Source of the DNA: an uncultured bacterium
Lineage (GTDB): Bacteria > Fidelibacterota > UBA2242
Direction: 5' to 3'
Length of the DNA stretch: 64,000 bases
Assembly (NCBI GenBank): GCA_964441235.1
Contig: CAYTUQ010000002.1
Coordinates: forward strand, 96,110-160,109
The notes beneath the pieces were generated by a model. It ran no database searches, had not been told where the DNA came from, and was given only the letters and a program-made list of their open reading frames with translations. Made by a program: the position numbers and the translations under genes. This document shows positions 1-64,000 of the stretch, piece by piece (positions within the stretch are counted from its first letter, which is position 1; each line of letters starts with the position of its first letter).

Positions 1-479
1 GACTTATTGCCTGTGGATTCAATTTTTTTGACAATATGACCTATATCGTATGGCGCTATAAATTGCCCCTTTTTAATGTTCACAGGTTTGCCTGTTTTTC
101 CCGCTGCAACAAGCAGATCAGTTTGTCTGCATAAAAAAGCCGGGATTTGCAGAACATCCACAACTTCAGCCGCTGCCTCAGCGTGAGAGGGCAAATGTAT
201 GTCAGTTAATATAGGAAGACCAATTTGTTTTTTGACTTCAGATAAAATCTTTAATCCTTCGTCAAGACCGGGTCCTCTATAAGAATCTATTGATGTGCGG
301 TTTGCTTTGTCGTATGAAGATTTAAAGATAAGTGGAATGGATTCTTGTTCAGAAATCTTCTTTAGACTTTCAGCCATAAAGAGAGCATGATCAAGTCCCT
401 CGATAACACAGGGCCCCAAAATGAAAATCAATGGATACCCATCACCTATCGGGATTGATTTTACAGAAACATTATGCAT
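1..479 (-). CDS. kdsA: 2-dehydro-3-deoxyphosphooctonate aldolase (KDO-8-P synthase), N-terminal ~159 codons; gene runs off the window start
   Basis: Own minus-strand translation from ATG at 479: MHNVSVKSIPIGDGYPLIFILGPCVIEGLDHALFMAESLKKI...FKSSYDKANRTSIDSYRGPGLDEGLKIL...VVDVLQIPAFLCRQTDLL. This matches conserved KdsA blocks. It is absent from the ORF track because it is edge-truncated. Confidence 0.9.
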   Translation of the reverse strand, partial: MHNVSVKSIPIGDGYPLIFILGPCVIEGLDHALFMAESLKKISEQESIPLIFKSSYDKANRTSIDSYRGPGLDEGLKILSEVKKQIGLPILTDIHLPSHAEAAAEVVDVLQIPAFLCRQTDLLVAAGKTGKPVNIKKGQFIAPYDIGHIVKKIESTGNK

Positions 480-485
480 TATTTT

Positions 486-2135
486 TCAGTTTTTTTGATT
501 AAAATTTTTCCCACTTCTGCGATTATACTCAAGCGCTGCTCTCACAAAATCTCTAAATAGCGGATGAGCTCTCCCAATACGAGATTTTAATTCAGGATGA
601 AATTGACATGATACGAACCACGGATGGTTAGGTAGCTCAACCATTTCAACAAGGTCAAGTTCCTTATTCACAGCACCTACAGCCATTCCTGAATCTACAA
701 GTTTTTCCAGATAAAAGTTATTAATCTCATAGCGGTGTCTATGTCTTTCTGACAATTCTTTCTTGCTGTAAATTTTATAAGCTTTTGTCCCCTCGTTAAT
801 TTCTCCTGAGTAAGCTCCGAGCCTCATCGTACCACCCTTCGCCGAAATACGCTTCTGGTCTTCCATCAGGTCTATCACAGGATAAGGTGTATCAATATCA
901 AACTCTGTGCTATTTGCATTTTTCAATCCACACACATTCCTCGCAAATTCAATAACAGCACACTGCAAACCGAGACAAATCCCAAAAAAGGGGATGCCCT
1001 TTTCCCTGGCAATTTGTACAGCTAAAATTTTGCCTTTTATTCCTCTATCACCAAACCCACCTGGAATCAATAGTCCGTCTACATCTTTCAGCAATTCTTC
1101 AGGGGCACCACAATTGCTAAATTCTTCCGATTCAATCCACTTAATATTCACATGCGTATCGTTTTCAGCACCGGCATGAATAAAAGATTCTATAATCGAT
1201 TTATAGGCATCGTGTAATTGAGTATATTTACCACAAATACATACACTTACATTATTTGAGGGGTTCTTAATTTTATCAACGAACTTTTCCAACTGTTTAT
1301 AATTTGATTTCTTTGCTTGAAGTTTCAACAACTTCATAATTAAACCATCAAGTTCTTGCTTATGAAAAATCAGCGGTATTTCATAAATAGTTTCTGCATC
1401 AATTGCCTCAATCACAGCATCAGGAGATACATTACAGAAAAGGGCTATCTTCTTCCGTATTTCCTCAGTAAGGTTATACTTAGTTCTGCAAAGAAGTATG
1501 TCCGGTTGGATTCCAATCTCTCTAAGGCGCATTACACTATGCTGAGTAGGTTTAGTCTTTATCTCTCCACTTGATTCAATATAAGGGACAAGGGTTAAGT
1601 GTATATTGATACAATTTTCATGTCCCATCTCAAGCCTGAATTGCCTGATAGCTTCTAGAAATGGTAAACTTTCAATGTCACCTACTGTTCCTCCAACCTC
1701 AGTGATGACAATATCAAACAGTTTATCTCTATTTATTTTTACTATTCGTCTTTTAATTTCATCAGTTACATGAGGTATAATCTGAACTGTTGCTCCAAGA
1801 TAATCCCCTCTCCGTTCTCTATTTATCACTTCATTATAAACCTGACCGGTTGTAGTGTTATTGTCAGCGCTCATATCAATATCAATAAAACGTTCATAGT
1901 GTCCCAGGTCAAGGTCAGTTTCAGAACCATCTTCAAGAACAAAAACCTCTCCATGCTGGTATGGGCTCATTGTGCCGGGATCGATATTAATGTATGGATC
2001 AAATTTTTGGATTGTAACTTTAAAACCCAGGGATTTTAATAAATAACCGATTGATGCACAGGCGATTCCCTTCCCAAGTCCGGAAATTACACCACCAGTA
2101 ACGAAAATATATTTGGTCTCTTTTTCAGTCACCAT
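486..2135 (-). CDS. pyrG: CTP synthase
   Basis: 549 aa. N-terminal synthetase block [18 protein letters not shown]-terminal glutamine amidotransferase block FFGICLGLQ...HRHRYE. Confidence 0.97.
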
Positions 2136-2868
2136 TTTTCTTTAATACCTTTTCTGCTTCTTTTATATCTTCAGGTGTATCAATCCCAAAAGAATCTCCA
2201 TCTGTTACTATTACTTTTATGCTGTATCCATTTTCTAAAATTCTAAGCTGCTCCAACTGTTCCAGTTGTTCCAGATTAGAAACTGGCATTTCAATAAATC
2301 TCAATAAAAAATCCTTACGATAAATGTATAGTCCAATATGGACAAGCGCAGGATTATTAACAGTTGAACAACTGTTTGACCTTATGTATGGAATATTTTG
2401 ACGACTAAAGTAAATCGCTTCGCTTCTTCGATTTAACAATACTTTAACTATATTAGGATCATTTAATTCCGCTTCAGTAATCCCTGATCGTGCAGCAGTG
2501 CTAACAAGTAGATTGTCATTATTAACAAGAGATCTTATGCAATCATCAATTGTTTCATGTGAAAGGAAAGGCTCATCACCCTGTATATTAGCAACAATGT
2601 CATAATCATAGGATTTGGCTACATAAGCTACACGGTCAGTACCGGAAGGTAAATCAGATGGAGTTAGAATAGCTTTACCATTAAAAGATTCCACATGCTC
2701 TAATATCAGATTATCATCGGTCGCTACCACAAGTTCATTAATAAGTTCACTTTTCAACGCATTTTCATAAACTCTCTGGATAAGCGATTTCCCCTTCAAA
2801 ATTTTCAACGGTTTACCAAGCAATCGGGTGGAATTATAACGAGCGGGAATTATTCCAAGAACATTCAT
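2125..2868 (-). CDS. kdsB: 3-deoxy-manno-octulosonate cytidylyltransferase (CMP-KDO synthetase)
   Basis: 247 aa. GIIPARYNSTRLLGKPL N-terminus and IQGDEP motif typical of KdsB. Overlaps pyrG start and gatC stop. Confidence 0.93.
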   Translation of the reverse strand: MNVLGIIPARYNSTRLLGKPLKILKGKSLIQRVYENALKSELINELVVATDDNLILEHVESFNGKAILTPSDLPSGTDRVAYVAKSYDYDIVANIQGDEPFLSHETIDDCIRSLVNNDNLLVSTAARSGITEAELNDPNIVKVLLNRRSEAIYFSRQNIPYIRSNSCSTVNNPALVHIGLYIYRKDFLLRFIEMPVSNLEQLEQLEQLRILENGYSIKVIVTDGDSFGIDTPEDIKEAEKVLKKNGD

Positions 2869-3202
2869 TTAATCTTGCCCTTTCTCGGAATGGGGCCATA
2901 AGGAATAACTTTCGGAATACGGAAATATAAACTCTGTACCTCAGGAGAATTTTTTAATATATCTTCCCTTTTCAGAGATAGGAAATCCCTGCTCTCGCGA
3001 AATACATTAGTAACTTCTTGAACATTTGATACCAGTTTAATTTTTTCTATTTTTACCTTATTAAAGTTCTTCATATATCCAAGAATTTGACCAATTTGTT
3101 CTGTATGTTTTTTTCTTCATATGTAAAAATAAGTCCTGCTAATCTCTCTATTTTCTCTACTGATTTTTCATCTATTTCTATATTCCCCTTTTCACTAATC
3201 AT
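2865..3202 (-). pseudogene. gatC: Asp/Glu-tRNA amidotransferase subunit C, split into a 43-codon ORF (3071..3202) and the 69-aa track ORF (2865..3074) by a 1-nt frame change in an A7 run (T7 on + strand, 3108..3114)
   Basis: ORF1 (own translation): MISEKGNIEIDEKSVEKIERLAGLIFTYEEKNIQNKLVKFLDI*. The other frame continues ..KKHTEQIGQILGYMKNFNKVKIEKIKLVSNVQEVTNVFRESRDFLSLKREDILKNSPEVQSLYFRIPKVI. Joined, they align along the whole length with GatC (B. subtilis ..[49 protein letters not shown]). Confidence 0.75.
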
Positions 3203-3398
3203 TTTTGCCGGGACAATTTACAGATTTTGATACGCTAAATCAAGCGAGGCGAGAGCAAATATTTTGCCATAATAAGAAACAAGACCAAATTAGCTTCTCC
3301 ACATTAAGGAACAAAACCAATTTAGCTCCGCGGAAATTGGTTTGTTGATTCTATTCTATTTATAGAAAAAATTTATTATTTCAGAGCAGTAAAATATA

Positions 3399-3529
3399 TT
3401 AACCCTACTACGTAACTTTACCTAGACGGGTCTCCGAAAAATTTAATGTACCAAATGTAGTATTTACAATTGCTAGTTGGTACTATATCAGGCATTTGCC
3501 TGATTTACTAAATGACGTTGTAGGGTTAA
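3399..3529. repeat. 131-nt element closed by a 15-bp inverted repeat (TTAACCCTACTACGT / ACGTTGTAGGGTTAA, 1 mismatch) with two internal hairpins; MITE or structured RNA
   Basis: Read directly. Internal hairpins are GTACCAA..TTGGTAC and ATCAGGCA-TT-TGCCTGAT. No second copy seen in the window. Confidence 0.5.
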
Positions 3530-3544
3530 CATCTATTAGCTTTT

Positions 3545-3608
3545 ACCCCGTGAAATATTTCGTTCATCCAACTACTTATTATTTTTTTATTCTGTTATTT
3601 CACGGGGT
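3545..3608. other. Long hairpin: perfect 13-bp stem ACCCCGTGAAATA / TATTTCACGGGGT with a 38-nt AT-rich loop
   Basis: Read directly. Lies in the 620-bp gap between the ABC permease stop and gatC. No U-tract, so it is not an obvious terminator. Confidence 0.5.
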
Positions 3609-3826
3609 GAATTTGCGGTTGAACAAATCATTATCTAAAACCAATTTGATGGTCTCGTAAAAAGTAACAATAAAAATTGCTAAAATAAAATAAACTCTTG
3701 TAATTATATGGTTTATGAGCATTCAATGTAAATACTTGTTTTTTTAAATAATTCTTAGCGTCTTGGCGTCTTTGCGGTGACTTTTTACGATTGTATCCAA
3801 TTTAGTTTCACAGAAATTGGTTTGTT

Positions 3827-5050
3827 TTATTCATACCTTAGTGCTTCAATAGGATCAAGCCGAGCCGCTTTCATAGCGGGATAAACACCAAAAACCACCC
3901 CTATGAGCATCGAAAAACCTATCCCCAGAAAAATAGACCACACAGGTATTGTTGGTGGTAATTTTAATGCTGCACTGATAAGAAGTCCGACAACAACACC
4001 TAAAACAACACCGATTATTCCACCAAATATACAGATGCCTACTGATTCGGTCATAAATTGGAATAATATGTGTTTTCGCTTTGCACCAATAGCTTTTCTT
4101 ATTCCAATTTCTCTGGTACGCTCAGTCACGGAAACCAACATAATGTTCATAATACCAATTCCGCCTACCAGCAGCGATATTCCGCATATTACAACTGCAG
4201 CAATAAAGACAAATCCAGTTAAATTTTTCAGGGTATCCATAATAGAATCTTGAGTAACGATCTCAAAGTCGTTTTCTACACCGGGTGGTACCTTTCTTGC
4301 AATACGCAAAGCGGATATAGTTTGATCAATCGCCTCTGGAATTTGCTCAGCGCTCTTTGCTTTAATACCAATATTGATAGTTCGCTTTGTACCAAATACT
4401 TTCGTAAATGTAGAATAAGGAATTGAGACAAGGTTATCCTGACTACTTCCAAATATTTTGCCTTTTTTATCAATTACACCGACGACCTCAAATCTAACAT
4501 TTCCTATCTTTATTTCCTCGCCAACAGGATAAGAAAAAGGAAATAATTTCTCGACAATATCACTGCCTATAACTGCAACATATCTTTTATGGTATATATC
4601 ATCTTTAGTAAAAAGTCGTCCCTCGCTAATATACCTATCATTCACTTCTGCCCAACTCTCATCACCACCATATATTACGATGTTGGGATTCGTTGACTCT
4701 TCTTTATATTTTATTTGCTTACCCCAAGTATAAAACTCAGGTGAGACAGCATCAACATCCGGCGCAAGAAGTTTTATTTTTTGAGCTTGCTCTACTGTCA
4801 GGTTCTTACGATTTCTATACTTTCTATCTAAATGACCGAGCTGTACCGCAGGATATTTCTGAACCCAGAAGACATTTCCTCCAACAGCAGATAGAGTTTG
4901 CGTCATATGCCTTTCAAGAGCATTAATAATTGACATCATCCCTATCACTGCCATCACTCCGATAACAATACCGAGAGTTGTCAGAAATGTCCGAAGTTTA
5001 TTATTCCTAACTGTTTGAAAAGCGAGTCTTAATCCTTCTTCAAAATTCAT
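3827..5050 (-). CDS. ABC transporter permease, FtsX/MacB family
   Basis: 407 aa. N-terminal TM, large periplasmic MacB-like domain, C-terminal FtsX-type 3-TM bundle (RTREIGIRKAIGAKR). Paralog of the upstream permease. Confidence 0.9.
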   Translation of the reverse strand: MNFEEGLRLAFQTVRNNKLRTFLTTLGIVIGVMAVIGMMSIINALERHMTQTLSAVGGNVFWVQKYPAVQLGHLDRKYRNRKNLTVEQAQKIKLLAPDVDAVSPEFYTWGKQIKYKEESTNPNIVIYGGDESWAEVNDRYISEGRLFTKDDIYHKRYVAVIGSDIVEKLFPFSYPVGEEIKIGNVRFEVVGVIDKKGKIFGSSQDNLVSIPYSTFTKVFGTKRTINIGIKAKSAEQIPEAIDQTISALRIARKVPPGVENDFEIVTQDSIMDTLKNLTGFVFIAAVVICGISLLVGGIGIMNIMLVSVTERTREIGIRKAIGAKRKHILFQFMTESVGICIFGGIIGVVLGVVVGLLISAALKLPPTIPVWSIFLGIGFSMLIGVVFGVYPAMKAARLDPIEALRYE

Positions 5051-5178
5051 AATTGTTCAATTTAAATTTTTATAAAGTCGAAACTTGAGTCAAGTCCGCT
5101 AAAAAAATTCTTTCATAATTCACAGACCTTTCAAACGTACTTAACTTAAGTTTCAAAATCCTACTCCAATTATTATTT

Positions 5179-6408
5179 TTATTCATAATGCAAACATTCT
5201 ATCGGATCGAGTTTGGCTGCTTTGCGAGCAGGATAAATTCCAAAAAATAGACCAACAAAAGTAGAGAAACCCAGACCCATAAAAATTGACCATAAAGGTA
5301 CCGAAGATGGGAAAGGCGTAACTTTATCGATTAAAATTGAAAATAAAAAACTAAGTAGTATCGCTATTAAACCTCCAACACTGCAAATAATTATTGACTC
5401 GATAATAAATTGAAATGTGATTATAGACCGTTTTGCACCCAAAGCTTTACGTATTCCAATTTCCTTCCTTCTTTCAGCAACTGAAACCAGCATAATGTTC
5501 ATAATCCCTATACCACCAACCAGCAGAGAAAGCACACCAATTCCTATAGCAGCAGTATATAAACCACCAGTTAGTTTATTGTACATTTCAGTAAGCGCTT
5601 CTTGTTGATTAATAGAAAAATTGTCTTCCTCGTGAGGCTTTAATTTTCTTGATATCCTCATTAAAAAACGGAGTTCATCTATAGCTGACTCTATCATAGA
5701 GGGATTTTCAACTTTCACCGTTATTTGTATACTTCTGTGGAATCCAAAATTTTTGAATATAGACCCAATCGGAACATATACCTCCGAATCAAGGCTATGT
5801 CCAAATATACTGCCCCTTTTTTCCATTACACCAATAACAGTATATGGAATAGTACCAATTCTAATCTTTTCACCAATAGGATATCGGTTCTTGAAAAGCT
5901 TATCTTTAATTTCGTAGCCAATCACTACATTATTTTTATTTTTTGAGATTTCCAAAGGAGTAAAATATCGTCCATCTTCAATGTTATAACCTTCAATTTT
6001 TTCTGTTTCCATTGTTACGCCAGTAACACCGATTGCAGTAAGTGAATTTTCCCTATATTTTATACTCTGCCTTGTACCTGTTGCCGGTGCAATTGCTTCA
6101 GCATTTTTCATATATTCTTGAACATACTTAGCGTCTTTCATAGTAATATTCGGACGGTTACGATATTTAAACCAATCGTTTCCAGCAACCCAGGGATATT
6201 TCTGTACGTATATTGTATTACTTCCAATATTTGCGATTTGACTGGCGAAACCTTCATTCAGTCCCTCAATAATCGAGGCCACGGAGACAACTGTTAGTAC
6301 ACCTATAATTATCCCAAGCGTGGTGAGTATTGCTCTCATCTTGTTTTGAGCAAGAGCACGAAGAGCAATAAGTACACTTTCCCAGAGTTTAATAAGAAAT
6401 GAAATCAA
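5179..6408 (-). CDS. ABC transporter permease, FtsX/MacB family
   Basis: 409 aa with the same architecture ([15 protein letters not shown]). Start overlaps the ATPase stop by 4 nt. Confidence 0.9.
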
Positions 6409-7097
6409 TTCTCTTCCAACTGTAAATCATTAGCAATATTTCCATCAAGAATATGGACTATACGATCTGCCCGTTCAGCAATGTATTTCTCATGAGTAAC
6501 AACAATTATTGTATTTCCTGCTCTGTTGAGTTTACTAAAAATACTCATGATTTCTTCACCTGTTTTTGAATCAAGGTTACCAGTGGGTTCATCAGCCAAA
6601 ATGAGTGAAGGATTGTTAACCAGCGCTCTTGCAATAGCTACACGCTGGCGCTGTCCACCTGAGAGTTCATTGGGACGGTGATTCTTTCTGTCAGAAAGTC
6701 CTACTTTATCCAATGCTTCTTCAGCAATCACTTTTCGTTTTGATGCGTGAACTCCACTGTAAATCAAAGGAAGTTCCACATTATGCAAAGCACTTGCCCT
6801 GGGAAGAAGATTAAATGTCTGAAAAACAAATCCGATTTTCCTATTTCTTATCTCAGCAAGGTGATCATCATTCATCTCATGAACGGGGGTATCTTCCAGC
6901 TTATAGATACCGGAAGTCGGCGAATCCAAACAGCCAATAATATTCATCAGAGTAGATTTTCCAGACCCTGATGGTCCCATTATAGAAATGTACTCATTGC
7001 GTTGGATTTGGAGGTCCACTCCCCTTAGAGCATGAACCTCCACAGCACCAACTTGATATGTTTTAACAATTTTTTTAAGATTGATAAGAGTATCCAT
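6405..7097 (-). CDS. ABC transporter ATP-binding protein (MacB/LolD-type)
   Basis: 230 aa. Walker [10 protein letters not shown], signature LSGGQRQR, Walker B LILADEPT. Confidence 0.95.
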
Positions 7098-7855
7098 TAT
7101 CCACCAAAATAGACATTAAAGCGGTAAATCACATTTGAAAAATCAATATCCGGAACACCACTTACTCTTTTCCCTTCCATCTTCCAACCGTTCTGATCAA
7201 CTTTACAATATATGTATCCCACATTAACCCCTACTGCACACCAGCGAAAAATATTATAGCGAAAACCAATTGTGGGTAAAAGAGTAATAAAATCACTTGT
7301 CAGCTTTGTCTGGTAATCATTAAAATTCGTGAAAGAAGTATCTGAAGTAACTGAATAACCATTTTCCCATATTTCACCCCATCTTACAGGACCACTCCAT
7401 TTTACTATATCTAATGTGGTACTTCCACCGCCAATCATTGTACCAATATAAAATTCTGAATTATTAAATGGGTGAAATGCTTTCTCAATAGTAAAACCTC
7501 CAAATCCCAAAGAAAGAGTAATTTCTTTAGCATTTGCTCCTGATACATCTGGCTGCCCGTTAGAAACAACAAACCCGCCAGCACCTAAACCTCCTAAACG
7601 AATACTTTTGCCAACATATCCCCAGCCGCCGCCACCGGTGAGGAATATATTATCACTAAAACCTTCTAAGTCAATACCTATCAACTCATTGTTAATACCG
7701 TCTATCTGTAACGGTAACATATAGACATCAAATCCGCCAGCGCCGCCTCTAAAAAAGCCGTGTTTGTGTTTACTTCTCCAGCTATCACCTTTATCAGAAG
7801 CTAATAAAGAACTTCCAATCAATAAAACAAGCAAAATTGATAAAACTTTTTTCAT
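7097..7855 (-). CDS. Secreted Gly-rich hypothetical protein, candidate small outer-membrane beta-barrel (paralog A)
   Basis: 252 aa. Signal peptide [19 protein letters not shown]. GGxGG tracts and alternating-hydrophobic strands. C-terminus ..[11 protein letters not shown]. Stop overlaps the ATPase start by 1 nt. Confidence 0.75.
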
Positions 7856-7979
7856 TTTGCACCCCTTTCGTTTTTATTCATAATGTTAAAACTTAATCAA
7901 AGACCTTTAAGAGTGTATAATTCACTTATACTACCATCGTATATTTCCAAATACACTTTTCAAATAAAAAAACGGCATA

Positions 7980-9005
7980 TTATACACCGAAATAGACATT
8001 AAAACGGTAGATTACATGTGAAAAATCAATGTCTGGAACGCCATATACTCTCTTGCCTTCCATCTCCCAGCCATTCTGATCAACTTTACAATACATGTAT
8101 CCTATATTGACCCCTACTGCACACCAGCGAAAAATATTGTAGCGAAAACCGATAGTGGGTAAAAGAGTAATAAAATCACTTTCTATTTTTGTCTGGTAAT
8201 CATTAAAATTTGTAAAAGAAGTATCTGAAGAGACTGAATAACCGTTGTCCCATATTTCTCTCCATTTTGCCGGCCCACTCCATTTCACTATGTTTAATTT
8301 AGCGCTCCCACGACCTATCATTGTACCGATGTAAAATTCTGATTTATTAAATGGGTGAAATGCTTTCTCAATAGTAAAACCTCCAAATCCTAAAGAGAGT
8401 TTAATTTCCTTAGCATTTGCTCCCGAAATTTCAGGCTTTCCACTAGAAACAACCGAGCCACCACCACCTAAACCTCCTAAACGGATACCATTGCCGACAT
8501 ATCCCCAGCCGCCACCACCGGAAAGGAACATATTATCATCAAAGCCTTTTAAGCCAATTCCTATCAATTCATTGTTAATACCATCTATCTGTAATGGTAA
8601 CATATAGGCATCCCAGCCGCCAGCACCCCCTTTAAAATAGCCGCGTTTTTTCTTACTTTCATCTTCTTTGCCTTTTTCATCTTGCAGACTGTTATAATAC
8701 TCTTCCTTATATGAATCAGACATTTTTGATAAAAAGTCCCATAAAGTCATGCCTTGCTCTTCTTCATCTTTATTCCACTCTCTATCTTCTTCCCACTCCT
8801 CTTCCTCTTTTTCATCTGCCAACAAAGTATCTTGATCTTGTTCTTTAATAATTTCAGATTCAATATCCTCACCGGTAACTGTTAGTGTATCTTGTTCTAA
8901 TTGTGCAAACGACAATTCAGAAGAATGAATATCGTTATTTTTATCACTTGCGAACAAAAATACCCCGAACATTAAAATCAATATTAATGAAAAGATTCGT
9001 TTCAT
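7980..9005 (-). CDS. Secreted Gly-rich hypothetical protein with an acidic N-terminal extension (paralog B)
   Basis: 341 aa. The C-terminal ~215 aa are close to identical to 7097..7855 by eye. An extra ~110-aa D/E-rich segment follows the signal peptide. Start overlaps the MFP stop by 4 nt. Confidence 0.75.
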   Translation of the reverse strand: MKRIFSLILILMFGVFLFASDKNNDIHSSELSFAQLEQDTLTVTGEDIESEIIKEQDQDTLLADEKEEEEWEEDREWNKDEEEQGMTLWDFLSKMSDSYKEEYYNSLQDEKGKEDESKKKRGYFKGGAGGWDAYMLPLQIDGINNELIGIGLKGFDDNMFLSGGGGWGYVGNGIRLGGLGGGGSVVSSGKPEISGANAKEIKLSLGFGGFTIEKAFHPFNKSEFYIGTMIGRGSAKLNIVKWSGPAKWREIWDNGYSVSSDTSFTNFNDYQTKIESDFITLLPTIGFRYNIFRWCAVGVNIGYMYCKVDQNGWEMEGKRVYGVPDIDFSHVIYRFNVYFGV

Positions 9006-10300
9006 TTTCTTTCCCCCTTCTCTTTTGTTTCCTTGGTAATTTTAAGAGGTGAATTGTCCTCTAATTCTTTACTAATTGCTTTATAACTTCCAACTACAAT
9101 TTCTTCACCTTCTTCCAAACCTTTTATTATTTCGAAATGAGTATCACTACTAATGCCAATTTTGACAGCCCGCTGTTCAGCTCTCGGAACAATTTTCCTT
9201 TTAAAAATTGTCTTTTTCGGATTATCTTCAATATCTGGATTTTTTACAACGAATATTACCTCTTCACTCTTTCCCTTTTTTAAAGAAATATTTTCTTTAG
9301 AAGAACCCTGGTCTTGGGACTCGGATTTACCTACAGATTTATTTTTATCTTCCAATAATTTCGGTTTACGTACCGTTAATGATTGAATAGGAACCACAAT
9401 AGCGCTATCTCGAACTTCGGTAATAATATCAACTGTCGAAGACATACCCGGACGAAAACGCTTGTCCTGTCCAATAACAGAGACCTCAACCTCAAAATTT
9501 GTAACCTGCTCTTGCGTGCCAAGCCCACGTGTTGTCGCACTATGAGCAATTTCCGATACCACTCCCTTAAAAACAGTGTCGGGAATAGCATCAATTTCGA
9601 TATTTGATGTGTCTCCAATATTTACATTAACTACATCAGTTTCATCTACTTCTACTTTGACCTTCATTTTAGACATGTCGGAAATAATCAATATTACATC
9701 TTCCTGAAATACTGACCCAAGAGCTATCTCCCCAATTTCCTTCTGGAGACTCGTAACGATGCCGTCCATTGGAGCTTCAATGCGAGTTTTATTAAGATCA
9801 TCAAGCGCCTGCTTGAGCATTGCCTCTGATTGAACAACCTGACTCTCTGCCAGCTCGTTCTGCGCAATTGCTGCTTCTAATTCTGCTTCGGAAGTCAAAC
9901 CGTTATCATAGAGAGCTTTAATCCTCTTTAAATCACTTCTTACCTTTTTCCTGTTCGCTTTGTTAGACTCCACAACTGAAAGCGATCTTTCATAAGCAGC
10001 TTCATATTGAGTTCTATCAAGTTCCACTAAAAGATCACCTTTCTTGACAGTATCACCTTCTTCAACTGCTATATTAATAATTCTGGCACTAACATTAGCA
10101 CTTATTTTCACCTGCGTAATAGGAATAAGAGAACCCGAAGCGTTTACAGTTTGGACTATTCTATCTTTTTTCACTTTGTCTATCTGAACAGGAATAGGTT
10201 TCTCTTTATCTTTCGTAGAATTAAATACAATAAAAACTCCAATAATAATTACTATGACTACAAGGATAATAATTTTCTTGCGATTTTTTTTCTTCATCAA
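9002..10300 (-). CDS. Efflux transporter periplasmic adaptor (HlyD/MacA membrane-fusion family)
   Basis: 432 aa. N-terminal TM anchor, lipoyl-like and coiled-coil hairpin segments (QYEAAYERSL...QNELAESQVVQSEAMLKQALDDLNKTRIEAPMDGIV). Confidence 0.9.
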   Translation of the reverse strand: MMKKKNRKKIIILVVIVIIIGVFIVFNSTKDKEKPIPVQIDKVKKDRIVQTVNASGSLIPITQVKISANVSARIINIAVEEGDTVKKGDLLVELDRTQYEAAYERSLSVVESNKANRKKVRSDLKRIKALYDNGLTSEAELEAAIAQNELAESQVVQSEAMLKQALDDLNKTRIEAPMDGIVTSLQKEIGEIALGSVFQEDVILIISDMSKMKVKVEVDETDVVNVNIGDTSNIEIDAIPDTVFKGVVSEIAHSATTRGLGTQEQVTNFEVEVSVIGQDKRFRPGMSSTVDIITEVRDSAIVVPIQSLTVRKPKLLEDKNKSVGKSESQDQGSSKENISLKKGKSEEVIFVVKNPDIEDNPKKTIFKRKIVPRAEQRAVKIGISSDTHFEIIKGLEEGEEIVVGSYKAISKELEDNSPLKITKETKEKGERK

Positions 10301-10316
10301 AATACCTCAACTTTCT

Positions 10317-11624
10317 TTATAGTGTTCCCATAACTAAAGCCAATTGAACCTCTGCAATTTTTGCATCGTATTTAGTCGTAACCAAGTTTCCACGAGCACT
10401 GGTTAATGCCACCTGAGCGTCTAACACTTCCAAAAGCGTTGCGGAATTTAGACGATACATTTCCTGCTGCAGGCGTAGGTCCTCCTGTGCCGACTGGATA
10501 TTCAATTCATTTATCTCTATCATCTCTTTGTATGTTTTCAGAGCAAGAAGCAGGTTTTGTACTTGATTCTGAATTTCCATTTTCTTCTTTTCTATTTGAT
10601 CATTGTAAATTTTGTAGCTCAATAACTTTTGTTGGATGTTTGTTTTCCTACGAAAACCATCAAACAATGGATAACTTAAATTCAAATTTAAAGAGGTATT
10701 CCACCATTTATCCAACTCTGAGTAGGTTCTTGAAAATTCCGAACCACCACGAGAATAAGAAAACGAGGAAGATAGTGTTGGGTACTTATCACCTTGTGCA
10801 ATTTTGTAATTTAAAAAAGCCGATTGTTTCTGAACAATTAGTGAATTAATCTCCAGGTTATTTTCAAATGCACGCTGCTCAGCAGTTCCGGGGTCAATGG
10901 CCTCAGGTTTTTGGTATGTTTCTTCATAAACTTCCAAGGGTTCATTTGGATTCAGACCCATTGCAATGTTTAAGTCAGATATTGCAGATTTAAGCATTGA
11001 TCTTTGTTGAATAACATTAAGTCTATCGTTTCCTTCACGTACCTGAGCTTTAAAAAGGTCCTTTTTTGCAACCTGACCAATTCTATACAGTTCCTCAGTT
11101 TTCTTTAACTGCTCCCGACTGCTCTCAAGTGATTTGGTATAGACATTTAATAACTCCTGAGCCTTTAAGACATTATAAAATTTTTCAGTAACATTCGCTA
11201 TCATCAATTGTCGAGCCAGGTCTCTATCAAAAATAGCTCCTTTATAAGTATTCTTTGCAAGTTTAATACTGTTCCACCATTTACCTCCATCAAATAAATT
11301 CTGATAGTAAGTAATTCCAGTGTTATACTGATTCATCCTAGAAGTAGAACTTGTTGTATCAATTACAAATCCATCATAAGCCATCGAAATATCTGTAGGT
11401 CCCTGTGTGAACTTTGTAGCATTGGTTCTCAAAGAGATATACGGTAATATATCTCCATAAGAAGCCCTAACTCCCTCCTTTACAGACTTTAATTGCCTGT
11501 TTGCAATACTCATCTCCGGATTTTTCTCAATTGCGACCTTGATACAATCAACGAGAGTTAATTTCTTCTCCCCCGATATAGCAATTGAAGTAATAAATAG
11601 AATAGTTATTAGAATTTTTCGCAT
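10317..11624 (-). CDS. TolC-family outer-membrane efflux protein
   Basis: 435 aa. Signal peptide and two-repeat OEP-like organisation (..LTLVDCIKVAIEKNPEM.., ..LLEVLDAQVALTSARGNLVTTKYD..). Confidence 0.9.
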   Translation of the reverse strand: MRKILITILFITSIAISGEKKLTLVDCIKVAIEKNPEMSIANRQLKSVKEGVRASYGDILPYISLRTNATKFTQGPTDISMAYDGFVIDTTSSTSRMNQYNTGITYYQNLFDGGKWWNSIKLAKNTYKGAIFDRDLARQLMIANVTEKFYNVLKAQELLNVYTKSLESSREQLKKTEELYRIGQVAKKDLFKAQVREGNDRLNVIQQRSMLKSAISDLNIAMGLNPNEPLEVYEETYQKPEAIDPGTAEQRAFENNLEINSLIVQKQSAFLNYKIAQGDKYPTLSSSFSYSRGGSEFSRTYSELDKWWNTSLNLNLSYPLFDGFRRKTNIQQKLLSYKIYNDQIEKKKMEIQNQVQNLLLALKTYKEMIEINELNIQSAQEDLRLQQEMYRLNSATLLEVLDAQVALTSARGNLVTTKYDAKIAEVQLALVMGTL

Positions 11625-11641
11625 TTTTATTATCCTGTTAT

Positions 11642-12337
11642 TTATATTTTAACTAAACCGCCAAATAGTGATACTATAACGCAGTAACCAAGCCACAGCA
11701 ACAAAACTACCCAAAAAGCTTTCGATGTTTTGAGATCATAGATTACACCAAGTCCAATACTCATAAGTATAACTTTCCATAATGCAAAAACGTCTAATGC
11801 CGCCATAAAACGAAATAGAAAAGTAGAGCTCTCCTCAAAAAACAGAGCCAGACTTGTATATACTTTCATTGTTTGCTGAGAGACCATTAACGGAACTTTT
11901 ACAGCAACAGCAATAATATCTATCAGACATGCATAAGCCGTTACAGCAAAGACAGGTACAAACTTTGAATCTCCTCCCAGAAGAAAATTCCCGGCAAACC
12001 AGATTACCAGTGCAATAATCACACACTTTACAGCTATAGATATTACAGTGCTTATATATGGGATAATCGATCCGGCTTGTTTATCCATCCGTTCAATAGC
12101 TATCTCTTTCTGCTCATCGGATAATCGTTCACTTTTTTCTATTCTCGCTTTTTGTTGTTCAATAGCTATCGGAGTTACATACGGAATCGAAATAATTGAT
12201 ACTAATGCCACTAAAAGTATAGGGATAACAATATCATACCATTGAGTTTTGATTTTAAGGGACTTAAAAGTTGCCGACGGTTCCCAAAAAACCGATACAA
12301 GTTTCGCAAAAATTGATTTTTCAATTACTTCAGTCAT
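11642..12337 (-). CDS. Multi-pass membrane protein, probably Yip1-domain family
   Basis: 231 aa with ~5 predicted TM segments. N-terminal ..VFWEPSATFKSL.. resembles the bacterial Yip1/DUF1282 type. Family call is from memory only. Confidence 0.55.
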   Translation of the reverse strand: MTEVIEKSIFAKLVSVFWEPSATFKSLKIKTQWYDIVIPILLVALVSIISIPYVTPIAIEQQKARIEKSERLSDEQKEIAIERMDKQAGSIIPYISTVISIAVKCVIIALVIWFAGNFLLGGDSKFVPVFAVTAYACLIDIIAVAVKVPLMVSQQTMKVYTSLALFFEESSTFLFRFMAALDVFALWKVILMSIGLGVIYDLKTSKAFWVVLLLWLGYCVIVSLFGGLVKI

Positions 12338-12396
12338 AGTTTTCCTCTCTTTCCAACAAGTGAATTAGATTAGATAATAAAATAAAAGTTGTCATA

Positions 12397-13854
12397 TCAG
12401 TTAAATTTTTCCTGACTTTCTATGATGAGCTGACCCTTATTCTCTTCTAAGTATTCTTTAGCTGCCTCATAAGTATTAGGAATTCCCCCTTGTAGTATCG
12501 CCTCTTCTATAGCTTTTTTAATATAACCTACCCGGGGACCAGGCTTGAGACCGCAATACCTCATAATTTCATCGCCTCGAACTGGTGATTGAAACGCTTT
12601 TAATTTATCTTTCCCCTGAACTTCCGCAACTCGTTTTACAACACGATCAAAGTTCTTCATATATTCACTAATTTTACGCAGATTTTTTGAGGTTATATCA
12701 GCACGACACAATTCAATAAGGTCCTCAATATCATCCTCAGCTTCAACTATAAGACGTCGAACTGCACTATCTGTTACCCCCTCATCTGCGATAGCAATTG
12801 GACGAAGATGAAGCCTTGTTAACTTAATTGCATATTCCATAACTTTATTCGGCATTTTCAGGCGTTTACAAAACTGTTTTATCACTTTTGCGCCCAGCTC
12901 CTCATGTCCATGAAAAGTCCAACCTTTACCTTCTATATATTTTTTCGTTAAGGGTTTTGCAATATCATGTACAAGTGCAGTAAAACGGAGTTCGAATTTC
13001 TTCGACACCCTACTAACATTGTCCAAAACCTGGAGCGAATGACGGAAAACATCTTTGTGATGAAATCCATTGCGTTGATCAACACCATCCAGCTCCGAAA
13101 TTTCTGGCAATACGACATTAAGCAAACCGGATTTCTTCATTAAGGAAAAACCTCTCGAAGGTTTATTGGGAACATTAATAATTTTTGTCAATTCATCAGT
13201 AATCCGTTCCTGTGATATAATTTCCATTCGATCTTTCACTTTCGAAATAGCACGAAAAGTCTTTTCCTCAATCTTAAACCCAAATTGCGTACTGAAACGA
13301 ATTGCTCGCAACATTCGAAGAGGATCCTCTGAAAAAGTAGTTATTGGATCAAGAGGTGTGCGAATTATTCCTGCATCAAGGTCTTTTAATCCCTCAAAGT
13401 AATCTGTTAATTGAAAAAGTGTTTCGTTATTAAGCGACATTGCAAGTGCGTTTATTGTAAAATCCCTGCGGGCAAGGTCTTCTTTCAATCCACTACCACT
13501 AACTGTTGGTTTCCTTGAATTACCCTCATACTTCTCTGTTCGAGCTGTCGCTACTTCTATAATAATTTCGTGATACGGCACCATTGCCGTGCCGAACTTT
13601 GGATACTCTAAAACTTTTTTCAGACGGAAAGAGTGAGCAATCTCTTTGGCAAATTCTATCCCTGGACGGGTCTCCGTTCCGTTTCCAATAACGGTTATAT
13701 CAATATCCTTTGTTGGATAGCCAAGTATCCTATCCCGGATCACGCCACCGACAAGATATACCTCTACACCCACACGGTCTGCAATATTAGCAATCCGTCG
13801 TAAGATTTTTGTTATTGGATCATTATCAGGGAAAAGTAATTCTAAAAATGCCAT
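12397..13854 (-). CDS. cca: CCA-adding tRNA nucleotidyltransferase / poly(A) polymerase family with C-terminal HD domain
   Basis: 485 aa. GGVIRDRILG..KDIDI nucleotidyltransferase head, RDFTINA motif, HD block (HDIAKP). Confidence 0.85.
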   Translation of the reverse strand: MAFLELLFPDNDPITKILRRIANIADRVGVEVYLVGGVIRDRILGYPTKDIDITVIGNGTETRPGIEFAKEIAHSFRLKKVLEYPKFGTAMVPYHEIIIEVATARTEKYEGNSRKPTVSGSGLKEDLARRDFTINALAMSLNNETLFQLTDYFEGLKDLDAGIIRTPLDPITTFSEDPLRMLRAIRFSTQFGFKIEEKTFRAISKVKDRMEIISQERITDELTKIINVPNKPSRGFSLMKKSGLLNVVLPEISELDGVDQRNGFHHKDVFRHSLQVLDNVSRVSKKFELRFTALVHDIAKPLTKKYIEGKGWTFHGHEELGAKVIKQFCKRLKMPNKVMEYAIKLTRLHLRPIAIADEGVTDSAVRRLIVEAEDDIEDLIELCRADITSKNLRKISEYMKNFDRVVKRVAEVQGKDKLKAFQSPVRGDEIMRYCGLKPGPRVGYIKKAIEEAILQGGIPNTYEAAKEYLEENKGQLIIESQEKFN

Positions 13855-14431
13855 GTTTTCTTCTCATCAAAACCGAGTGAATTTATAAAAGAGGTTGGTT
13901 AATTGCAAAGAGAGTAAATTATTCAAAACCCGTTTTAAGCGTATCGAAGACCTCCACGAGGAAGCCAAACGGGTTTGTTTCGAGAGACGCTAATACAGAA
14001 CCATTATTTGAACTCTCAGTTGCATTGACTTTGATACAAATATAACTAAAATTAGGGTTGACTTTGTTACAGAAAAGAATAAATGAATATATAAGCAGAT
14101 GGATAGGGTAGGGAGTTAATATCCAAAATCCTTTTAATATTTGCCATGCTCAATCGAAAAAGGGTTTGTTTGGATAGGGTTAAGTATTTAAGGAGATTGC
14201 AAATATTCACTATTGTCTGCCCGATTAGTTAGGTGGGCAATTCCTCGGTTAAACCTGTCAGGTTTCGTCCGATCGAAGATTCTCCGAAGGAGTCCTACAT
14301 CGAGATATTTTCGACACATATTTACTTTTGTATAATTTTTTATATCTCCCTTATAGTTAATAGAACTGCTACACCTACTGCCTGGAATACTTCGATAGCG
14401 AATGAACTAATTGCTCTATTGTACCTCTAGT

Positions 14432-14729
14432 AGCGTTTCCAAAATAACTTAGCAATTGGGGGAAATCACAAATCACAAACTACAAATTACAAACAATTTC
14501 AAAATCTAAAATTAAAATGAACAAAACTATACCAGAACTATTTTGAATTTCTATATTTTGTTATTGTCTCGTAGAGATTCTCCGATAGGAGTCCTGCGTG
14601 ACCTTTGGAAGAACTTTTTTGATATTTGGTGCTTGTCTCGTCTCGAAGAGATCCCGCTGGGAAAGAGACCCCCTCGGAGAAATTTGGATTTTAGTAAACA
14701 AATAATTGCAAAGATAATTAGGAAACTAT
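14432..14729 (+). repeat. Composite repeat family A, copy 1 (~298 bp); inverted homolog of 36105..36371
   Basis: Long collinear match to the reverse complement of 36105..36371 (..AAAATAACTTAGCAATT.., ..CAAAATCT[A/C]AAATTAAAATGAAC.., ..GATATTTGGTGCTTGTCTCGTCTCGAAGAGATCCCGCTGGGAAAGAGACCCCCTCGG..). The two copies differ by whole-module swaps. Confidence 0.85.
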
Positions 14730-15177
14730 CTACTAACCTGTAATTTATCTATCCTGCCTATAGTGGCTACTACTTTCTGTTTTACTCTCTCCTTCTCTTT
14801 TCGATTCGCATATCTGGAGGTATTTATATTTGTCCTACAGATCCGTACGGAACTGACTTCCTGATGCGTGTAAACCCCGCTATAAGCGGTGAAAACATTT
14901 GCTCTCCTTAAATTAGTCATCACAAATTTAACAATTAGTGTGACAGAAATCAATCTCTAATATCAAATATTGTGACACTACATTTCTTACCTTTTTCAGG
15001 GGTAAATACCTCTAAGTCATTGATTTTACTGAACAAAATATTTTGAAACTAATCTCAACTTAGAAGAAAATTTTGAATTATTATTCTGCAACAGCCTGTG
15101 AATCGGGACGAGCAGGTCACTGACTCTGTGGCTGAATAGTTACAATAAAAGAAGATATTTATTTTTCAAATGTTTAT

Positions 15178-15330
15178 ATGAAAGTGCCTAAAGTGTCTAA
15201 AGTGAAAAGTGCCTGATGAACAATGACCAATTAACAATAAACAATCAACAATCAACAATATACAATTTATGTATTTTAAAAATATCAACTTTAATGCTTC
15301 GTTGTGGCCGAAAGGCTATGGGAGTTATTT
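15178..15330 (+). repeat. Composite repeat family B, copy 1 (~150 bp); inverted homolog of 49118..49340
   Basis: ATGAAAGTGCCTAAAGTGTCTAAAGTG..GCCTGATGAACAATGACCAATTAACAATAAACAATCA[A/G]CAATCAACAATATACAATTTATGTATTTTAAAAATATCAACTT..CTTCGTTGTGGCCGAAAGGC[T/C]ATGGGAGTTATT is shared with the reverse complement of 49118..49340. Confidence 0.85.
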
Positions 15331-17034
15331 TGACTTCTCTAATTTCTTAAGTTGTTTGACTGCTTTTGCTTCGCTTTTCGTACCCGGGAAATTAGCAATT
15401 ATAAGATTCAATGTCTTTATAGTCTTATCAATATCTTTTATTTTTGTGTAAATCGCAGCAACTTTCTCAAGTGCCTTCAGCGCTTTATCAGATTGTGGAT
15501 ATTTCTCAAAAAGACTCATATACTGAGCAACAGCAGCTTCATATCGTTTATGACTCTCATACAGATCTCCCGACGAAATGATAGATTTATAAGCGCCTGG
15601 TGTATCCGGATAGCGTTCATCAATTGATTTATACGTAGCTACCGCAGCTTCAATCAAATTCATTTCAGAAGCAAGAATAGCCGCTTTTCTCATCAATGCG
15701 GAAATAGATTTTTCAGATTCATTGCAGCTATCAGCAAAGACTTGATATTCTTTAACAGCCTTCTCCCAGTTTTTAAGATATATATCTGCAATCTTAGCTA
15801 TGTGATAATGGGCACTAAGAGCGAGTATATCATCTGGAAATTTCTCAATGAGACTGTTAAATGACTCTATAGCATTTTTATATTCTTCAAAATTTTTTCC
15901 CTGAATTAAACCACTACGACAAAGAGCTATCCGCATTTCATCACTTTCAGGATAAAATGTCATAAGTCTATTATAGTACATAAATGCGCGTTGTGGCTGT
16001 TCTTTTTTTAGTAACGCTTCCCCAATCCACAGATTCACGAGCGGAGACTGAGGAGAGAACGGATACAGCTGTAGAAATTTCTTTGCTTCTCCTACAAAAT
16101 ACTTCTGGACTTCTGAATTTGGAAATTCTCTCAATAACTCAACAAACTTAAAATAACGTACATCCATATTGGTATAGGCTGGAATTGTACCAACAAGAGA
16201 CATCAGGTACTCAGAATCTTTTCTATACGATTTTTCAGTTTGAAAAATTCCCGAACGGATATTTTTTACCTCTTCATACAGAGTTGAATTCGGGTACAAG
16301 TGAATGAACTTTAAAAGAGAAAATTCAGCTTTACTCCAATCCCCTTTTCTGATATACAGCCGGGTCAGGAAGTCCTGAACAGAATCGCACCTTGCTTCAG
16401 GGAAGAATATCTCAAGGTATCTTTTTAACTCCTTTATCTGAAAAGGATAAATATCCTCTCCACTTTCCCTCAACTTCCAGATACCTTTCTTTTGTTTACT
16501 TTCCTCCATTTTCAACATTTTACAATAACTGAAGTACTTATCTTCCAGATTTATGTCGTATCCCCAAACAAATTCCTTTGGATATAAGAGTAATTTTGCA
16601 TTAAGACTCATTATACTATCTATGAGAGCCTCAACCCGCTCAGAATAAATAACTTTGATTGAGTCACTCTCCTGAAACGCTTTTGTTAGAGAATCTATTA
16701 CTGCATCTCTTACGGCTGATTCATCTTCAATTTTATTCTCATATAAAGTACGAACAGAATCTATAATTTCCTCAAGTTTATCCTCAAAACTTATTTGCAG
16801 AGAATCAATGATGAACTGGCGAAGTGCAGCTTTATCGCCTATTACCTGTTCCTCTACAGATTCTTGAAGCTCCAATTCCTGTTTAACCATTACTGTATCA
16901 ACCATCTCATTAACCTCACTCTCCGAAATCTGACGAGAAGAATCATCCATTTGACAAAATCCGGAAACGGGATTTACTAATAAAAGAGAAACAACTAAAA
17001 CATATCCAATAAATTTGTACATGTAATTTCTCAT
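15325..17034 (-). CDS. Tetratricopeptide-repeat (TPR) protein with signal peptide
   Basis: 569 aa. N-terminal hydrophobic leader and many TPR-like A/Y/F-spaced helices in the C-terminal 350 aa (BamD/YbgF-like). The 3' end abuts repeat B. Confidence 0.8.
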   Translation of the reverse strand: MRNYMYKFIGYVLVVSLLLVNPVSGFCQMDDSSRQISESEVNEMVDTVMVKQELELQESVEEQVIGDKAALRQFIIDSLQISFEDKLEEIIDSVRTLYENKIEDESAVRDAVIDSLTKAFQESDSIKVIYSERVEALIDSIMSLNAKLLLYPKEFVWGYDINLEDKYFSYCKMLKMEESKQKKGIWKLRESGEDIYPFQIKELKRYLEIFFPEARCDSVQDFLTRLYIRKGDWSKAEFSLLKFIHLYPNSTLYEEVKNIRSGIFQTEKSYRKDSEYLMSLVGTIPAYTNMDVRYFKFVELLREFPNSEVQKYFVGEAKKFLQLYPFSPQSPLVNLWIGEALLKKEQPQRAFMYYNRLMTFYPESDEMRIALCRSGLIQGKNFEEYKNAIESFNSLIEKFPDDILALSAHYHIAKIADIYLKNWEKAVKEYQVFADSCNESEKSISALMRKAAILASEMNLIEAAVATYKSIDERYPDTPGAYKSIISSGDLYESHKRYEAAVAQYMSLFEKYPQSDKALKALEKVAAIYTKIKDIDKTIKTLNLIIANFPGTKSEAKAVKQLKKLEKSK

Positions 17035-17494
17035 ATCAACCTCACTAATTTTTAAAAGTCAAAGTTATTTAAAATTACATTTATTATCAAGCAGTGAATT
17101 TTCCCAATTAATTTTCCATATCATTGCTACCAAAATGTAAGTTATAATATTTCTCTTAAAAAAAAAGGAAATGAACGGCTACTTCTCAACTTAACACAAG
17201 TCCTAAAGAGAACACCACATCTCAACCGTAAAACTTATTCCTAACCTTCCTAAGGGCTTTTCCAAAGGTCACAGTGAACTCTGATACGTAGGAGAACTCC
17301 TACGGAGAAAGCCTTCAGAAGGTTTCCACTGTTAAGAAAATCTTTTTTCTTTCCTAAAAGTTGTTGCAATTTTCACATGAATTTGAAAGATGAGAGAAAA
17401 TCAAACCCGTTTTTTCCCTTCATCAAAGAGGTCTCCTCAAGATACTCCGAGCCGAAGGCTTCCGATAGGAAAACGGGTTATATGAGAATGAAAA

Positions 17495-18433
17495 ATGAGG
17501 ACAAATATGTATAAACTACCAAAACCCCTGAAACCAGGCTCAACAATAGGTGTTATCGCTCCTGCAAGTGCTGCAAAAAGAAAATTCGTGGCAAAAGGAG
17601 TAGAGTATCTTCACAAGAAAGGCTACAAGGTTAAAACAGCTCCAAATCTCTCACGAGCTAAGTTCTATCTTGCAGGCAGTGACCAACTCAGAGTCAAATT
17701 GCTGGAAGAATTTTTCCTGGGTTCAGAAATAGACGGAATAATGTGTGTTCGTGGTGGCTACGGGTTGTTACGAATATTAGACATGATCTCTTACGAAAAA
17801 TTGGCTTCGACCCAACCGAAAGTATTCGTTGGATATTCAGATGTTACTGCATTGCAAATGGCATTGTTAAGTAAACTCGAATGGATCACGTACTCTGGTC
17901 CAATGGTTGCATCAGAAATGGGACGAGGATTCGATCCCTTTTCCGAAGAATGGTTGTGGAAGATGATCTCTGACAATCCATATCCGATAGAACTCATTAA
18001 TCCTGAAGACCAACCCTTAAAAGTTTTCAAACATGGAACAGCAGAAGGTAAACTTTTGGGTGGCTGCCTTACTTTAGTAACGCTTTTGTTGGGAACACCA
18101 TATATGCCCTCACTAAAAGGCGCAATTTTAGTCATAGAAGACATAGGTGAAAAAACGTACCGTCTCGACAGAGCATTACATGTTTTACGCCTCCATAAAG
18201 TATTTGAACAAATTTCAGGCTTGATTGTTGGACATTTCGTAAATTGTCTCCCCAAAAATCCAGACCGCTCTTTCACACTTGAAGATTATTTAAGTGATGT
18301 TCTTGATGGATATAATTTTCCGGTTATCACTAACTTTTCTTATGGTCATATAAAACGCAGATTTACACTTCCATTAGGTGCAAATGTTAGTATCGCAACC
18401 AATCCACCTAAAATCACAATTCATGGAGCATGA
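17495..18433 (+). CDS. ldcA: LD-carboxypeptidase (peptidase S66, muramoyltetrapeptide carboxypeptidase-like)
   Basis: 312 aa. GSTIGVIAPAS.., ..RGGYG.., ..GYSDVTAL (nucleophile Ser), C-terminal ..GH.. block. Confidence 0.85.
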   Translation: MRTNMYKLPKPLKPGSTIGVIAPASAAKRKFVAKGVEYLHKKGYKVKTAPNLSRAKFYLAGSDQLRVKLLEEFFLGSEIDGIMCVRGGYGLLRILDMISYEKLASTQPKVFVGYSDVTALQMALLSKLEWITYSGPMVASEMGRGFDPFSEEWLWKMISDNPYPIELINPEDQPLKVFKHGTAEGKLLGGCLTLVTLLLGTPYMPSLKGAILVIEDIGEKTYRLDRALHVLRLHKVFEQISGLIVGHFVNCLPKNPDRSFTLEDYLSDVLDGYNFPVITNFSYGHIKRRFTLPLGANVSIATNPPKITIHGA

Positions 18434-18627
18434 CAAATTTTATTGGCATAAATATTATCTATAAATATAGAGTTTTTTAAAAAATAATCATTCCTCCATC
18501 TATTCTCCCAGTAAGCCCAAATATTATTTAAGAAAATCTGAAATTTCGGTTTGCTTTTATAATAGCTTTTTTATACTATTAGTCGAGTTTTGAAAAGGGA
18601 GTTACTTCAGGGTATTGAAGGAGAAAT

Positions 18628-19080
18628 ATGTTTTCCAGCCATCTTTATTTTGCGTATGCTGATAATATGAGTGAAAATATCGTCAGGGAAATTTGTCCTG
18701 GCGTTTCTTTTGAAGGCATCGCGGAGTTAAAAAAATACCGTTTTACATTTAACTCAAAAGGGAAAGCAACTATTGTTGAAGATGTAAATAATTCCGTCTG
18801 GGGGGTAGTATGGTGCCTATCTTCCAGAGATATCTACCTTTTAGATAAAAAAGAGGAACAGAATCTGGGCAATTTTAAAAAAATAAATAAGACTGTGGCT
18901 TTCAAAAACGGGAAGCAGGTTGAAGCATTTATCTATATTGCAGATGATACCGGTGATCCTATACCTGATCAGTCCGCACTAAACTTTGTAATTGACCAAG
19001 CTCGATATTGGGCTTTACCAGATGAATATATATCCTTCTTGAAAAATTTAACCACTGTCCAGTCTCAATTGAAGACATAG
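18628..19080 (+). CDS. Gamma-glutamylcyclotransferase (AIG2/GGCT-like) family protein
   Basis: 150 aa. N-terminal YFAYADNMS resembles the YGSL/FAYGSNM signature. Size and ..VWGVVW.. block fit the family. Confidence 0.55.
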   Translation: MFSSHLYFAYADNMSENIVREICPGVSFEGIAELKKYRFTFNSKGKATIVEDVNNSVWGVVWCLSSRDIYLLDKKEEQNLGNFKKINKTVAFKNGKQVEAFIYIADDTGDPIPDQSALNFVIDQARYWALPDEYISFLKNLTTVQSQLKT

Positions 19081-19191
19081 CAGTATTAACAATTATTATA
19101 CTATTCAGCATATTTAAAACTGATTATATATACTCTCGGAAATCTTTTGTAAAGGCAAAAACTATAAATTTTCTGAATATCATTTAAGACA

Positions 19192-19749
19192 TTGAAAAAA
19201 AATTTTATAACAATTACTCAGGGCAACAATCCCAAAATATTAGCGTTTGTTATTTTTCTACATATAATAATTCTGGGCGGTGCATGGTTACACATCAAAC
19301 CGTATTTAGACAAAAATCCGTGCGCTGTCTGTGGAAGGGCAAACACAAAACCCGTTAAAACCTTATGGCAATATAAATCTAATCCGGTTCCATACGTTAT
19401 GGAAAAGAATATATGGTATTGTAAAAAACATTATGCTAAAGCTCCTGAAATCGTAAAAGATATTCCTTCAAAAAAGGACACTGTTAAAAAACGTTTTTTA
19501 ATTATTACTTCGACCGGAAGTCTAATGCTAATTACTTTAATTTATACTCTCATTCTTATCAATCTTAGTTTCTACCTTCTATTTATCCAACCTGCTGTAT
19601 TGCTCTTATCTTTCTTATTCTTTGGAATTACAGCAAACTTAACAATCACAATATTTTTTACTTCAATTGCAATAATCCCTCTACTAATTTTCCTATCCTG
19701 GAATAAATGGAATCCAAATAAAAAGTATCGTCTCATCACATTCAATTAA
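19192..19749 (+). CDS. Hypothetical membrane protein with CxxC...CxxH knuckle
   Basis: 185 aa with a TTG start. One N-terminal TM, a soluble segment CAVCGR..YCKKH, then 3 C-terminal TM segments. No recognised family. Confidence 0.55.
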   Translation: MKKNFITITQGNNPKILAFVIFLHIIILGGAWLHIKPYLDKNPCAVCGRANTKPVKTLWQYKSNPVPYVMEKNIWYCKKHYAKAPEIVKDIPSKKDTVKKRFLIITSTGSLMLITLIYTLILINLSFYLLFIQPAVLLLSFLFFGITANLTITIFFTSIAIIPLLIFLSWNKWNPNKKYRLITFN

Positions 19750-19858
19750 AACAAAGTTGAATGATGAATAATGAACAAGGGATGTTGAATATAGAAGTTT
19801 TATCCAATATTTAAATGGCTTGTCTTTTATAGATTATCAAAAAAACAGGAGAATAAAT

Positions 19859-20359
19859 ATGTCACTTAATTACATTTTCAGACGTCGCAGCATAAGAAAA
19901 TACACTGACCAACCTGTGAGCGATGAACAAATTAAATCAATATTAGAAGCGGCAATGGCGGCACCATCTGCACATAATTACAAACCGTGGCACTTCATTG
20001 TCATTAAAAACCGAAGCAGACTTGATCACATAGCGGATATCCATCCTTACGGCAAAATGCTTTACCAGGCTTCATTAGCAATTGCTGTCTGCGGGAATAA
20101 AAAGGTTTCTCCAGACCACTGGATTCAGGATTGTTCTGCGTCAACAGAGAATATTTTATTGGCACTTCCAGAACTTGGGCTTGGTGGGGTTTGGCTTGGG
20201 TGTTATCCTATGGACTCCAGAAATAATGCTTTAAAAGAGTTTTTACCACTACCTGATGAAATTGAACTACTCAGTATAATCGCTATCAGTTACCCGGCAG
20301 AAGACAAAAAGCCACGCACGCAGTTCAATGCGAAATGTATTCATTATGAAAAATGGTAG
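19859..20359 (+). CDS. Nitroreductase-family protein
   Basis: Start moved to ATG 19859 (AGGAG 7 nt upstream). RRSIRKYTD..PS..N.QPW.F motif set. Confidence 0.85.
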   Translation: MSLNYIFRRRSIRKYTDQPVSDEQIKSILEAAMAAPSAHNYKPWHFIVIKNRSRLDHIADIHPYGKMLYQASLAIAVCGNKKVSPDHWIQDCSASTENILLALPELGLGGVWLGCYPMDSRNNALKEFLPLPDEIELLSIIAISYPAEDKKPRTQFNAKCIHYEKW

Positions 20360-20581
20360 CAGTACCCCGTCTCGACAGAGATCCCGTTGGGAAAGCTCCG
20401 CTTCGGATTAAAATTTTTGACAAAGTTACTAAAATGCGAAGCAGAGCTTCGCGGTACAGTTAAGTCCGAAGCTCATCTTCGGAAACATCCTATCATTACG
20501 CCGATGCAACGTTTCGGATAAAGGTTTCCGAGATAAAGTGATCAGAATGCGAAGCGGAGCTTCGCGGTACAAAGAGGAATT

Positions 20582-21700
20582 ATGGATAAAGTTGACATAG
20601 TTATAGTTGGTGCCGGTGTTGTCGGTCTGGCTATTGCTTACCGGCTTTCGAAAATGAATAGAGAAATTATTCTTCTTGAAAAACATGAAAAATTCGGAAT
20701 GGAAGCATCATCCAGAAATAGTGAAGTAATTCATGCCGGTATATACTATCCCTCTGATTCTTTAAAAGCCAGGTTCTGTATCGATGGAAACCACCTGTTA
20801 TACGAATTGTGCAAAAAGTACAACATTCCTTACAAAAAAACGGTCAAACTTATTGTGGCTAATACAAAAGAAGAGAAAGAGAATGTTGAATCTCTTTTTC
20901 AACAGGGAAAAGAAAATGGTGTTTCGGGACTTGAGCTTCTCTCCGAACCACAGATTAAAAATTTAGAGCCGAATATCAGAGCCAACTTCGCTTTACTCAG
21001 CCGAGAAACCGGCATTATTGATACTCACCAATTAATGAAGTTTTATGAAACGCAATCAGAATCCAATGATGTTATTATTGCTTACCAGTCTGAAGTTGCA
21101 GGCATACAAAAAAACGGCGACTTCTTTACACTGGACATTCTTGATTCTGACGGAGAGCATTTTCAGATTGGATCCTCAATAGTTATAAATTCTGCAGGTA
21201 TCTCTGCTGATAAAATCGCCTTAATGGCAGGTATTGATATCGACAAAGCCGGGTATCGAATTCATCCCTGTAAAGGCGAATACTTTAGCATCTCCAATCG
21301 GCACTGTGGTAAAATCGAACATTTGATTTATCCAACTCCCTCCGTTAATAATCTTGGTATCCATGCAACACTACGGCTGGACGGAACTCTAACGCTTGGG
21401 CCAAGCGCTTTCTATGTCGATGAATTTAGTTATGATGTAGATGCAGCACATCAGGAAGAATTTTTTAACAGCACAAAAAAGTTTTTACCTTTCCTGGATT
21501 ACGACGATCTTTCTCCTGAAATGTCCGGAATACGTGCAAAACTTCAAGCAAAAGGGGAAGGGTTCCGAGATTTTATTATACAGGCGGAAAGCGGAAAAGG
21601 CTTGTCTGGTCTAATTAATCTCATCGGAATAGAGTCGCCGGGCTTAACTGCTTCGCCCGCTATTGCGGAATATGTAGAAGACCTCATGAATAATTTGTAA
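20582..21700 (+). CDS. FAD-dependent oxidoreductase, L-2-hydroxyglutarate oxidase (LhgO/YgaF)-like
   Basis: 372 aa. Dinucleotide fold VIVGAGVVGLAIA. SRNSEVIHAGIYYP and HPCKGEY..LIYP blocks parallel E. coli LhgO. Confidence 0.7.
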   Translation: MDKVDIVIVGAGVVGLAIAYRLSKMNREIILLEKHEKFGMEASSRNSEVIHAGIYYPSDSLKARFCIDGNHLLYELCKKYNIPYKKTVKLIVANTKEEKENVESLFQQGKENGVSGLELLSEPQIKNLEPNIRANFALLSRETGIIDTHQLMKFYETQSESNDVIIAYQSEVAGIQKNGDFFTLDILDSDGEHFQIGSSIVINSAGISADKIALMAGIDIDKAGYRIHPCKGEYFSISNRHCGKIEHLIYPTPSVNNLGIHATLRLDGTLTLGPSAFYVDEFSYDVDAAHQEEFFNSTKKFLPFLDYDDLSPEMSGIRAKLQAKGEGFRDFIIQAESGKGLSGLINLIGIESPGLTASPAIAEYVEDLMNNL

Positions 21701-21738
21701 AGTTAGCAGGTGTTATGCAATAAGTTATTACTGTGCAT

Positions 21739-24618
21739 TTAAAAACTACTTTCAACAATCTTTATTTCATCTTCTGTTAAACCGTAAAGTTCATAAACCA
21801 TCCGGTCTATCTCTTTGTCAGTTTGTGATATTTGAGTTTGCAGATTGTTTATTTCCGCTTTGTATGATTCGAAATACTCCTCCCACTCGTCCTGCTGAAC
21901 AAGTGAAAGTTGTATTTTCTGCTTATTGAGTTCTGAAACAAATGTTTTAAAATCGTAATTGTAAAATGATTCTAACTTTTTGCTGATTTTTTCTACTTCC
22001 AAATTGTCTTTTACTCTACGCAAAAGCCTGTTTTTCTTTTCTTGTAGCTGCTTGTTCAATTCAAGCATTTGGTCGGATTTTGCGATGAAGGGTAGTTGCA
22101 GTTCCTTTGAGATTTCCTTTATTGGTATTTCTTTGACTTGTGCAATTCTTATCTTTGGAAACACATCAGTATTTGCAGTAAATTTAGAACGATAATAAAA
22201 CTGTATTAACGAAGAGTTAATAATACTCAATAAATAAAAAGGACTAAAGTAATCTTTAATAATTTTAATGGAATATAGACTTCTATTCTGTTGAATAGAC
22301 TCCTCTGTATAAAAAGCTGTAATTCTATTTCCTGTTTCTCGAATAACAACTCTTTGACCTGAGAAATAAAATTCATCTTTTCTAAACTGGTTATATGTTT
22401 CACTCGAAATATATTTATTTTTATAAATAATATACCTTCCAATAACATCGCCTGTTAGTATTGGTACTGAACCAACTTCAGAAACTTTATCTTTTCCTAT
22501 TTCAAGTCCCCTTTGTATTTTTGAGAAATTCTTTATACAAGTTGATTGATATTCAATTTTTGTAATTATTTTGCTGCCAGGAATAAATTTATTCCAATTC
22601 TGTTCAGTATTTTTCCATTTGCGGATATTTAATATTGCTGTTGGCATTTGAACGTCTTGAAAAACACCATCCCCTTTATCTAATATTTCTTGTATATCTA
22701 CATTCTGTAAAAGAAAATTTCTTAAGCTACTGTAATTTAATCCTTTAATAAAAAGTGAAGGAACAATAAATGAAAAAGCTGCGTTAATTTTTAAAAGTTT
22801 AATTCCTTTTTCAATAAAATAGGCATATAAATCTCCACAATTAGCTGTCTCAAAACGATTAAGATAATAATCTTGATATTTCGTTACTTGAACATACGGC
22901 GGATTTCCAATCACTACATCAAAACCACCATTTTGCATTATTTCTGGGAATTCCTTATTCCAGTCAAAAGCTTTATCTCCTGCAACTTCAGGATCATCAA
23001 TCAGTGAGTTTCCACATTTAATATTGCTGTTAAGGTCAGAAAGTTGGCGCCCTTTTTTAGCAGTGCGCAGCCAGAGTGAAAGCCGTGCAATCTCAACTGA
23101 TTCTTCATTAATATCAACGCCGTAAAGGTTGTTTTCCAAAACGGCTTTATCAATGTCAAATAGGGATAATTGACCACAGGATAATTCTGTTTCGATATCC
23201 CATATACTTTTATGTTCTGCAATTAAAAAGTTTAGAGCCTGAATTAAAAAAGCGCCGCTGCCACAAGCGGGATCGAGTATTTTAAGAGACAGAAGCCACT
23301 CTTTATACTCTTCAAGCTTTTTTACAAGTTCTTCTCCTTTCTTTGATAAACGGACTACACTCCCTGCTGATTTGGATTTATTAAAACAGGTATCATCAAT
23401 ATCGATATCGTTAATACAAAGTTCTTCTTTTTTATCTTTGCAAAGTGTGCCGATGGTGTTTTCTATAATGTATTGAGTGATATATTTGGGAGTGTAAAAA
23501 ATTCCTTCCTTTTTGCGTTTTGTTTGCTTTTTGATAATTGGTTCGCCTTGAATCTCTGCCGTTATTTCTTCAATTTCGTTAAGAGAATGTTCAAAAATAT
23601 GGCCAAGAATATTTACATCAATATCTGTGTTAAAATCGTAAGACGAAAGTTTTAAACTATCATCTTTTAGTATTTCATCATCTATCTTGATATTATTTAA
23701 AATATCATCAGGAGCAAACAGACCGCCGTTGTATGGTGGCAGTTCATAGTTTTTATATTTATGTCCTTTGTCTAAATGCTCAAAAAACAGCTTAAATCTT
23801 CTGTATAAAGGCTGATAAGCTTCAAGTTCTTGTAGTTTCTTCCAATGTTCTACAATTGTTGAAATTGCGTTCGGTGGAATCAGACCTGTATCCTCGGCAA
23901 ACAAGATGAACAGGAGCCGGTCTAACAGTTTTTGTGATTTTTTAAAGAGAATTAATTTATCGTACTGTGGATTATTTTTTACAATATTGTTAAATATTTT
24001 ACGTTTGAATTGAGAATAATCTTGATATAGCTGTTTGGAGATATTTTCTTCATGTAAAACAGATTCATTCTTTAACTTTAAAGGAATATCAAAAAAGATG
24101 CTCTCTTTACTTAAAATGAGATAAAGAATTTTGAAGTTCTCTTCATTCAATTTAAAAAGATTGAATTCTTCGAAATCAGTGGCGTTATCAATATAAAATC
24201 GTATTCTCTCAAAATTAGAGGTAATAATATAACGACAGGAAGGTTGATGATTTTTATAACTGAATGCTTGTTCTGTAATTGATTCGAGATCGGTCGTTTT
24301 TGTTGATTTTAGTTCAATAACACCGATAGCATTACCATTTCTTAAAATTGCGCCATCAGCTTTGCGGGCATCCGTAAGATTTTTAAATTCAGTAGTCAGA
24401 TTATAATTTTCATCCGGATTAATTTTGTATCCTAAAACCTGGACAAAAATTTCTCGCAGGAAACCCTCTTGATAGTTTTCTTCTTTTAAAAGCCGGATAT
24501 TCTCTATGCGTTGATAATTACCATAGAATTGCTTGAATTTTTGGAAGGCAATCTCAATTGTAGATTCGGAAAGATTTTTAATGTATTTATTGATTACAGA
24601 TTTTTGAAATAATGACAT
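21739..24618 (-). CDS. Type IIG (MmeI/Eco57I-like) single-chain restriction endonuclease / N6-adenine DNA methyltransferase
   Basis: 959 aa. N-terminal PD-(D/E)xK-like KADGAIL..IGVIELKS with YIITSNFERIRFY. RLLFILFAEDTGLIP helical linker as in MmeI. SAM motif I ILDPACGSGAFL. Catalytic motif IV VVIGNPPYV. C-terminal TaqI_C-like target-recognition region. Confidence 0.85.
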   Translation of the reverse strand: MSLFQKSVINKYIKNLSESTIEIAFQKFKQFYGNYQRIENIRLLKEENYQEGFLREIFVQVLGYKINPDENYNLTTEFKNLTDARKADGAILRNGNAIGVIELKSTKTTDLESITEQAFSYKNHQPSCRYIITSNFERIRFYIDNATDFEEFNLFKLNEENFKILYLILSKESIFFDIPLKLKNESVLHEENISKQLYQDYSQFKRKIFNNIVKNNPQYDKLILFKKSQKLLDRLLFILFAEDTGLIPPNAISTIVEHWKKLQELEAYQPLYRRFKLFFEHLDKGHKYKNYELPPYNGGLFAPDDILNNIKIDDEILKDDSLKLSSYDFNTDIDVNILGHIFEHSLNEIEEITAEIQGEPIIKKQTKRKKEGIFYTPKYITQYIIENTIGTLCKDKKEELCINDIDIDDTCFNKSKSAGSVVRLSKKGEELVKKLEEYKEWLLSLKILDPACGSGAFLIQALNFLIAEHKSIWDIETELSCGQLSLFDIDKAVLENNLYGVDINEESVEIARLSLWLRTAKKGRQLSDLNSNIKCGNSLIDDPEVAGDKAFDWNKEFPEIMQNGGFDVVIGNPPYVQVTKYQDYYLNRFETANCGDLYAYFIEKGIKLLKINAAFSFIVPSLFIKGLNYSSLRNFLLQNVDIQEILDKGDGVFQDVQMPTAILNIRKWKNTEQNWNKFIPGSKIITKIEYQSTCIKNFSKIQRGLEIGKDKVSEVGSVPILTGDVIGRYIIYKNKYISSETYNQFRKDEFYFSGQRVVIRETGNRITAFYTEESIQQNRSLYSIKIIKDYFSPFYLLSIINSSLIQFYYRSKFTANTDVFPKIRIAQVKEIPIKEISKELQLPFIAKSDQMLELNKQLQEKKNRLLRRVKDNLEVEKISKKLESFYNYDFKTFVSELNKQKIQLSLVQQDEWEEYFESYKAEINNLQTQISQTDKEIDRMVYELYGLTEDEIKIVESSF

Positions 24619-24681
24619 GAAAGGAATTTAATATAAATATGAGATTTTATACAATTTAATTATGGATTATAATGTAATCTC

Positions 24682-24846
24682 TCAATTACCAGGAATAAAC
24701 CTCCGATAAACCGGAGCAGACCGTTTGCTAATGGTATCCCTCTGGGAAAAACGGTTGTAATGCGGAGAGGGAGTTTCAATTAAAACTTTCGCAGATTTCA
24801 GATTTTCAAAAGAATATTCAAACCAACTTTTAGTTTCATCTTTCAT
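24682..24846 (-). pseudogene. HEPN-domain toxin remnant: only the first ~30 codons are HEPN-like, the rest is hairpin-repeat sequence
   Basis: Own translation: MKDETKSWFEYSFENLKSAKVLIETPSPHYN|RFSQRDTISKRSAPVYRRFIPGN*. The start overlaps the MNT stop by 11 nt, the usual MNT-HEPN coupling. No RxxxxH motif. The 3' part coincides with modules CTCCGATAAACCGGAG and ACCGTTTG..AAAACGGT. Confidence 0.65.
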
Positions 24847-25144
24847 AAATCATCTCTCCATTTTTAATTTCTGAAAGGAACCAATTGTCGGAAATCCCAG
24901 GTTTGATTGGAATTATATCGAGAGGAATTTTGCTAGCAATTTTTCTTGTTAATTTTCGATACTTCATTGCTAAAGATAAATATGATTCTTCACTATCCTG
25001 AAAAACTGCAATATCTATGTCTTTAGGATTTTCTGAATTAATAAAAGAGCCAAAAACAACGATTTTCCTTATTTCGCTTTCTCTTGATAAAATTTCTCTT
25101 ATTTCTTGTTTTAGTCTATCTCTTATTTCTTTTGTTAAATTCAT
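24836..25144 (-). CDS. Nucleotidyltransferase-domain (MNT) antitoxin
   Basis: 102 aa. VVFGSFINSENPKDIDIAVF is the GSx(n)DxD minimal nucleotidyltransferase signature. Confidence 0.85.
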   Translation of the reverse strand: MNLTKEIRDRLKQEIREILSRESEIRKIVVFGSFINSENPKDIDIAVFQDSEESYLSLAMKYRKLTRKIASKIPLDIIPIKPGISDNWFLSEIKNGEMIYER

Positions 25145-25344
25145 TTTTCTACTTTATTTATTATTAAATTCTAAGACAAAAAAAATTAGAATCAATACAT
25201 ATTTTTCAGAAGTCATGTATATCAGCCATCTTCTGTTTCCCGAATATAATCTATTGTTATTTTCTATTTGAAGCACAAATGAACAGTAAATTTGTTACTT
25301 TTATATGTCCCTCAATTAATAAATCTTCGTATTGAGCTAACACC

Positions 25345-26754
25345 TTAAACAAGTTTCGCAATTACCTCAATATGCGGCGTATGAGGAAACATATCAATCG
25401 GTTGGACTGAATCAATCCTGTAATTCCCCCTATCTGCAATTAACTTCAAATCTCTCACCTGTGTAGCGGGATTGCATGATACATATACGATTTTAGATGG
25501 ATGAATCTGTATAATATCATTAACAAGTTTCGGGTGCATGCCACTGCGGGGCGGGTCTATTATAATCAAGTCCGGAGAGGGTAATTCTTTCAACAACTCA
25601 GGTTCCTTTCGAAAGAGTTTATCAAGGTTCCCTTCGATGAACCTGACATTCTCAATTCCATTCAGTTTTGCGTTCTCATTCGCATCCCTAATTGCTTCGG
25701 GGACAATCTCAAAGCCAATCACATTTTTTACGCAAGAAGCCAAATAAAGTGCAATAGTCCCTGTGCCGCAGTACAGATCCCAAACAAACTCGTCTTTTTC
25801 AAGTCCAGAAAAATTCTTAACAACCTCGTATAACTTCTCTGCCATTAATGTATTGGTTTGAAAGAATGAGCTGGGTGATATTTTAAATGTAAGTTCTCCC
25901 AGCTTTTCTTCAATATACTGTTTCCCATAAAGCAGGTTTGTCTTCTCTCCTATTGTAGTTCCGGAAATACTGGTATTTATCGTATTTACAAAACTTGTAA
26001 GGTTTGGCAATTTTTCAGACAATTCGTCTGCAAGCGGCATAAGTAATTCAGGTGAATCAGAGCTGGTAACGATATTTACCATCAATTGGTCTGTTTTTTG
26101 TCCTTTCCGGATAACAAGATGTCTTAGAAATCCTTTATGGCTTTTTTGGTCATAAGGTGAGAATTTATTTCTCAGTGCAAAATTGCGGACAGAAGAAAGT
26201 AAAATGCCGGATTCCTCCGGGGCTATAATGCAATCATCAATATCTATTGCTTTCCAGTAATTCCCCGACGCTCTGAGACCAAGAGTAAAATCTTTCTGCT
26301 TCTCTTTATCCAGACCATCTATTATCCATCTTCTATTCGAGAAAGCGAATTCCATTTTATTGCGATAACGGAATATTTTATCGGAGGAGACAGGAAAATT
26401 AACAACCGTCTCTTTAAATCCACCAAGATGATGGTAAAGTTCTTTGACCTGATTGTGTAATTGCTTTAGCTGTTCCTCATATTGAAGATTCTGATGTTTG
26501 CAGCCGCCGCAATGTCCAAAATAGGGACAAGGAGGTATTATTTCATTATCACTTCTTCTAATAACCTCCAGAACTCTTGCTTCGCCGTAATTTGAAGTTG
26601 CTTTCGTTATGTGAGCTTTAACAACACGTCCCGGGACAGCACAATTTGGAATGAAAATGATATAATCATCCACATGGACAATTCCTTTACCACCGAAAGC
26701 CAAGCTTTCAATCGTTAGCTCTAATTCCTGATGTTTCTTTACCGGAGGGGACAA
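25345..26754 (-). CDS. rlmD: 23S rRNA (uracil-C5)-methyltransferase RlmD/RumA family
   Basis: 469 aa. TRAM domain, 4-Cys cluster CPYFGHCGGCKHQ, SAM fold DLYCGTG, catalytic ..IIIDPPRSG.. and ..YVSCNP.. Confidence 0.9.
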   Translation of the reverse strand: MSPPVKKHQELELTIESLAFGGKGIVHVDDYIIFIPNCAVPGRVVKAHITKATSNYGEARVLEVIRRSDNEIIPPCPYFGHCGGCKHQNLQYEEQLKQLHNQVKELYHHLGGFKETVVNFPVSSDKIFRYRNKMEFAFSNRRWIIDGLDKEKQKDFTLGLRASGNYWKAIDIDDCIIAPEESGILLSSVRNFALRNKFSPYDQKSHKGFLRHLVIRKGQKTDQLMVNIVTSSDSPELLMPLADELSEKLPNLTSFVNTINTSISGTTIGEKTNLLYGKQYIEEKLGELTFKISPSSFFQTNTLMAEKLYEVVKNFSGLEKDEFVWDLYCGTGTIALYLASCVKNVIGFEIVPEAIRDANENAKLNGIENVRFIEGNLDKLFRKEPELLKELPSPDLIIIDPPRSGMHPKLVNDIIQIHPSKIVYVSCNPATQVRDLKLIADRGNYRIDSVQPIDMFPHTPHIEVIAKLV

Positions 26755-26815
26755 TTTTTCAGTTTCTTCTATGTCAATTATATATTATCACATTTCACGT
26801 TTTAAACTTCACGCT

Positions 26816-28525
26816 TCATATCTTCACTTCCACTTCATCTATCTGCGATGGGTCCATATACTTTTTTGCATATTTAAGATAAATTTTCTCATTGACAAAT
26901 ATCTTGAACAATTCCGGGTCAATGTGTCGGTCTTTTGCCATAAAACCCATAATCTTCATCGCTTCAGATAAAGTTTTACCTTTTTTATAAGGACGGTCTT
27001 TTGCGGTAAGCGCCTCAAAAATATCAGCCAGTGCCATCATCCTTGCTTGAGTAGAAAGCTGCTCATCTTTCAATCCATTTGGATAACCTGTCCCATCCAG
27101 TTTCTCATGATGACCACCTGCATATTCGGGCACTCGCCGCAATTTTTTCGGATACGGCAATTTCTCAAGCATCTTAATGGTAACAACAACATGATTATTT
27201 ATAATTTGCCGTTCTTCCTCGGTAAGAGTACCCTTAGGAATACAAAGATTTTTTATCTCATCCTCGGAAAGCAAAGACTTTTCCTCTTTGTTTATCTCAA
27301 TTTTCTCGCCACCTATTTTTCTTACACGTTCCTGTTTATCCTGTGCCATAAATTCTCCACCGACATTGGAAGTTTCGAGAAGTAAAAAGTCATCCTCTAT
27401 ATCTCTGACTTTTGCCTCATAAGCCTCTTCTAAGGTTTTTACATCTTCAAAAGACTTACCCTCTGCGATTCTGAGTTTATGTTTTAACAGTTCAATTTCA
27501 GCATCTCTCTTTAATACTTCAAATCTCATTTTTATTGTGTTTATCCTATCATAAATTGTTTCCAATTTTGCGGATTTATCTACAACATATTCAGGTGTTG
27601 TAATTTTGCCAACATCATGCATCCATGCAGCGATTCGTAGTTCTTTGAGTTGATCTTTGTTGAGATGAAAATGAGTGTACTTTCCGTAATCTATATTATC
27701 AACAACATCAGCAATCATCATGGTTAATTTCGCTACACGTTCGATGTGACCGCCTGTATAAGCCGATTTTTCATCAATTGCCGATGCAATTACCTGTATA
27801 AATGATTCCAACAACTGTTCCAAATCATGAATAAGGCGAGTATTGGTAATTGCTATAGCCGCTTGCGATGCCAGCGATACAATAAGCTCCTGATCAGGTG
27901 TTGAATATGGAACAGTTTCCTTCGTTAAAGGGTCTTGAGCATTTATGAGCTGCAGTACACCGATAATTTCATCCTCGTGGTTTCTCATAGGAACAACAAG
28001 CATAGATTTTGATCTGTAACCAGTTTTATTGTCAAAAGCCCGCGTCCCTGTAAAATCAAAACCCTCAACATCATAAACATCCGGAATATTTACAATTTTG
28101 CCCGTGAGAGCGACGTGAGCTGAAACCATCGCATGATTCGGTTTGCCATCCTGAAGATAAAGTTTCACGGGATACCAATCTATAGGATTACCGGAAGTTC
28201 CTCCCATCCTGATATTCAATGACCCGGTTTGTACAATCTCAAACCTTAAAGACCTTTCGTCGTCATTCATCATATAGAGTGTTCCACCGTCAGATTTCGT
28301 AAAATTGCGCGCCTCCTCAAGAATCATTTGAAGAAGTTTGGGCAAATTACGCTCTGCGGAGAGTGCCGCACCAATTTTTGAAAGCTGTTTTACCCTGTCA
28401 CACATATCGGACAAGGATTGGCGAATTTCAAAAGGGCTATCTAATATTTGCTTTTTCAGTTTTGTATTATCTTCAAAATAGGATAATAATTGGTCAATTC
28501 TCTCTGAACACTCGTTTTCTTTCAT
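26816..28525 (-). CDS. GAF-domain HD-GYP phosphodiesterase (cyclic-di-GMP signalling)
   Basis: 569 aa. GAF-like N-terminal half. HD..HDVGK and GGHHEKLDGTGYP motifs. Confidence 0.85.
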   Translation of the reverse strand: MKENECSERIDQLLSYFEDNTKLKKQILDSPFEIRQSLSDMCDRVKQLSKIGAALSAERNLPKLLQMILEEARNFTKSDGGTLYMMNDDERSLRFEIVQTGSLNIRMGGTSGNPIDWYPVKLYLQDGKPNHAMVSAHVALTGKIVNIPDVYDVEGFDFTGTRAFDNKTGYRSKSMLVVPMRNHEDEIIGVLQLINAQDPLTKETVPYSTPDQELIVSLASQAAIAITNTRLIHDLEQLLESFIQVIASAIDEKSAYTGGHIERVAKLTMMIADVVDNIDYGKYTHFHLNKDQLKELRIAAWMHDVGKITTPEYVVDKSAKLETIYDRINTIKMRFEVLKRDAEIELLKHKLRIAEGKSFEDVKTLEEAYEAKVRDIEDDFLLLETSNVGGEFMAQDKQERVRKIGGEKIEINKEEKSLLSEDEIKNLCIPKGTLTEEERQIINNHVVVTIKMLEKLPYPKKLRRVPEYAGGHHEKLDGTGYPNGLKDEQLSTQARMMALADIFEALTAKDRPYKKGKTLSEAMKIMGFMAKDRHIDPELFKIFVNEKIYLKYAKKYMDPSQIDEVEVKI

Positions 28526-28538
28526 AATGACTACCTAC

Positions 28539-31500
28539 TTAATGTTTAAAATATTCTCTGATTTTTGATTTTACATTAAAAGCCCGCTTTTCCGTTAAAA
28601 TCCAAATGACTCCGATAACAAGAATTAATATAAAAAAGTACGCACTCAATTTACCCCTGGGCGAGCCAAATTTAATAAAATCTACAATAGCACTTACCAT
28701 ATAAAACCCTAAGCCAGCACAAACATAAGCCGGTATATTGTCTTTTAAAAAATATTTTATTCCTATCCAGAGCCATAACACAAATAATGCAACCGAAATG
28801 TAATTAACTAAGAATTCCGGAATCGTACCAACATTTGACGGCATAAAGACAGCTATGAGAACAACTGGAATTAGAATTTTATAAATTGTTTTTGAAATAA
28901 TATTCTTCAGGGAAAAAGTTATAAGTCCAATCACACAAGCTGCTACTACACCCTTAAAACAAACTTGAATAAAAACATTCAGCGGCGGCAAATGTGAAGC
29001 AAGGAAGTTAGGTAATACAAAGTTAGGACTGGCTATTCCTCCTGTCCATGAAGAGGAAATGATCGAGGAAAATTTACTTATCGCAAACAATCCCATAATT
29101 AAAAGGGCAGAGGAAAAAACAGCATCTGTTGAATAAACCTGTCTCCGATCCTTCCTAAATGAATAGAGCAAATGTGGGTAAAGAACTACGATCGAAATTA
29201 TTAGAAGAAGTGTCAATCCCCAAACTCCAATACCCTTCAGTAAAGTTAGGAGTATCCACAGTATATTCCAAACTCCCAAAGACCAGGTTGTATTATAGCC
29301 TAGCTGTGCTTCCTTATAAAGTAAAATTTCTCCCAATATTACAAGCAAAGCGATAGCTAAGGAAACCACTATCGCTGGTTTCCATTCAACGGTTTGACTT
29401 TTAAATTTCTTCAGAAAGAACAGAATAGCTACAACAGCAAGCGCTACTATTATGCCAATCTGTAATCCTATACGAACAGAATCAGTAACGGTTCTTTGGG
29501 TTTGAATACGAACCCAATCTTCAGGTAATTTGTAAAAACGGTCAAAGGAAGATACTTCATCACCCCTTACGATTATTTTAAATCTTAACTTTCCTTTATT
29601 AATGTTAGAAGGATGCCCCATTCTGGCTTCCCATATAAAGGTGTGATCTGTTCTATTCTCGAGTTGCTGGGAAAATGCTTCCTTTAGCTCAAACTCCGAC
29701 AAATTAATATCTTGCTGTGCAAGAAAGGCTTCCGCTCTAAGAATTGCATTCTCCTTTGTTAGCGTATAACCGGGAGCGGTTTCTTCTATTATGTGGTTGA
29801 AGCTAACAACTACATTATCCATCGGATTCACATAAACTCTATACTCTTCTTTTTCCAACGGCTTAAAAAATCTTACATACCAAACAGATGAATTTGGAAG
29901 ATATTGAGCAAGAACCGTGTTCAATTTTTCCAACGAAGAATTTTCTATTGCATACTTTCCCCATATAGATTCATAATTCTTTTCTAAGCCAATAGCATAT
30001 TTGAAATTTTGTGGGTCCACACCCTTATTCTCAATAAACTTTTTTGCAGTATTTATTATCTCTTTCTTCTGAACAGGATAATGATAAAATTCCCCGACCT
30101 TTTCTGCGGGTATAAAAAAGGTAATTAAAAATATCAACCCTAAAATCGCCCCTGTTCTCAGCCTTTTTTTAGAAAGCGGTTTATATTTGATTTCGGGGAT
30201 AACCTTAACCTCTTCCTCAACTTCCACCGGTTTAACTATGCCTTCTATTTCATTCGTGATACCCCGGGAACTTGCGAATCTGCCATTTTTTATATACATA
30301 AAAAGATTGTACAAAAGAGGTATAAACATAATCCCCGCTGCTAACGCTCCGCTAATGACAAGATAAGTGCTTCCTGTTCTAATCAGTATTAATGATGAAT
30401 AGAGAGCATCAACTGTATAATGCCATACCAGTACAGTGAGAATATTTAGTTTTAAAAATACCACTCCGATGATTACACCAAAAATACTTACCTCAACTCC
30501 CCTTATCCAGAACGGCTGATTGGGGTAGTTCGCATGAGCAAATCCCCATATTGCTGCCGGGATTAGAATAGCCAGCACTTTAGATTTTAATAATCTTTCC
30601 AGGAATGGAATTGAAAACATTCGGAATGTAAATTCTTCAATAACTGCCGGTGCAAATCCTGCAAATATAACGAATATCCATGGGAATGCAGTGTTAAGTA
30701 TTCCTGAATATGGGACCTCGGCAGGTGACCATGCACCGTAACGCTTCGCAGAAAGATAAAAGAAAGTCTGAAACGCCATAAACAAAAAAGCCAATGAAAT
30801 TCCAACCAAGAGACTAAAAAAGAATCGCTTAGTCCTCATTCCCTGCAAACTGAAAGTCTTGGTCAGGGAAATTTTCTTTGTGTAATGCTGACGATAAAGA
30901 GTCTCTCCCGCTCCAGCAATCAGCGTCACTAAAAGCCCGAAGAAAAGAGATTTAAGGATTCCCAGAATTATTAATGTACCGTAAAAATTGCCCAGACTTT
31001 GATTTGTATCAAAATTATATACTGTTATCGGAATCCTGTTGAAAACAGAAAATAGCTGCAGGCAAAAAGTTATCACCCCAAAGATTACAGCTGTTTTTAA
31101 ACGAACATCTCTCTTTGAAATACGAATAATGGATATTATTAGCGCAGCAATTAAAATCATCAGAAAAAAGATTTCCGCAATCGCTGCTGTCGTGGTATTA
31201 AGAGACCGTAAATGCTTATATTCTCGCTTCCATTCTTCAGGAATCTTGAGATATTCCCTGTACTTACCAATCTTATTTCCCTGCACAAGAATCTCAAATC
31301 GGTAAGTAGCGTTGTAGACTTCTATACCCTTCTCTTTATAAGTAAATAAATAATCAACACGGTTTGGTTTAATTTCTGTCTTTTCGTCAACGAATTCCCA
31401 ATTCCCCATTTCCACTTCGAGAATATCCCTCAGGAAGGTATGGCTTAATCTACGCGCTTCATCAATTGGCAAACTTGGAGATGAAGCTTCTTCGGGAATA

Positions 31501-31901
31501 ATATGTTCAAATAGTGTGATCTCTCCAGCCGGAGTTACATTTACTTTAAATTCTTCCTTAGATAGAGATTTAAACCACCTATTTGACCAGTGCCAGATTT
31601 TGAATTCTTTATTTAACAGATTGCCTGATTCCTCTACCCCAACCTCTTTTTCAATAAACACTTTAGATGCGTTATCATAATCAAAAGCAATTGCGTGGTG
31701 ATAATCCGATAAACCAATATTGAGTTTTCCTAAAAATTGTTCGGCAATTCCCCTCGATTCTTTCCTGTCGACATCAAACTTAATCGTCTGCTCCGGAAAA
31801 GCCTTCCCATAATTATTAAGCTCAAACCAAAGTGAAAAAATGATAAGTAAAATACATAGGGATACATAAACGAAATCTCTTTTTTTAAATCTATCCCCCA
31901 T
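28539..31901 (-). CDS. Very large polytopic membrane protein with a CPBP (CAAX/Abi) intramembrane protease core and an internal duplication
   Basis: 1120 aa. CPBP motifs EEFTFR, FAHANY, HYTVD in the first TM bundle. Two homologous ~200-aa extracytoplasmic domains (..WFKSLSKEEFKVNVTP.. / ..FFKPLEKEEYRVYVNP.., each ending K[IL]PE[ED]W). Confidence 0.8.
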   Translation of the reverse strand: MGDRFKKRDFVYVSLCILLIIFSLWFELNNYGKAFPEQTIKFDVDRKESRGIAEQFLGKLNIGLSDYHHAIAFDYDNASKVFIEKEVGVEESGNLLNKEFKIWHWSNRWFKSLSKEEFKVNVTPAGEITLFEHIIPEEASSPSLPIDEARRLSHTFLRDILEVEMGNWEFVDEKTEIKPNRVDYLFTYKEKGIEVYNATYRFEILVQGNKIGKYREYLKIPEEWKREYKHLRSLNTTTAAIAEIFFLMILIAALIISIIRISKRDVRLKTAVIFGVITFCLQLFSVFNRIPITVYNFDTNQSLGNFYGTLIILGILKSLFFGLLVTLIAGAGETLYRQHYTKKISLTKTFSLQGMRTKRFFFSLLVGISLAFLFMAFQTFFYLSAKRYGAWSPAEVPYSGILNTAFPWIFVIFAGFAPAVIEEFTFRMFSIPFLERLLKSKVLAILIPAAIWGFAHANYPNQPFWIRGVEVSIFGVIIGVVFLKLNILTVLVWHYTVDALYSSLILIRTGSTYLVISGALAAGIMFIPLLYNLFMYIKNGRFASSRGITNEIEGIVKPVEVEEEVKVIPEIKYKPLSKKRLRTGAILGLIFLITFFIPAEKVGEFYHYPVQKKEIINTAKKFIENKGVDPQNFKYAIGLEKNYESIWGKYAIENSSLEKLNTVLAQYLPNSSVWYVRFFKPLEKEEYRVYVNPMDNVVVSFNHIIEETAPGYTLTKENAILRAEAFLAQQDINLSEFELKEAFSQQLENRTDHTFIWEARMGHPSNINKGKLRFKIIVRGDEVSSFDRFYKLPEDWVRIQTQRTVTDSVRIGLQIGIIVALAVVAILFFLKKFKSQTVEWKPAIVVSLAIALLVILGEILLYKEAQLGYNTTWSLGVWNILWILLTLLKGIGVWGLTLLLIISIVVLYPHLLYSFRKDRRQVYSTDAVFSSALLIMGLFAISKFSSIISSSWTGGIASPNFVLPNFLASHLPPLNVFIQVCFKGVVAACVIGLITFSLKNIISKTIYKILIPVVLIAVFMPSNVGTIPEFLVNYISVALFVLWLWIGIKYFLKDNIPAYVCAGLGFYMVSAIVDFIKFGSPRGKLSAYFFILILVIGVIWILTEKRAFNVKSKIREYFKH

Positions 31902-31963
31902 AATTCAGCCTTTTATAAATATAATCACCTGCAATTTTAATTACATCTAAACAGTATAAAGAC

Positions 31964-31991
31964 AAAAGACTCCGTTATAAAAAACGGAGTC
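31964..31991 (-). terminator. Rho-independent terminator after the 76-aa gene
   Basis: Minus strand reads GACTCCGTT-TTTTAT-AACGGAGTC followed by TTTTGTCTTT. Perfect 9-bp stem. Sits between the 32041 stop and the CPBP gene start. Confidence 0.75.
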
Positions 31992-32040
31992 TAAAAAAAT
32001 CTCTTCTTAAAACAAGTTATCTGTTTTCAGAGATAGAAAA

Positions 32041-32271
32041 TTAACCCTTACGTCCACGCGCCATTTTTGCACGTGAAATATCGCCATCTTTGTCTACAAA
32101 ATAAAGATAACCTTTCTCTCTCTTTACGCCGGCTTTATGAATAACTTCTGCACCACCGCCTTTGTCGCCGCCGCGTGCCATTTTTGAACGTGCCAAATCA
32201 CCATTTTTGTCAAGATAGTACAAGTAGCCTTTTTCCTTTTTAACGCCACAACTTACAACTTTTTCTGCCAT
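32041..32271 (-). CDS. Small basic protein made of two ~35-aa repeats (K[KR]EKGYLY[YF][LV]DK[ND]GD[LI][AS]R[SA]KMARG)
   Basis: 76 aa. Strong RBS AAGGAGG 7 nt upstream, consensus promoter and terminator. No family recognised. Confidence 0.8.
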   Translation of the reverse strand: MAEKVVSCGVKKEKGYLYYLDKNGDLARSKMARGGDKGGGAEVIHKAGVKREKGYLYFVDKDGDISRAKMARGRKG

Positions 32272-32320
32272 AATAAGTCCTCCTTTTGATTTTCTGTCAG
32301 TAATATCATCATTTGTGTTA

Positions 32321-32349
32321 ATGTTAATAGACTACATTTAAAATGTCAA
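32321..32349 (-). promoter_or_regulatory. Sigma-70-like promoter: TTGACA - 17 nt - TAACAT
   Basis: Minus strand reads TTGACATTTTAAATGTAGTCTATTAACAT, ~45 nt upstream of the RBS of 32041..32271. Confidence 0.6.
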
Positions 32350-32525
32350 GACTTTCTTCCCTTAATAAGAGATTTTTTTTAATTAAAATATTTTATAATT
32401 ATTTGTTCAGCAACGCTTAAAAGTGAGATTTAAAAAAAGTTCTCTGCACATTATTATTTGTCGATTTATCAAACGATACGAGTTGCAAGGAATTGAATAA
32501 TCAACAAATAATGACAACCTACAAA

Positions 32526-34709
32526 TTATCTCAACAACACAACTTTTCTATGCGAGCTGAAACTGCGTGCAGTCATCTGGCATATATACATTCCTCCGGG
32601 AACAGGCGTTTCTTTCAAATCTAATCCATTCCAGTATATGTCATAAATTCCCGGGGAGTGATTGCCTGAAGCGAGAACCTTTATCTTTTTCCCCAGGATA
32701 TCATAAATAGTAACCTCTATAGGACCATACTTTGCAACCTCATATCGAATACGAGTTTCGGCATTGAAAGGATTTGGGTAATTCTGGTGTAGATAAAACC
32801 TTGTGGGACCAAGTGCTTTTCCCAGGCTTCTTCTCGAACTTATCGTAGTAAAGGCAAAGGGACGAATATTGGTATTGGATGCCCATATTTCATTACCAAA
32901 ATTGTCAAAAGCAACAACCTTCCAAAAATACTTTGTAAAGTAGTTGAACTTTTGTATAGGAGTATAAACTACCGAATCACCTTCTGAAGGAGAAAGAACA
33001 ACTACTTTAGTATTAATTAAAAATAGACTGTCAGTACTAAAATAGAGGTAATACCTAATATTGCTTCCCGGATCTTTGTCATAAGTATTTTGCCACATAA
33101 AGCTGGCATCTATTGACACGGAATCTTCATTAAAATAAGGCGACAGGATTAAAAAAGGCTCGGGCGGCTTATCTTCAGAATTAACTCCAAAAACCACCTG
33201 CTGAGACAAATCGGATTTATTTCCATCCGGATCAACAGCAGCCACCTGATAAACGTAATATTTATCCTCTTTTAATAACGGTAGGTATAAACTTGTAACC
33301 CCAGGTTTACTCTTAACCTGCTTCACTTTTTTTGTATTATCTGAGCAAAAATATCGGACAATGTAGTATATATCTCTTTCAGTTTGCCCTGGATCCGGAT
33401 CGTCCTGCAGTTGGAAAACAATGTCATCTGACGGATTGAAAATGTTCCCATCTTTAGGTGACAATAAAAGCGGTTGATGCGGAGGAGCATTACCTAAATC
33501 AACAATAAAAGAACCAACTTGATATCTCAACGTTTCCAATCCTTCAACATCTCGTGCCATCACTTTCCAAAAATAAGTGCGGTGATTCTCAAGGTTTTTG
33601 GTTTGATATTCATAAACTTCAGGAGACAAATGAGCGGTATCAGTTATTTTAGTAAATAAAGAATCTATGGAAATATATACAGAATATTCTTTCAAGCCAC
33701 CACCAAGATTCTCATCGGGAGCTACAGAGCGGTTCCAGTATAATTCTGGAAATCCTTTGATAATTTCGCCGTGAATTGGCGATCTTAAACTGAATTGAGA
33801 GGGAGGTTCATTTATTTTGTTCACAAAAAAGTTAAACAGCTTGCTCCATTCAGAATACTCTACTCCATCATGAGCTCTAATCTTTGCAAAATATTCTCCG
33901 TTTTCCACAAAGTTGAATCTACAAATATGAATCCCGCTGTTTTCCGAAATGACTATTTTCGAGAATGTTGTATCAATCAGTGTTTTTAATCCTTCAGCAT
34001 CAGAAGTAATCTTTATTTGATAGAAAATATCACCATCTTTTAGTTCTTTATCCTTAGATAAAGTAAAAGGGAAAAGCATTTCTTTGTTACGAAAAACATG
34101 ACCATTTTGTAGTTGAAAAAACGGCTTAGATGGAGGAGTATTCATATTAAATTCTATTTGCTTCCATTCAGACCAACCAAATTTAGGAGCCTTTGCTCTG
34201 ATAGAAAATTTATATGTTATTCCATCATGTATATCTCCTAGACTTATATATCGAAATGTTGTATCATCAAAGGCTCTAACGCCTGATTCCCAGATAGTTG
34301 AATCAGCTTCTGCTTTTTTCTCAACTAATACCATTTCTACTAACAAATGCTCAACAAAATGCGAGTAGCTCCACCTGAATTGTAAAGCATGGTTGATGCA
34401 TTGGTTGAGGTCTTCTTCACCATCCAAAATCAGATTGGTTATAAAAAAACCGCTGTCAGATGAAGAAAATCCAAAAACTGTAAGCGGTAATATCAGAAGC
34501 GTAAAAATAAGATAAATTTTACTTGATATTCCTGCATTTTTCCTATAGTTACGTTTAATAAAAATCCCTATTTTAAATTTGATAAATAAAGGGATTGTTT
34601 TACATTCAAAATCTTGTATGTAGCTGCGGACTGTCAAGTCTGCAGTTGAATTGAAAGATTCAATAAAAGGCAGTAGTTTACACTCTATAAAGCTATTTAT
34701 TAAATCCAT
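32526..34709 (-). CDS. Secreted multi-domain (Fn3/Ig-like repeats) protein with T9SS C-terminal sorting domain; 5' end uncertain
   Basis: 727 aa. The C-terminal ~85 aa (..LHQNYPNPFNAETRIRYEV..YDILGKKI..GIYDIYWNG..GMYICQM..) is a classic Por/T9SS CTD. The signal-peptide-like segment sits only at residues ~63-82. Residues 1-35 are encoded by repeat sequence. Confidence 0.8.
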   Translation of the reverse strand: MDLINSFIECKLLPFIESFNSTADLTVRSYIQDFECKTIPLFIKFKIGIFIKRNYRKNAGISSKIYLIFTLLILPLTVFGFSSSDSGFFITNLILDGEEDLNQCINHALQFRWSYSHFVEHLLVEMVLVEKKAEADSTIWESGVRAFDDTTFRYISLGDIHDGITYKFSIRAKAPKFGWSEWKQIEFNMNTPPSKPFFQLQNGHVFRNKEMLFPFTLSKDKELKDGDIFYQIKITSDAEGLKTLIDTTFSKIVISENSGIHICRFNFVENGEYFAKIRAHDGVEYSEWSKLFNFFVNKINEPPSQFSLRSPIHGEIIKGFPELYWNRSVAPDENLGGGLKEYSVYISIDSLFTKITDTAHLSPEVYEYQTKNLENHRTYFWKVMARDVEGLETLRYQVGSFIVDLGNAPPHQPLLLSPKDGNIFNPSDDIVFQLQDDPDPGQTERDIYYIVRYFCSDNTKKVKQVKSKPGVTSLYLPLLKEDKYYVYQVAAVDPDGNKSDLSQQVVFGVNSEDKPPEPFLILSPYFNEDSVSIDASFMWQNTYDKDPGSNIRYYLYFSTDSLFLINTKVVVLSPSEGDSVVYTPIQKFNYFTKYFWKVVAFDNFGNEIWASNTNIRPFAFTTISSRRSLGKALGPTRFYLHQNYPNPFNAETRIRYEVAKYGPIEVTIYDILGKKIKVLASGNHSPGIYDIYWNGLDLKETPVPGGMYICQMTARSFSSHRKVVLLR

Positions 34710-34975
34710 GGTAGATAATTCTGAATTAAAAAATGAATTTAAGGACCTGGCACAAGGTTCATAAAAGTTCCGTTACGAACTCACTCGTAACGGTGTTTCA
34801 AACCTGCTACAAGTTAGCTCGTGCCAGAACTAAAAAAGGTTGTATGTAGCTGCGATCAGGCAGTTGCCGGACCGCAGTTGAACCGCAAGGTTCAATAAAA
34901 GGTAAGAGTTTGTATTATCAGTAGTTTTTCTGTTTTCTCCGAAAACAATATCGGACACGACTGTCCGATACTACC
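34706..34975 (+). repeat. Composite repeat family C, copy 1 (~265 bp)
   Basis: Direct repeat of 35834..36104 with about 9 mismatches by eye. Made of hairpins CCGTTACGA..TCGTAACGG, GCGATC[A/C]GGCA-GT-TGCCGGACCGC, TTGAACC-G[C/A]AA-GGTTCAA, GTTTTC..GAAAAC and TATCGGACA-CGAC-TGTCCGATA. Confidence 0.9.
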
Positions 34976-35139
34976 TTTGAATTAAAGTTACGTTGTGAGC
35001 TAACTCGTAATGGATATATTAATACCTTGTTTCAACTATTCATCTATTGTCAGTTAATTCCATGGAGTTTATTGGTTAATTTTAATTGAAAAAATTTACT
35101 TATTCTCTAATATTATCCATTTTTTTATTTTTGTTAATT

Positions 35140-35424
35140 TTATTTTTTAAAAATATCCGAATGTGAACCAGTTCTGACCAAATATATTGCCTTATCATCC
35201 TCCTTCCAGATTAGAAGCAAATCCGTTTCAATATGACATTCTTTGTAACCGGACAAATTTCCCTTCAATGGATGTGATTGATATTTGCCAGGAATATTTT
35301 CACCCTTTTCAAGATGACGAATCAGGATATCAAATTTGGTAAAATTTACACCACGTCTAACAAGTCTTTTCAAATCCTTTTTGAATGCTTTAGACACAAT
35401 TACGGACTTTTTCACACCGGTCAT
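35140..35424 (-). CDS. yafQ: Type II toxin, YafQ/RelE-family mRNA interferase
   Basis: 94 aa. ..FKKDLKRL.., ..HPLKGNLSGYKECHIETDLLLIW.., ..LVRTGSHSDIF typical YafQ C-terminus. 4-nt overlap with the antitoxin. Confidence 0.9.
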   Translation of the reverse strand: MTGVKKSVIVSKAFKKDLKRLVRRGVNFTKFDILIRHLEKGENIPGKYQSHPLKGNLSGYKECHIETDLLLIWKEDDKAIYLVRTGSHSDIFKK

Positions 35425-35690
35425 TTATTGTTGATTCCAAGGTCTTTATACATTTCATCAACGCTGTCATAGCTCGTCAGGTTACGATTTTTCTCAATAT
35501 CATCAATTGCTTGTAATGTTTCCTTATTAGGGATACGCAATTCAAATGGGATACCGCGATAGTAAATAACCTGCTTTAAAAACAGATTAATAGCACCAGT
35601 CATTGTTAAGCCCAGGTGCCTAAAAACCGATTCTGAGTTTCTTTTAATTTCTTCCGATGTCCTTATATTAATACTGGCTGTTTTACTCAT
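35421..35690 (-). CDS. dinJ: Type II antitoxin, DinJ/RelB family
   Basis: 89 aa. ..INIRTSEEIKRNSESVFRHLGLTMTGAINLFLKQV.. ribbon-helix-helix DinJ signature. Confidence 0.9.
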   Translation of the reverse strand: MSKTASINIRTSEEIKRNSESVFRHLGLTMTGAINLFLKQVIYYRGIPFELRIPNKETLQAIDDIEKNRNLTSYDSVDEMYKDLGINNK

Positions 35691-35833
35691 TATTTTACCC
35701 TTTCATATAACTAAATAAATGTAATGCTATGTATTGCTAATAGCAACACAATTTTAATATTAAAATAGATTTACACAGGTCAATAAGATATTTTTTCTGT
35801 TAAAATGTGGCTTCTCTTTGAGCTTTATTAAGT

Positions 35834-36104
35834 CTATGGCAAATAATGCTGAATTAGAAAAATGAATTTAAGGACCTGGCACAAGGTTCATAAAAGTTCC
35901 GTTACGAGCTCACTCGTAACGGTGTTTCAAACCTGCTACAAGTTAGCTCGTGCCAGAACTAAAAAAGGTTGTATGTAGCTGCGATCCGGCAGTTGCCGGA
36001 CCGCATTTGAACCGAAAGGTTCAATAAAAGGTAAGAGTTTGTATTATCAGTAGTTTTTCTGTTTTCTCTGAAAACAATATCGGACACGACTGTCCGATAC
36101 TACT
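35834..36104 (+). repeat. Composite repeat family C, copy 2
   Basis: See copy 1. Its 3' end is interrupted by the family A element. Confidence 0.9.
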
Positions 36105-36371
36105 ATGTCGTTTCCTACTTATCGCTGCAATTATTTATTTATTAAATTCCAAATTTCCCCGAGGGGGTCTCTTTCCCAGCGGGATCTCTTCGAGACGAGA
36201 CAAGCACCAAATATCAAGTAAATTCCAATAAACAAATATAGAAATTCAAAATAGTTTAGTTCATTTTAATTTGAGATTTTGAAATTATTTGTAAATTATC
36301 CCAAGGGGACTCATTCGGAGGAAATTGTAATTTGGGATTTTCTTTAATTGCTAAGTTATTTTAGAAACGCT
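36105..36371 (-). mobile_element. Family A element, copy 2 (267 bp): MITE-like non-autonomous insertion flanked by 8-bp direct duplication ATACTACT
   Basis: Filled site: CCGATACTACT|ATGTCGTTTCC...AGAAACGCT|ATACTACTATTGAATTAAAG. The paralogous uninterrupted site at 34968 reads CCGATACTACCTTTGAATTAAAG. Short terminal inverted repeat GTCGTTTC / GAAACGC. No ORF. Confidence 0.65.
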
Positions 36372-36466
36372 ATACTACTATTGAATTAAAGCTCCGCTAC
36401 GAGCTCGCTTGCAACGGAGTACCATCCAAATATTCTGGTATGAGTGAGCTCATACCATAACTAAAA

Positions 36467-37690
36467 TTACTTCTTATAATCAGCCAGAACTCCTAAAACG
36501 TAATCAATATCCGCTTCAGTGTGATCAGCACAAACCTGAAATCTTATCTCTTCATCACCTTTCGGAACTACTGGATAATTCAGCCCTGTTCCAAGAACGC
36601 CATGCTCAGTAAGATAATTAACAAGTTCAGATGTCTTCTTTGTATCACGTATCATTAATGGCACAACAGGATGATCGCCCTTGATAGTTTCGTAACCTAA
36701 CTCTCTCAATCCAGTGTCAAACTTCTTCGTCATAGCCCTGAGGTGTTCTAAAATTTTAAGACCTTCAGCACTATCAAGAATATCGATTGATTTCATAGCG
36801 GCACATGATTCTGAAACAGTAATCGGATTTGAATAGATATACATTGGTGCTGTTTCACGAAGGTATTCAATTATTGTTGAGGACGATACAACATAACCAC
36901 CGTTTACTCCGAATGCTTTTCCTAATGTTGCAACCAGGATATCAACTTTTCCACCTGTGTATTCCTCCGTTCCTCTTCCGGTTTTCCCCAACGCGCCAAC
37001 ACCATGAGAATCATCTGCAATTGTGATTACACCTTCCTCGAAATCGTCATTATACTTATTACAAATATCGACAATTTCGTTTAATGGAGCATTATCACCT
37101 CTCATGCTGAAAATCCCGTCTGTAATGACTAATGCCCTTTTACCTTTCCCGATACTCTTTTTGAGCTTAATATCAAGGTTAACCATATCATTGTGTTTGT
37201 AAATAACTTTTTCTGCAGGTCTGGATAGTCTTATCGCATTGATAATGCAGTTATGATTTAGTTCATCACTTACCACAACCGTCTCTTTTGTTGTTAAGGG
37301 TACTATAACGCCAATGCTTGCAACATAAGCAGAGCTAAAAATCATTCCTGCTTCCCTGCCGTGAAATTTTGCCAATTTCTCTTCCAGTTCAATATGTGGT
37401 TTATGAGTTCCACTGATAAAACGGACAGCTCCGGGGCCTGCACCAAATTTTTTAGCAGCATCTTCTTCGGCTTCTATTACCTCGTCTCGTAAAGACATAC
37501 CTAAATACGAATTGGAATTCATCTTAATAAACTCTTTGTCACCCCAACCCTCAAGTAAATAGCGCGGACCCTTTTCACCTTCTGCTTTTTTAACCTTAAC
37601 GATAATTTTTTCTTTTCCCTTAGCTCTTCCGCTCTCTTTTAAATCTTTTAATTGATTGTCAAGAACTTTTAATAAACGACTCAACGTCAT
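36467..37690 (-). CDS. kbl: Glycine C-acetyltransferase (2-amino-3-ketobutyrate CoA ligase)
   Basis: 407 aa alpha-oxoamine synthase fold. PLP-lysine context ..ATLGKAFG... Linked to tdh. Confidence 0.85.
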   Translation of the reverse strand: MTLSRLLKVLDNQLKDLKESGRAKGKEKIIVKVKKAEGEKGPRYLLEGWGDKEFIKMNSNSYLGMSLRDEVIEAEEDAAKKFGAGPGAVRFISGTHKPHIELEEKLAKFHGREAGMIFSSAYVASIGVIVPLTTKETVVVSDELNHNCIINAIRLSRPAEKVIYKHNDMVNLDIKLKKSIGKGKRALVITDGIFSMRGDNAPLNEIVDICNKYNDDFEEGVITIADDSHGVGALGKTGRGTEEYTGGKVDILVATLGKAFGVNGGYVVSSSTIIEYLRETAPMYIYSNPITVSESCAAMKSIDILDSAEGLKILEHLRAMTKKFDTGLRELGYETIKGDHPVVPLMIRDTKKTSELVNYLTEHGVLGTGLNYPVVPKGDEEIRFQVCADHTEADIDYVLGVLADYKK

Positions 37691-37702
37691 TTTGTCCTCC
37701 TA

Positions 37703-38077
37703 TTATTTTTCTAATACAACTATTGCACTTGCTAAATCTTTTAAGTGAGAGAGAGAAACTTGAATATTTGTAACCTTGCTTTGTTCAATAAATTTCTTTG
37801 TCTTACCATATAAAACAATTTCCGGCTTTCCAAGTTCGTTATTTGCAATTTCTATATCTTTGAAGGTAAGACCCCCTCGCCAGCCTGTTCCAATAGCTTT
37901 GAAAAAAGCCTCTTTTGCAGCAAAACGAGCGGCATAATTTTGGACTTTAGTCTTTCTGGATTCACAATATTGAATTTCTTTTAGAGTAAATATCTTCTCT
38001 TTGAAACGATTTCCCTTTGAAATCTCCTTCTCTATGCGTTCAATCTCTATTATATCGGTTCCAATTCCGAAAATCAT
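37703..38077 (-). CDS. acpS: Holo-[acyl-carrier-protein] synthase
   Basis: 124 aa. MIFGIGTDIIEIERI.. and ..FAAKEAFFKA.. signatures. Confidence 0.92.
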   Translation of the reverse strand: MIFGIGTDIIEIERIEKEISKGNRFKEKIFTLKEIQYCESRKTKVQNYAARFAAKEAFFKAIGTGWRGGLTFKDIEIANNELGKPEIVLYGKTKKFIEQSKVTNIQVSLSHLKDLASAIVVLEK

Positions 38078-38113
38078 GGCGTCCTTAATCTAAGATTCAA
38101 CCCTCTCCCTGAA

Positions 38114-39067
38114 CTACAATTTAAGCTTTTTCTTTAACTTCTTAAGCATATCTTCTGTCATCTTTGAAAGATCATATTCCGGTTTCCAGCCCCATTCTTC
38201 ACGCGCTGCAGAATCATCCATTGAATTAGGCCAGGAGTCTGCAATTGCCTGTCTAACTGGATCAACATTATATGTCATCTCAAATTCTGGAATGTGTTTC
38301 TTAATTTCAGCACAAATATGCTCAGGTGCAAAGCTCATAGCAGTAACGTTAAAAGCGTTTCGATGTTTCAATTTATCAGGGTCTGCTTCCATAAGGTCTA
38401 TCGCTGCATTTATTGCATCAGGCATATACATCATATCCAGATAAGTCCCCTCAGCAAGAAAACAGGTATATTTTTTATTTTTAAGAGCTTCATAATAAAT
38501 TTCTACAGCATAGTCAGTTGTACCACCTCCCGGTAATGTAACATTGGAAATAATGCCGGGGAAACGGACTCCACGAGTATCCACGCCAAACCTTTTAAAA
38601 TAATAGTCACAAAGCAGCTCGCCACTAACTTTGGTTACACCATACATTGTATTCGGACGTTGAATAGTATCCTGAGGGGTATTATCAACAGGAGTCGTTG
38701 GGCCGAAGGCACCAATTGAACTTGGAGTAAAAACAGCGCACTTATTTTCACGAGCAACTTCCAACACATTATATAGACCGTTTATATTTACGTCCCAGGC
38801 AAGTTGAGGCTTGGCTTCAGCAACAGCTGAAAGTATTGCAGCAAGATGAAAAACTAAACTGATGTCATACTTTTTAACGATATTGTCAATCGCTTTGATA
38901 TCACAGCAATCAATATATTCAAAAGGACCTGAACTGAATAATTTTTCACCTGGTTTTGTTCTATGCCCGGCTGCTATAACATTATCATTCCCGTATCTTT
39001 CACGAAGAGACATAGTTAATTCAGAACCGATTTGTCCTACTGCACCAGTAACTAATATCTTTTTCAT
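38114..39067 (-). CDS. tdh: L-threonine 3-dehydrogenase, GalE/SDR-type
   Basis: 317 aa. KILVTGAVGQIGSEL Rossmann motif and YGVTK catalytic motif. Context with kbl. Confidence 0.85.
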   Translation of the reverse strand: MKKILVTGAVGQIGSELTMSLRERYGNDNVIAAGHRTKPGEKLFSSGPFEYIDCCDIKAIDNIVKKYDISLVFHLAAILSAVAEAKPQLAWDVNINGLYNVLEVARENKCAVFTPSSIGAFGPTTPVDNTPQDTIQRPNTMYGVTKVSGELLCDYYFKRFGVDTRGVRFPGIISNVTLPGGGTTDYAVEIYYEALKNKKYTCFLAEGTYLDMMYMPDAINAAIDLMEADPDKLKHRNAFNVTAMSFAPEHICAEIKKHIPEFEMTYNVDPVRQAIADSWPNSMDDSAAREEWGWKPEYDLSKMTEDMLKKLKKKLKL

Positions 39068-39385
39068 TTCTCCACCACAAAATTAAAATATTTTCCCATA
39101 CTTAATAACTCATAGTAATTTATATATTAAATTTAGTTAACTCTCAACATATAAAGCACGATATTTACAAATATCAAGCCATCTATTCACAGCAAATTGC
39201 TGCGCATTAAAATCCAATCAAAAAACACTCGTTAAATAAAAATTAAAAATCATATTTCAACGAATAAAATACAAATCTTACAATTTCTCTTGCTCACTCG
39301 TCAGAAAAACTGTTAGATTCCAAACCGATATTTCTAATTGTCATTGACTTACCAAATCTCTCGATAAAATAAATTGGAATAAAAA

Positions 39386-40579
39386 ATGACTCTCATCTGG
39401 ATAAGTTTTTTAGCCGCTTTAATTTTAATGATAACAATTGCCCGTAAGAATCTATGGCTGGGGTTAGCCGCAGGTGCGCTAATCCTTGGTTTACTGAATC
39501 TTCCAATAATCGAAGTTATCAAAATATTTATAAGCACAATTACTGATACTTCAATTTTATTACTGGCTGTTTCTGTTGGAATTATTCCTCTTATAGGCGG
39601 GACATTGGAAATCTCCGGTTTGATGAATGATCTAATCAAATCCCTTAGAATGAAGAGCAGAACATTTCTTATGCTTGCGCCTGCATTTATGGGAATGCTT
39701 CCTATGCCGGGTGGTGCTCTTCTCTCTGCTCCGATAATTTCTAAAGTTGGAAATCACGTCTCTAATAATGACTATACAGCAATCAATGTATGGTTCAGAC
39801 ATGTTCTGATACTAATCTATCCTCTTGGCGCACTTTTAGCAACAACCAAGATGGCAAATTTAAACCTCTACTATGAAATGCTTTTACTTATTCCCGGTTT
39901 CATTTTGCTTGCTGTGTTGGGAAATATCTTTCTTTTAAAATCTGTAGATGCCAATCATAAACTCGAAGGGACTTCTAACTTAAAAAAATTATTGATACCT
40001 GTTCTGGTAATTATTTCTGCTCCGGTTATACATATTACATTAATGTCATCATTTAAAAACATTCTTCCGGAAATACCTTTACTAATTGGGGTAGCTTTCA
40101 GTCTATTTCTCGCTTATTACTTTGGCAAACTTCCAATAAAAAGTTTCAAACAACTATCAATTAAAATGAAACCATGGAAATTCTTCATGATAATAATAGC
40201 AATGTTTATCTTCCTCAACATGTTTAAAGCATCAAATGTGTCTGCCGCTATATCAGTGATAGTATTCTCAAAGACATTCCTGATAGTCGGGATCGGTGTT
40301 TTTCTCGGCTTTGTAACAGGCAGGGTTCAGGTACCTGTATCTATTTTATTACCGATTTTCTACTCCAAATTCGGGATTGAAAGCATGACCCCTATCGTAT
40401 TTGCTATAATGTTCTTTGCTGTTTTTATGGGCTATGTTGTTTCACCTGTTCATCCATGTGTATCAGTCACTTTAGAATATTTCCACACGGAATTAAAAGA
40501 TTTCTATAAGAAATTATCTATCCCAACGTTGATCTCAATTGTGGTCGTTACTTTAATCTCGATATTTCTCATAGGTTAA
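39386..40579 (+). CDS. Polytopic membrane permease of uncertain family (possibly DUF401-like)
   Basis: 397 aa with ~10-12 hydrophobic segments. The family name is a recollection, not verified. Confidence 0.6.
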   Translation: MTLIWISFLAALILMITIARKNLWLGLAAGALILGLLNLPIIEVIKIFISTITDTSILLLAVSVGIIPLIGGTLEISGLMNDLIKSLRMKSRTFLMLAPAFMGMLPMPGGALLSAPIISKVGNHVSNNDYTAINVWFRHVLILIYPLGALLATTKMANLNLYYEMLLLIPGFILLAVLGNIFLLKSVDANHKLEGTSNLKKLLIPVLVIISAPVIHITLMSSFKNILPEIPLLIGVAFSLFLAYYFGKLPIKSFKQLSIKMKPWKFFMIIIAMFIFLNMFKASNVSAAISVIVFSKTFLIVGIGVFLGFVTGRVQVPVSILLPIFYSKFGIESMTPIVFAIMFFAVFMGYVVSPVHPCVSVTLEYFHTELKDFYKKLSIPTLISIVVVTLISIFLIG

Positions 40580-40979
40580 AAAACCCCTCTGAAAACCAAT
40601 ATATACTTTTTACAATTTCCCATGAAAAAATTCAAATACATTATTGAGTTCACTTATCCCAGGGGGCTCTCTGATGAGAAAAAACAGGAAACCGCCAATG
40701 CTCCTCCCAACGGGATCCCTACGGGGAAAAGAGTCTATGGAAACTCCAATCCCAAAGGGATCTCTATGAGATAAGCTCTAATTGTTTTTGTCGAGGACAT
40801 CCGCCAGTTGGCGGATATTGAGCTTACAGGTATTATTTTTACATTTTTTGACTGCCCGTCCCGATTCATCGGAAGCAGGCGAGTACATTTCGTGTCTTTC
40901 TGTAGTAGACTAATTATTAATTTGACTATTCACTACATTATTTATTAGAATTGGTAGTGTTTCGATTGATTCTACCATT

Positions 40980-43436
40980 ATGAAAAAACTTCTAATTATT
41001 TTAATCATTATAAATACCGGATTGTACGCACAATCAACTCCATCCATTTCAGGTTTTGTCCGTGAAGATGCAACAGGCGAGCCGCTCTCTTATGTAAATG
41101 TATTTCTAAAAGGGACATATTGGGGCACAGCCACAAAACAAGATGGCTATTATGTCATCCCATCAGTTCCAGCGGGGAAATATGATTTGATGGTCTCAAT
41201 TATTGGCTATCAAGATACAACACGATCAATTATCATAGAAACAGGGAAAAATCTAAGGGTTGATTTTCGGCTAAAGGTTTCACCTATCATCGGAGAAGCA
41301 GTAACTGTTACGGCAGAACGAATGAAGTTTAAAGAAAAAATGGAATTGAGTACCATCAATCTCACAATGCGGGAAATCAAAGTTGCACCCGGTTTCATTG
41401 AGGCAGACGTTTTTCGTGCGATACAGCTGCTGCCGGGTGTTCAATCACTGAATGATTTTTCCAGCGCTTTATACGTTCGCGGAAGCACTCCTGACCAAAA
41501 CCTGATAATGCTGGATGGAATAACTGTCTATAACCCGTTTCATTTAGGCGGTGTATTTTCTACGTTTAACACAGACGCAATAAAAGAAGCAGAATTCTCT
41601 GCAGGTGGATTCTCTGCTAGATATGGTGGGCGTATGGGATCAATTCTCAATATTATCAATAGAGAGGGAAATACGGAAGAATATACAGGCAAGGCGAATA
41701 TTTCTATCATTTCCAGCAAAGCTCTTATCGAGGGACCCATTCCGAAGTGGACAAAATTAAAAGGTTCATGGATGCTGGCAGGACGGAGGACATATTTTGA
41801 TAAGGTCATTGATGGAATTATATATTTACGTAAAAAAATTGCCAATAAATATGATCCCTATTTTCCTGGATTTCCTTATTACTTTTATGACCTGGAAGGT
41901 AAAATTAATCTTGATATAACTGTGAACCATAAATTGACTTTGAGTTCCTTTTATGGAGATGATGTACTTTATTTTGATTTTGAAGATAAATATTCATACG
42001 ATGACCCTCAGGAAAGTTATTATGATGAAAATAAAGATGAAGGAGCGCTTGACTGGCGATGGGGGAATCGTACAAATAGTTTGACATGGCGCTGGATAGT
42101 TTCACCAAAACTAATTGTTAAAACCTTTCTTGCGGAAAGCCGTTTCCGCTTCTGGATTGATATGGACGATAAAAGTGAGGGAATGTATATCGAGAACGGG
42201 GATACATCTAAATGGAGAGATGAATATAATTTCGATGTGTTTGATATTGTTAAAGACAAAACCATTGAGACGGAGATAATGTGGATTCCTAATGACAAAC
42301 ATACAATTACTTCCGGTTTGCAGCATAAGCAGTTGGATTTTAACCTGGGTATGACTTTTAAGTGGGGAGAGCTGGAGGAAGAGAAATTTGTCACTCATAA
42401 GGATACAGCCCTCTGGATGCTCGATAAACCATTTGAGCAATCACTTTATTTCCAGGATAAATGGCATATCAATCCGCTCTTTTCGTCTCAATTGGGATTA
42501 AGGATGAGCCGCTATAGTCTTCACGATAAAATATATTTTGAGCCAAGGATTGGGCTTAAATACCTGCTGCAGGACAATCTTGCGTTAAAATTGTCCTGGG
42601 GTAAATATCACCAGTTCCTGACAACTGCAAACCCGCAGGACGAAAATTTCAGATTTATTGATATCTGGCTGGCAATACCGAAAGATAGACCGGCAAGCAG
42701 GGCATATCATACAATTCTTGGGATAGAATATCTTACCCGTCAGGATGTTCTTTTTAGATTGGAAACTTACTATAAGGATTTTGGTAACTTAATTACATTG
42801 AAGCAGGGTGACATGTTCGCAGAAGATGAAGGTGAAATACGTTTTGATCCTTTCAACGAATTCTGGGATACTGACGCCTATGCTTACGGCTTGGAGTTTC
42901 TTGCGAAAAAAACAACCGGTAAAGTTCAGGGATGGATTGGTTACACCTTCGCAGTTACTAAAAGAAAAACAGAAGTTCAGCCCTGGTACTTTCCAAAATA
43001 TGACCGCACTCATACTGTCAACATTGTCGGTGATTGGCAGTGGACAAAGCGAATACATTTAAGTTCCGCTGTTTCATATTCTACCGGTAATCCATATACC
43101 CCGATTTTGGGGAGATATGAGAAATGGGAGGAAGAGTATTGGGGCGGCATGTCTTCCTGGTGGTTAAACAACAAATATTTAGTGGGTAAAAAGGACAGTG
43201 TAAGATACCCATCTTATTTCCGGTGGGATGTAAGCTTAATCCATCGGAAACCTATAAAGTTTGGCTACAGGGAGTGGTATTTACAAATCATAAACCTAAC
43301 GAATCATATGAACACGTTTATGTACTTTTATGATGAAAAATACAATTATGAAACAGATCAAACGGAAGGTGTAAGGCGTTTTGGCGTCCCAATGTTTCCA
43401 TTTATTCCAACACTTGGAATAAGGTTTGAGTTTTGA
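40980..43436 (+). CDS. TonB-dependent receptor with N-terminal carboxypeptidase-regulatory-like domain
   Basis: 818 aa. Signal peptide, CarbopepD_reg-like SGFVREDATGEPLSYVNVFLKG..GYY, plug domain (..DGITVYNP..), beta-barrel ending ..GIRFEF. Confidence 0.92.
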   Translation: MKKLLIILIIINTGLYAQSTPSISGFVREDATGEPLSYVNVFLKGTYWGTATKQDGYYVIPSVPAGKYDLMVSIIGYQDTTRSIIIETGKNLRVDFRLKVSPIIGEAVTVTAERMKFKEKMELSTINLTMREIKVAPGFIEADVFRAIQLLPGVQSLNDFSSALYVRGSTPDQNLIMLDGITVYNPFHLGGVFSTFNTDAIKEAEFSAGGFSARYGGRMGSILNIINREGNTEEYTGKANISIISSKALIEGPIPKWTKLKGSWMLAGRRTYFDKVIDGIIYLRKKIANKYDPYFPGFPYYFYDLEGKINLDITVNHKLTLSSFYGDDVLYFDFEDKYSYDDPQESYYDENKDEGALDWRWGNRTNSLTWRWIVSPKLIVKTFLAESRFRFWIDMDDKSEGMYIENGDTSKWRDEYNFDVFDIVKDKTIETEIMWIPNDKHTITSGLQHKQLDFNLGMTFKWGELEEEKFVTHKDTALWMLDKPFEQSLYFQDKWHINPLFSSQLGLRMSRYSLHDKIYFEPRIGLKYLLQDNLALKLSWGKYHQFLTTANPQDENFRFIDIWLAIPKDRPASRAYHTILGIEYLTRQDVLFRLETYYKDFGNLITLKQGDMFAEDEGEIRFDPFNEFWDTDAYAYGLEFLAKKTTGKVQGWIGYTFAVTKRKTEVQPWYFPKYDRTHTVNIVGDWQWTKRIHLSSAVSYSTGNPYTPILGRYEKWEEEYWGGMSSWWLNNKYLVGKKDSVRYPSYFRWDVSLIHRKPIKFGYREWYLQIINLTNHMNTFMYFYDEKYNYETDQTEGVRRFGVPMFPFIPTLGIRFEF

Positions 43437-43528
43437 GAAGAGAGAATAGACCATGAATGACGCCTGTCTGTGTCCGTAGGCTGCCGTACAGGCAGGCGAA
43501 TTATCGCAAATATAAATAGACAGAATCA

Positions 43529-44449
43529 ATGATTTCTAAAAAAACATTCAATCTATATCCAAACCTGCTCATTATTATCTCCATTCTGTCTTTAGCAACT
43601 TGCGGGAAATGGGGATGGGAGGATGTTACATCAGACCATGAGCCAGTTTTTAATGTATTTGCTCTTATATCACTTGATACGACAATACAAAGTTTCGTAC
43701 GTGTACATCAGACACTTGACCTACAGAGCCCCGAAGAAGAGATTATCTGCAAAGACACAATCTGGTATGGAGATGGTCCTTATGACTTTAGGTTGCGTGA
43801 TTTATGGGAATCACAATATCTTGTGAAAGATGCTACTGTAACAATTTCCGATGGAATAAAAGATTATGTCTTTTCTTATGTTAATTTCGAACATGATTAT
43901 TATTTGGATGAGGAAACGATATACTTAGATACGCTTGGCCAATTCCATCCCGAACCCAATACTAAATATTTTTTAAATGTCTCAACGCCTGATGGTAAAA
44001 AATTAACAGGTGAAGTGACTACTCCACCTATTCCGGTTATATACAGTGAACAGATTCCAGATACCGTATATATCCGAAAAACTTTTACCGTTACCTGGAA
44101 GCCATTAGAAACAGTTCACTCATTAATTCGAACAAGTTCTATTCTATACTGGATATGTGGTTCTGAACAGCGAGATGTCATGGAGCCTGGAGATTCGAGC
44201 TGGACATCATCAATTGTAGATTGTCATTATTATGAAAATGAAAGTAGTGAGCCCGATAGTTTAATGATTGAAATGCGCACACTGGATGATAATTATTATG
44301 AGTACTTTTTAAAACATGCCTGGGAGGACGAGTTTGTTTCCTTTCTTCTTGGAGGCGGCGATGCAGGTTTGACAATCGGAATAGAGGGCGGATATGGCGT
44401 CTTTGGGGCAATTGCTGCCGATAGGGTTTACAGGGTGATAGTTCCATAA
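43529..44449 (+). CDS. DUF4249-family lipoprotein (usual partner of this TonB-dependent receptor type)
   Basis: 306 aa. Lipobox-like LSLATCG. C-terminal ..IEGGYGVFGAIAADRV... Sits immediately downstream of the receptor. Confidence 0.7.
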   Translation: MISKKTFNLYPNLLIIISILSLATCGKWGWEDVTSDHEPVFNVFALISLDTTIQSFVRVHQTLDLQSPEEEIICKDTIWYGDGPYDFRLRDLWESQYLVKDATVTISDGIKDYVFSYVNFEHDYYLDEETIYLDTLGQFHPEPNTKYFLNVSTPDGKKLTGEVTTPPIPVIYSEQIPDTVYIRKTFTVTWKPLETVHSLIRTSSILYWICGSEQRDVMEPGDSSWTSSIVDCHYYENESSEPDSLMIEMRTLDDNYYEYFLKHAWEDEFVSFLLGGGDAGLTIGIEGGYGVFGAIAADRVYRVIVP

Positions 44450-44471
44450 GAAGGTTGTTAAGATTACTATG
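44354..44471 (+). repeat. Direct repeat, copy 1 (functional 3' end of the DUF4249 gene plus 22 nt)
   Basis: Homologous to 45651..45768: ..G[AT]TGCAGGTTTGACAATCGG..TAGAGG.CGGATATGGCGTCTT..GGGGCAATTGCTGCC.AT.GGGTTTA.AGGG...AGT...ATAA.AAGGTTGTTAAG.. Confidence 0.85.
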
Positions 44472-44632
44472 GTATTAGGTTATTGTGCTAAAGGCTATTG
44501 GAGAAAGAAATAAGTAATTATGAATTATAAATTTTGAATGATGAATAGCGAATTTTTAAGTAGTAACCTTAAAACAAAATGGATGGTTCTGAACATAATG
44601 TTGCATAAGTATTTTAGAAGAACAGGAGAAGT

Positions 44633-45643
44633 GTGATGAGTAAAGCTCTATATCTAATTGCATTTATAGTTTCTATACCGGTTCTGTTCTCAAGTTGTTC
44701 TGAGTTTGAGGGTGATGAATATGAGACAAGCAGTATATATATCATGAATGTTGATGGAAGTGATGAAGTCAGATTAACAGATAATAAGGAAGATGATTAT
44801 CACCCGGAATTTTCACCCGATGGTTCAAGAATCCTTTTTCACTCTTATAGAGATCGTGAAGGGTTATTCATAATGAATACAGATGGAAGTGATTTATCTT
44901 TGCTTATTGCAGGTGGATTCTATGATTTTGGGTTTTCACCTGATGGTTCAAAAATCATATTTTCATTCTATTATGGAATCTGTGTTTTAAATGTGGATGG
45001 AAGTGGGTGTGATACACTAACGCTTAACGAAACATATTGTGCTTATCCTCGATTCTCGCCTGATGGTAGTAAGATAATTTTTTCTGTATTCAGAGAAGAC
45101 TCAGTAATTGGTGGTGTGATTACTCGTTATATTATGGAAAGTGACGGAAGCAATATTATTAAATTGTCTGAAGACAAAGGATGGGGGTGGTTTTTTCAAG
45201 AATTCTCTCCTGACGGATCAAAAATTATTTATATTACTGAATATGAAGGCATACAATCTATCTGCATTATAAATATAGATGGAAGTGGTAAGACAAAATT
45301 GACAAACACTTACAGTACTCAGAGTGTAAAATTCTCACCCGACGGATCAAAACTGCTTTTTGAAGCATATAGCGGTGATAACTATGAAATCTTTATCATG
45401 AATGCTGACGGAACAGATAAAACCAAGCTTACTGATGATCCAGGAGATGATAAGTCTCCTCAGTTCTCACCTGATGGTTCAAAAATTGTATTCGTTTCTG
45501 ATCGAGATGGTAATAATGAAATTTATATTATGAACGCAGATGGGAGTGACCAAACAAATCTGACATGTAATACCAGATGGGATGATGCCCCGCAATTTTC
45601 GCCTGATGGAAAAAAGATCATGTTTCAGTCTGGTAGCGAATAA
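44633..45643 (+). CDS. TolB-like PD40/WD40-like beta-propeller repeat lipoprotein
   Basis: 336 aa. Lipobox LFSSCS. About seven repeats of [FY]SPDGSKI[IL]F...DG....LT. Confidence 0.85.
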   Translation: MMSKALYLIAFIVSIPVLFSSCSEFEGDEYETSSIYIMNVDGSDEVRLTDNKEDDYHPEFSPDGSRILFHSYRDREGLFIMNTDGSDLSLLIAGGFYDFGFSPDGSKIIFSFYYGICVLNVDGSGCDTLTLNETYCAYPRFSPDGSKIIFSVFREDSVIGGVITRYIMESDGSNIIKLSEDKGWGWFFQEFSPDGSKIIYITEYEGIQSICIINIDGSGKTKLTNTYSTQSVKFSPDGSKLLFEAYSGDNYEIFIMNADGTDKTKLTDDPGDDKSPQFSPDGSKIVFVSDRDGNNEIYIMNADGSDQTNLTCNTRWDDAPQFSPDGKKIMFQSGSE

Positions 45644-45650
45644 ACTAAAT

Positions 45651-45768
45651 GTGGTGATTCAGGTTTGACAATCGGTGTAGAGGACGGATATGGCGTCTTC
45701 AGGGGCAATTGCTGCCAATCGGGTTTAAAGGGCAGTAGTGACATAACAAGGTTGTTAAGTGACTATGT
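45651..45768 (+). repeat. Direct repeat, copy 2 (decayed, frame-broken relic of the DUF4249 3' end)
   Basis: Same alignment as 44354..44471. It has a 1-nt indel (CTTTGGGG vs CTTCAGGGG) and no upstream ORF. It accounts for the first codons of track ORF 45665..45973. Confidence 0.8.
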
Positions 45769-45769
45769 T

Positions 45770-45972
45770 CAGAACTCAGTAAAAACACAAATAAAGTGGA
45801 AAACAATCGCAAATAAAATGCTCGAAGCTGTCATTCTGAACGAGGTACGAGTGAAGAATCTTTATTGGTATTTCGTCAGAGATTCTTCTTCGCTTCGCTT
45901 CATCAGAATGACATTGATAGTAATTTTTATTTGCGATTGTTTTTTAAGATTCATCAAATTTACTGAGTTCTG
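45770..45972. repeat. ~200-bp imperfect palindrome (MITE-like foldback element)
   Basis: CAGAACTCAGTAAA..CAATCGCAAATAAAA..GTCATTCTGA..GAAGAATCT | AGATTCTTC..TCAGAATGAC..TTTTATTTGCGATTG..TTTACTGAGTTCTG. Confidence 0.8.
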
Positions 45973-46346
45973 ATGTTATCTTCAAGCATGAAAGCAAATA
46001 GAATAGATTGAATATCGAACAAGCCTGCCTGCCGTAAGGCATGAGGGCAGAAAATGCCCGAGGCAAAGGATTTGAAGTAAAATTAATCCGTAAGCTGGCG
46101 GATTCAAAAAATATTCGTTCCTACCGAAAGTATCTCTTCGAGACAAACGTCCAGATATTTTCGGGAGAACGAGCAGAAACTCACCCTGTAACTCTTGTTT
46201 CCAAACTCTTTGTATAAAGGTAGATTGTTGCCAACAGATGAAGAGGGAAATCCTCTGGATGGGGTTATAACGTTTTCTTACAGTGATTTCTGATAGACAG
46301 CGCCGGGTTCATGTATTTAATAAAAGATTCGTTAGGGCTTTTTTAT

Positions 46347-46764
46347 TCAAGATGATTTGAGAATTCCAGTTAATTCTTCTGGGTCGTAGGTTCTTATTAA
46401 AGCATGTTTAAAATCTTTAATGTTTCTGGTCGCAATTCCATCAATATGACTCAGATTCGCTGACTCATGTAATACTGCATCTTCAAAATCACTAATTTTA
46501 TGACTGGACGCAGATTTAAATATGGATTCATTTAATTCGGTCAATTCAAAAATATTTATCATGTTTTTAATTAGTTTCTTTGCTTCCCCCTGATCCTTTT
46601 ACTTTGGTAACTAAATAAGCAATAGTTGTTATAGTTGTTGGACAAACATATCCCTCAATATTTCCGCGCTCAACTTCTGATATTAGATAAGTAGCAGCAT
46701 TATGATATGGTTTACGAAGAAGTAACAAATCCAATATTACATTCGTATCAAATAGAATTTTCAT
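46347..46764 (-). pseudogene. vapC: PIN-domain (VapC-like) toxin split by a frameshift in a G5 run (C5 on + strand, 46586..46590)
   Basis: Track ORFs 46567..46764 (MKILFDTNVILD..) and 46347..46562 (..SDFEDAVLHE..IATRNIKDF..) are the two halves of one PIN domain. Removing one G gives a continuous ..KVKGSGEAKKLIKNMINIFEL.. ~137-aa protein. Confidence 0.8.
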
Positions 46765-47003
46765 AAGTACTTGCCTTCAAGGTATTTCTTATAATCCGTT
46801 TCATCAATATTAGAATCTGCGAGAGCACCATATAAAGATTTTACATTTGGTGGTAATTCTATATCTTCAACAAGTTCTTTTTTGGTAAGTATCCTAAAGT
46901 AATCTGCAACCATTTTGGAAAGCGATTTACCCTTTTTATCAGCAACAGATTTTGCCAGGTGTATCAATTCATCTTCCATTCTCAAAGTCAATTTCGTCTG
47001 CAT
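46761..47003 (-). CDS. Antitoxin partner of the PIN toxin (RHH/DUF6364-like)
   Basis: 80 aa. MQTKLTLRMEDELIHLAKSVADKKGKSLSKMVADYF has a ribbon-helix-helix-like N-terminus. 4-nt overlap with the PIN gene. Confidence 0.7.
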   Translation of the reverse strand: MQTKLTLRMEDELIHLAKSVADKKGKSLSKMVADYFRILTKKELVEDIELPPNVKSLYGALADSNIDETDYKKYLEGKYL

Positions 47004-47068
47004 ATTATCTCCTTGTACGTCATACTATCATATATTAATACGTCATATAGATTTATGCAACAACTTTT

Positions 47069-47470
47069 TTATTGTTCCGCAATAACTTCTTTATATGCCA
47101 TAATATTGTCAATTGCATTTTTTAGATTTTTTGAAAAAGACATGTTTTTACCGGAAATTTCCCTGAGTAAAGCTCTCACGGTTTCACGTTTGCTTTTTAA
47201 TTCGTAAGAACAATAATGCTTTTCGACGCTGATTCCTCTTCCTTTTGCATAAGATAAAATATGTTTTTTGGAAATGGAAACCTGAGTAATATCTATATGA
47301 ACAGCGTGAAGCTAAATAGAATCATCAATTGAAAGCTGATATTCATGAAGAAGTTTCGCCATCGTAAGACTGTCGCTTCCACCGGAGACGGCTATAAGAA
47401 TTTTATCGTTAGGTTTAATAAGATTGAATTTCGGATTAAGTTTTATGAATTGCGGTATTAATGAGGACAT
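47069..47470 (-). pseudogene. PP-loop ATPase (TtcA/TilS-like) remnant with an in-frame TAG (47312..47314) and an internal deletion
   Basis: Own translation: MSSLIPQFIKLNPKFNLIKPNDKILIAVSGGSDSLTMAKLLHEYQLSIDDSI*LHAVHIDITQ...RETVRALLREISGKN...AEQ*. The SGGxDS PP-loop is present, but there are only ~133 codons against the 250-450 expected. Confidence 0.6.
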
Positions 47471-47519
47471 TTTTAAATATGGTCAATATTTACCAATGAA
47501 GATATGCTGGGAATAAGGT

Positions 47520-48623
47520 TTATCCTGCCGCTAATTTAAAAGTAATCACATCGCCATCGCGAACTGGATAGGATTTTCCCTCAATATGTACAAAACCCTG
47601 TTCTCTCATCAGCGTCTCTGACTTGATTTTTTCTACGTCATTCCAATGACGAACTTCGGCTTTTATGAATCGCTCTTCGAAACCTGTATGAATGACCGAA
47701 GCTGCTTTATTTGCGGGTGTTCCAGCAGGAACTGTCCATGCCTGGCATATATTAGATTCAACAGTGAAAAAAGTAATTAGCCTTAGAAGTGTATAACCGG
47801 CGGTGATTAATTTATTTAAACCTGCCTCCTGAATGTGCCATTCCTTCATAAGTAGGTCTCGCTCGTCAGATTCCAACTCAGTCAATTCCAGTTCAAGATT
47901 TGCAGAAAGTGTTAGGAACAGGTTTCCTGATTCCATGGCAAGTTTCTCAAAATTTTGCGTTGCATCGGATTTCTTACCTAATGTGGCTTCATCCTCTGAG
48001 ATATTTCCAACAATTAGAACTGGTTTATTTGATAGAAGTGATAATTCTTTTATAAAATATTCTTCTTCAGGATGAGCATGATAACACTTTGCTGACTTCC
48101 CTCTTTGTAGAAGTTCCTTGATTTCTTCTAAAATTGTGAGCTGCTTTTTGAATTTCTCTTCGCCAGCTTTTGCATGCTTAGTGATTTTATGTGTGCGATT
48201 TTCAATAACTTCAAGGTCTTTCAATAAAATTTCTGTTTCGACAATTTCAAAATCCCTTTTGGGGTCTAATGTATCGCTGATGTGTGCAACATTAGGATTA
48301 TTGAAACATCGAACAAGGTGAACAATAGCGTCAACTGCTTGAATGTAACTTAGGAATTGGTTGCCCAGCCCTTCACCGTTTGAAGCTCCTTTTACCAATC
48401 CTGCAATGTCAACAAATTTTAGAGTTGTGGGTATTATCTTTTCCGGTTTGTAGATTTTAGAAAGAATATCAAGCCGTTTGTCAGGCACCTCAACAATCCC
48501 AACATGTGGATCAATTGTGCAAAAGGGGTAACTTTCCATCGGAACTTGAGCATGTGTCAGTGCATTAAAAAGTGTTGATTTACCGACATTAGGCAGTCCT
48601 ACAATTCCACATTTGAATCCCAT
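47520..48623 (-). CDS. ychF: Ribosome-binding ATPase YchF
   Basis: 367 aa. [18 protein letters not shown], ..[10 protein letters not shown].., C-terminal TGS-like ..[14 protein letters not shown].. Confidence 0.95.
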
Positions 48624-48796
48624 AGTTTTGCAAGCACCTATTTTTTGTTTTTAAATTGACATAATGATTCTATCGGAATATAAAAAAAAATTCTCAATTG
48701 ATACAAAGTTTATTTTAATTGGTTTTATTTATACTTGTTCAACTATTGTAAAATATTTATATTTGCATCTGCTTGAGTAATCGAGCGATTGACAAA

Positions 48797-48911
48797 GGAG
48801 CCGTAGTTTCCCGACTGGTCGTGATTAGAGCACTGGCTTGTCCGGCGTAGCGTAGCGAGGACGGATCTGCCTGCCGGAAGTTGTCCCGATGGATATCGGG
48901 ATCGGCTCTGG
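48797..48911 (+). pseudogene. Degenerate tRNA-Asp-like unit carrying hairpin-module insertions in the D-loop, anticodon loop and T-arm
   Basis: GGAGCCGTAGTT[TCCCGACTGGTCGTGA]TTAGAGCACTGGCTTGTC[C..28 nt..]CTGCCGGAAGTTG[TCCCGATGGATATCGGGA]TCGGCTCTGG is collinear with the true tRNA GGAGCTGTAGTT..TTAGAGCACCGGCCTGTCACGCCGGAAGTTGCGGGTTCGAATCCCGTCGGCTCCG. Confidence 0.6.
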
Positions 48912-48949
48912 ATACAAGCGATATTTTTAAAAAGGAATTAAAATTATTT

Positions 48950-49023
48950 GGAGCTGTAGTTCAATTGGTTAGAGCACCGGCCTGTCACGCCGGAAGTTGC
49001 GGGTTCGAATCCCGTCGGCTCCG
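48950..49023 (+). tRNA. tRNA-Asp (anticodon GTC)
   Basis: Manual cloverleaf. Acceptor GGAGCTG/CGGCTCC, D-stem GTTC/GAGC, anticodon stem CCGGC/GCCGG with loop CTGTCAC, T-arm GCGGG-TTCGAAT-CCCGT, discriminator G. 74 nt, no encoded CCA. Confidence 0.95.
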
Positions 49024-49117
49024 CTGAACCTGCCACACCGGAAGCTGTCCCGATGAGTCGGGAAACCGTTGTGATCTTGCTGATGAGGAAGATGACATAG
49101 AAGACTTAGAGAGTATT

Positions 49118-49340
49118 CGTAATAACTCCCATGGCCTTTCGGCCACAACGAAGTATGTCTCAAAGAGATGTCTTTCCATAGGAATCCTTCGTGATCGACA
49201 AAAGTTGATATTTTTAAAATACATAAATTGTATATTGTTGATTGCTGATTGTTTATTGTTAATTGGTCATTGTTCATCAGGCACTTTCAACTTTAGGCAC
49301 TTTCAACTTTAGGTACTTTAGACACTTTAGGCACTTTCAT
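49118..49340 (-). repeat. Composite repeat family B, copy 2 (~220 bp) with an extra 49-bp hairpin module and an expanded GCACTTTCAACTTTAG tandem
   Basis: Reverse complement is collinear with 15178..15330. The insertion TTGTCGATCACGAAGGATTCCTATGGAAAGACATCTCTTTGAGACATA replaces TAATG of copy 1. Confidence 0.85.
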
Positions 49341-49619
49341 ATAAAACAGTTGCTAATTTTATAATATCCCAGGCAATATCATTGTCAATACATAGAAAAT
49401 TTCCCACATATTAGCCTTATCTCTTAGATATCTCGAGATAGCGTGGAATTATTTCTACCTATTTTCTATATTTGATAATAAATATGGGGAAACTGCTTTT
49501 GATTTTCTATTTCTGAAGTATATGTTAACACAAAATAAAAATTACCATTAAAATAAATCTCAATCAAATAAAAATCTAATAAATATAACAGTTCTCTTTT
49601 CTCCTAAAAACAATCTGAT

Positions 49620-51059
49620 CTACTTCAAAATCTCAACAGCATTTTTAATCCGGCTTATAGTCTCCTTTTTTCCAAGAATTTCGGCAATTTCAGTTGCACC
49701 GCCTGGTGTGTTCTGTAATCCTGAAAGAGCAATTCTTAGGGGCCATAAAACATTGCTATTTTTCAAATTTGATTCTTTTGCAAATCGAACCAGGTTTTGA
49801 TAAAGATTGTTATTGCTCCATTCCTCAATTTTATCAAGAATCGGACGGATTTTCTCCAATATCTCTTTACTTGAATCTACGGTGGATTTCATTTTTTTGT
49901 GATTGTAAAGTTCGGGACTATACTCTTGTACTTTCACAAAAAAAGCCAGGATGCCAGGAATATCTGTCAACCGCTCAATTCTTGGTTGAATGAGAAGGCT
50001 TATTTTTTCCGTATTCAAAGATTCTGAAATGGTTTTTGGGAAATATTCAAGAGCAATAGAATTAAATTTCTTGATCGGCAATTTTCTTATATGTTCGCCG
50101 TTTATCCAGTTCAATTTTTTTAGAGAAAAAATAGCGTTAGACTTATTAATGCGTTCAATACGGAATTCCTTGATCAGGTCTTCAATTGTGAAAAACTCTC
50201 TTTCATCTCCGGGATTCCATCCCAATAAAGCAACATAATTTATTATAGCTTCCGGTAAATAGCCTTTTTTCAATAACTCCTGAAATGATGCATCTCCTTC
50301 TCTTTTGCTTAGTTTTTTACCGGATTCTTTTGTTATATGGGGCAGGTGGATATATTTTGGAATTTCCCATCCAAAGTCCGTGTATAGAAGATTATACTTT
50401 GGAGTAGATGATAAATACTCAACGCCACGCACAACATGAGTTATATTCATTAAATGATCATCCACTACATGTGCAAAATTATATGTAGGATAACCATCTG
50501 ATTTGAATAACACCTGATCATCAAGCAATTCATTTGCAATACTTACCCTTCCGAATACGGCGTCATCAAAAGAAGTAACTCCAGAGTACGGAATTTTTTG
50601 TCTAACAATAAATTGTTCACCCGCATTTAACCTCTTTGAGATTTCTTCCCTGGACAAGGATCGGCATTTCCTATTGTAAACATAGTGTTCTCCCGAGCGT
50701 TTACTCTCTTCTCTTTGTTTTGCAATCTCTTCTTTTGTGCAAAAACATCTATATGCAAATCCTTTTTCCAATAGGTAGTCAATGTATTTTTTGTAGACTT
50801 CTTTTCTTTCGCTTTGAATGTAAGGTCCGAACTTGCCGGGTTTATCAGGTCCTTCATCATAATAGATTTTTGAAATTTTCAGACTGTCATAAATTAAATC
50901 AATAGCCCCCTTAACGTATCTTTTCTGATCTGTATCCTCTATTCGCAGAATAAACTTTCCGTTGTTGTGCCTGGCAATTAGATATGAATAAAGAGCTGTA
51001 CGCAGATTTCCAATATGCATAAAACCGGTTGGGCTTGGTGCAAACCTTGTTCTGACCAC
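49620..51059 (-). CDS. gltX: Glutamate--tRNA ligase
   Basis: 479 aa. RFAPSPTGFMHIGNLRTAL (HIGH) and KLSKR (KMSKS) motifs. Confidence 0.96.
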   Translation of the reverse strand: MVRTRFAPSPTGFMHIGNLRTALYSYLIARHNNGKFILRIEDTDQKRYVKGAIDLIYDSLKISKIYYDEGPDKPGKFGPYIQSERKEVYKKYIDYLLEKGFAYRCFCTKEEIAKQREESKRSGEHYVYNRKCRSLSREEISKRLNAGEQFIVRQKIPYSGVTSFDDAVFGRVSIANELLDDQVLFKSDGYPTYNFAHVVDDHLMNITHVVRGVEYLSSTPKYNLLYTDFGWEIPKYIHLPHITKESGKKLSKREGDASFQELLKKGYLPEAIINYVALLGWNPGDEREFFTIEDLIKEFRIERINKSNAIFSLKKLNWINGEHIRKLPIKKFNSIALEYFPKTISESLNTEKISLLIQPRIERLTDIPGILAFFVKVQEYSPELYNHKKMKSTVDSSKEILEKIRPILDKIEEWSNNNLYQNLVRFAKESNLKNSNVLWPLRIALSGLQNTPGGATEIAEILGKKETISRIKNAVEILK

Positions 51060-51676
51060 TATTTGATTTCTCCTAACTTTACAGTTTTTCGGCGTATACG
51101 ATAAACAACAAAAAGCATTACTACACCTACAATTACCAACGTAACAACTCTGTTGTATTGCGAGATAAGAGCAACTACTTTATGCCAGTTTTCACCCAAC
51201 AGGCGTCCTAACTGAAATATAATTCCATTCCATGCAATAATACTTATAGTTGTGTAAAAGAAAGCCTTTAATAATTTCGTTCGAGTAAACCCTGCAACAA
51301 TGGCAACCAAAAGCCTAACTCCAGGTAAAAACCGATTTATAATTAATACCCAATCACCGTATTTATCAAAATATTGATCCGCTTTTTGGATTCTTTTTTG
51401 GGAGAAAAATGAATAATTCTTTCTCTCAAAATAGTCTCTTCCCCAATGAAATCCTATCAAGTAAACAAGAAGAAATCCACTCAGGCTACTGACAACTGTA
51501 AGGATATATGTAAATAGAGGATTAAGAACACCTCTTCCTGCAAGATATGCAGAAAAAGCAAGAAAAGTGTCACCAGGTATAAGTGGCGTTATATTTTCCA
51601 TAAAAATGGTAAAAGCTAAAATAATGTAAATATATGATATAGGAATTCCTGAGATGAAGTTTAGAATAGAATCCAT
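51059..51676 (-). CDS. DedA-family membrane protein
   Basis: 205 aa. ..NITPLIPGDTFL.. and ..NRFLPGVR.. DedA/SNARE-associated motifs. Confidence 0.85.
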   Translation of the reverse strand: MDSILNFISGIPISYIYIILAFTIFMENITPLIPGDTFLAFSAYLAGRGVLNPLFTYILTVVSSLSGFLLVYLIGFHWGRDYFERKNYSFFSQKRIQKADQYFDKYGDWVLIINRFLPGVRLLVAIVAGFTRTKLLKAFFYTTISIIAWNGIIFQLGRLLGENWHKVVALISQYNRVVTLVIVGVVMLFVVYRIRRKTVKLGEIK

Positions 51677-52161
51677 TATCCCTTAACAGTTGCTGTGGCA
51701 ATTGCTAAAATACCCTCTCCTTTTCCGGTGAAGCCAATATTTTCAGTTGTTGTCGCTTTAACAGAAATATAACTCTCGGGTAAGTCCAAAATTGAAGAAA
51801 GGCTTCTTCGAATTTCTGGAATGTAAGACCTAATTTTCGGTTTCTGAGCTACAATTGTCACATCAATATTTCCTGGTGTAAATCCGTGCTCCTTAATCAG
51901 CGTGATAGTTCTTTTTAAAAGAATTGCACTAGAAATGTTTTTATATTGTGGGTCTGTATCCGGGAAGTGTGCACCAATATCATCAAGTGCCGCAGCACCT
52001 AAAAGAGCATCAATAATTGCATGAATAGCCACATCTGCATCAGAATGGCCTTTTAGTCCTTTCTCAAAAGGAATTTCAATGCCTCCAAGAATGAGAGGTC
52101 TTCCCTTAACGAAACGGTGAACATCTATACCATGACCAACTCTTATTTTGATATTTTTCAT
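51676..52161 (-). CDS. ispF: 2-C-methyl-D-erythritol 2,4-cyclodiphosphate synthase
   Basis: Start set at ATG 52161 (ATGA overlap with the ispD stop). IRVGHGIDVHRF.., ..GHSDADV..HA..DA. Confidence 0.93.
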   Translation of the reverse strand: MKNIKIRVGHGIDVHRFVKGRPLILGGIEIPFEKGLKGHSDADVAIHAIIDALLGAAALDDIGAHFPDTDPQYKNISSAILLKRTITLIKEHGFTPGNIDVTIVAQKPKIRSYIPEIRRSLSSILDLPESYISVKATTTENIGFTGKGEGILAIATATVKG

Positions 52162-52850
52162 GCCGTCCAATCTTTGAGTAAAGATCTTGCGATTTCCAGA
52201 TCTTCCTGGCAAGTAATCTTTATATTTTTACGATCCCCTGTTAACACACCAATTCGCCCACCTAAACGCTCGACTAAGCTGGCTTCATCAGTGCCTATAA
52301 AATCATCATCATAAGCTTTCTTGAAAGCATGTTCTAATATTCCTCTGCGAAATGTCTGAGGTGTTTGGATTTGCCATATGTTTGATCGGTTGAAAGTCTT
52401 CACGATTAAAGAATTATTAACCTCCTTCAGTGTATCAACCGCAGGAGTTGCAACGACTACCCCTTCATATTCGTTACACATTTCAATAGTTTTATCTATT
52501 TTCTCGGGATTAATAAAAGGTCTAACACTATCATGCACAACTACAGTGTCGTAACATTTTCCTATAGATTTCAAACCGTTATAAACAGAATCCTGTCGCT
52601 TTTTACTACCTGCAACTATTTTTATCGGCCTGGAAGTTCCGGAAGGAATACATACGTGCAACAATTCTGAATCCATAAACTCTTTTGAAATAACAAGAAC
52701 AATTTCAGATACCAATTTAGCATTTACAAAATTTTTTATAGTGTAGTAAAGTATAGGTTTCCCATCGAGCAGAAAATATTGCTTCGGAGTATCAGATTTC
52801 ATCCTAGCGCCGACTCCGGCAGCAACAATTATAGCACTTGCATAAGACAT
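52158..52850 (-). CDS. ispD: 2-C-methyl-D-erythritol 4-phosphate cytidylyltransferase
   Basis: 230 aa. AIIVAAGVGARM...PKQY.. N-terminus and ..VHDSVRPF.. Confidence 0.92.
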   Translation of the reverse strand: MSYASAIIVAAGVGARMKSDTPKQYFLLDGKPILYYTIKNFVNAKLVSEIVLVISKEFMDSELLHVCIPSGTSRPIKIVAGSKKRQDSVYNGLKSIGKCYDTVVVHDSVRPFINPEKIDKTIEMCNEYEGVVVATPAVDTLKEVNNSLIVKTFNRSNIWQIQTPQTFRRGILEHAFKKAYDDDFIGTDEASLVERLGGRIGVLTGDRKNIKITCQEDLEIARSLLKDWTA

Positions 52851-52866
52851 ACTATTCAGTAACCTT

Positions 52867-53907
52867 CTACAAAATTATCATAGCATCGCCATAGCTGAAA
52901 AAGCGATATTTTCTCTTAACCGCCACACGATATGCTTTTATAGTAAGATCATAACCTGTAAAAGCAGCAACCTGCATAATTAACGTAGATTTTGGTTGAT
53001 GAAAATTTGTGACAAGAACATCAATCATTTTGAATTCATAAGGGGGGTAAATAAACTTATCAGTCCAACCTCTCCTGGGGCTTACCTGAAACCCTGATAC
53101 TGTAACTGTTTCCAATGCTCGAACAACTGAGGTTCCAACTCCAATTACTCGCTTCTTTTTCGATTTTGCTTCATTAATTGCAATAGCGGTTTCTGCGGAC
53201 ACCTCATAATACTCTGAGTCCATTCTATGCCTGGAAAGGTCTTCAACTGTAACAGGACGAAAAGTACCCAGCCCAATGTGTAGAACAACTGGAAATATTT
53301 TTACACCTTTGTCCCTGATTTTTTGTATAAGCTTTTTTGTAAAGTGCAATCCTGCAGTAGGGGCAGCAACAGCACCGCGACGTTTCGCATACACAGTCTG
53401 GTATTTAATTTTATCCTCAGGAATAGGGTCTCGATCAATATATGGTGGTAGCGGCGATTTCCCAATTTTATCTATGAGAACATATAAATCTTCTTGCTCA
53501 ATCCCTTTAAATCTTACAACTCTACCACCGGAAACTGTATTATCAATAACATCGCATTGAACCCCTTCAGCGACCGTAAGTTTATTCCCGATACGGACTT
53601 TCCGTGCCGGTTTTACCATTACTTCCCACATGTTGTTGGATAATTCCCGGAGCAGAAACACCTCGACTTTAGCATCTGTCCTATCTTTAACAGCCAATAA
53701 TCTTGCCGGGTAAACTTTAGTTTCATTCAAGATAATTAGATCACCAGGATTCAGATAATCAATAATATCGTAGAAATGTTTATGTTCAATACTACCATCA
53801 GCACGGTTAATTACCATCAGCCGAGAATGATCACGCTCTTTGATAGGATATTGGGCAATAAGTTCCTCAGGCAGTTTATAATCAAAATCTGAAAGTCTCA
53901 GTCTCAT
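52867..53907 (-). CDS. queA: S-adenosylmethionine:tRNA ribosyltransferase-isomerase
   Basis: Start moved to ATG 53907 (GGAGG 8 nt upstream). LSDFDYKLPEELIAQYP.., ..APTAGLHFT.., ..SYGDAMII. Confidence 0.93.
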   Translation of the reverse strand: MRLRLSDFDYKLPEELIAQYPIKERDHSRLMVINRADGSIEHKHFYDIIDYLNPGDLIILNETKVYPARLLAVKDRTDAKVEVFLLRELSNNMWEVMVKPARKVRIGNKLTVAEGVQCDVIDNTVSGGRVVRFKGIEQEDLYVLIDKIGKSPLPPYIDRDPIPEDKIKYQTVYAKRRGAVAAPTAGLHFTKKLIQKIRDKGVKIFPVVLHIGLGTFRPVTVEDLSRHRMDSEYYEVSAETAIAINEAKSKKKRVIGVGTSVVRALETVTVSGFQVSPRRGWTDKFIYPPYEFKMIDVLVTNFHQPKSTLIMQVAAFTGYDLTIKAYRVAVKRKYRFFSYGDAMIIL

Positions 53908-53920
53908 AAAAATTCCTCCA

Positions 53921-54943
53921 TTAGCGAAACAGGGTTTGCTGATAACCCTCATTTGTTATATTAAAGTACTTATAAGTCTCAGGAGTAGCCTGGCGACCTC
54001 GAGATGTTCGCTGTAATAAACCATTCTGTATAAGATAGGGTTCATAAACATCTTCGATGGTTTCGGCGTCTTCTCCAATAGCAACAGCAAGGTTGTTTAA
54101 TCCAACGGGACCACCTGAGAATTTTTCTACAATTGTGGAAAGAATCCTACGGTCCATATTATCTAAACCAAACTCATCAATTTCTAACATTTCAAGGGAT
54201 TTGTCAGCAACTTCCCTGTTAATTTCACCATTTGCTTTTATTTGAGCATAATCTCTTGTTCTCCGTAATATTCTATTAGCAATTCTCGGAGTACCTCTTG
54301 ACCTTTTTGCTATTTCACTAGCTCCATCAGAATGTAACTTGATATTTAAAATGTTAGCAGAACGCATTAGGATTTTGAAAAGGTCTTCTGGCGTGTAGTA
54401 ATCAATTCTTAACACAACACCGAAGCGGTCACGCATTGGGGATGTTAAATGTCCTAGTCTCGTAGTAGCTCCAATAAGTGTGAAATTTTCCAGATTAAGT
54501 TGAATACTTCTGGCGTTTGGCCCCTTATCTATAACAATATCAATGTTAAAATCCTCCATTGCGGAATAAAGATATTCCTCAACAACGTTATTTAAACGGT
54601 GAATTTCATCTATAAAAAAAACATCTCTATGAGATAAGTTAGTGAGCATACCGGCAAGATCGCCTGCTCTTTCTATTACAGGTCCCGACGAAGTTTTTAT
54701 ATTTACTCCTAATTCATGAGCTACAATATATGCGAGTGTAGTCTTTCCTAATCCGGGAGGTCCAAAAAGAAGTACATGATCAAGATGTTCACCACGCTCT
54801 TTTGCTGCAGTTATATATAGTTTTAAGCTATCAACAATATTCTTTTGACCAATAAATTCTGAAAAAGCAAAAGGTCTGAGATTCCTCTCTATTTCTACAT
54901 CTTCAACTAACCTTTTAGGGTCGGTCAAATCCGAACGCAACAT
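53921..54943 (-). CDS. ruvB: Holliday junction branch-migration helicase RuvB
   Basis: 340 aa. LRP..F.EFIGQ, Walker [10 protein letters not shown], ..FIDEIHR.., ..GATTR.. sensor. Confidence 0.97.
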
Positions 54944-55638
54944 AACTACTCTTGTGTTTTATTATAATTTAATTGTAAGATTAATTTGAGAAAATTAGAA
55001 CTGGTAAACTTCGTATATGTTTCTACGTTTATTATTTCTACTGTCAAAAGTTTTGTTAACAAGGAATTTATGTTGAAATTCAAAATAATCATTCAGTCTA
55101 TAAAATCATGACCTTAATATATTAAAAAATGCCTGCTAAATCAATAAAAATCTGAGGGAAAAATGTAATACGTCGGTTACGGGTTAGATCAGATAATTTC
55201 GCCCGACTACTTCGGAATAACTATGGGAAAATCCAAGAATGTTGACATAGTTTTTCCTTTCAATCGGAAGGCGGGCGACCGTCAGGCAATTTACTTGTCT
55301 GGCGCATGACGAGATTGCATAGACTTACCGGCAATACGATATAACCGAATTCGTTAAAATTAATCCTGTTTTCCTATTACTTTTACTTTCTTCCTTTAGG
55401 GTTTGTCATGCTTCGACGAGCTCAGCATGACATGACGAGCATTTTTTTGTCACCCTGATCTACTCGCTCCGAAAGGTCACGAAGGATTCTCCGATAGGAG
55501 TCCGTTGTGACCTACGGAGAGTCCCTATCGGGAAAGGGTGATAACCTTCCTCCACATCAGTTAACCGCCAAATTCTTAATTTCTTTTCTTCCAAAGTATA
55601 CGAAAGAAATGCAAAACGTAATAATTCTTGGGTTTATC

Positions 55639-56814
55639 CTAATTCTTAGTCTCTTCCCTTTTCAGCCGAGCAATTCTCTTTTCTATTGATGGATGACTAT
55701 AAAATAAGAATTCGACAATCTTGTTTGGAGTTCTATCGGAGAGGTTCTGATCTGACAACTTGTTCAAACCGGATATAAATGATTCAGGCTCACCCGTTAA
55801 ATTAACCGCAAAATCATCAGCCGCTCTTTCATTTGAACGGGAATAGGCATTCATCATCGGTGATGTTACAAATTCATAAAGAGTTAGTATTAACGCCATC
55901 AATGGCAGTGCGGCAATTGTCCATGGATGCTCACCGATAGAGGGATAAGTTGAGTTATATATAACCGAGACTAAAAATAATCCTAAATAAGTAGTAATAA
56001 CACCAAGTCCCATTGATTTCCATATATGCTTCAGTTTAAAATGCCCAAGTTCATGCGCCAGAACACCGAGAATTTCTTCAGCTTTTAAATTATTCAACAA
56101 AGTGTCCCCTAAAATAACCCGCCGTGATTTCCCAAGTCCGGTAAAAGCGGCATTCCCCTTTTTTGTACTTTTACTGAGATTGAATTGATAAACGCCTTCA
56201 AGCTTAATTCCCACTTTTCCACAAAGAGAGGATACTTTTTCTGCAAGTTCCTCATCCTTTAATTTCTCAAATTTATAAAACAAAGGGAAAATCAGTATTG
56301 GTGCCAATCGTGCTAAGACTACGGAAAAAAGCAACATAACTGTTCCCATGATGAACCACCAGGAGACGGGGAATTTTCTTAAAACGGTGTAGAAAATAAT
56401 AAGTAGCACTAATCCCAATGGTCCAGCAATTAAAAGCCCCTTAAACTTTTCCCAAATCCAGGCTCCAAAACTCTGATTACTCAGGTTAAACCTATGTTCC
56501 AGTATATATCCCGATGTAAAGGACAATGGGAAAATCAAAACCGATTCCATTATTCCAAGTGCAATAACAAAAATAATTAAAACAAGATAGTCATTTGCAG
56601 CAAACCCACGAATCCAATTTTCCAGTCCAGTAGAGAAACCTGTTAAGATAATGACAAGTAAAAATACCAATCCTAAAATAAACTCTGTAATGGAGAAAAT
56701 CAGATTATAGCGGTTATATTTTTTCTCCTTTGATAATTTAGATTTTTCAGACACTACCCAACTCCTATATTTTGCCCGTAATTTAATCTTTTCAGGCACG
56801 ATTATGATCCTCAC
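55639..56814 (-). CDS. M48-family (Ste24/HtpX-like) zinc metalloprotease; GTG start, 5' end uncertain
   Basis: 391 aa. N-terminal TM domain, HELGHFKLKH (HExxH), distal ..ERAADDFA.. Confidence 0.85.
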   Translation of the reverse strand: MRIIIVPEKIKLRAKYRSWVVSEKSKLSKEKKYNRYNLIFSITEFILGLVFLLVIILTGFSTGLENWIRGFAANDYLVLIIFVIALGIMESVLIFPLSFTSGYILEHRFNLSNQSFGAWIWEKFKGLLIAGPLGLVLLIIFYTVLRKFPVSWWFIMGTVMLLFSVVLARLAPILIFPLFYKFEKLKDEELAEKVSSLCGKVGIKLEGVYQFNLSKSTKKGNAAFTGLGKSRRVILGDTLLNNLKAEEILGVLAHELGHFKLKHIWKSMGLGVITTYLGLFLVSVIYNSTYPSIGEHPWTIAALPLMALILTLYEFVTSPMMNAYSRSNERAADDFAVNLTGEPESFISGLNKLSDQNLSDRTPNKIVEFLFYSHPSIEKRIARLKREETKN

Positions 56815-57213
56815 TTACTAAATATCTCTACAGAAGTTCCTTATGACTTAAAAATTTGAAATATTTCCTTATTGACTTGTCGGTTCAGCGCTTCTTCAAT
56901 TTTTTTACTAATTATTCTTTCCCTTTCCTTTTAATTGTCAATTAGTCACTAAGACACCAAAACACAATTAACAATTAACGGTTATAGGTCAAATAAACGT
57001 TTACCCTTTTTTTTAATTTTTTACGTGAATATTTATTTATTTCAAAAGAAAATTGAGAGATTATTTTGCTATGATTTTCCTTCTCAAAATAAATATTTAT
57101 GTGTTTACTTTTTATACAAATATCTGAATTATTTTCCATAAAAACCAAAATTTATAAAGGTAAACTTTCATATGGCATATAACCATTAACAATTAATTGA
57201 CAATTGGTTTAGG

Positions 57214-57591
57214 TTAACTTTTCCACAAACCGTGAATATTACAATACTCCCTTGCAGTAATATCCTCACCCGAAATAAAGAATACTGCTTCTGGTTTATC
57301 GCCCGGTTTAAGAAACTGCCTATAGGATTTCCCATCTACTTGCACTTCAATCCACTCGATATAGTGCTTTTTTTCCATTGGGTGAGCCGTATTTTCTCCA
57401 ACTTTGACTGTAACTTTTTCATCTTCTATCATTATAAACGGAACATGCTTTTCAACCGATGAATCCTCTGTCTTTCCTTCCATAAGTTTCATTGGCTGAC
57501 CACAACAGACAAGCGTTCCTTCTCCAACATGCAAAACTTCCACGATATTCCCGCAAATTTCACATTTGTAGATTTGTAATTTCTTCGTCAT
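57214..57591 (-). CDS. dfx: Desulfoferrodoxin (2Fe superoxide reductase)
   Basis: Start moved to ATG 57591 (AGGAGG 6 nt upstream). [24 protein letters not shown] desulforedoxin centre plus neelaredoxin domain (..[18 protein letters not shown]). Confidence 0.93.
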
Positions 57592-57618
57592 AAGAGACCT
57601 CCTAAGCATTAACTTTCT

Positions 57619-58089
57619 TTAAATATTTCTTTTTATTGTAGATAATTTTACTACATGTTTTCGCTCTTCATTAATTATTGCTTTTATCCGGTTTAATTCG
57701 CTTTTAGGAACAATGTTCTTCATCTCCTGAAAATACATTATAGTATCCAACTCTTTCCCAATTGCAAATTGAACTGCGGATTCTGCATCCTCAATCTTCG
57801 AAATATCATCGTCAAACTTATTAAAACCAAATACAAGATTGTCCGCATAGGCTTTTAAGTAAGCAAAATATTCACCTGGGTAACTTTCTACCGGTTTATA
57901 ATCCTCGAATTTGGACAACATTTTTTCAAAAGTTTTTTTGTGATTTACCTCTTCATTCGCTAAAAAAGTAAATAGTTCTTTGATTTTTGGATCATACAAT
58001 TTTTCAGTCATCTGGCGGTAAAATTTTTCGCCATTTTCTTCAATTTTGATTGCGAATTGATAAATTTCGCTTGAATTAAATATGCTCAT
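57619..58089 (-). CDS. Ferritin-like/rubrerythrin-family diiron protein without a rubredoxin domain
   Basis: 156 aa. A.K.EENGEKFY.. and ..ANEEVNHK.. / ..NEERKH.. ExxH pairs. Confidence 0.75.
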   Translation of the reverse strand: MSIFNSSEIYQFAIKIEENGEKFYRQMTEKLYDPKIKELFTFLANEEVNHKKTFEKMLSKFEDYKPVESYPGEYFAYLKAYADNLVFGFNKFDDDISKIEDAESAVQFAIGKELDTIMYFQEMKNIVPKSELNRIKAIINEERKHVVKLSTIKRNI

Positions 58090-58090
58090 A

Positions 58091-59281
58091 CTAATCTCCT
58101 ATCAAGTTTAATGTTTTATGTTTATTAAATATCTCAGAGGCTAAATCATCCAGCGCCCTAAAATCTTCTCCTTTTGGAAAACCTTTAACCATTACAGTAG
58201 AAAGTAGTTCTACTTTCAGATTACCAAGCATACCAACAATCTGGTCTACCATCTTTCCACCCCAACCATAAGAACCGATAATGGACGCAAATTTCGTCTT
58301 CGGCCTGAGAGCATTTGCAAGAAAGGCTGCATAAACAACACTCGGATGGGGCCCAACTAAAACCGTCGGTGAAGCAATCACCACTGTAGCAGCATCAACT
58401 AAAGCTATTGCAAGTTCACCGATATCTATAACAGTAAGATTAAACGGTTTTACTGTTATACCTTTTTCCATCAAAGAATCCATAAAATATTCGACCATTT
58501 TTTCTGTACTCCCGTGCATAGACACGTAAGGAATGACCACTTCATTTTTCACATCATCCGAAATCCAATCTCTATAAGCATCTAAAATAAATTCAGCATT
58601 ATTGTAAACTTGTCCATGACTTGGTGCTATCATTTCAATTTCAAGGTCTTTTAGTTTTTCGAGATTCTTCCTTATGTTTAATCGAAATGGCATCATAATC
58701 TCCGCATAATACCGCTTTGCCGATTCATATACCTTTGCTTCGTTTGTTACATAAAGGTCACTTGATGCATAGTGAGAGCCCAGAAAATCACAGGGAAAGA
58801 GTATCCTGTCCTCTTTCAGATAAGTTACCATAGTTTCAGGCCAGTGTACCCATGGAGTCATTATAAATTGAAGAGTTTTATTCCCCAGAGAAATAGTTTC
58901 CCAATCTTTAATTTCAATAAACTTATCTTCAGGAATCAAAAGTAAATCCGCTAACATGTTCTTGCATTTTAAATTCGTAACCACTTTGGCGTTAGGGTAT
59001 ATTTCTAAAATTTTTGGTATAGAACCGGAATGATCCTGCTCAGCATGGTGAGCGATAATATAGTCAATATTTCTTATACCCAATTTTTTAAGATTGTTTA
59101 CAAGCTCATTTTCTTTTGCAGGATCTACAGTATCAATAAGAGCAATTTTTCCACTGCCTCTAATTAAGTAGGCATTATAGCTTGTTCCATCCGGGAGAGG
59201 AATGAGTTCATCAAATAGTTTTCTATCCCAGTCTATTGCTCTTACTGAATAGATATCATCTCTGATCTTTTTAATAGCCAT
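58091..59281 (-). CDS. fprA: Flavodiiron protein (FprA / rubredoxin:oxygen oxidoreductase family)
   Basis: 396 aa. Metallo-beta-lactamase-like HHAEQDHSG diiron motif plus C-terminal flavodoxin domain (..PYVSMHGSTEKM..). Confidence 0.9.
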   Translation of the reverse strand: MAIKKIRDDIYSVRAIDWDRKLFDELIPLPDGTSYNAYLIRGSGKIALIDTVDPAKENELVNNLKKLGIRNIDYIIAHHAEQDHSGSIPKILEIYPNAKVVTNLKCKNMLADLLLIPEDKFIEIKDWETISLGNKTLQFIMTPWVHWPETMVTYLKEDRILFPCDFLGSHYASSDLYVTNEAKVYESAKRYYAEIMMPFRLNIRKNLEKLKDLEIEMIAPSHGQVYNNAEFILDAYRDWISDDVKNEVVIPYVSMHGSTEKMVEYFMDSLMEKGITVKPFNLTVIDIGELAIALVDAATVVIASPTVLVGPHPSVVYAAFLANALRPKTKFASIIGSYGWGGKMVDQIVGMLGNLKVELLSTVMVKGFPKGEDFRALDDLASEIFNKHKTLNLIGD

Positions 59282-59983
59282 TTATTCCTCCACTTTCTCA
59301 AAATCTTCTTTTCCCACACCGCATACTGGACAAACCCAGTCATCCGGGATATCTTCAAAGGCTGTTCCGGGTTCAATTCCACCATCCGGATCACCCTTTG
59401 CAGGATCATAAATATAACCACAAACCGTGCATTCATATTTGTTCACAGCAACCTCCGTTTTTTTGTTTACTTCTTTTTTCTCTTTAATATACGTTGGAGC
59501 AGTTTCTGGTGATTTACCATGTTTTACTTCATGATAATAATCATAGGTCAAAGGCTCCTTATTGTTCAGTATCTCAGCACTAATCGCTTTCCCAATAAAA
59601 ACAGTGTATCCTCCCACATCAATAGCATCAATAACCTCAGCCTCAAAGTACGCTATGGAATTATCCAGAATTATCGGAACTCCTATTTTACCAATCTTGT
59701 AATCTACATTCTCAAATTTATCCAGGACTCTACCGGATTTAAATCCAAATTGCCCTATGAATTTCATAGGTGTTTCTTTAGATAATATGGAGACCGTAAA
59801 AACTTTACTCTCTGCAATATATTTGTGGGTTAAATTCTTTTTGTTTATGCTAATCGCTACTGTGGGCGGGTTTGAGTTTATCTGAACAATTGCATTGGCA
59901 ATTTGTCCATTGAATTTATCACCCAGCTTTGAGCTGACAACATACATTCCATAACCGATTTTGTGAAACGTCTGTGGATTCAC
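59282..59983 (-). CDS. Flavin reductase domain fused to a C-terminal rubredoxin (high-molecular-weight rubredoxin-like)
   Basis: 233 aa. FMN-binding split-barrel N-terminus. C-terminal [12 protein letters not shown]...DDWVCPVCG rubredoxin motifs. Confidence 0.85.
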
Positions 59984-60423
59984 TTTTCACCCGAGAATAA
60001 TCTATTTTCTCCCTTAATCTTTTGAATATCAGTAATATCCTGGGTTACTTCTAAACATCCTAAATACTCGTCATTTTTACCACGTACTGGGAAATATCTG
60101 ATATAGATTAATCTTCCTTTCATATTGATCCAAAATTCCGCAGAATCCCTCTTCTTATTTTTGAAATCCTCCAGTATTTGATTTACGACATGAACGCTTT
60201 TTTGAGGATGACACTGCTGAACTTTCTTTCCGATAACTGCCTTAGTCCTTGGGAAAAACCTATCCTTCGGCTGATTGAAATAACGAACTGTATCCTCCTT
60301 ATCAACAAAAGTAATATCAACAGGAAGCGCATTAAGAATTGCTCCCAATTCTTCAATTGTCATACTTCCACTTTCAAATTGTGCCAAACCTTCCATTTCA
60401 ATCTCCAATGATTTTTCTTTCAC
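59980..60423 (-). CDS. Stand-alone PAS-like domain of the type found in DUF438 proteins
   Basis: 147 aa. ..[19 protein letters not shown]....[20 protein letters not shown]...V..IL..FK.. as I recall from DUF438-associated PAS domains. Unverified. Confidence 0.6.
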
Positions 60424-60483
60424 TATCTCGGCTTCAATTTCGACATACCTGTATTAAGGCAACTATTTTCGTTCTCAAAATAA

Positions 60484-61059
60484 CTACCAGTTCTCCGCCA
60501 ATAGTTCAAAATACGCCTTGGGATGTGCACAGGCGGGACATTTTTCTGGTGGTTCTGTTCCTACATGAATATATCCACAATTCCTGCAGCGCCATACTAC
60601 AGGTTCGTCCTTCTTGAAAACTTTACCATCTTCTATATTCTTAGCAAGCTCAAGATAGCGTTTTTCATGTTGCTTTTCCGCAACTGCAATAGCTCTCATT
60701 ACTGCCGCTAATTCTGAAAATCCTTCTTCATCAGCAATCTTAGCAAATTCAGGATACATTGTAGAGTGTTCATAATTCTCTCCTGCTACAGCTGCCTTAA
60801 GATTATCAATAGTATCTCCAATTACTCCAGCTGGAAATGCTGCATTAATTTCTACTTCGCCACCCTCTAAGAATTTGAACAAACGTTCAGCGTGTTCCTT
60901 TTCCTGATCAGCCGTTTCTGTAAAAATATCAGAGATTTGTACAAATCCCTCCTTCTTAGCCTTTGAAGCAAAATAGGTATAACGGTTACGTGCCTGTGAT
61001 TCTCCTGCAAAAGCAGTTAGAATATTTTTTTCAGTCTTTGTTCCTTTCAAACTTTTCAT
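60484..61059 (-). CDS. rbr: Rubrerythrin
   Basis: 191 aa. Diiron four-helix bundle (E..E..H twice) plus C-terminal rubredoxin-like WRCRNCGY...CPACAHP. Confidence 0.95.
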
Positions 61060-61145
61060 TTCACTCTCCCTTTCTATTCATATTTTTTCTATCTATCCTC
61101 ACATTCATTTTCCCTGCTTGCTAAACTTTACAACCTTCGCAAAGT

Positions 61146-62345
61146 TCAGATAACAGTATATCCTACATCTTCGATCTTCTTTATTATTATTTCTTTGTTA
61201 ACATTTCCATCTATTTTAACTGACTTATTATCAATTGATACGACAACTTTTTCAACTCCTGGTATTTGTTTTAATGATTGTTCTATTGTCATTTGACAGT
61301 GCTTACAAGACATATCAGGAACATGAAATTCATAATCCATTTTCACACTTTTATCTTTTTTATTAAATAAATTTAAAAGCAATATCCCCAGCAGAATAAC
61401 AGAGGCAATAACCTGTATTAAATAGGGTAAATGCCTGCCGTGTGTCATTATCTGCGCAGTGACTACGCCCGGTTGAAATATAGCATCAATAATAAGCCCG
61501 CTAATAACAGCAACTATTATTATACCAATTAAGTATAAAATGAAAACTTTCCTACCAAGTTTCTTGGCTACGAATCCCATTGTAATTGTGTTTGTGGCTG
61601 GTCCAGCAATAAGAAAAGCAAGAGCTGCACCGGGTATCAACCCTTTCATTAACAGTGCTGCGGCAATAGGAACCGAGCCAACTGCACAAACATATAGCGG
61701 TATAGAAACAGCAATCATTAGCGGATAGGCTATTAGCGGATTTGAGAGATATTCTGATGCAAAATCAACTGGAATTACCGCAGATAAAATACCCCCAATA
61801 ATAATTCCAAAGAGCAAAGTCCTCGACATATCCTGCGGTAGGACTTTAAATCCGTAGATAAAAGTAGATTTTAATCTTACAATAAGTGATAGATGCGAAT
61901 GTATTCCATGCTTGTATGTTTGTACAAGTGGAGGTTTAGAGTTTTTTTCAGTAATATATATCAACATTCCTATTAATAAACCGGCAAAAAGCGCCGATAG
62001 CGGTCTCGCAATTGCAAAAACTCCCCCCATAAAAGCGTATGTTACGAAAATTGAATCAATACCGGTTGTTGGAGTTGAAACTAAAAACGACATTGTGGAC
62101 GCTTTTGATGCACCATCCTTCCGTAATCCTGCTGCAATTGGAATTACTGAGCATGAACATACCGGAAGTGGTATTCCAAAAATAGTGGCTTTTAAAATTG
62201 GTAAAAATCCCGGTCCACCGAGATGAGTACGAATGAATTCTTCTCCAATAAAAGAATGTATTAACCCTGCAATGAACAAACCAAGAATAAGCCACGGGCT
62301 TACAATCAGAAAAAAATTCCAGATCTCAGTAATGATTCCAAGCAT
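61146..62345 (-). CDS. Permease (DUF318/SO_0444-like putative metal transporter) fused to a C-terminal heavy-metal-associated domain
   Basis: 399 aa. Polytopic with a conserved PLPVCSCSVIP motif. C-terminal HMA fold with MSCKHCQMTIE. Confidence 0.75.
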   Translation of the reverse strand: MLGIITEIWNFFLIVSPWLILGLFIAGLIHSFIGEEFIRTHLGGPGFLPILKATIFGIPLPVCSCSVIPIAAGLRKDGASKASTMSFLVSTPTTGIDSIFVTYAFMGGVFAIARPLSALFAGLLIGMLIYITEKNSKPPLVQTYKHGIHSHLSLIVRLKSTFIYGFKVLPQDMSRTLLFGIIIGGILSAVIPVDFASEYLSNPLIAYPLMIAVSIPLYVCAVGSVPIAAALLMKGLIPGAALAFLIAGPATNTITMGFVAKKLGRKVFILYLIGIIIVAVISGLIIDAIFQPGVVTAQIMTHGRHLPYLIQVIASVILLGILLLNLFNKKDKSVKMDYEFHVPDMSCKHCQMTIEQSLKQIPGVEKVVVSIDNKSVKIDGNVNKEIIIKKIEDVGYTVI

Positions 62346-62362
62346 AATTCTATTTCAAACTA

Positions 62363-62587
62363 CTAAAATACCTGCTCAACAGCTTTCATCTCAGGAATAA
62401 ATTCCTTTAATTTTCTTTCAATACCCATTCTAAGAGTAATAGTACTCATCGGACAGCCGCTGCAAGCACCTGTTAATTTCACTTTTACGATACCATCATC
62501 TGCTACTTCAACTAACTCCACATCACCGCCATCTGCCTGGAGCATAGGACGAATTTCGTCAAGAATTTTTTCAACTTTTTCTTTCAT
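62363..62587 (-). CDS. NifU-like (Nfu C-terminal domain) Fe-S cluster carrier
   Basis: 74 aa. ..[32 protein letters not shown]. Confidence 0.88.
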
Positions 62588-62592
62588 CTTAT

Positions 62593-63033
62593 TTACCTTC
62601 CAACTTTATTATTTTTTTCACGACATTCTTTACATATTCCTTTGAAATATCCATGTACTTCCTCAATTTCATTGCCATTAATTTGAGTTATTTCCCTATC
62701 GCAAAAGGGACATTTCACCTCAATATCAATTATTTTTCCACACTTTCTACACAAAAAATGATGATGACTTTTTATATTAATATCATATCTAACTTCTGTA
62801 CCGGTAATTGTTACGGCATGGATCAACCCCTTTTCAAGAAATAGATTCAATGTATTATAAATTGTAGTTTTTGACATTGTTGGTATTCTTTTAGAAATAT
62901 TTTCATAAATTATTTCAGCAGTTGGGTGATTCAGATTTTTCTCAAGATATTCAAGAATGCACAATCTTTGATAAGTAGGTTTTACCTCTTTTTCTTCCAA
63001 CTTATTTTTAATATGTTTCATATTTGTAATCAT
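62593..63033 (-). CDS. perR: Fur-family regulator, most likely peroxide regulator PerR (start may be ATG 63021)
   Basis: 146 aa. Winged helix ..QRLCILEYL.., HHHF, two CxxC pairs. Heads an operon of rbr/fprA/dfx genes. Confidence 0.8.
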
Positions 63034-63038
63034 TACAA
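63024..63038. promoter_or_regulatory. Perfect 7-1-7 palindrome TTGTAATcATTACAA: candidate PerR/Fur box (autoregulation)
   Basis: Read directly. Overlaps the perR translation start and lies just downstream of the putative -10. Resembles the PerR box TTATAATnATTATAA with one symmetric change per half-site. Confidence 0.55.
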
Positions 63039-63042
63039 AATT

Positions 63043-63071
63043 AATATAACTACAATTTATTTAATTGTCAA
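63043..63071 (-). promoter_or_regulatory. Putative promoter of the perR operon: TTGACA - 17 nt - TATATT (also contains TAATTTTG, an FCB-type TAnnTTTG -7 element)
   Basis: Minus strand reads TTGACAATTAAATAAATTGTAGTTATATTAATTTTG. Implies a very short or absent leader. Confidence 0.5.
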
Positions 63072-63438
63072 GACTTTTTTATTTCATCATGAAATATTTT
63101 TTGAATCAATAATTTTTAAATGTACAGTTTCTATTTCCGTACTTCAAATGTTGTTTACTTCAGTGTCAGGAGTGAGCTCCTGACACAACGGGACAAATAA
63201 TCTCCAATCCATATTCCGTTAGGAGCTTACTCCTAAAGATTCCTACCTTCTCTGAAAATCCGCAAACTGACAGGCTACGGAGCACCTGCCCGACATGATT
63301 GCCGATCCCTACGGATCCGTATGGACAGGCAGGCGGGCAGCCCCGTAGCGAGTAATCTCCAATCCTACCTCTATTGGTAACCGAATCCTTTGGTACTTCC
63401 TTTAAAAAAATAAAGCTCTTTTCGCGTCTTTTTGCAGG

Positions 63439-64000
63439 TTACTTAAATATTTCGCCGGTCTCTTTATACCAGAATAAGAGGTCTAAATGTGCCATTGGAA
63501 TTTCTATCTCTTTTGAGAAATCTGTCATCTTTTTTTCTATCTCAAAATATTTTTTCTTTGATAGAGTTTTTGGTATGTTACCAATAACTCCATAAACCTC
63601 CAGATTTTTTAAGATATGTCTGTCGAGAATAGCTATTTGATTCCCGAAACCAACATTCCTCAAGAAGTGACTTGCCTCTTTATATCCTATCCCTTTTACG
63701 TTTTTCACCAGCCACTCTCTTTTGGAAGAAACATTTTTTTGTTGAATCAGTATGGATTTTATCGAAATTTTTCCATTGTTTGTGAAAAATTCACGTGCTT
63801 CAACAATGTATCTTGCTTTGTTATTCCTGAATCGAACAATATTCAATTCTTTGCTAATCTTTGACGCACTTCCTTGAAATATCAAATCACTGTTAATCAA
63901 ATTTTGAACTGCCAACCAGCAAGACTTTGCTTTTGACTGTGGAGTTAAAAGGCAAAATACAAGTTCGGTGAAAATATCCTCATCAGAGCCAGAGTGCCAT
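63439..64000 (-). CDS. ogg: N-glycosylase/DNA lyase (Ogg2-type 8-oxoguanine DNA glycosylase); 5' end beyond the window
   Basis: The reading frame stays open upstream of the track ORF (..SDEDIFTELVFCLLTPQSKAKSCWLAVQNL..). HhH-GPD block ..VKGIGYKEASHFLRNVG..ILDRH.. Confidence 0.85.
   Translation of the reverse strand, partial: WHSGSDEDIFTELVFCLLTPQSKAKSCWLAVQNLINSDLIFQGSASKISKELNIVRFRNNKARYIVEAREFFTNNGKISIKSILIQQKNVSSKREWLVKNVKGIGYKEASHFLRNVGFGNQIAILDRHILKNLEVYGVIGNIPKTLSKKKYFEIEKKMTDFSKEIEIPMAHLDLLFWYKETGEIFK

Follow-up and report, generated by a model that had tools for sequence, protein, structure and literature searches.

REP/BIME elements and the GC clusters of yeast mitochondria are the closest known relatives, in kind, of the hairpin modules described here. 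In the yeast clusters, merger and shuffling take place behind a shared 13-nt head (PMC4478555), and an 18-nt repeat, aAACCGTTgaAACGGTTt, has been described in Caldithrix (PMC5317091). The window analysed here is a 64-kb stretch of DNA from a metagenomic genome of an uncultured sediment bacterium (Marinimicrobia), for which approximately 76 kb of sequence was covered. Its modules probably represent non-coding, GC-rich palindromic interspersed repeats (11–62 nt) of several families, accompanied by a small number of larger MITE-like composites, and have probably multiplied as DNA elements within a single clade of Marinimicrobia from sediment. Unlike classic REPs, the modules carry no consistent unpaired GTAG tag, although GTAG is enriched, and to this extent the first-pass annotation was right to set their modular recombination apart from that of classic REPs; the novelty claimed for it is weakened by the yeast precedent (PMC4478555). 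The arms at 13925..13977 (AAACCCGTTT...AAACGGGTTT), which form an outer stem around inner hairpin material (z = −2.0), resemble the Caldithrix repeat (PMC5317091). The same outer stem is found at 17403..17479, 15 nt upstream of the start codon of a peptidase S66 gene, where it encloses GAGG-TCT-CCTC, GCC-GAA-GGC, and TTCC-GATA-GGAA (z = −2.9).

The 10.2 kb of intergenic DNA contains 23 perfect GC-rich hairpins (stem of at least 5 bp with at least 4 G:C pairs, and loop of 3–8 nt), whereas dinucleotide shuffles give 1.4 ± 1.1 (maximum, 5); this is a 16-fold excess. In coding DNA, such hairpins occur at chance level (9 versus 8.4 ± 2.8 in shuffles). The GC-rich 8-mers GAGATCCC and CCTACGGA each occur four times in intergenic DNA and never in the 53 kb of CDSs, and CCGATAGG occurs five times and once, respectively. 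BLAST matches of at least 28 bits that link separate intergenic regions amount to 15 (0.8 ± 1.1 in shuffles), and the strongest intergenic similarity detected by self-BLAST is that of three composite pairs. Only the modules are GC-rich, the overall GC content being 33.5% in intergenic DNA and 36.6% in CDSs. These results reproduce the initial picture of at least 14 intergenic regions with strings of hairpins, built from recurrent words that occur nested and in both orientations: 14 hairpin-bearing intergenic regions were found, the hairpin excess is confined to spacers, the words are nearly absent from CDSs, and all nine word classes were located with offsets of 0–4 nt (e.g. GATTCTCCGATAGGAGTCC at 14576 and 55485, and GAGATCCCGYTGGGAAAG at 14648, 20378, and, on the minus strand, 36171). 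Compensatory stem substitutions were also seen as described (CTCC-GATA-GGAG versus TTCC-ATA-GGAA, and TTGAATT/GATTCAA versus TTGAACC/GGTTCAA). Two stretches that had been taken as intergenic (34710–36466 and 45974–47519; 1.5–1.8 kb) do carry modules but are partly genic: between them they include RelB/YafQ genes, a PIN toxin gene with a frameshift, and a truncated PP-loop ATPase gene. GNRA loops, said to be frequent, are a small minority. Any bacterium should have approximately one hairpin for each transcription unit, and each word has a low copy number (2–6 in the window), as would suit ordinary terminators plus chance similarity picked out by eye. This explanation, which we find hardly credible, is largely refuted by the hairpin excess, the matches between spacers, and the presence of the same words in other genomes; it also conflicts with the occurrence of up to 5–8 hairpins in a single spacer and with the small number of T-runs.

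Among the mini-palindromes, pyrimidine-first forms are in strong excess (28 versus 4.6 expected; purine-first, 10 versus 4.6), which indicates that the modules are sequence-specific rather than purely thermodynamic. TCCC-N3-GGGA was found seven times and TCTC-N3-GAGA six times. Such short, symmetric, and strongly sequence-specific sites might represent binding sites of a DNA-binding protein or a restriction-modification footprint, with TCCC-N3-GGGA and RGATCY-centred junctions acting as operators, nucleoid-protein sites, or protected restriction sites. In keeping with this, RGATCY is avoided 4-fold in CDSs (13 versus 53 expected) but is at expectation in spacers, where the sites lie mostly within modules (by inspection of module sequences). 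However, a regulon does not fit the insertion polymorphism of whole units, their nesting, or their presence in dead genes and MITE-like repeats; one of the two divergent (promoter-only) spacers lacks modules, and no candidate binding protein was identified. We therefore regard binding or restriction sites as a very improbable origin.

The claim that larger composites vary by the gain or loss of whole modules was borne out by alignments of the copies of composites X and Y. Copy 1 of the MITE-like composite X (14427..14726, plus strand; ∼300 nt) has imperfect terminal inverted repeats of ∼30 nt (score 34; shuffle maximum, 24) and contains a heptamer array (14463–14493 by TRF), an insert (insert A), and a W2 module (14636–14690). 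Copy 2 (36110..36372, minus strand), which is 85–93% identical to copy 1 by self-BLAST, lacks insert A and has an extra 21-nt unit, CTCCGAATGAGTCCCCTTGGG (36300–36320), that interrupts the heptamer repeat. Composite Y copy 1 (15177..15324, minus strand; 148 nt) consists of the hairpin GGCC-GAAA-GGCT, a heptamer array, and a 9-mer array, and is inserted exactly after the TAA stop codon of a TPR gene; two related contigs, L086 and L087, have an empty site at this position (...GTAA|ACATTTG...) with the 3' sequence conserved. Y copy 2 (49126..49343, plus strand) is 96% identical to copy 1 but carries insert B and extra tandem units. The two copies of composite Z (34696..34974 and 35824..36103, both plus strand; 96% identity over 280 nt) flank the RelB/YafQ cassette, and the first, with five hairpins, abuts upstream and overlaps the start of the gene at 32526..34709.

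Both inserts are 44-nt palindromic elements of the M1 family. Insert A (14566..14610, plus strand) is made up of GTCTC-GTA-GAGAT / TCTCC-GATA-GGAGT / CCTGCGTGACC..., and its exact core recurs at 55485; insert B (49157..49200, plus strand), made up of GTCTC-AAA-GAGAT / GTCTTTCC-ATA-GGAATCC / TTCGTGATCGACA, is missing from Y copy 1. Because X and Y are unrelated sequences, the inserted 44-nt element is independent of both. In the relative L097, a 62-nt element that has the termini of insert B and one extra TCCC-TGC-GGGA unit splits a gmd fragment between codons Y83 and N84 and shifts its frame (tblastn, E = 1e-22). The units have in common a 13-nt head, GTCTC-N3/4-GAGAT, fused to differing second hairpins, so that the composites stand one unit apart from each other. 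At 55467..55533, a three-tier nested M1 palindrome (CTCCG/GGTCAC/GA(TT)CTCC-GATA-GGAGTC/GTGACC/CGGAG, followed by TCCC-TATC-GGGA) folds at −38.5 kcal/mol (z = −4.6 versus shuffles), and a short-read Logan contig (L093) stops at 55484, one base short of the shared M1 core. A further copy, GTCCGATCGAAGA-TTCTCC-GAA-GGAGTCC...TCGAGAT..TCGACAC (14267..14317), matches a non-orthologous site in L087 (1580–1604; 96% over 25 nt). No target-site duplication was seen between filled and empty sites, and no common target motif was definable from the three events, the flanks of which are ...TAT|AA-like. Precise deletion of palindromes could yield the same filled and empty pictures, but it would not explain the presence of one element in three unrelated contexts.

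The remaining modules form strings or single hairpins. The string at 20365..20571 (plus strand), between the nitroreductase and DAO genes, comprises a W2 double mini-palindrome, the long-range pair CTCCGCTTCGG...CGAAGCAGAG, two copies of GCGAAGC-AGA-GCTTCGC, and TCCGAAG-CTCAT-CTTCGGA. At 40647..40816, which has an 89% match in L086 (204–241), three W2-like pairs of 11-nt mini-palindromes form a long hairpin (40712–40764; z = −3.5), which is accompanied by the 18-nt palindrome ATCCGCCAGTTGGCGGAT (40799–40816). The region 24698..24757 contains CTCCG-ATAAAC-CGGAG, then ACCGTTTG...AAACGGT around TCCC-TCT-GGGA, a word pair that recurs in L086 (4246), and the palindrome CGCCTGTCTGT...ACAGGCAGGCG at 43461..43498 (z = −3.2) matches L097 (601–639; 90% over 39 nt). 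Hairpins of the GCCTGCCTGCC... type at 46019..46144 are joined by a decayed 18-nt palindrome (46086–46103) and, on the minus strand, the head GTCTCGAAGAGAT (46132–46144). A GAG-TGAG-CTC apex is common to hairpins with unrelated outer stems at 35899, 36436..36457 (TGGTATGAG-TGAG-CTCATACCA), and 63163–63186 (GTGTCAGGAG-TGAG-CTCCTGACAC); the last lies in a region (63163..63349) that also contains TTAGGAG-CTTA-CTCCTAA and a 76-nt nested palindrome (63274–63349; z = −4.2). Within 3314..3820 are AAACCAATTT-N10-AAATTGGTTT (3314–3343), ATCAGGC-ATTT-GCCTGAT (3487–3504), and CCAATTT-N10-AAATTGG (3797–3820). In a tRNA-Asp-like copy (48796..48912, plus strand), the D-loop, anticodon loop, and T-arm are replaced or expanded by hairpins such as TCCCGAT-GGAT-ATCGGGA, as seen by alignment; ARAGORN made no call for this copy, and its fold is unremarkable (z = +0.26). 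A 3' tRNA-like fragment (49030..49075, plus strand) holds TCCCGA-TGAG-TCGGGA at the T-arm position.

Words of the window recur at non-orthologous sites in five related metagenomic contigs (L085, L086, L087, L097, and L098), and one 35-nt module is nearly identical in L085, L097, and L098, which are from other assemblies. The L085 orthologue of the 20365..20571 string differs by indels of 16, 35, and ∼60 nt and carries an 18-nt palindrome, TCCGCCAGCTGGCGGA, in the loop of a GCGAAGC...GCTTCGC hairpin; a paralogous copy of the string is present in L086 (6127–6225). The distant relative L096 has compact spacers of 63 and 107 nt, against 495 and 342 nt of modules in L086, and shows no hairpin excess and none of the words, which suggests that the modules represent a lineage-specific expansion. 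In the window, modules take up 480 nt of the M48–ruvB spacer; the corresponding part in L090 is ∼90 nt long and has other hairpins, whereas the adjacent promoter-proximal 235 nt is ∼90% conserved; module turnover thus appears to be fast. Contigs of the same population are all identical and therefore give no sign of ongoing module activity.

Several of these features might be by-products of mutation in place, i.e. quasi-palindrome template switching or slippage, tandem duplication of 11-nt units, and gene conversion, with no transposition. The mini-palindromes show an 11-nt tandem periodicity (TRF, 40705–40725), modules are associated with tandem heptamer arrays, and indels are bounded by short direct repeats, as in a 33-nt deletion between TTGACTTTG repeats in L082 and an ACCCCG...ACCCCG duplication in L085. 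Intra-strand template switching yields compensatory changes between arms, which are its expected product. Such processes, however, cannot account for 35–62-nt sequences that recur, with the same non-palindromic flanks and termini, at unrelated loci, including loci of different genomes, and the gmd insertion consists of foreign sequence placed cleanly between two codons. We consider an origin in place quite unlikely.

The RNA-level alternative, in which the hairpins are 3'-UTR stabilizers, terminators without U-tracts, processing sites, or small-RNA precursors whose RNA structure is selected and which spread by duplication of useful modules, is also unlikely and found little support as the primary explanation. 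Most modules are indeed located 3' of genes, in spacers between co-directional genes, one hairpin (36436–36457) is situated 10 nt after the stop codon of an aminotransferase gene, the arms show compensatory changes, and the folds of long nested palindromes are much more stable than those of shuffles (z = −2.0 to −4.6). Over its first ∼75 nt, the 20365 composite matches L085 at 58–60 of 60 positions, compared with ∼88–95% in flanking CDSs; such conservation, equal to that of the best coding windows, would be consistent with this copy having a function. Against this, Rfam gave no match even at E ≤ 1, a T-run follows only about 4 of the 23 hairpins when both strands are considered, the heads have no bias with respect to gene direction (two sense and three antisense on the gene map), and G:U-compatible mismatches are not biased towards one strand (9 versus 6). 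Strings of 4-bp mini-hairpins are no more stable than shuffles (14560–14700; z = +0.8), stability would not predict the excess of pyrimidine-first forms, modules sit within a MITE-like element, a decayed tRNA copy, and a gene fragment, and the module-rich part of the orthologous M48–ruvB spacer is not conserved.

The REP/BIME- or MITE-like reading thus holds in essentials: the modules are dispersed in both orientations, nested, gained or lost whole at paralogous and orthologous sites, and shared by related genomes. They are set in AT-rich spacer DNA, tandem heptamer arrays, other repeats, a hairpin loop, and, in a relative, a gene fragment. As noted initially for Y1/RAYT enzymes, the 64 kb encodes no transposase of any kind, nor do the gene tables of ∼50 kb of related loci list one, and so the mobilizing activity is wholly one that we infer. 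An activity supplied in trans from another part of the genome would copy the modules; as these are hairpins and lack target duplications, the foremost guess is a single-strand (HUH/Y1-type) transposase. Repeated insertion beside or into earlier copies, together with recombination between copies, may have produced the ‘beads-on-a-string’ mosaics, which would build up in the 3', gene-distal portion of spacers, since insertions there are presumably tolerated; mRNA ends or mRNA stability would be affected only secondarily, if at all. The modules are real but not of a new kind: they are a bacterial version of the known REP and mosaic elements and of mitochondrial GC clusters.

The sequence surveyed comprised ~76 kb from the source genome and ~55 kb from relatives. 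Under a gene map consisting of ORFs of at least 100 aa plus small genes backed by Pfam or called-gene tables, the window contains 10.2 kb of spacer DNA in 34 regions, with a G+C content of 33.5% (36.6% in coding DNA). The first-pass annotation had described at least 14 intergenic regions composed of strings of short hairpins drawn from a limited vocabulary. Hairpins were indeed found in 14 of the 34 spacers, and every class of word listed was recovered, 0–4 nt off the position assigned to it. Enrichment in intergenic DNA was also borne out: perfect GC-rich hairpins number 23 in spacers versus 1.4 ± 1.1 in shuffles and are at chance in coding DNA (9 vs 8.4 expected), and 15 inter-spacer matches of at least 28 bits were detected versus 0.8 in shuffles, although the coding control for the latter is not clean, owing to paralogous genes. 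The words GAGATCCC and CCTACGGA each occur four times in spacers and never in coding DNA, and CCGATAGG occurs five times and once, respectively. The hairpin excess, the inter-spacer matches, and the largely spacer-confined words together confirm the observation, and the module system is real, with four corrections. The words recur, but with only two to six copies per word in the window. GNRA loops, thought to be frequent, are uncommon. Structure beyond that of shuffled sequence is present in the long nested palindromes of 40–100 nt (fold z −2.0 to −4.6) but not in the strings of mini-palindromes (11-nt units with 4-bp arms), which fold no better than shuffles (z +0.8). Finally, two of the long stretches taken as intergenic are not free of genes: they hold RelB/YafQ, a PIN toxin with a frameshift, and a PP-loop ATPase that is truncated.

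The PIN-domain toxin gene (46347–46764) is divided by a frameshift into ORFs of 65 and 71 aa and is adjoined by an antitoxin-like ORF, and the PP-loop ATPase is represented by an N-terminal fragment with an SGGSDS motif (47312–47470); both are pseudogenes. Mechanically called ORFs of 50–102 aa overlap module-rich DNA at 14233–14953, 40622–40774, and 48969–49277, and one of them overlaps tRNA-Asp. Almost certainly, none of these ORFs is real, and annotation could mistake them for genes.

The smallest units are mini-palindromes, which are strongly polar, pyrimidine-first forms prevailing over purine-first ones. In spacers, the former occur 28 times (4.6 ± 2.1 expected), including seven copies of TCCC-N3-GGGA, six of TCTC-N3-GAGA, and four of CTCC-N3/4-GGAG, and the latter 10 times (4.6 expected); coding DNA is at chance. 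The mini-palindromes are tandemly arranged with an 11-nt period, as detected by TRF. Six copies of a 13-nt head, GTCTC-N3/4-GAGAT, were found in the window, all of them in spacers, and seven more in related contigs, where differing second hairpins follow them. Among the larger units, M1 is a three-part palindrome of ~44 nt with six recognisable copies, its parts being GTCGATCGAAGA / GGTCACGAAGGA, TTCTCC-GAWA-GGAG, and ...TCGAC / GTGACC. Others are an 18-nt palindrome, ATCCGCCAGYTGGCGGAT (four copies, four sequences), and the CAGGCAGGCG palindromes. Outer stems of the form AAACC(C)GTTT...AAACGG(G)TTT, located at 13925, 17403, and 24720, enclose inner hairpins, by which their loops have grown to 27–57 nt, and a GAG-TGAG-CTC apex is shared by three outer stems unrelated to one another.

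Three composites are each duplicated in the window. Composite X (14427–14726 and 36110–36372) is ~300 nt long, has no coding capacity, and carries putative ~30-nt imperfect terminal inverted repeats (TIRs); the 30-nt TIR of copy 1 scores 34 (shuffle maximum, 24) and that of copy 2 scores 28 (shuffle maximum, 32), and a seed-based TIR search found none. Composite Y (15177–15324 and 49126–49343) is ~150 nt long and consists of a hairpin, a heptamer array, and a 9-mer array. Inverted termini are absent from Y, and the small modules have no TIRs beyond their own palindromy. Composite Z (34696–34974 and 35824–36103) is 280 nt long, with a RelB/YafQ cassette (35140–35690) bracketed by its two copies, which form direct repeats with 96% identity (34600–36103). 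Within Z, the opening ~100 nt of the downstream T9SS-tailed gene recur in diverged form (34608–34679 vs 34834–34911), with compensatory substitutions in a hairpin of the form TTGAAYY-GNAA-RRTTCAA. In spacers and within X and Y, there are AT-rich heptamers in tandem (AAATCAC, AACAATA, AATTATG, and ATTGTTG) at 14463–14493, 15219–15266, 44516–44546, and 49234–49274, and 9-mer arrays (AAAGTGCCT) at 15181–15204 and 49290–49337. The heptamer arrays are reminiscent of the heptamer repeats found in heterocystous cyanobacteria.

As had been claimed, copies of the composites differ by whole modules. The X copies are 93% identical, but a 44-nt M1 element (14566–14610) is present in one copy only, as is a 21-nt unit (36300–36320) located within the heptamer array; the Y copies are 96% identical, and a second 44-nt M1 element (49157–49200) is again present in one copy only. 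The two M1 inserts are about two-thirds identical and show a paired arm change (CTCC/GGAG vs TTCC/GGAA), which agrees with the compensatory stem substitutions noted previously, as a descriptive example from a heterogeneous family.

Comparison with related contigs revealed further presence/absence differences (L085, L086, L087, and L090). In L086 and L087, whose TPR proteins are 87 and 83% identical to that of the window, the TPR stop codon abuts sequence that lies 148 nt downstream in the window; because these contigs lack the 148-nt block, Y represents an insertion exactly behind the stop codon. The sequence ATAA...TATAA flanks each copy of Y and may belong to the element itself. In L085 (~88% nucleotide identity), the orthologous nitroreductase–DAO spacer differs by indels of 16, 35, and ~60 nt, and the 18-nt palindrome described above lies within the loop of the hairpin just upstream of the start codon. 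L090 (GltX 82% identical) also contains GC-rich hairpin strings, the words of which are largely different; in its M48–ruvB spacer, the ruvB-proximal 235 nt are ~90% conserved, and ~90 nt of other hairpins stand in for the 480 nt of modules found in the window. In L097, a 62-nt block splits a GDP-mannose dehydratase (gmd) fragment precisely between codons Y83 and N84, thereby shifting the reading frame; its ends match the M1 insert of Y, and it includes one added TCCC-TGC-GGGA unit. No target-site duplication was found at the two M1 inserts, the gmd insert, or the 21-nt insert, and the insertion flanks are AT-rich (...TAT/AA...).

At sites that are not orthologous, words of the module vocabulary were also found in L085, L086, L087, L097, and L098, the last two being the further contigs returned by a pattern scan of species-representative genomes. 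A metagenome scan returned one contig, and no match was obtained in an exact 26-mer scan of a genome collection or in a scan of viral contigs for modules. There is no hairpin excess in L096, a distant Marinimicrobia contig (TPR protein 52% identical, 41% G+C, 6% spacer), which has spacers of 63 and 107 nt at the places occupied in L086 by 495 and 342 nt of modules. None of the species-representative genomes is close to the source of the window, the closest CTP synthase among them being 62% identical, and the nearest named homologues are found in Candidatus Marinimicrobia MAGs. The proteins encoded in the window include T9SS-tailed and CarboxypepD_reg-TonB types, and JGI and Logan metagenome contigs (one of 162 kb) carry exact-protein matches to it. 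One Logan contig terminates one base short of the M1 core, as would be expected if the core is multi-copy. Nine of 10 contigs of the same population from other samples are 100% identical to the window, and L081 is 99.99% identical without gaps. The sole indel polymorphism found among population samples is a 33-nt deletion in L082 (Ga0307431_1001759; window ~14028–14062), located between TTGACTTTG direct repeats.

L097 (JAHIOG010000120.1) contains two separate GDP-mannose 4,6-dehydratase fragments (299–590 and 1726–1803), each abutting mini-palindrome modules of the type found in the window at 14636–14690, 20365, and 40647–40816 and interleaved with RelE-like and MNT/HepT toxin–antitoxin cassettes. 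The contig resembles a junkyard in which cassettes lie among gene debris and repeats. L098 (CAZTCA010000155.1), which has a G+C content of 42.5% and is binned as ‘uncultured Pseudomonadota’, carries at 1137–1162 a 35-nt module (CCCCGTCTCAAAGAGATCCCTTTGGGATAGCGA) that is almost identical in L085 and L097; either the contig is mis-binned or this module crosses lineages.

The reported absence of a RAYT/IS200-type Y1 transposase from the window was reproduced: Pfam scans, precomputed gene tables, and ORF translations of 46300–47520 revealed no transposase of any kind, and neither a RAYT (Y1 HUH transposase) nor any other transposase was found in the related loci examined. Likewise, no autonomous IS sharing the ends of the composites was found, the sequence surveyed containing no transposase. 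The proposal of a REP/BIME- or MITE-like system stands in part: size, location, families, and stem variants agree with it, but a consistent REP tag is lacking and MITE features are partial and confined to X. REPs are imperfect palindromes of 20–45 nt, extragenic and mostly located 3′ of genes (PMC3733652), with several families per genome, complementary stem variants, and mosaic clustering (Di Nocera et al. 2013, PMC3733652). M1 (44 nt), the 18-nt palindrome, and others fall within the size and location of REPs, with two to six copies per family in ~76 kb, and the modules resemble REP/BIMEs (E. coli BIMEs; GTAG- and CGTC-tagged REPs) also in their multiple families, complementary stem variants, and mosaics. 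GTAG/CTAC is enriched in spacers (67 vs 42.6 ± 6.1 expected), yet only 10 of the 67 sites adjoin a stem, mostly as part of it, and the position of the head equivalent to the tag reads GTAG, GAAG, AAAG, ATAG, or ACAG. Assignment to GTAG-tagged REPs was rejected because the motif does not stand unpaired at the end of the stem-loop as a tag would; CGTC shows no enrichment (24 vs 29 expected). The pattern thus departs from classic REPs, as had been suspected, in having neither a consistent unpaired GTAG or CGTC tag nor the regular inverted-dimer organization of REPINs (PMC3116915). Also unlike REPs, no RAYT was seen in the sequence surveyed, and many units are far shorter (11–18 nt) and nested in one another's loops.

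The nearest report from a related phylum (same FCB superphylum) concerns Caldithrix abyssi, in which an 18-nt REP-like repeat (aAACCGTTgaAACGGTTt) forms a single intergenic family of 38 exact copies with a 2-nt loop and avoids gene-upstream regions (PMC5317091). The outer stems at 13925, 17403, and 24720 have arms similar to those of this repeat, but their loops are 27–57 nt long and contain inner hairpins, and many families coexist here. X resembles MITEs in its size of ~300 nt, its putative ~30-nt TIRs, and its non-coding nature; however, no target-site duplication was seen, Y lacks inverted termini, and the small modules are much shorter than a MITE. Mosaics assembled from short repeat units are also shared with the NIME/dRS3/Correia elements of Neisseria, of which dRS3 corresponds to CGTC-1 REPs (PMC3733652). 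The closest behavioural match, by analogy and not homology, is provided by the GC clusters of yeast mitochondria (GC42, GC18, and relatives), which are GC-rich palindromes of 18–42 nt in AT-rich spacers (Wu & Hao 2015, PMC4478555). They vary in copy number and presence/absence and undergo ‘merger and shuffling’, the same 13 nt standing at the 5′ end of hundreds of them, followed by differing sequence; they show a putative AG target duplication, and their mobilizing mechanism is unresolved (PMC4478555). The modules are likewise palindromes in AT-rich spacers that vary in presence/absence and are merged and shuffled behind shared termini, as exemplified by the 13-nt GTCTC-N3-GAGAT head with its varied second hairpins and by the 44- and 18-nt units. 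The two systems differ in host (a free-living bacterium vs an organelle), in target duplication, which was not seen here, and in sequence. Cyanobacterial small dispersed repeats (SDRs), which Elhai and co-workers reportedly described in 2008, are reported to be 21–27 nt long, probably mobile, and located within tandem heptamer repeats and one another; they are not known to have a transposase. The 21-nt unit within the heptamer array of X and the nesting of modules resemble SDRs so described, in a different phylum and with unrelated sequences.

An RNA-level system, in which the modules would serve as mRNA stabilizers, attenuators, or sRNA precursors, had been offered as the alternative. Several palindromes are very stable, and the first ~75 nt of the composite at 20365 are as conserved in L085 as the best coding windows. 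However, the head units lie in both orientations (two sense, three antisense, and one in a convergent spacer), and a T-run (at least six T in the next 10 nt, either strand) follows only about 4 of the 23 hairpins (31967, 24701, and 34949/36078), so that intrinsic (Rho-independent) terminators were rejected. Described RNA families were rejected as well, since Rfam 15 covariance models matched tRNA-Asp alone, whether the gathering score or E ≤ 1 was applied. Of the transition mismatches in stems, nine are compatible with G:U pairing on the sense strand and six on the antisense strand, a difference that shows no clear bias and is uninformative as a strand test. We conclude that structure-based RNA function does not explain the system, although certain module copies may have been co-opted. 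Integron attC sites were rejected despite the toxin–antitoxin cassettes nearby, as a box-motif search for R″(RYYYAAC)...R′(GTTRRRY) pairs 40–150 nt apart yielded zero in the window and seven related loci. An origin of the 1.47-kb spacer from pseudogene remnants was also rejected, tblastn with the genes located behind the TPR gene in relatives having found none.

Several neighbouring features were observed. A full-length tRNA-Asp-like copy (48796–48912) lies just upstream of the real tRNA-Asp gene (48950–49024); its acceptor stem still pairs, and hairpins have replaced or enlarged the D-loop, the anticodon loop (after GTC), and the T-arm. Downstream, a 3′ tRNA-like fragment (49030–49075) contains nearly the same substitute T-arm, TCCCGA-TGAG-TCGGGA. 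The copy may be a decayed duplicate colonized by modules or a tRNA-derived repeat. In the whole window, GATC and above all RGATCY (13 vs 53 ± 7 expected) are strongly avoided in coding DNA, but RGATCY is at expectation in spacers (8 vs 8.4), which suggests a restriction system with RGATCY specificity whose sites would survive in repeats only; by inspection rather than tabulation, the spacer sites are mostly within modules (GAGATCCC and GGGATCCC). Two neighbouring genes without a known function, of 252 and 341 aa, have 680 nt in common at 85% identity (7096–7775 vs 7979–8658), which indicates a tandem paralogous duplication. A ~105-nt segment from the 3′ end of a DUF4249 gene (44357–44462) recurs with 85–87% identity at 45653–45759, a stretch that runs from the end of a PD40 beta-propeller gene into the start of ORF 45665–45973, suggesting that a C-terminal segment is shared or that a partial duplication took place.

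On balance, the modules are probably miniature palindromic repeats that are non-autonomous, spread at the DNA level, and coalesce into mosaics, and we infer that the mobilizing activity is encoded elsewhere. The overall category is known; the phylum, the lack of a GTAG tag, the very small polar units, and the loop nesting are new. A bolder reading, which we regard as unlikely, would make them the bacterial counterpart of mitochondrial GC clusters: palindromic units of 11–62 nt would be copied without target duplication or a conventional element-encoded transposase, and copying would favour single-stranded or hairpin-loop DNA. Its targets would include the loops of palindromes already in place and, in the tRNA gene copy, three of its loops or arms; its driver might be, e.g. 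a HUH enzyme of the host, the capture of reverse transcripts, or copying by template switching; and pyrimidine-first polarity with RGATCY-bearing junctions would be its sequence signature.

As miniature palindromic repeats, the modules document a lineage-specific burst of such elements in a phylum known almost only from metagenomes. They swell spacers from ~60–100 nt to 300–1500 nt, can, as the gmd fragment of a related contig shows, interrupt coding sequence, and apparently break assemblies built from short reads, and they serve both as strain markers and as a caution in annotation. The ‘merge-and-shuffle’ behaviour of mitochondrial GC clusters is thereby extended to a free-living bacterium. 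A genome in which several families look active and filled and empty sites are clean is useful material for asking how such tiny elements move, among them RAYT-less REP-like repeats, cyanobacterial SDRs, and GC clusters.
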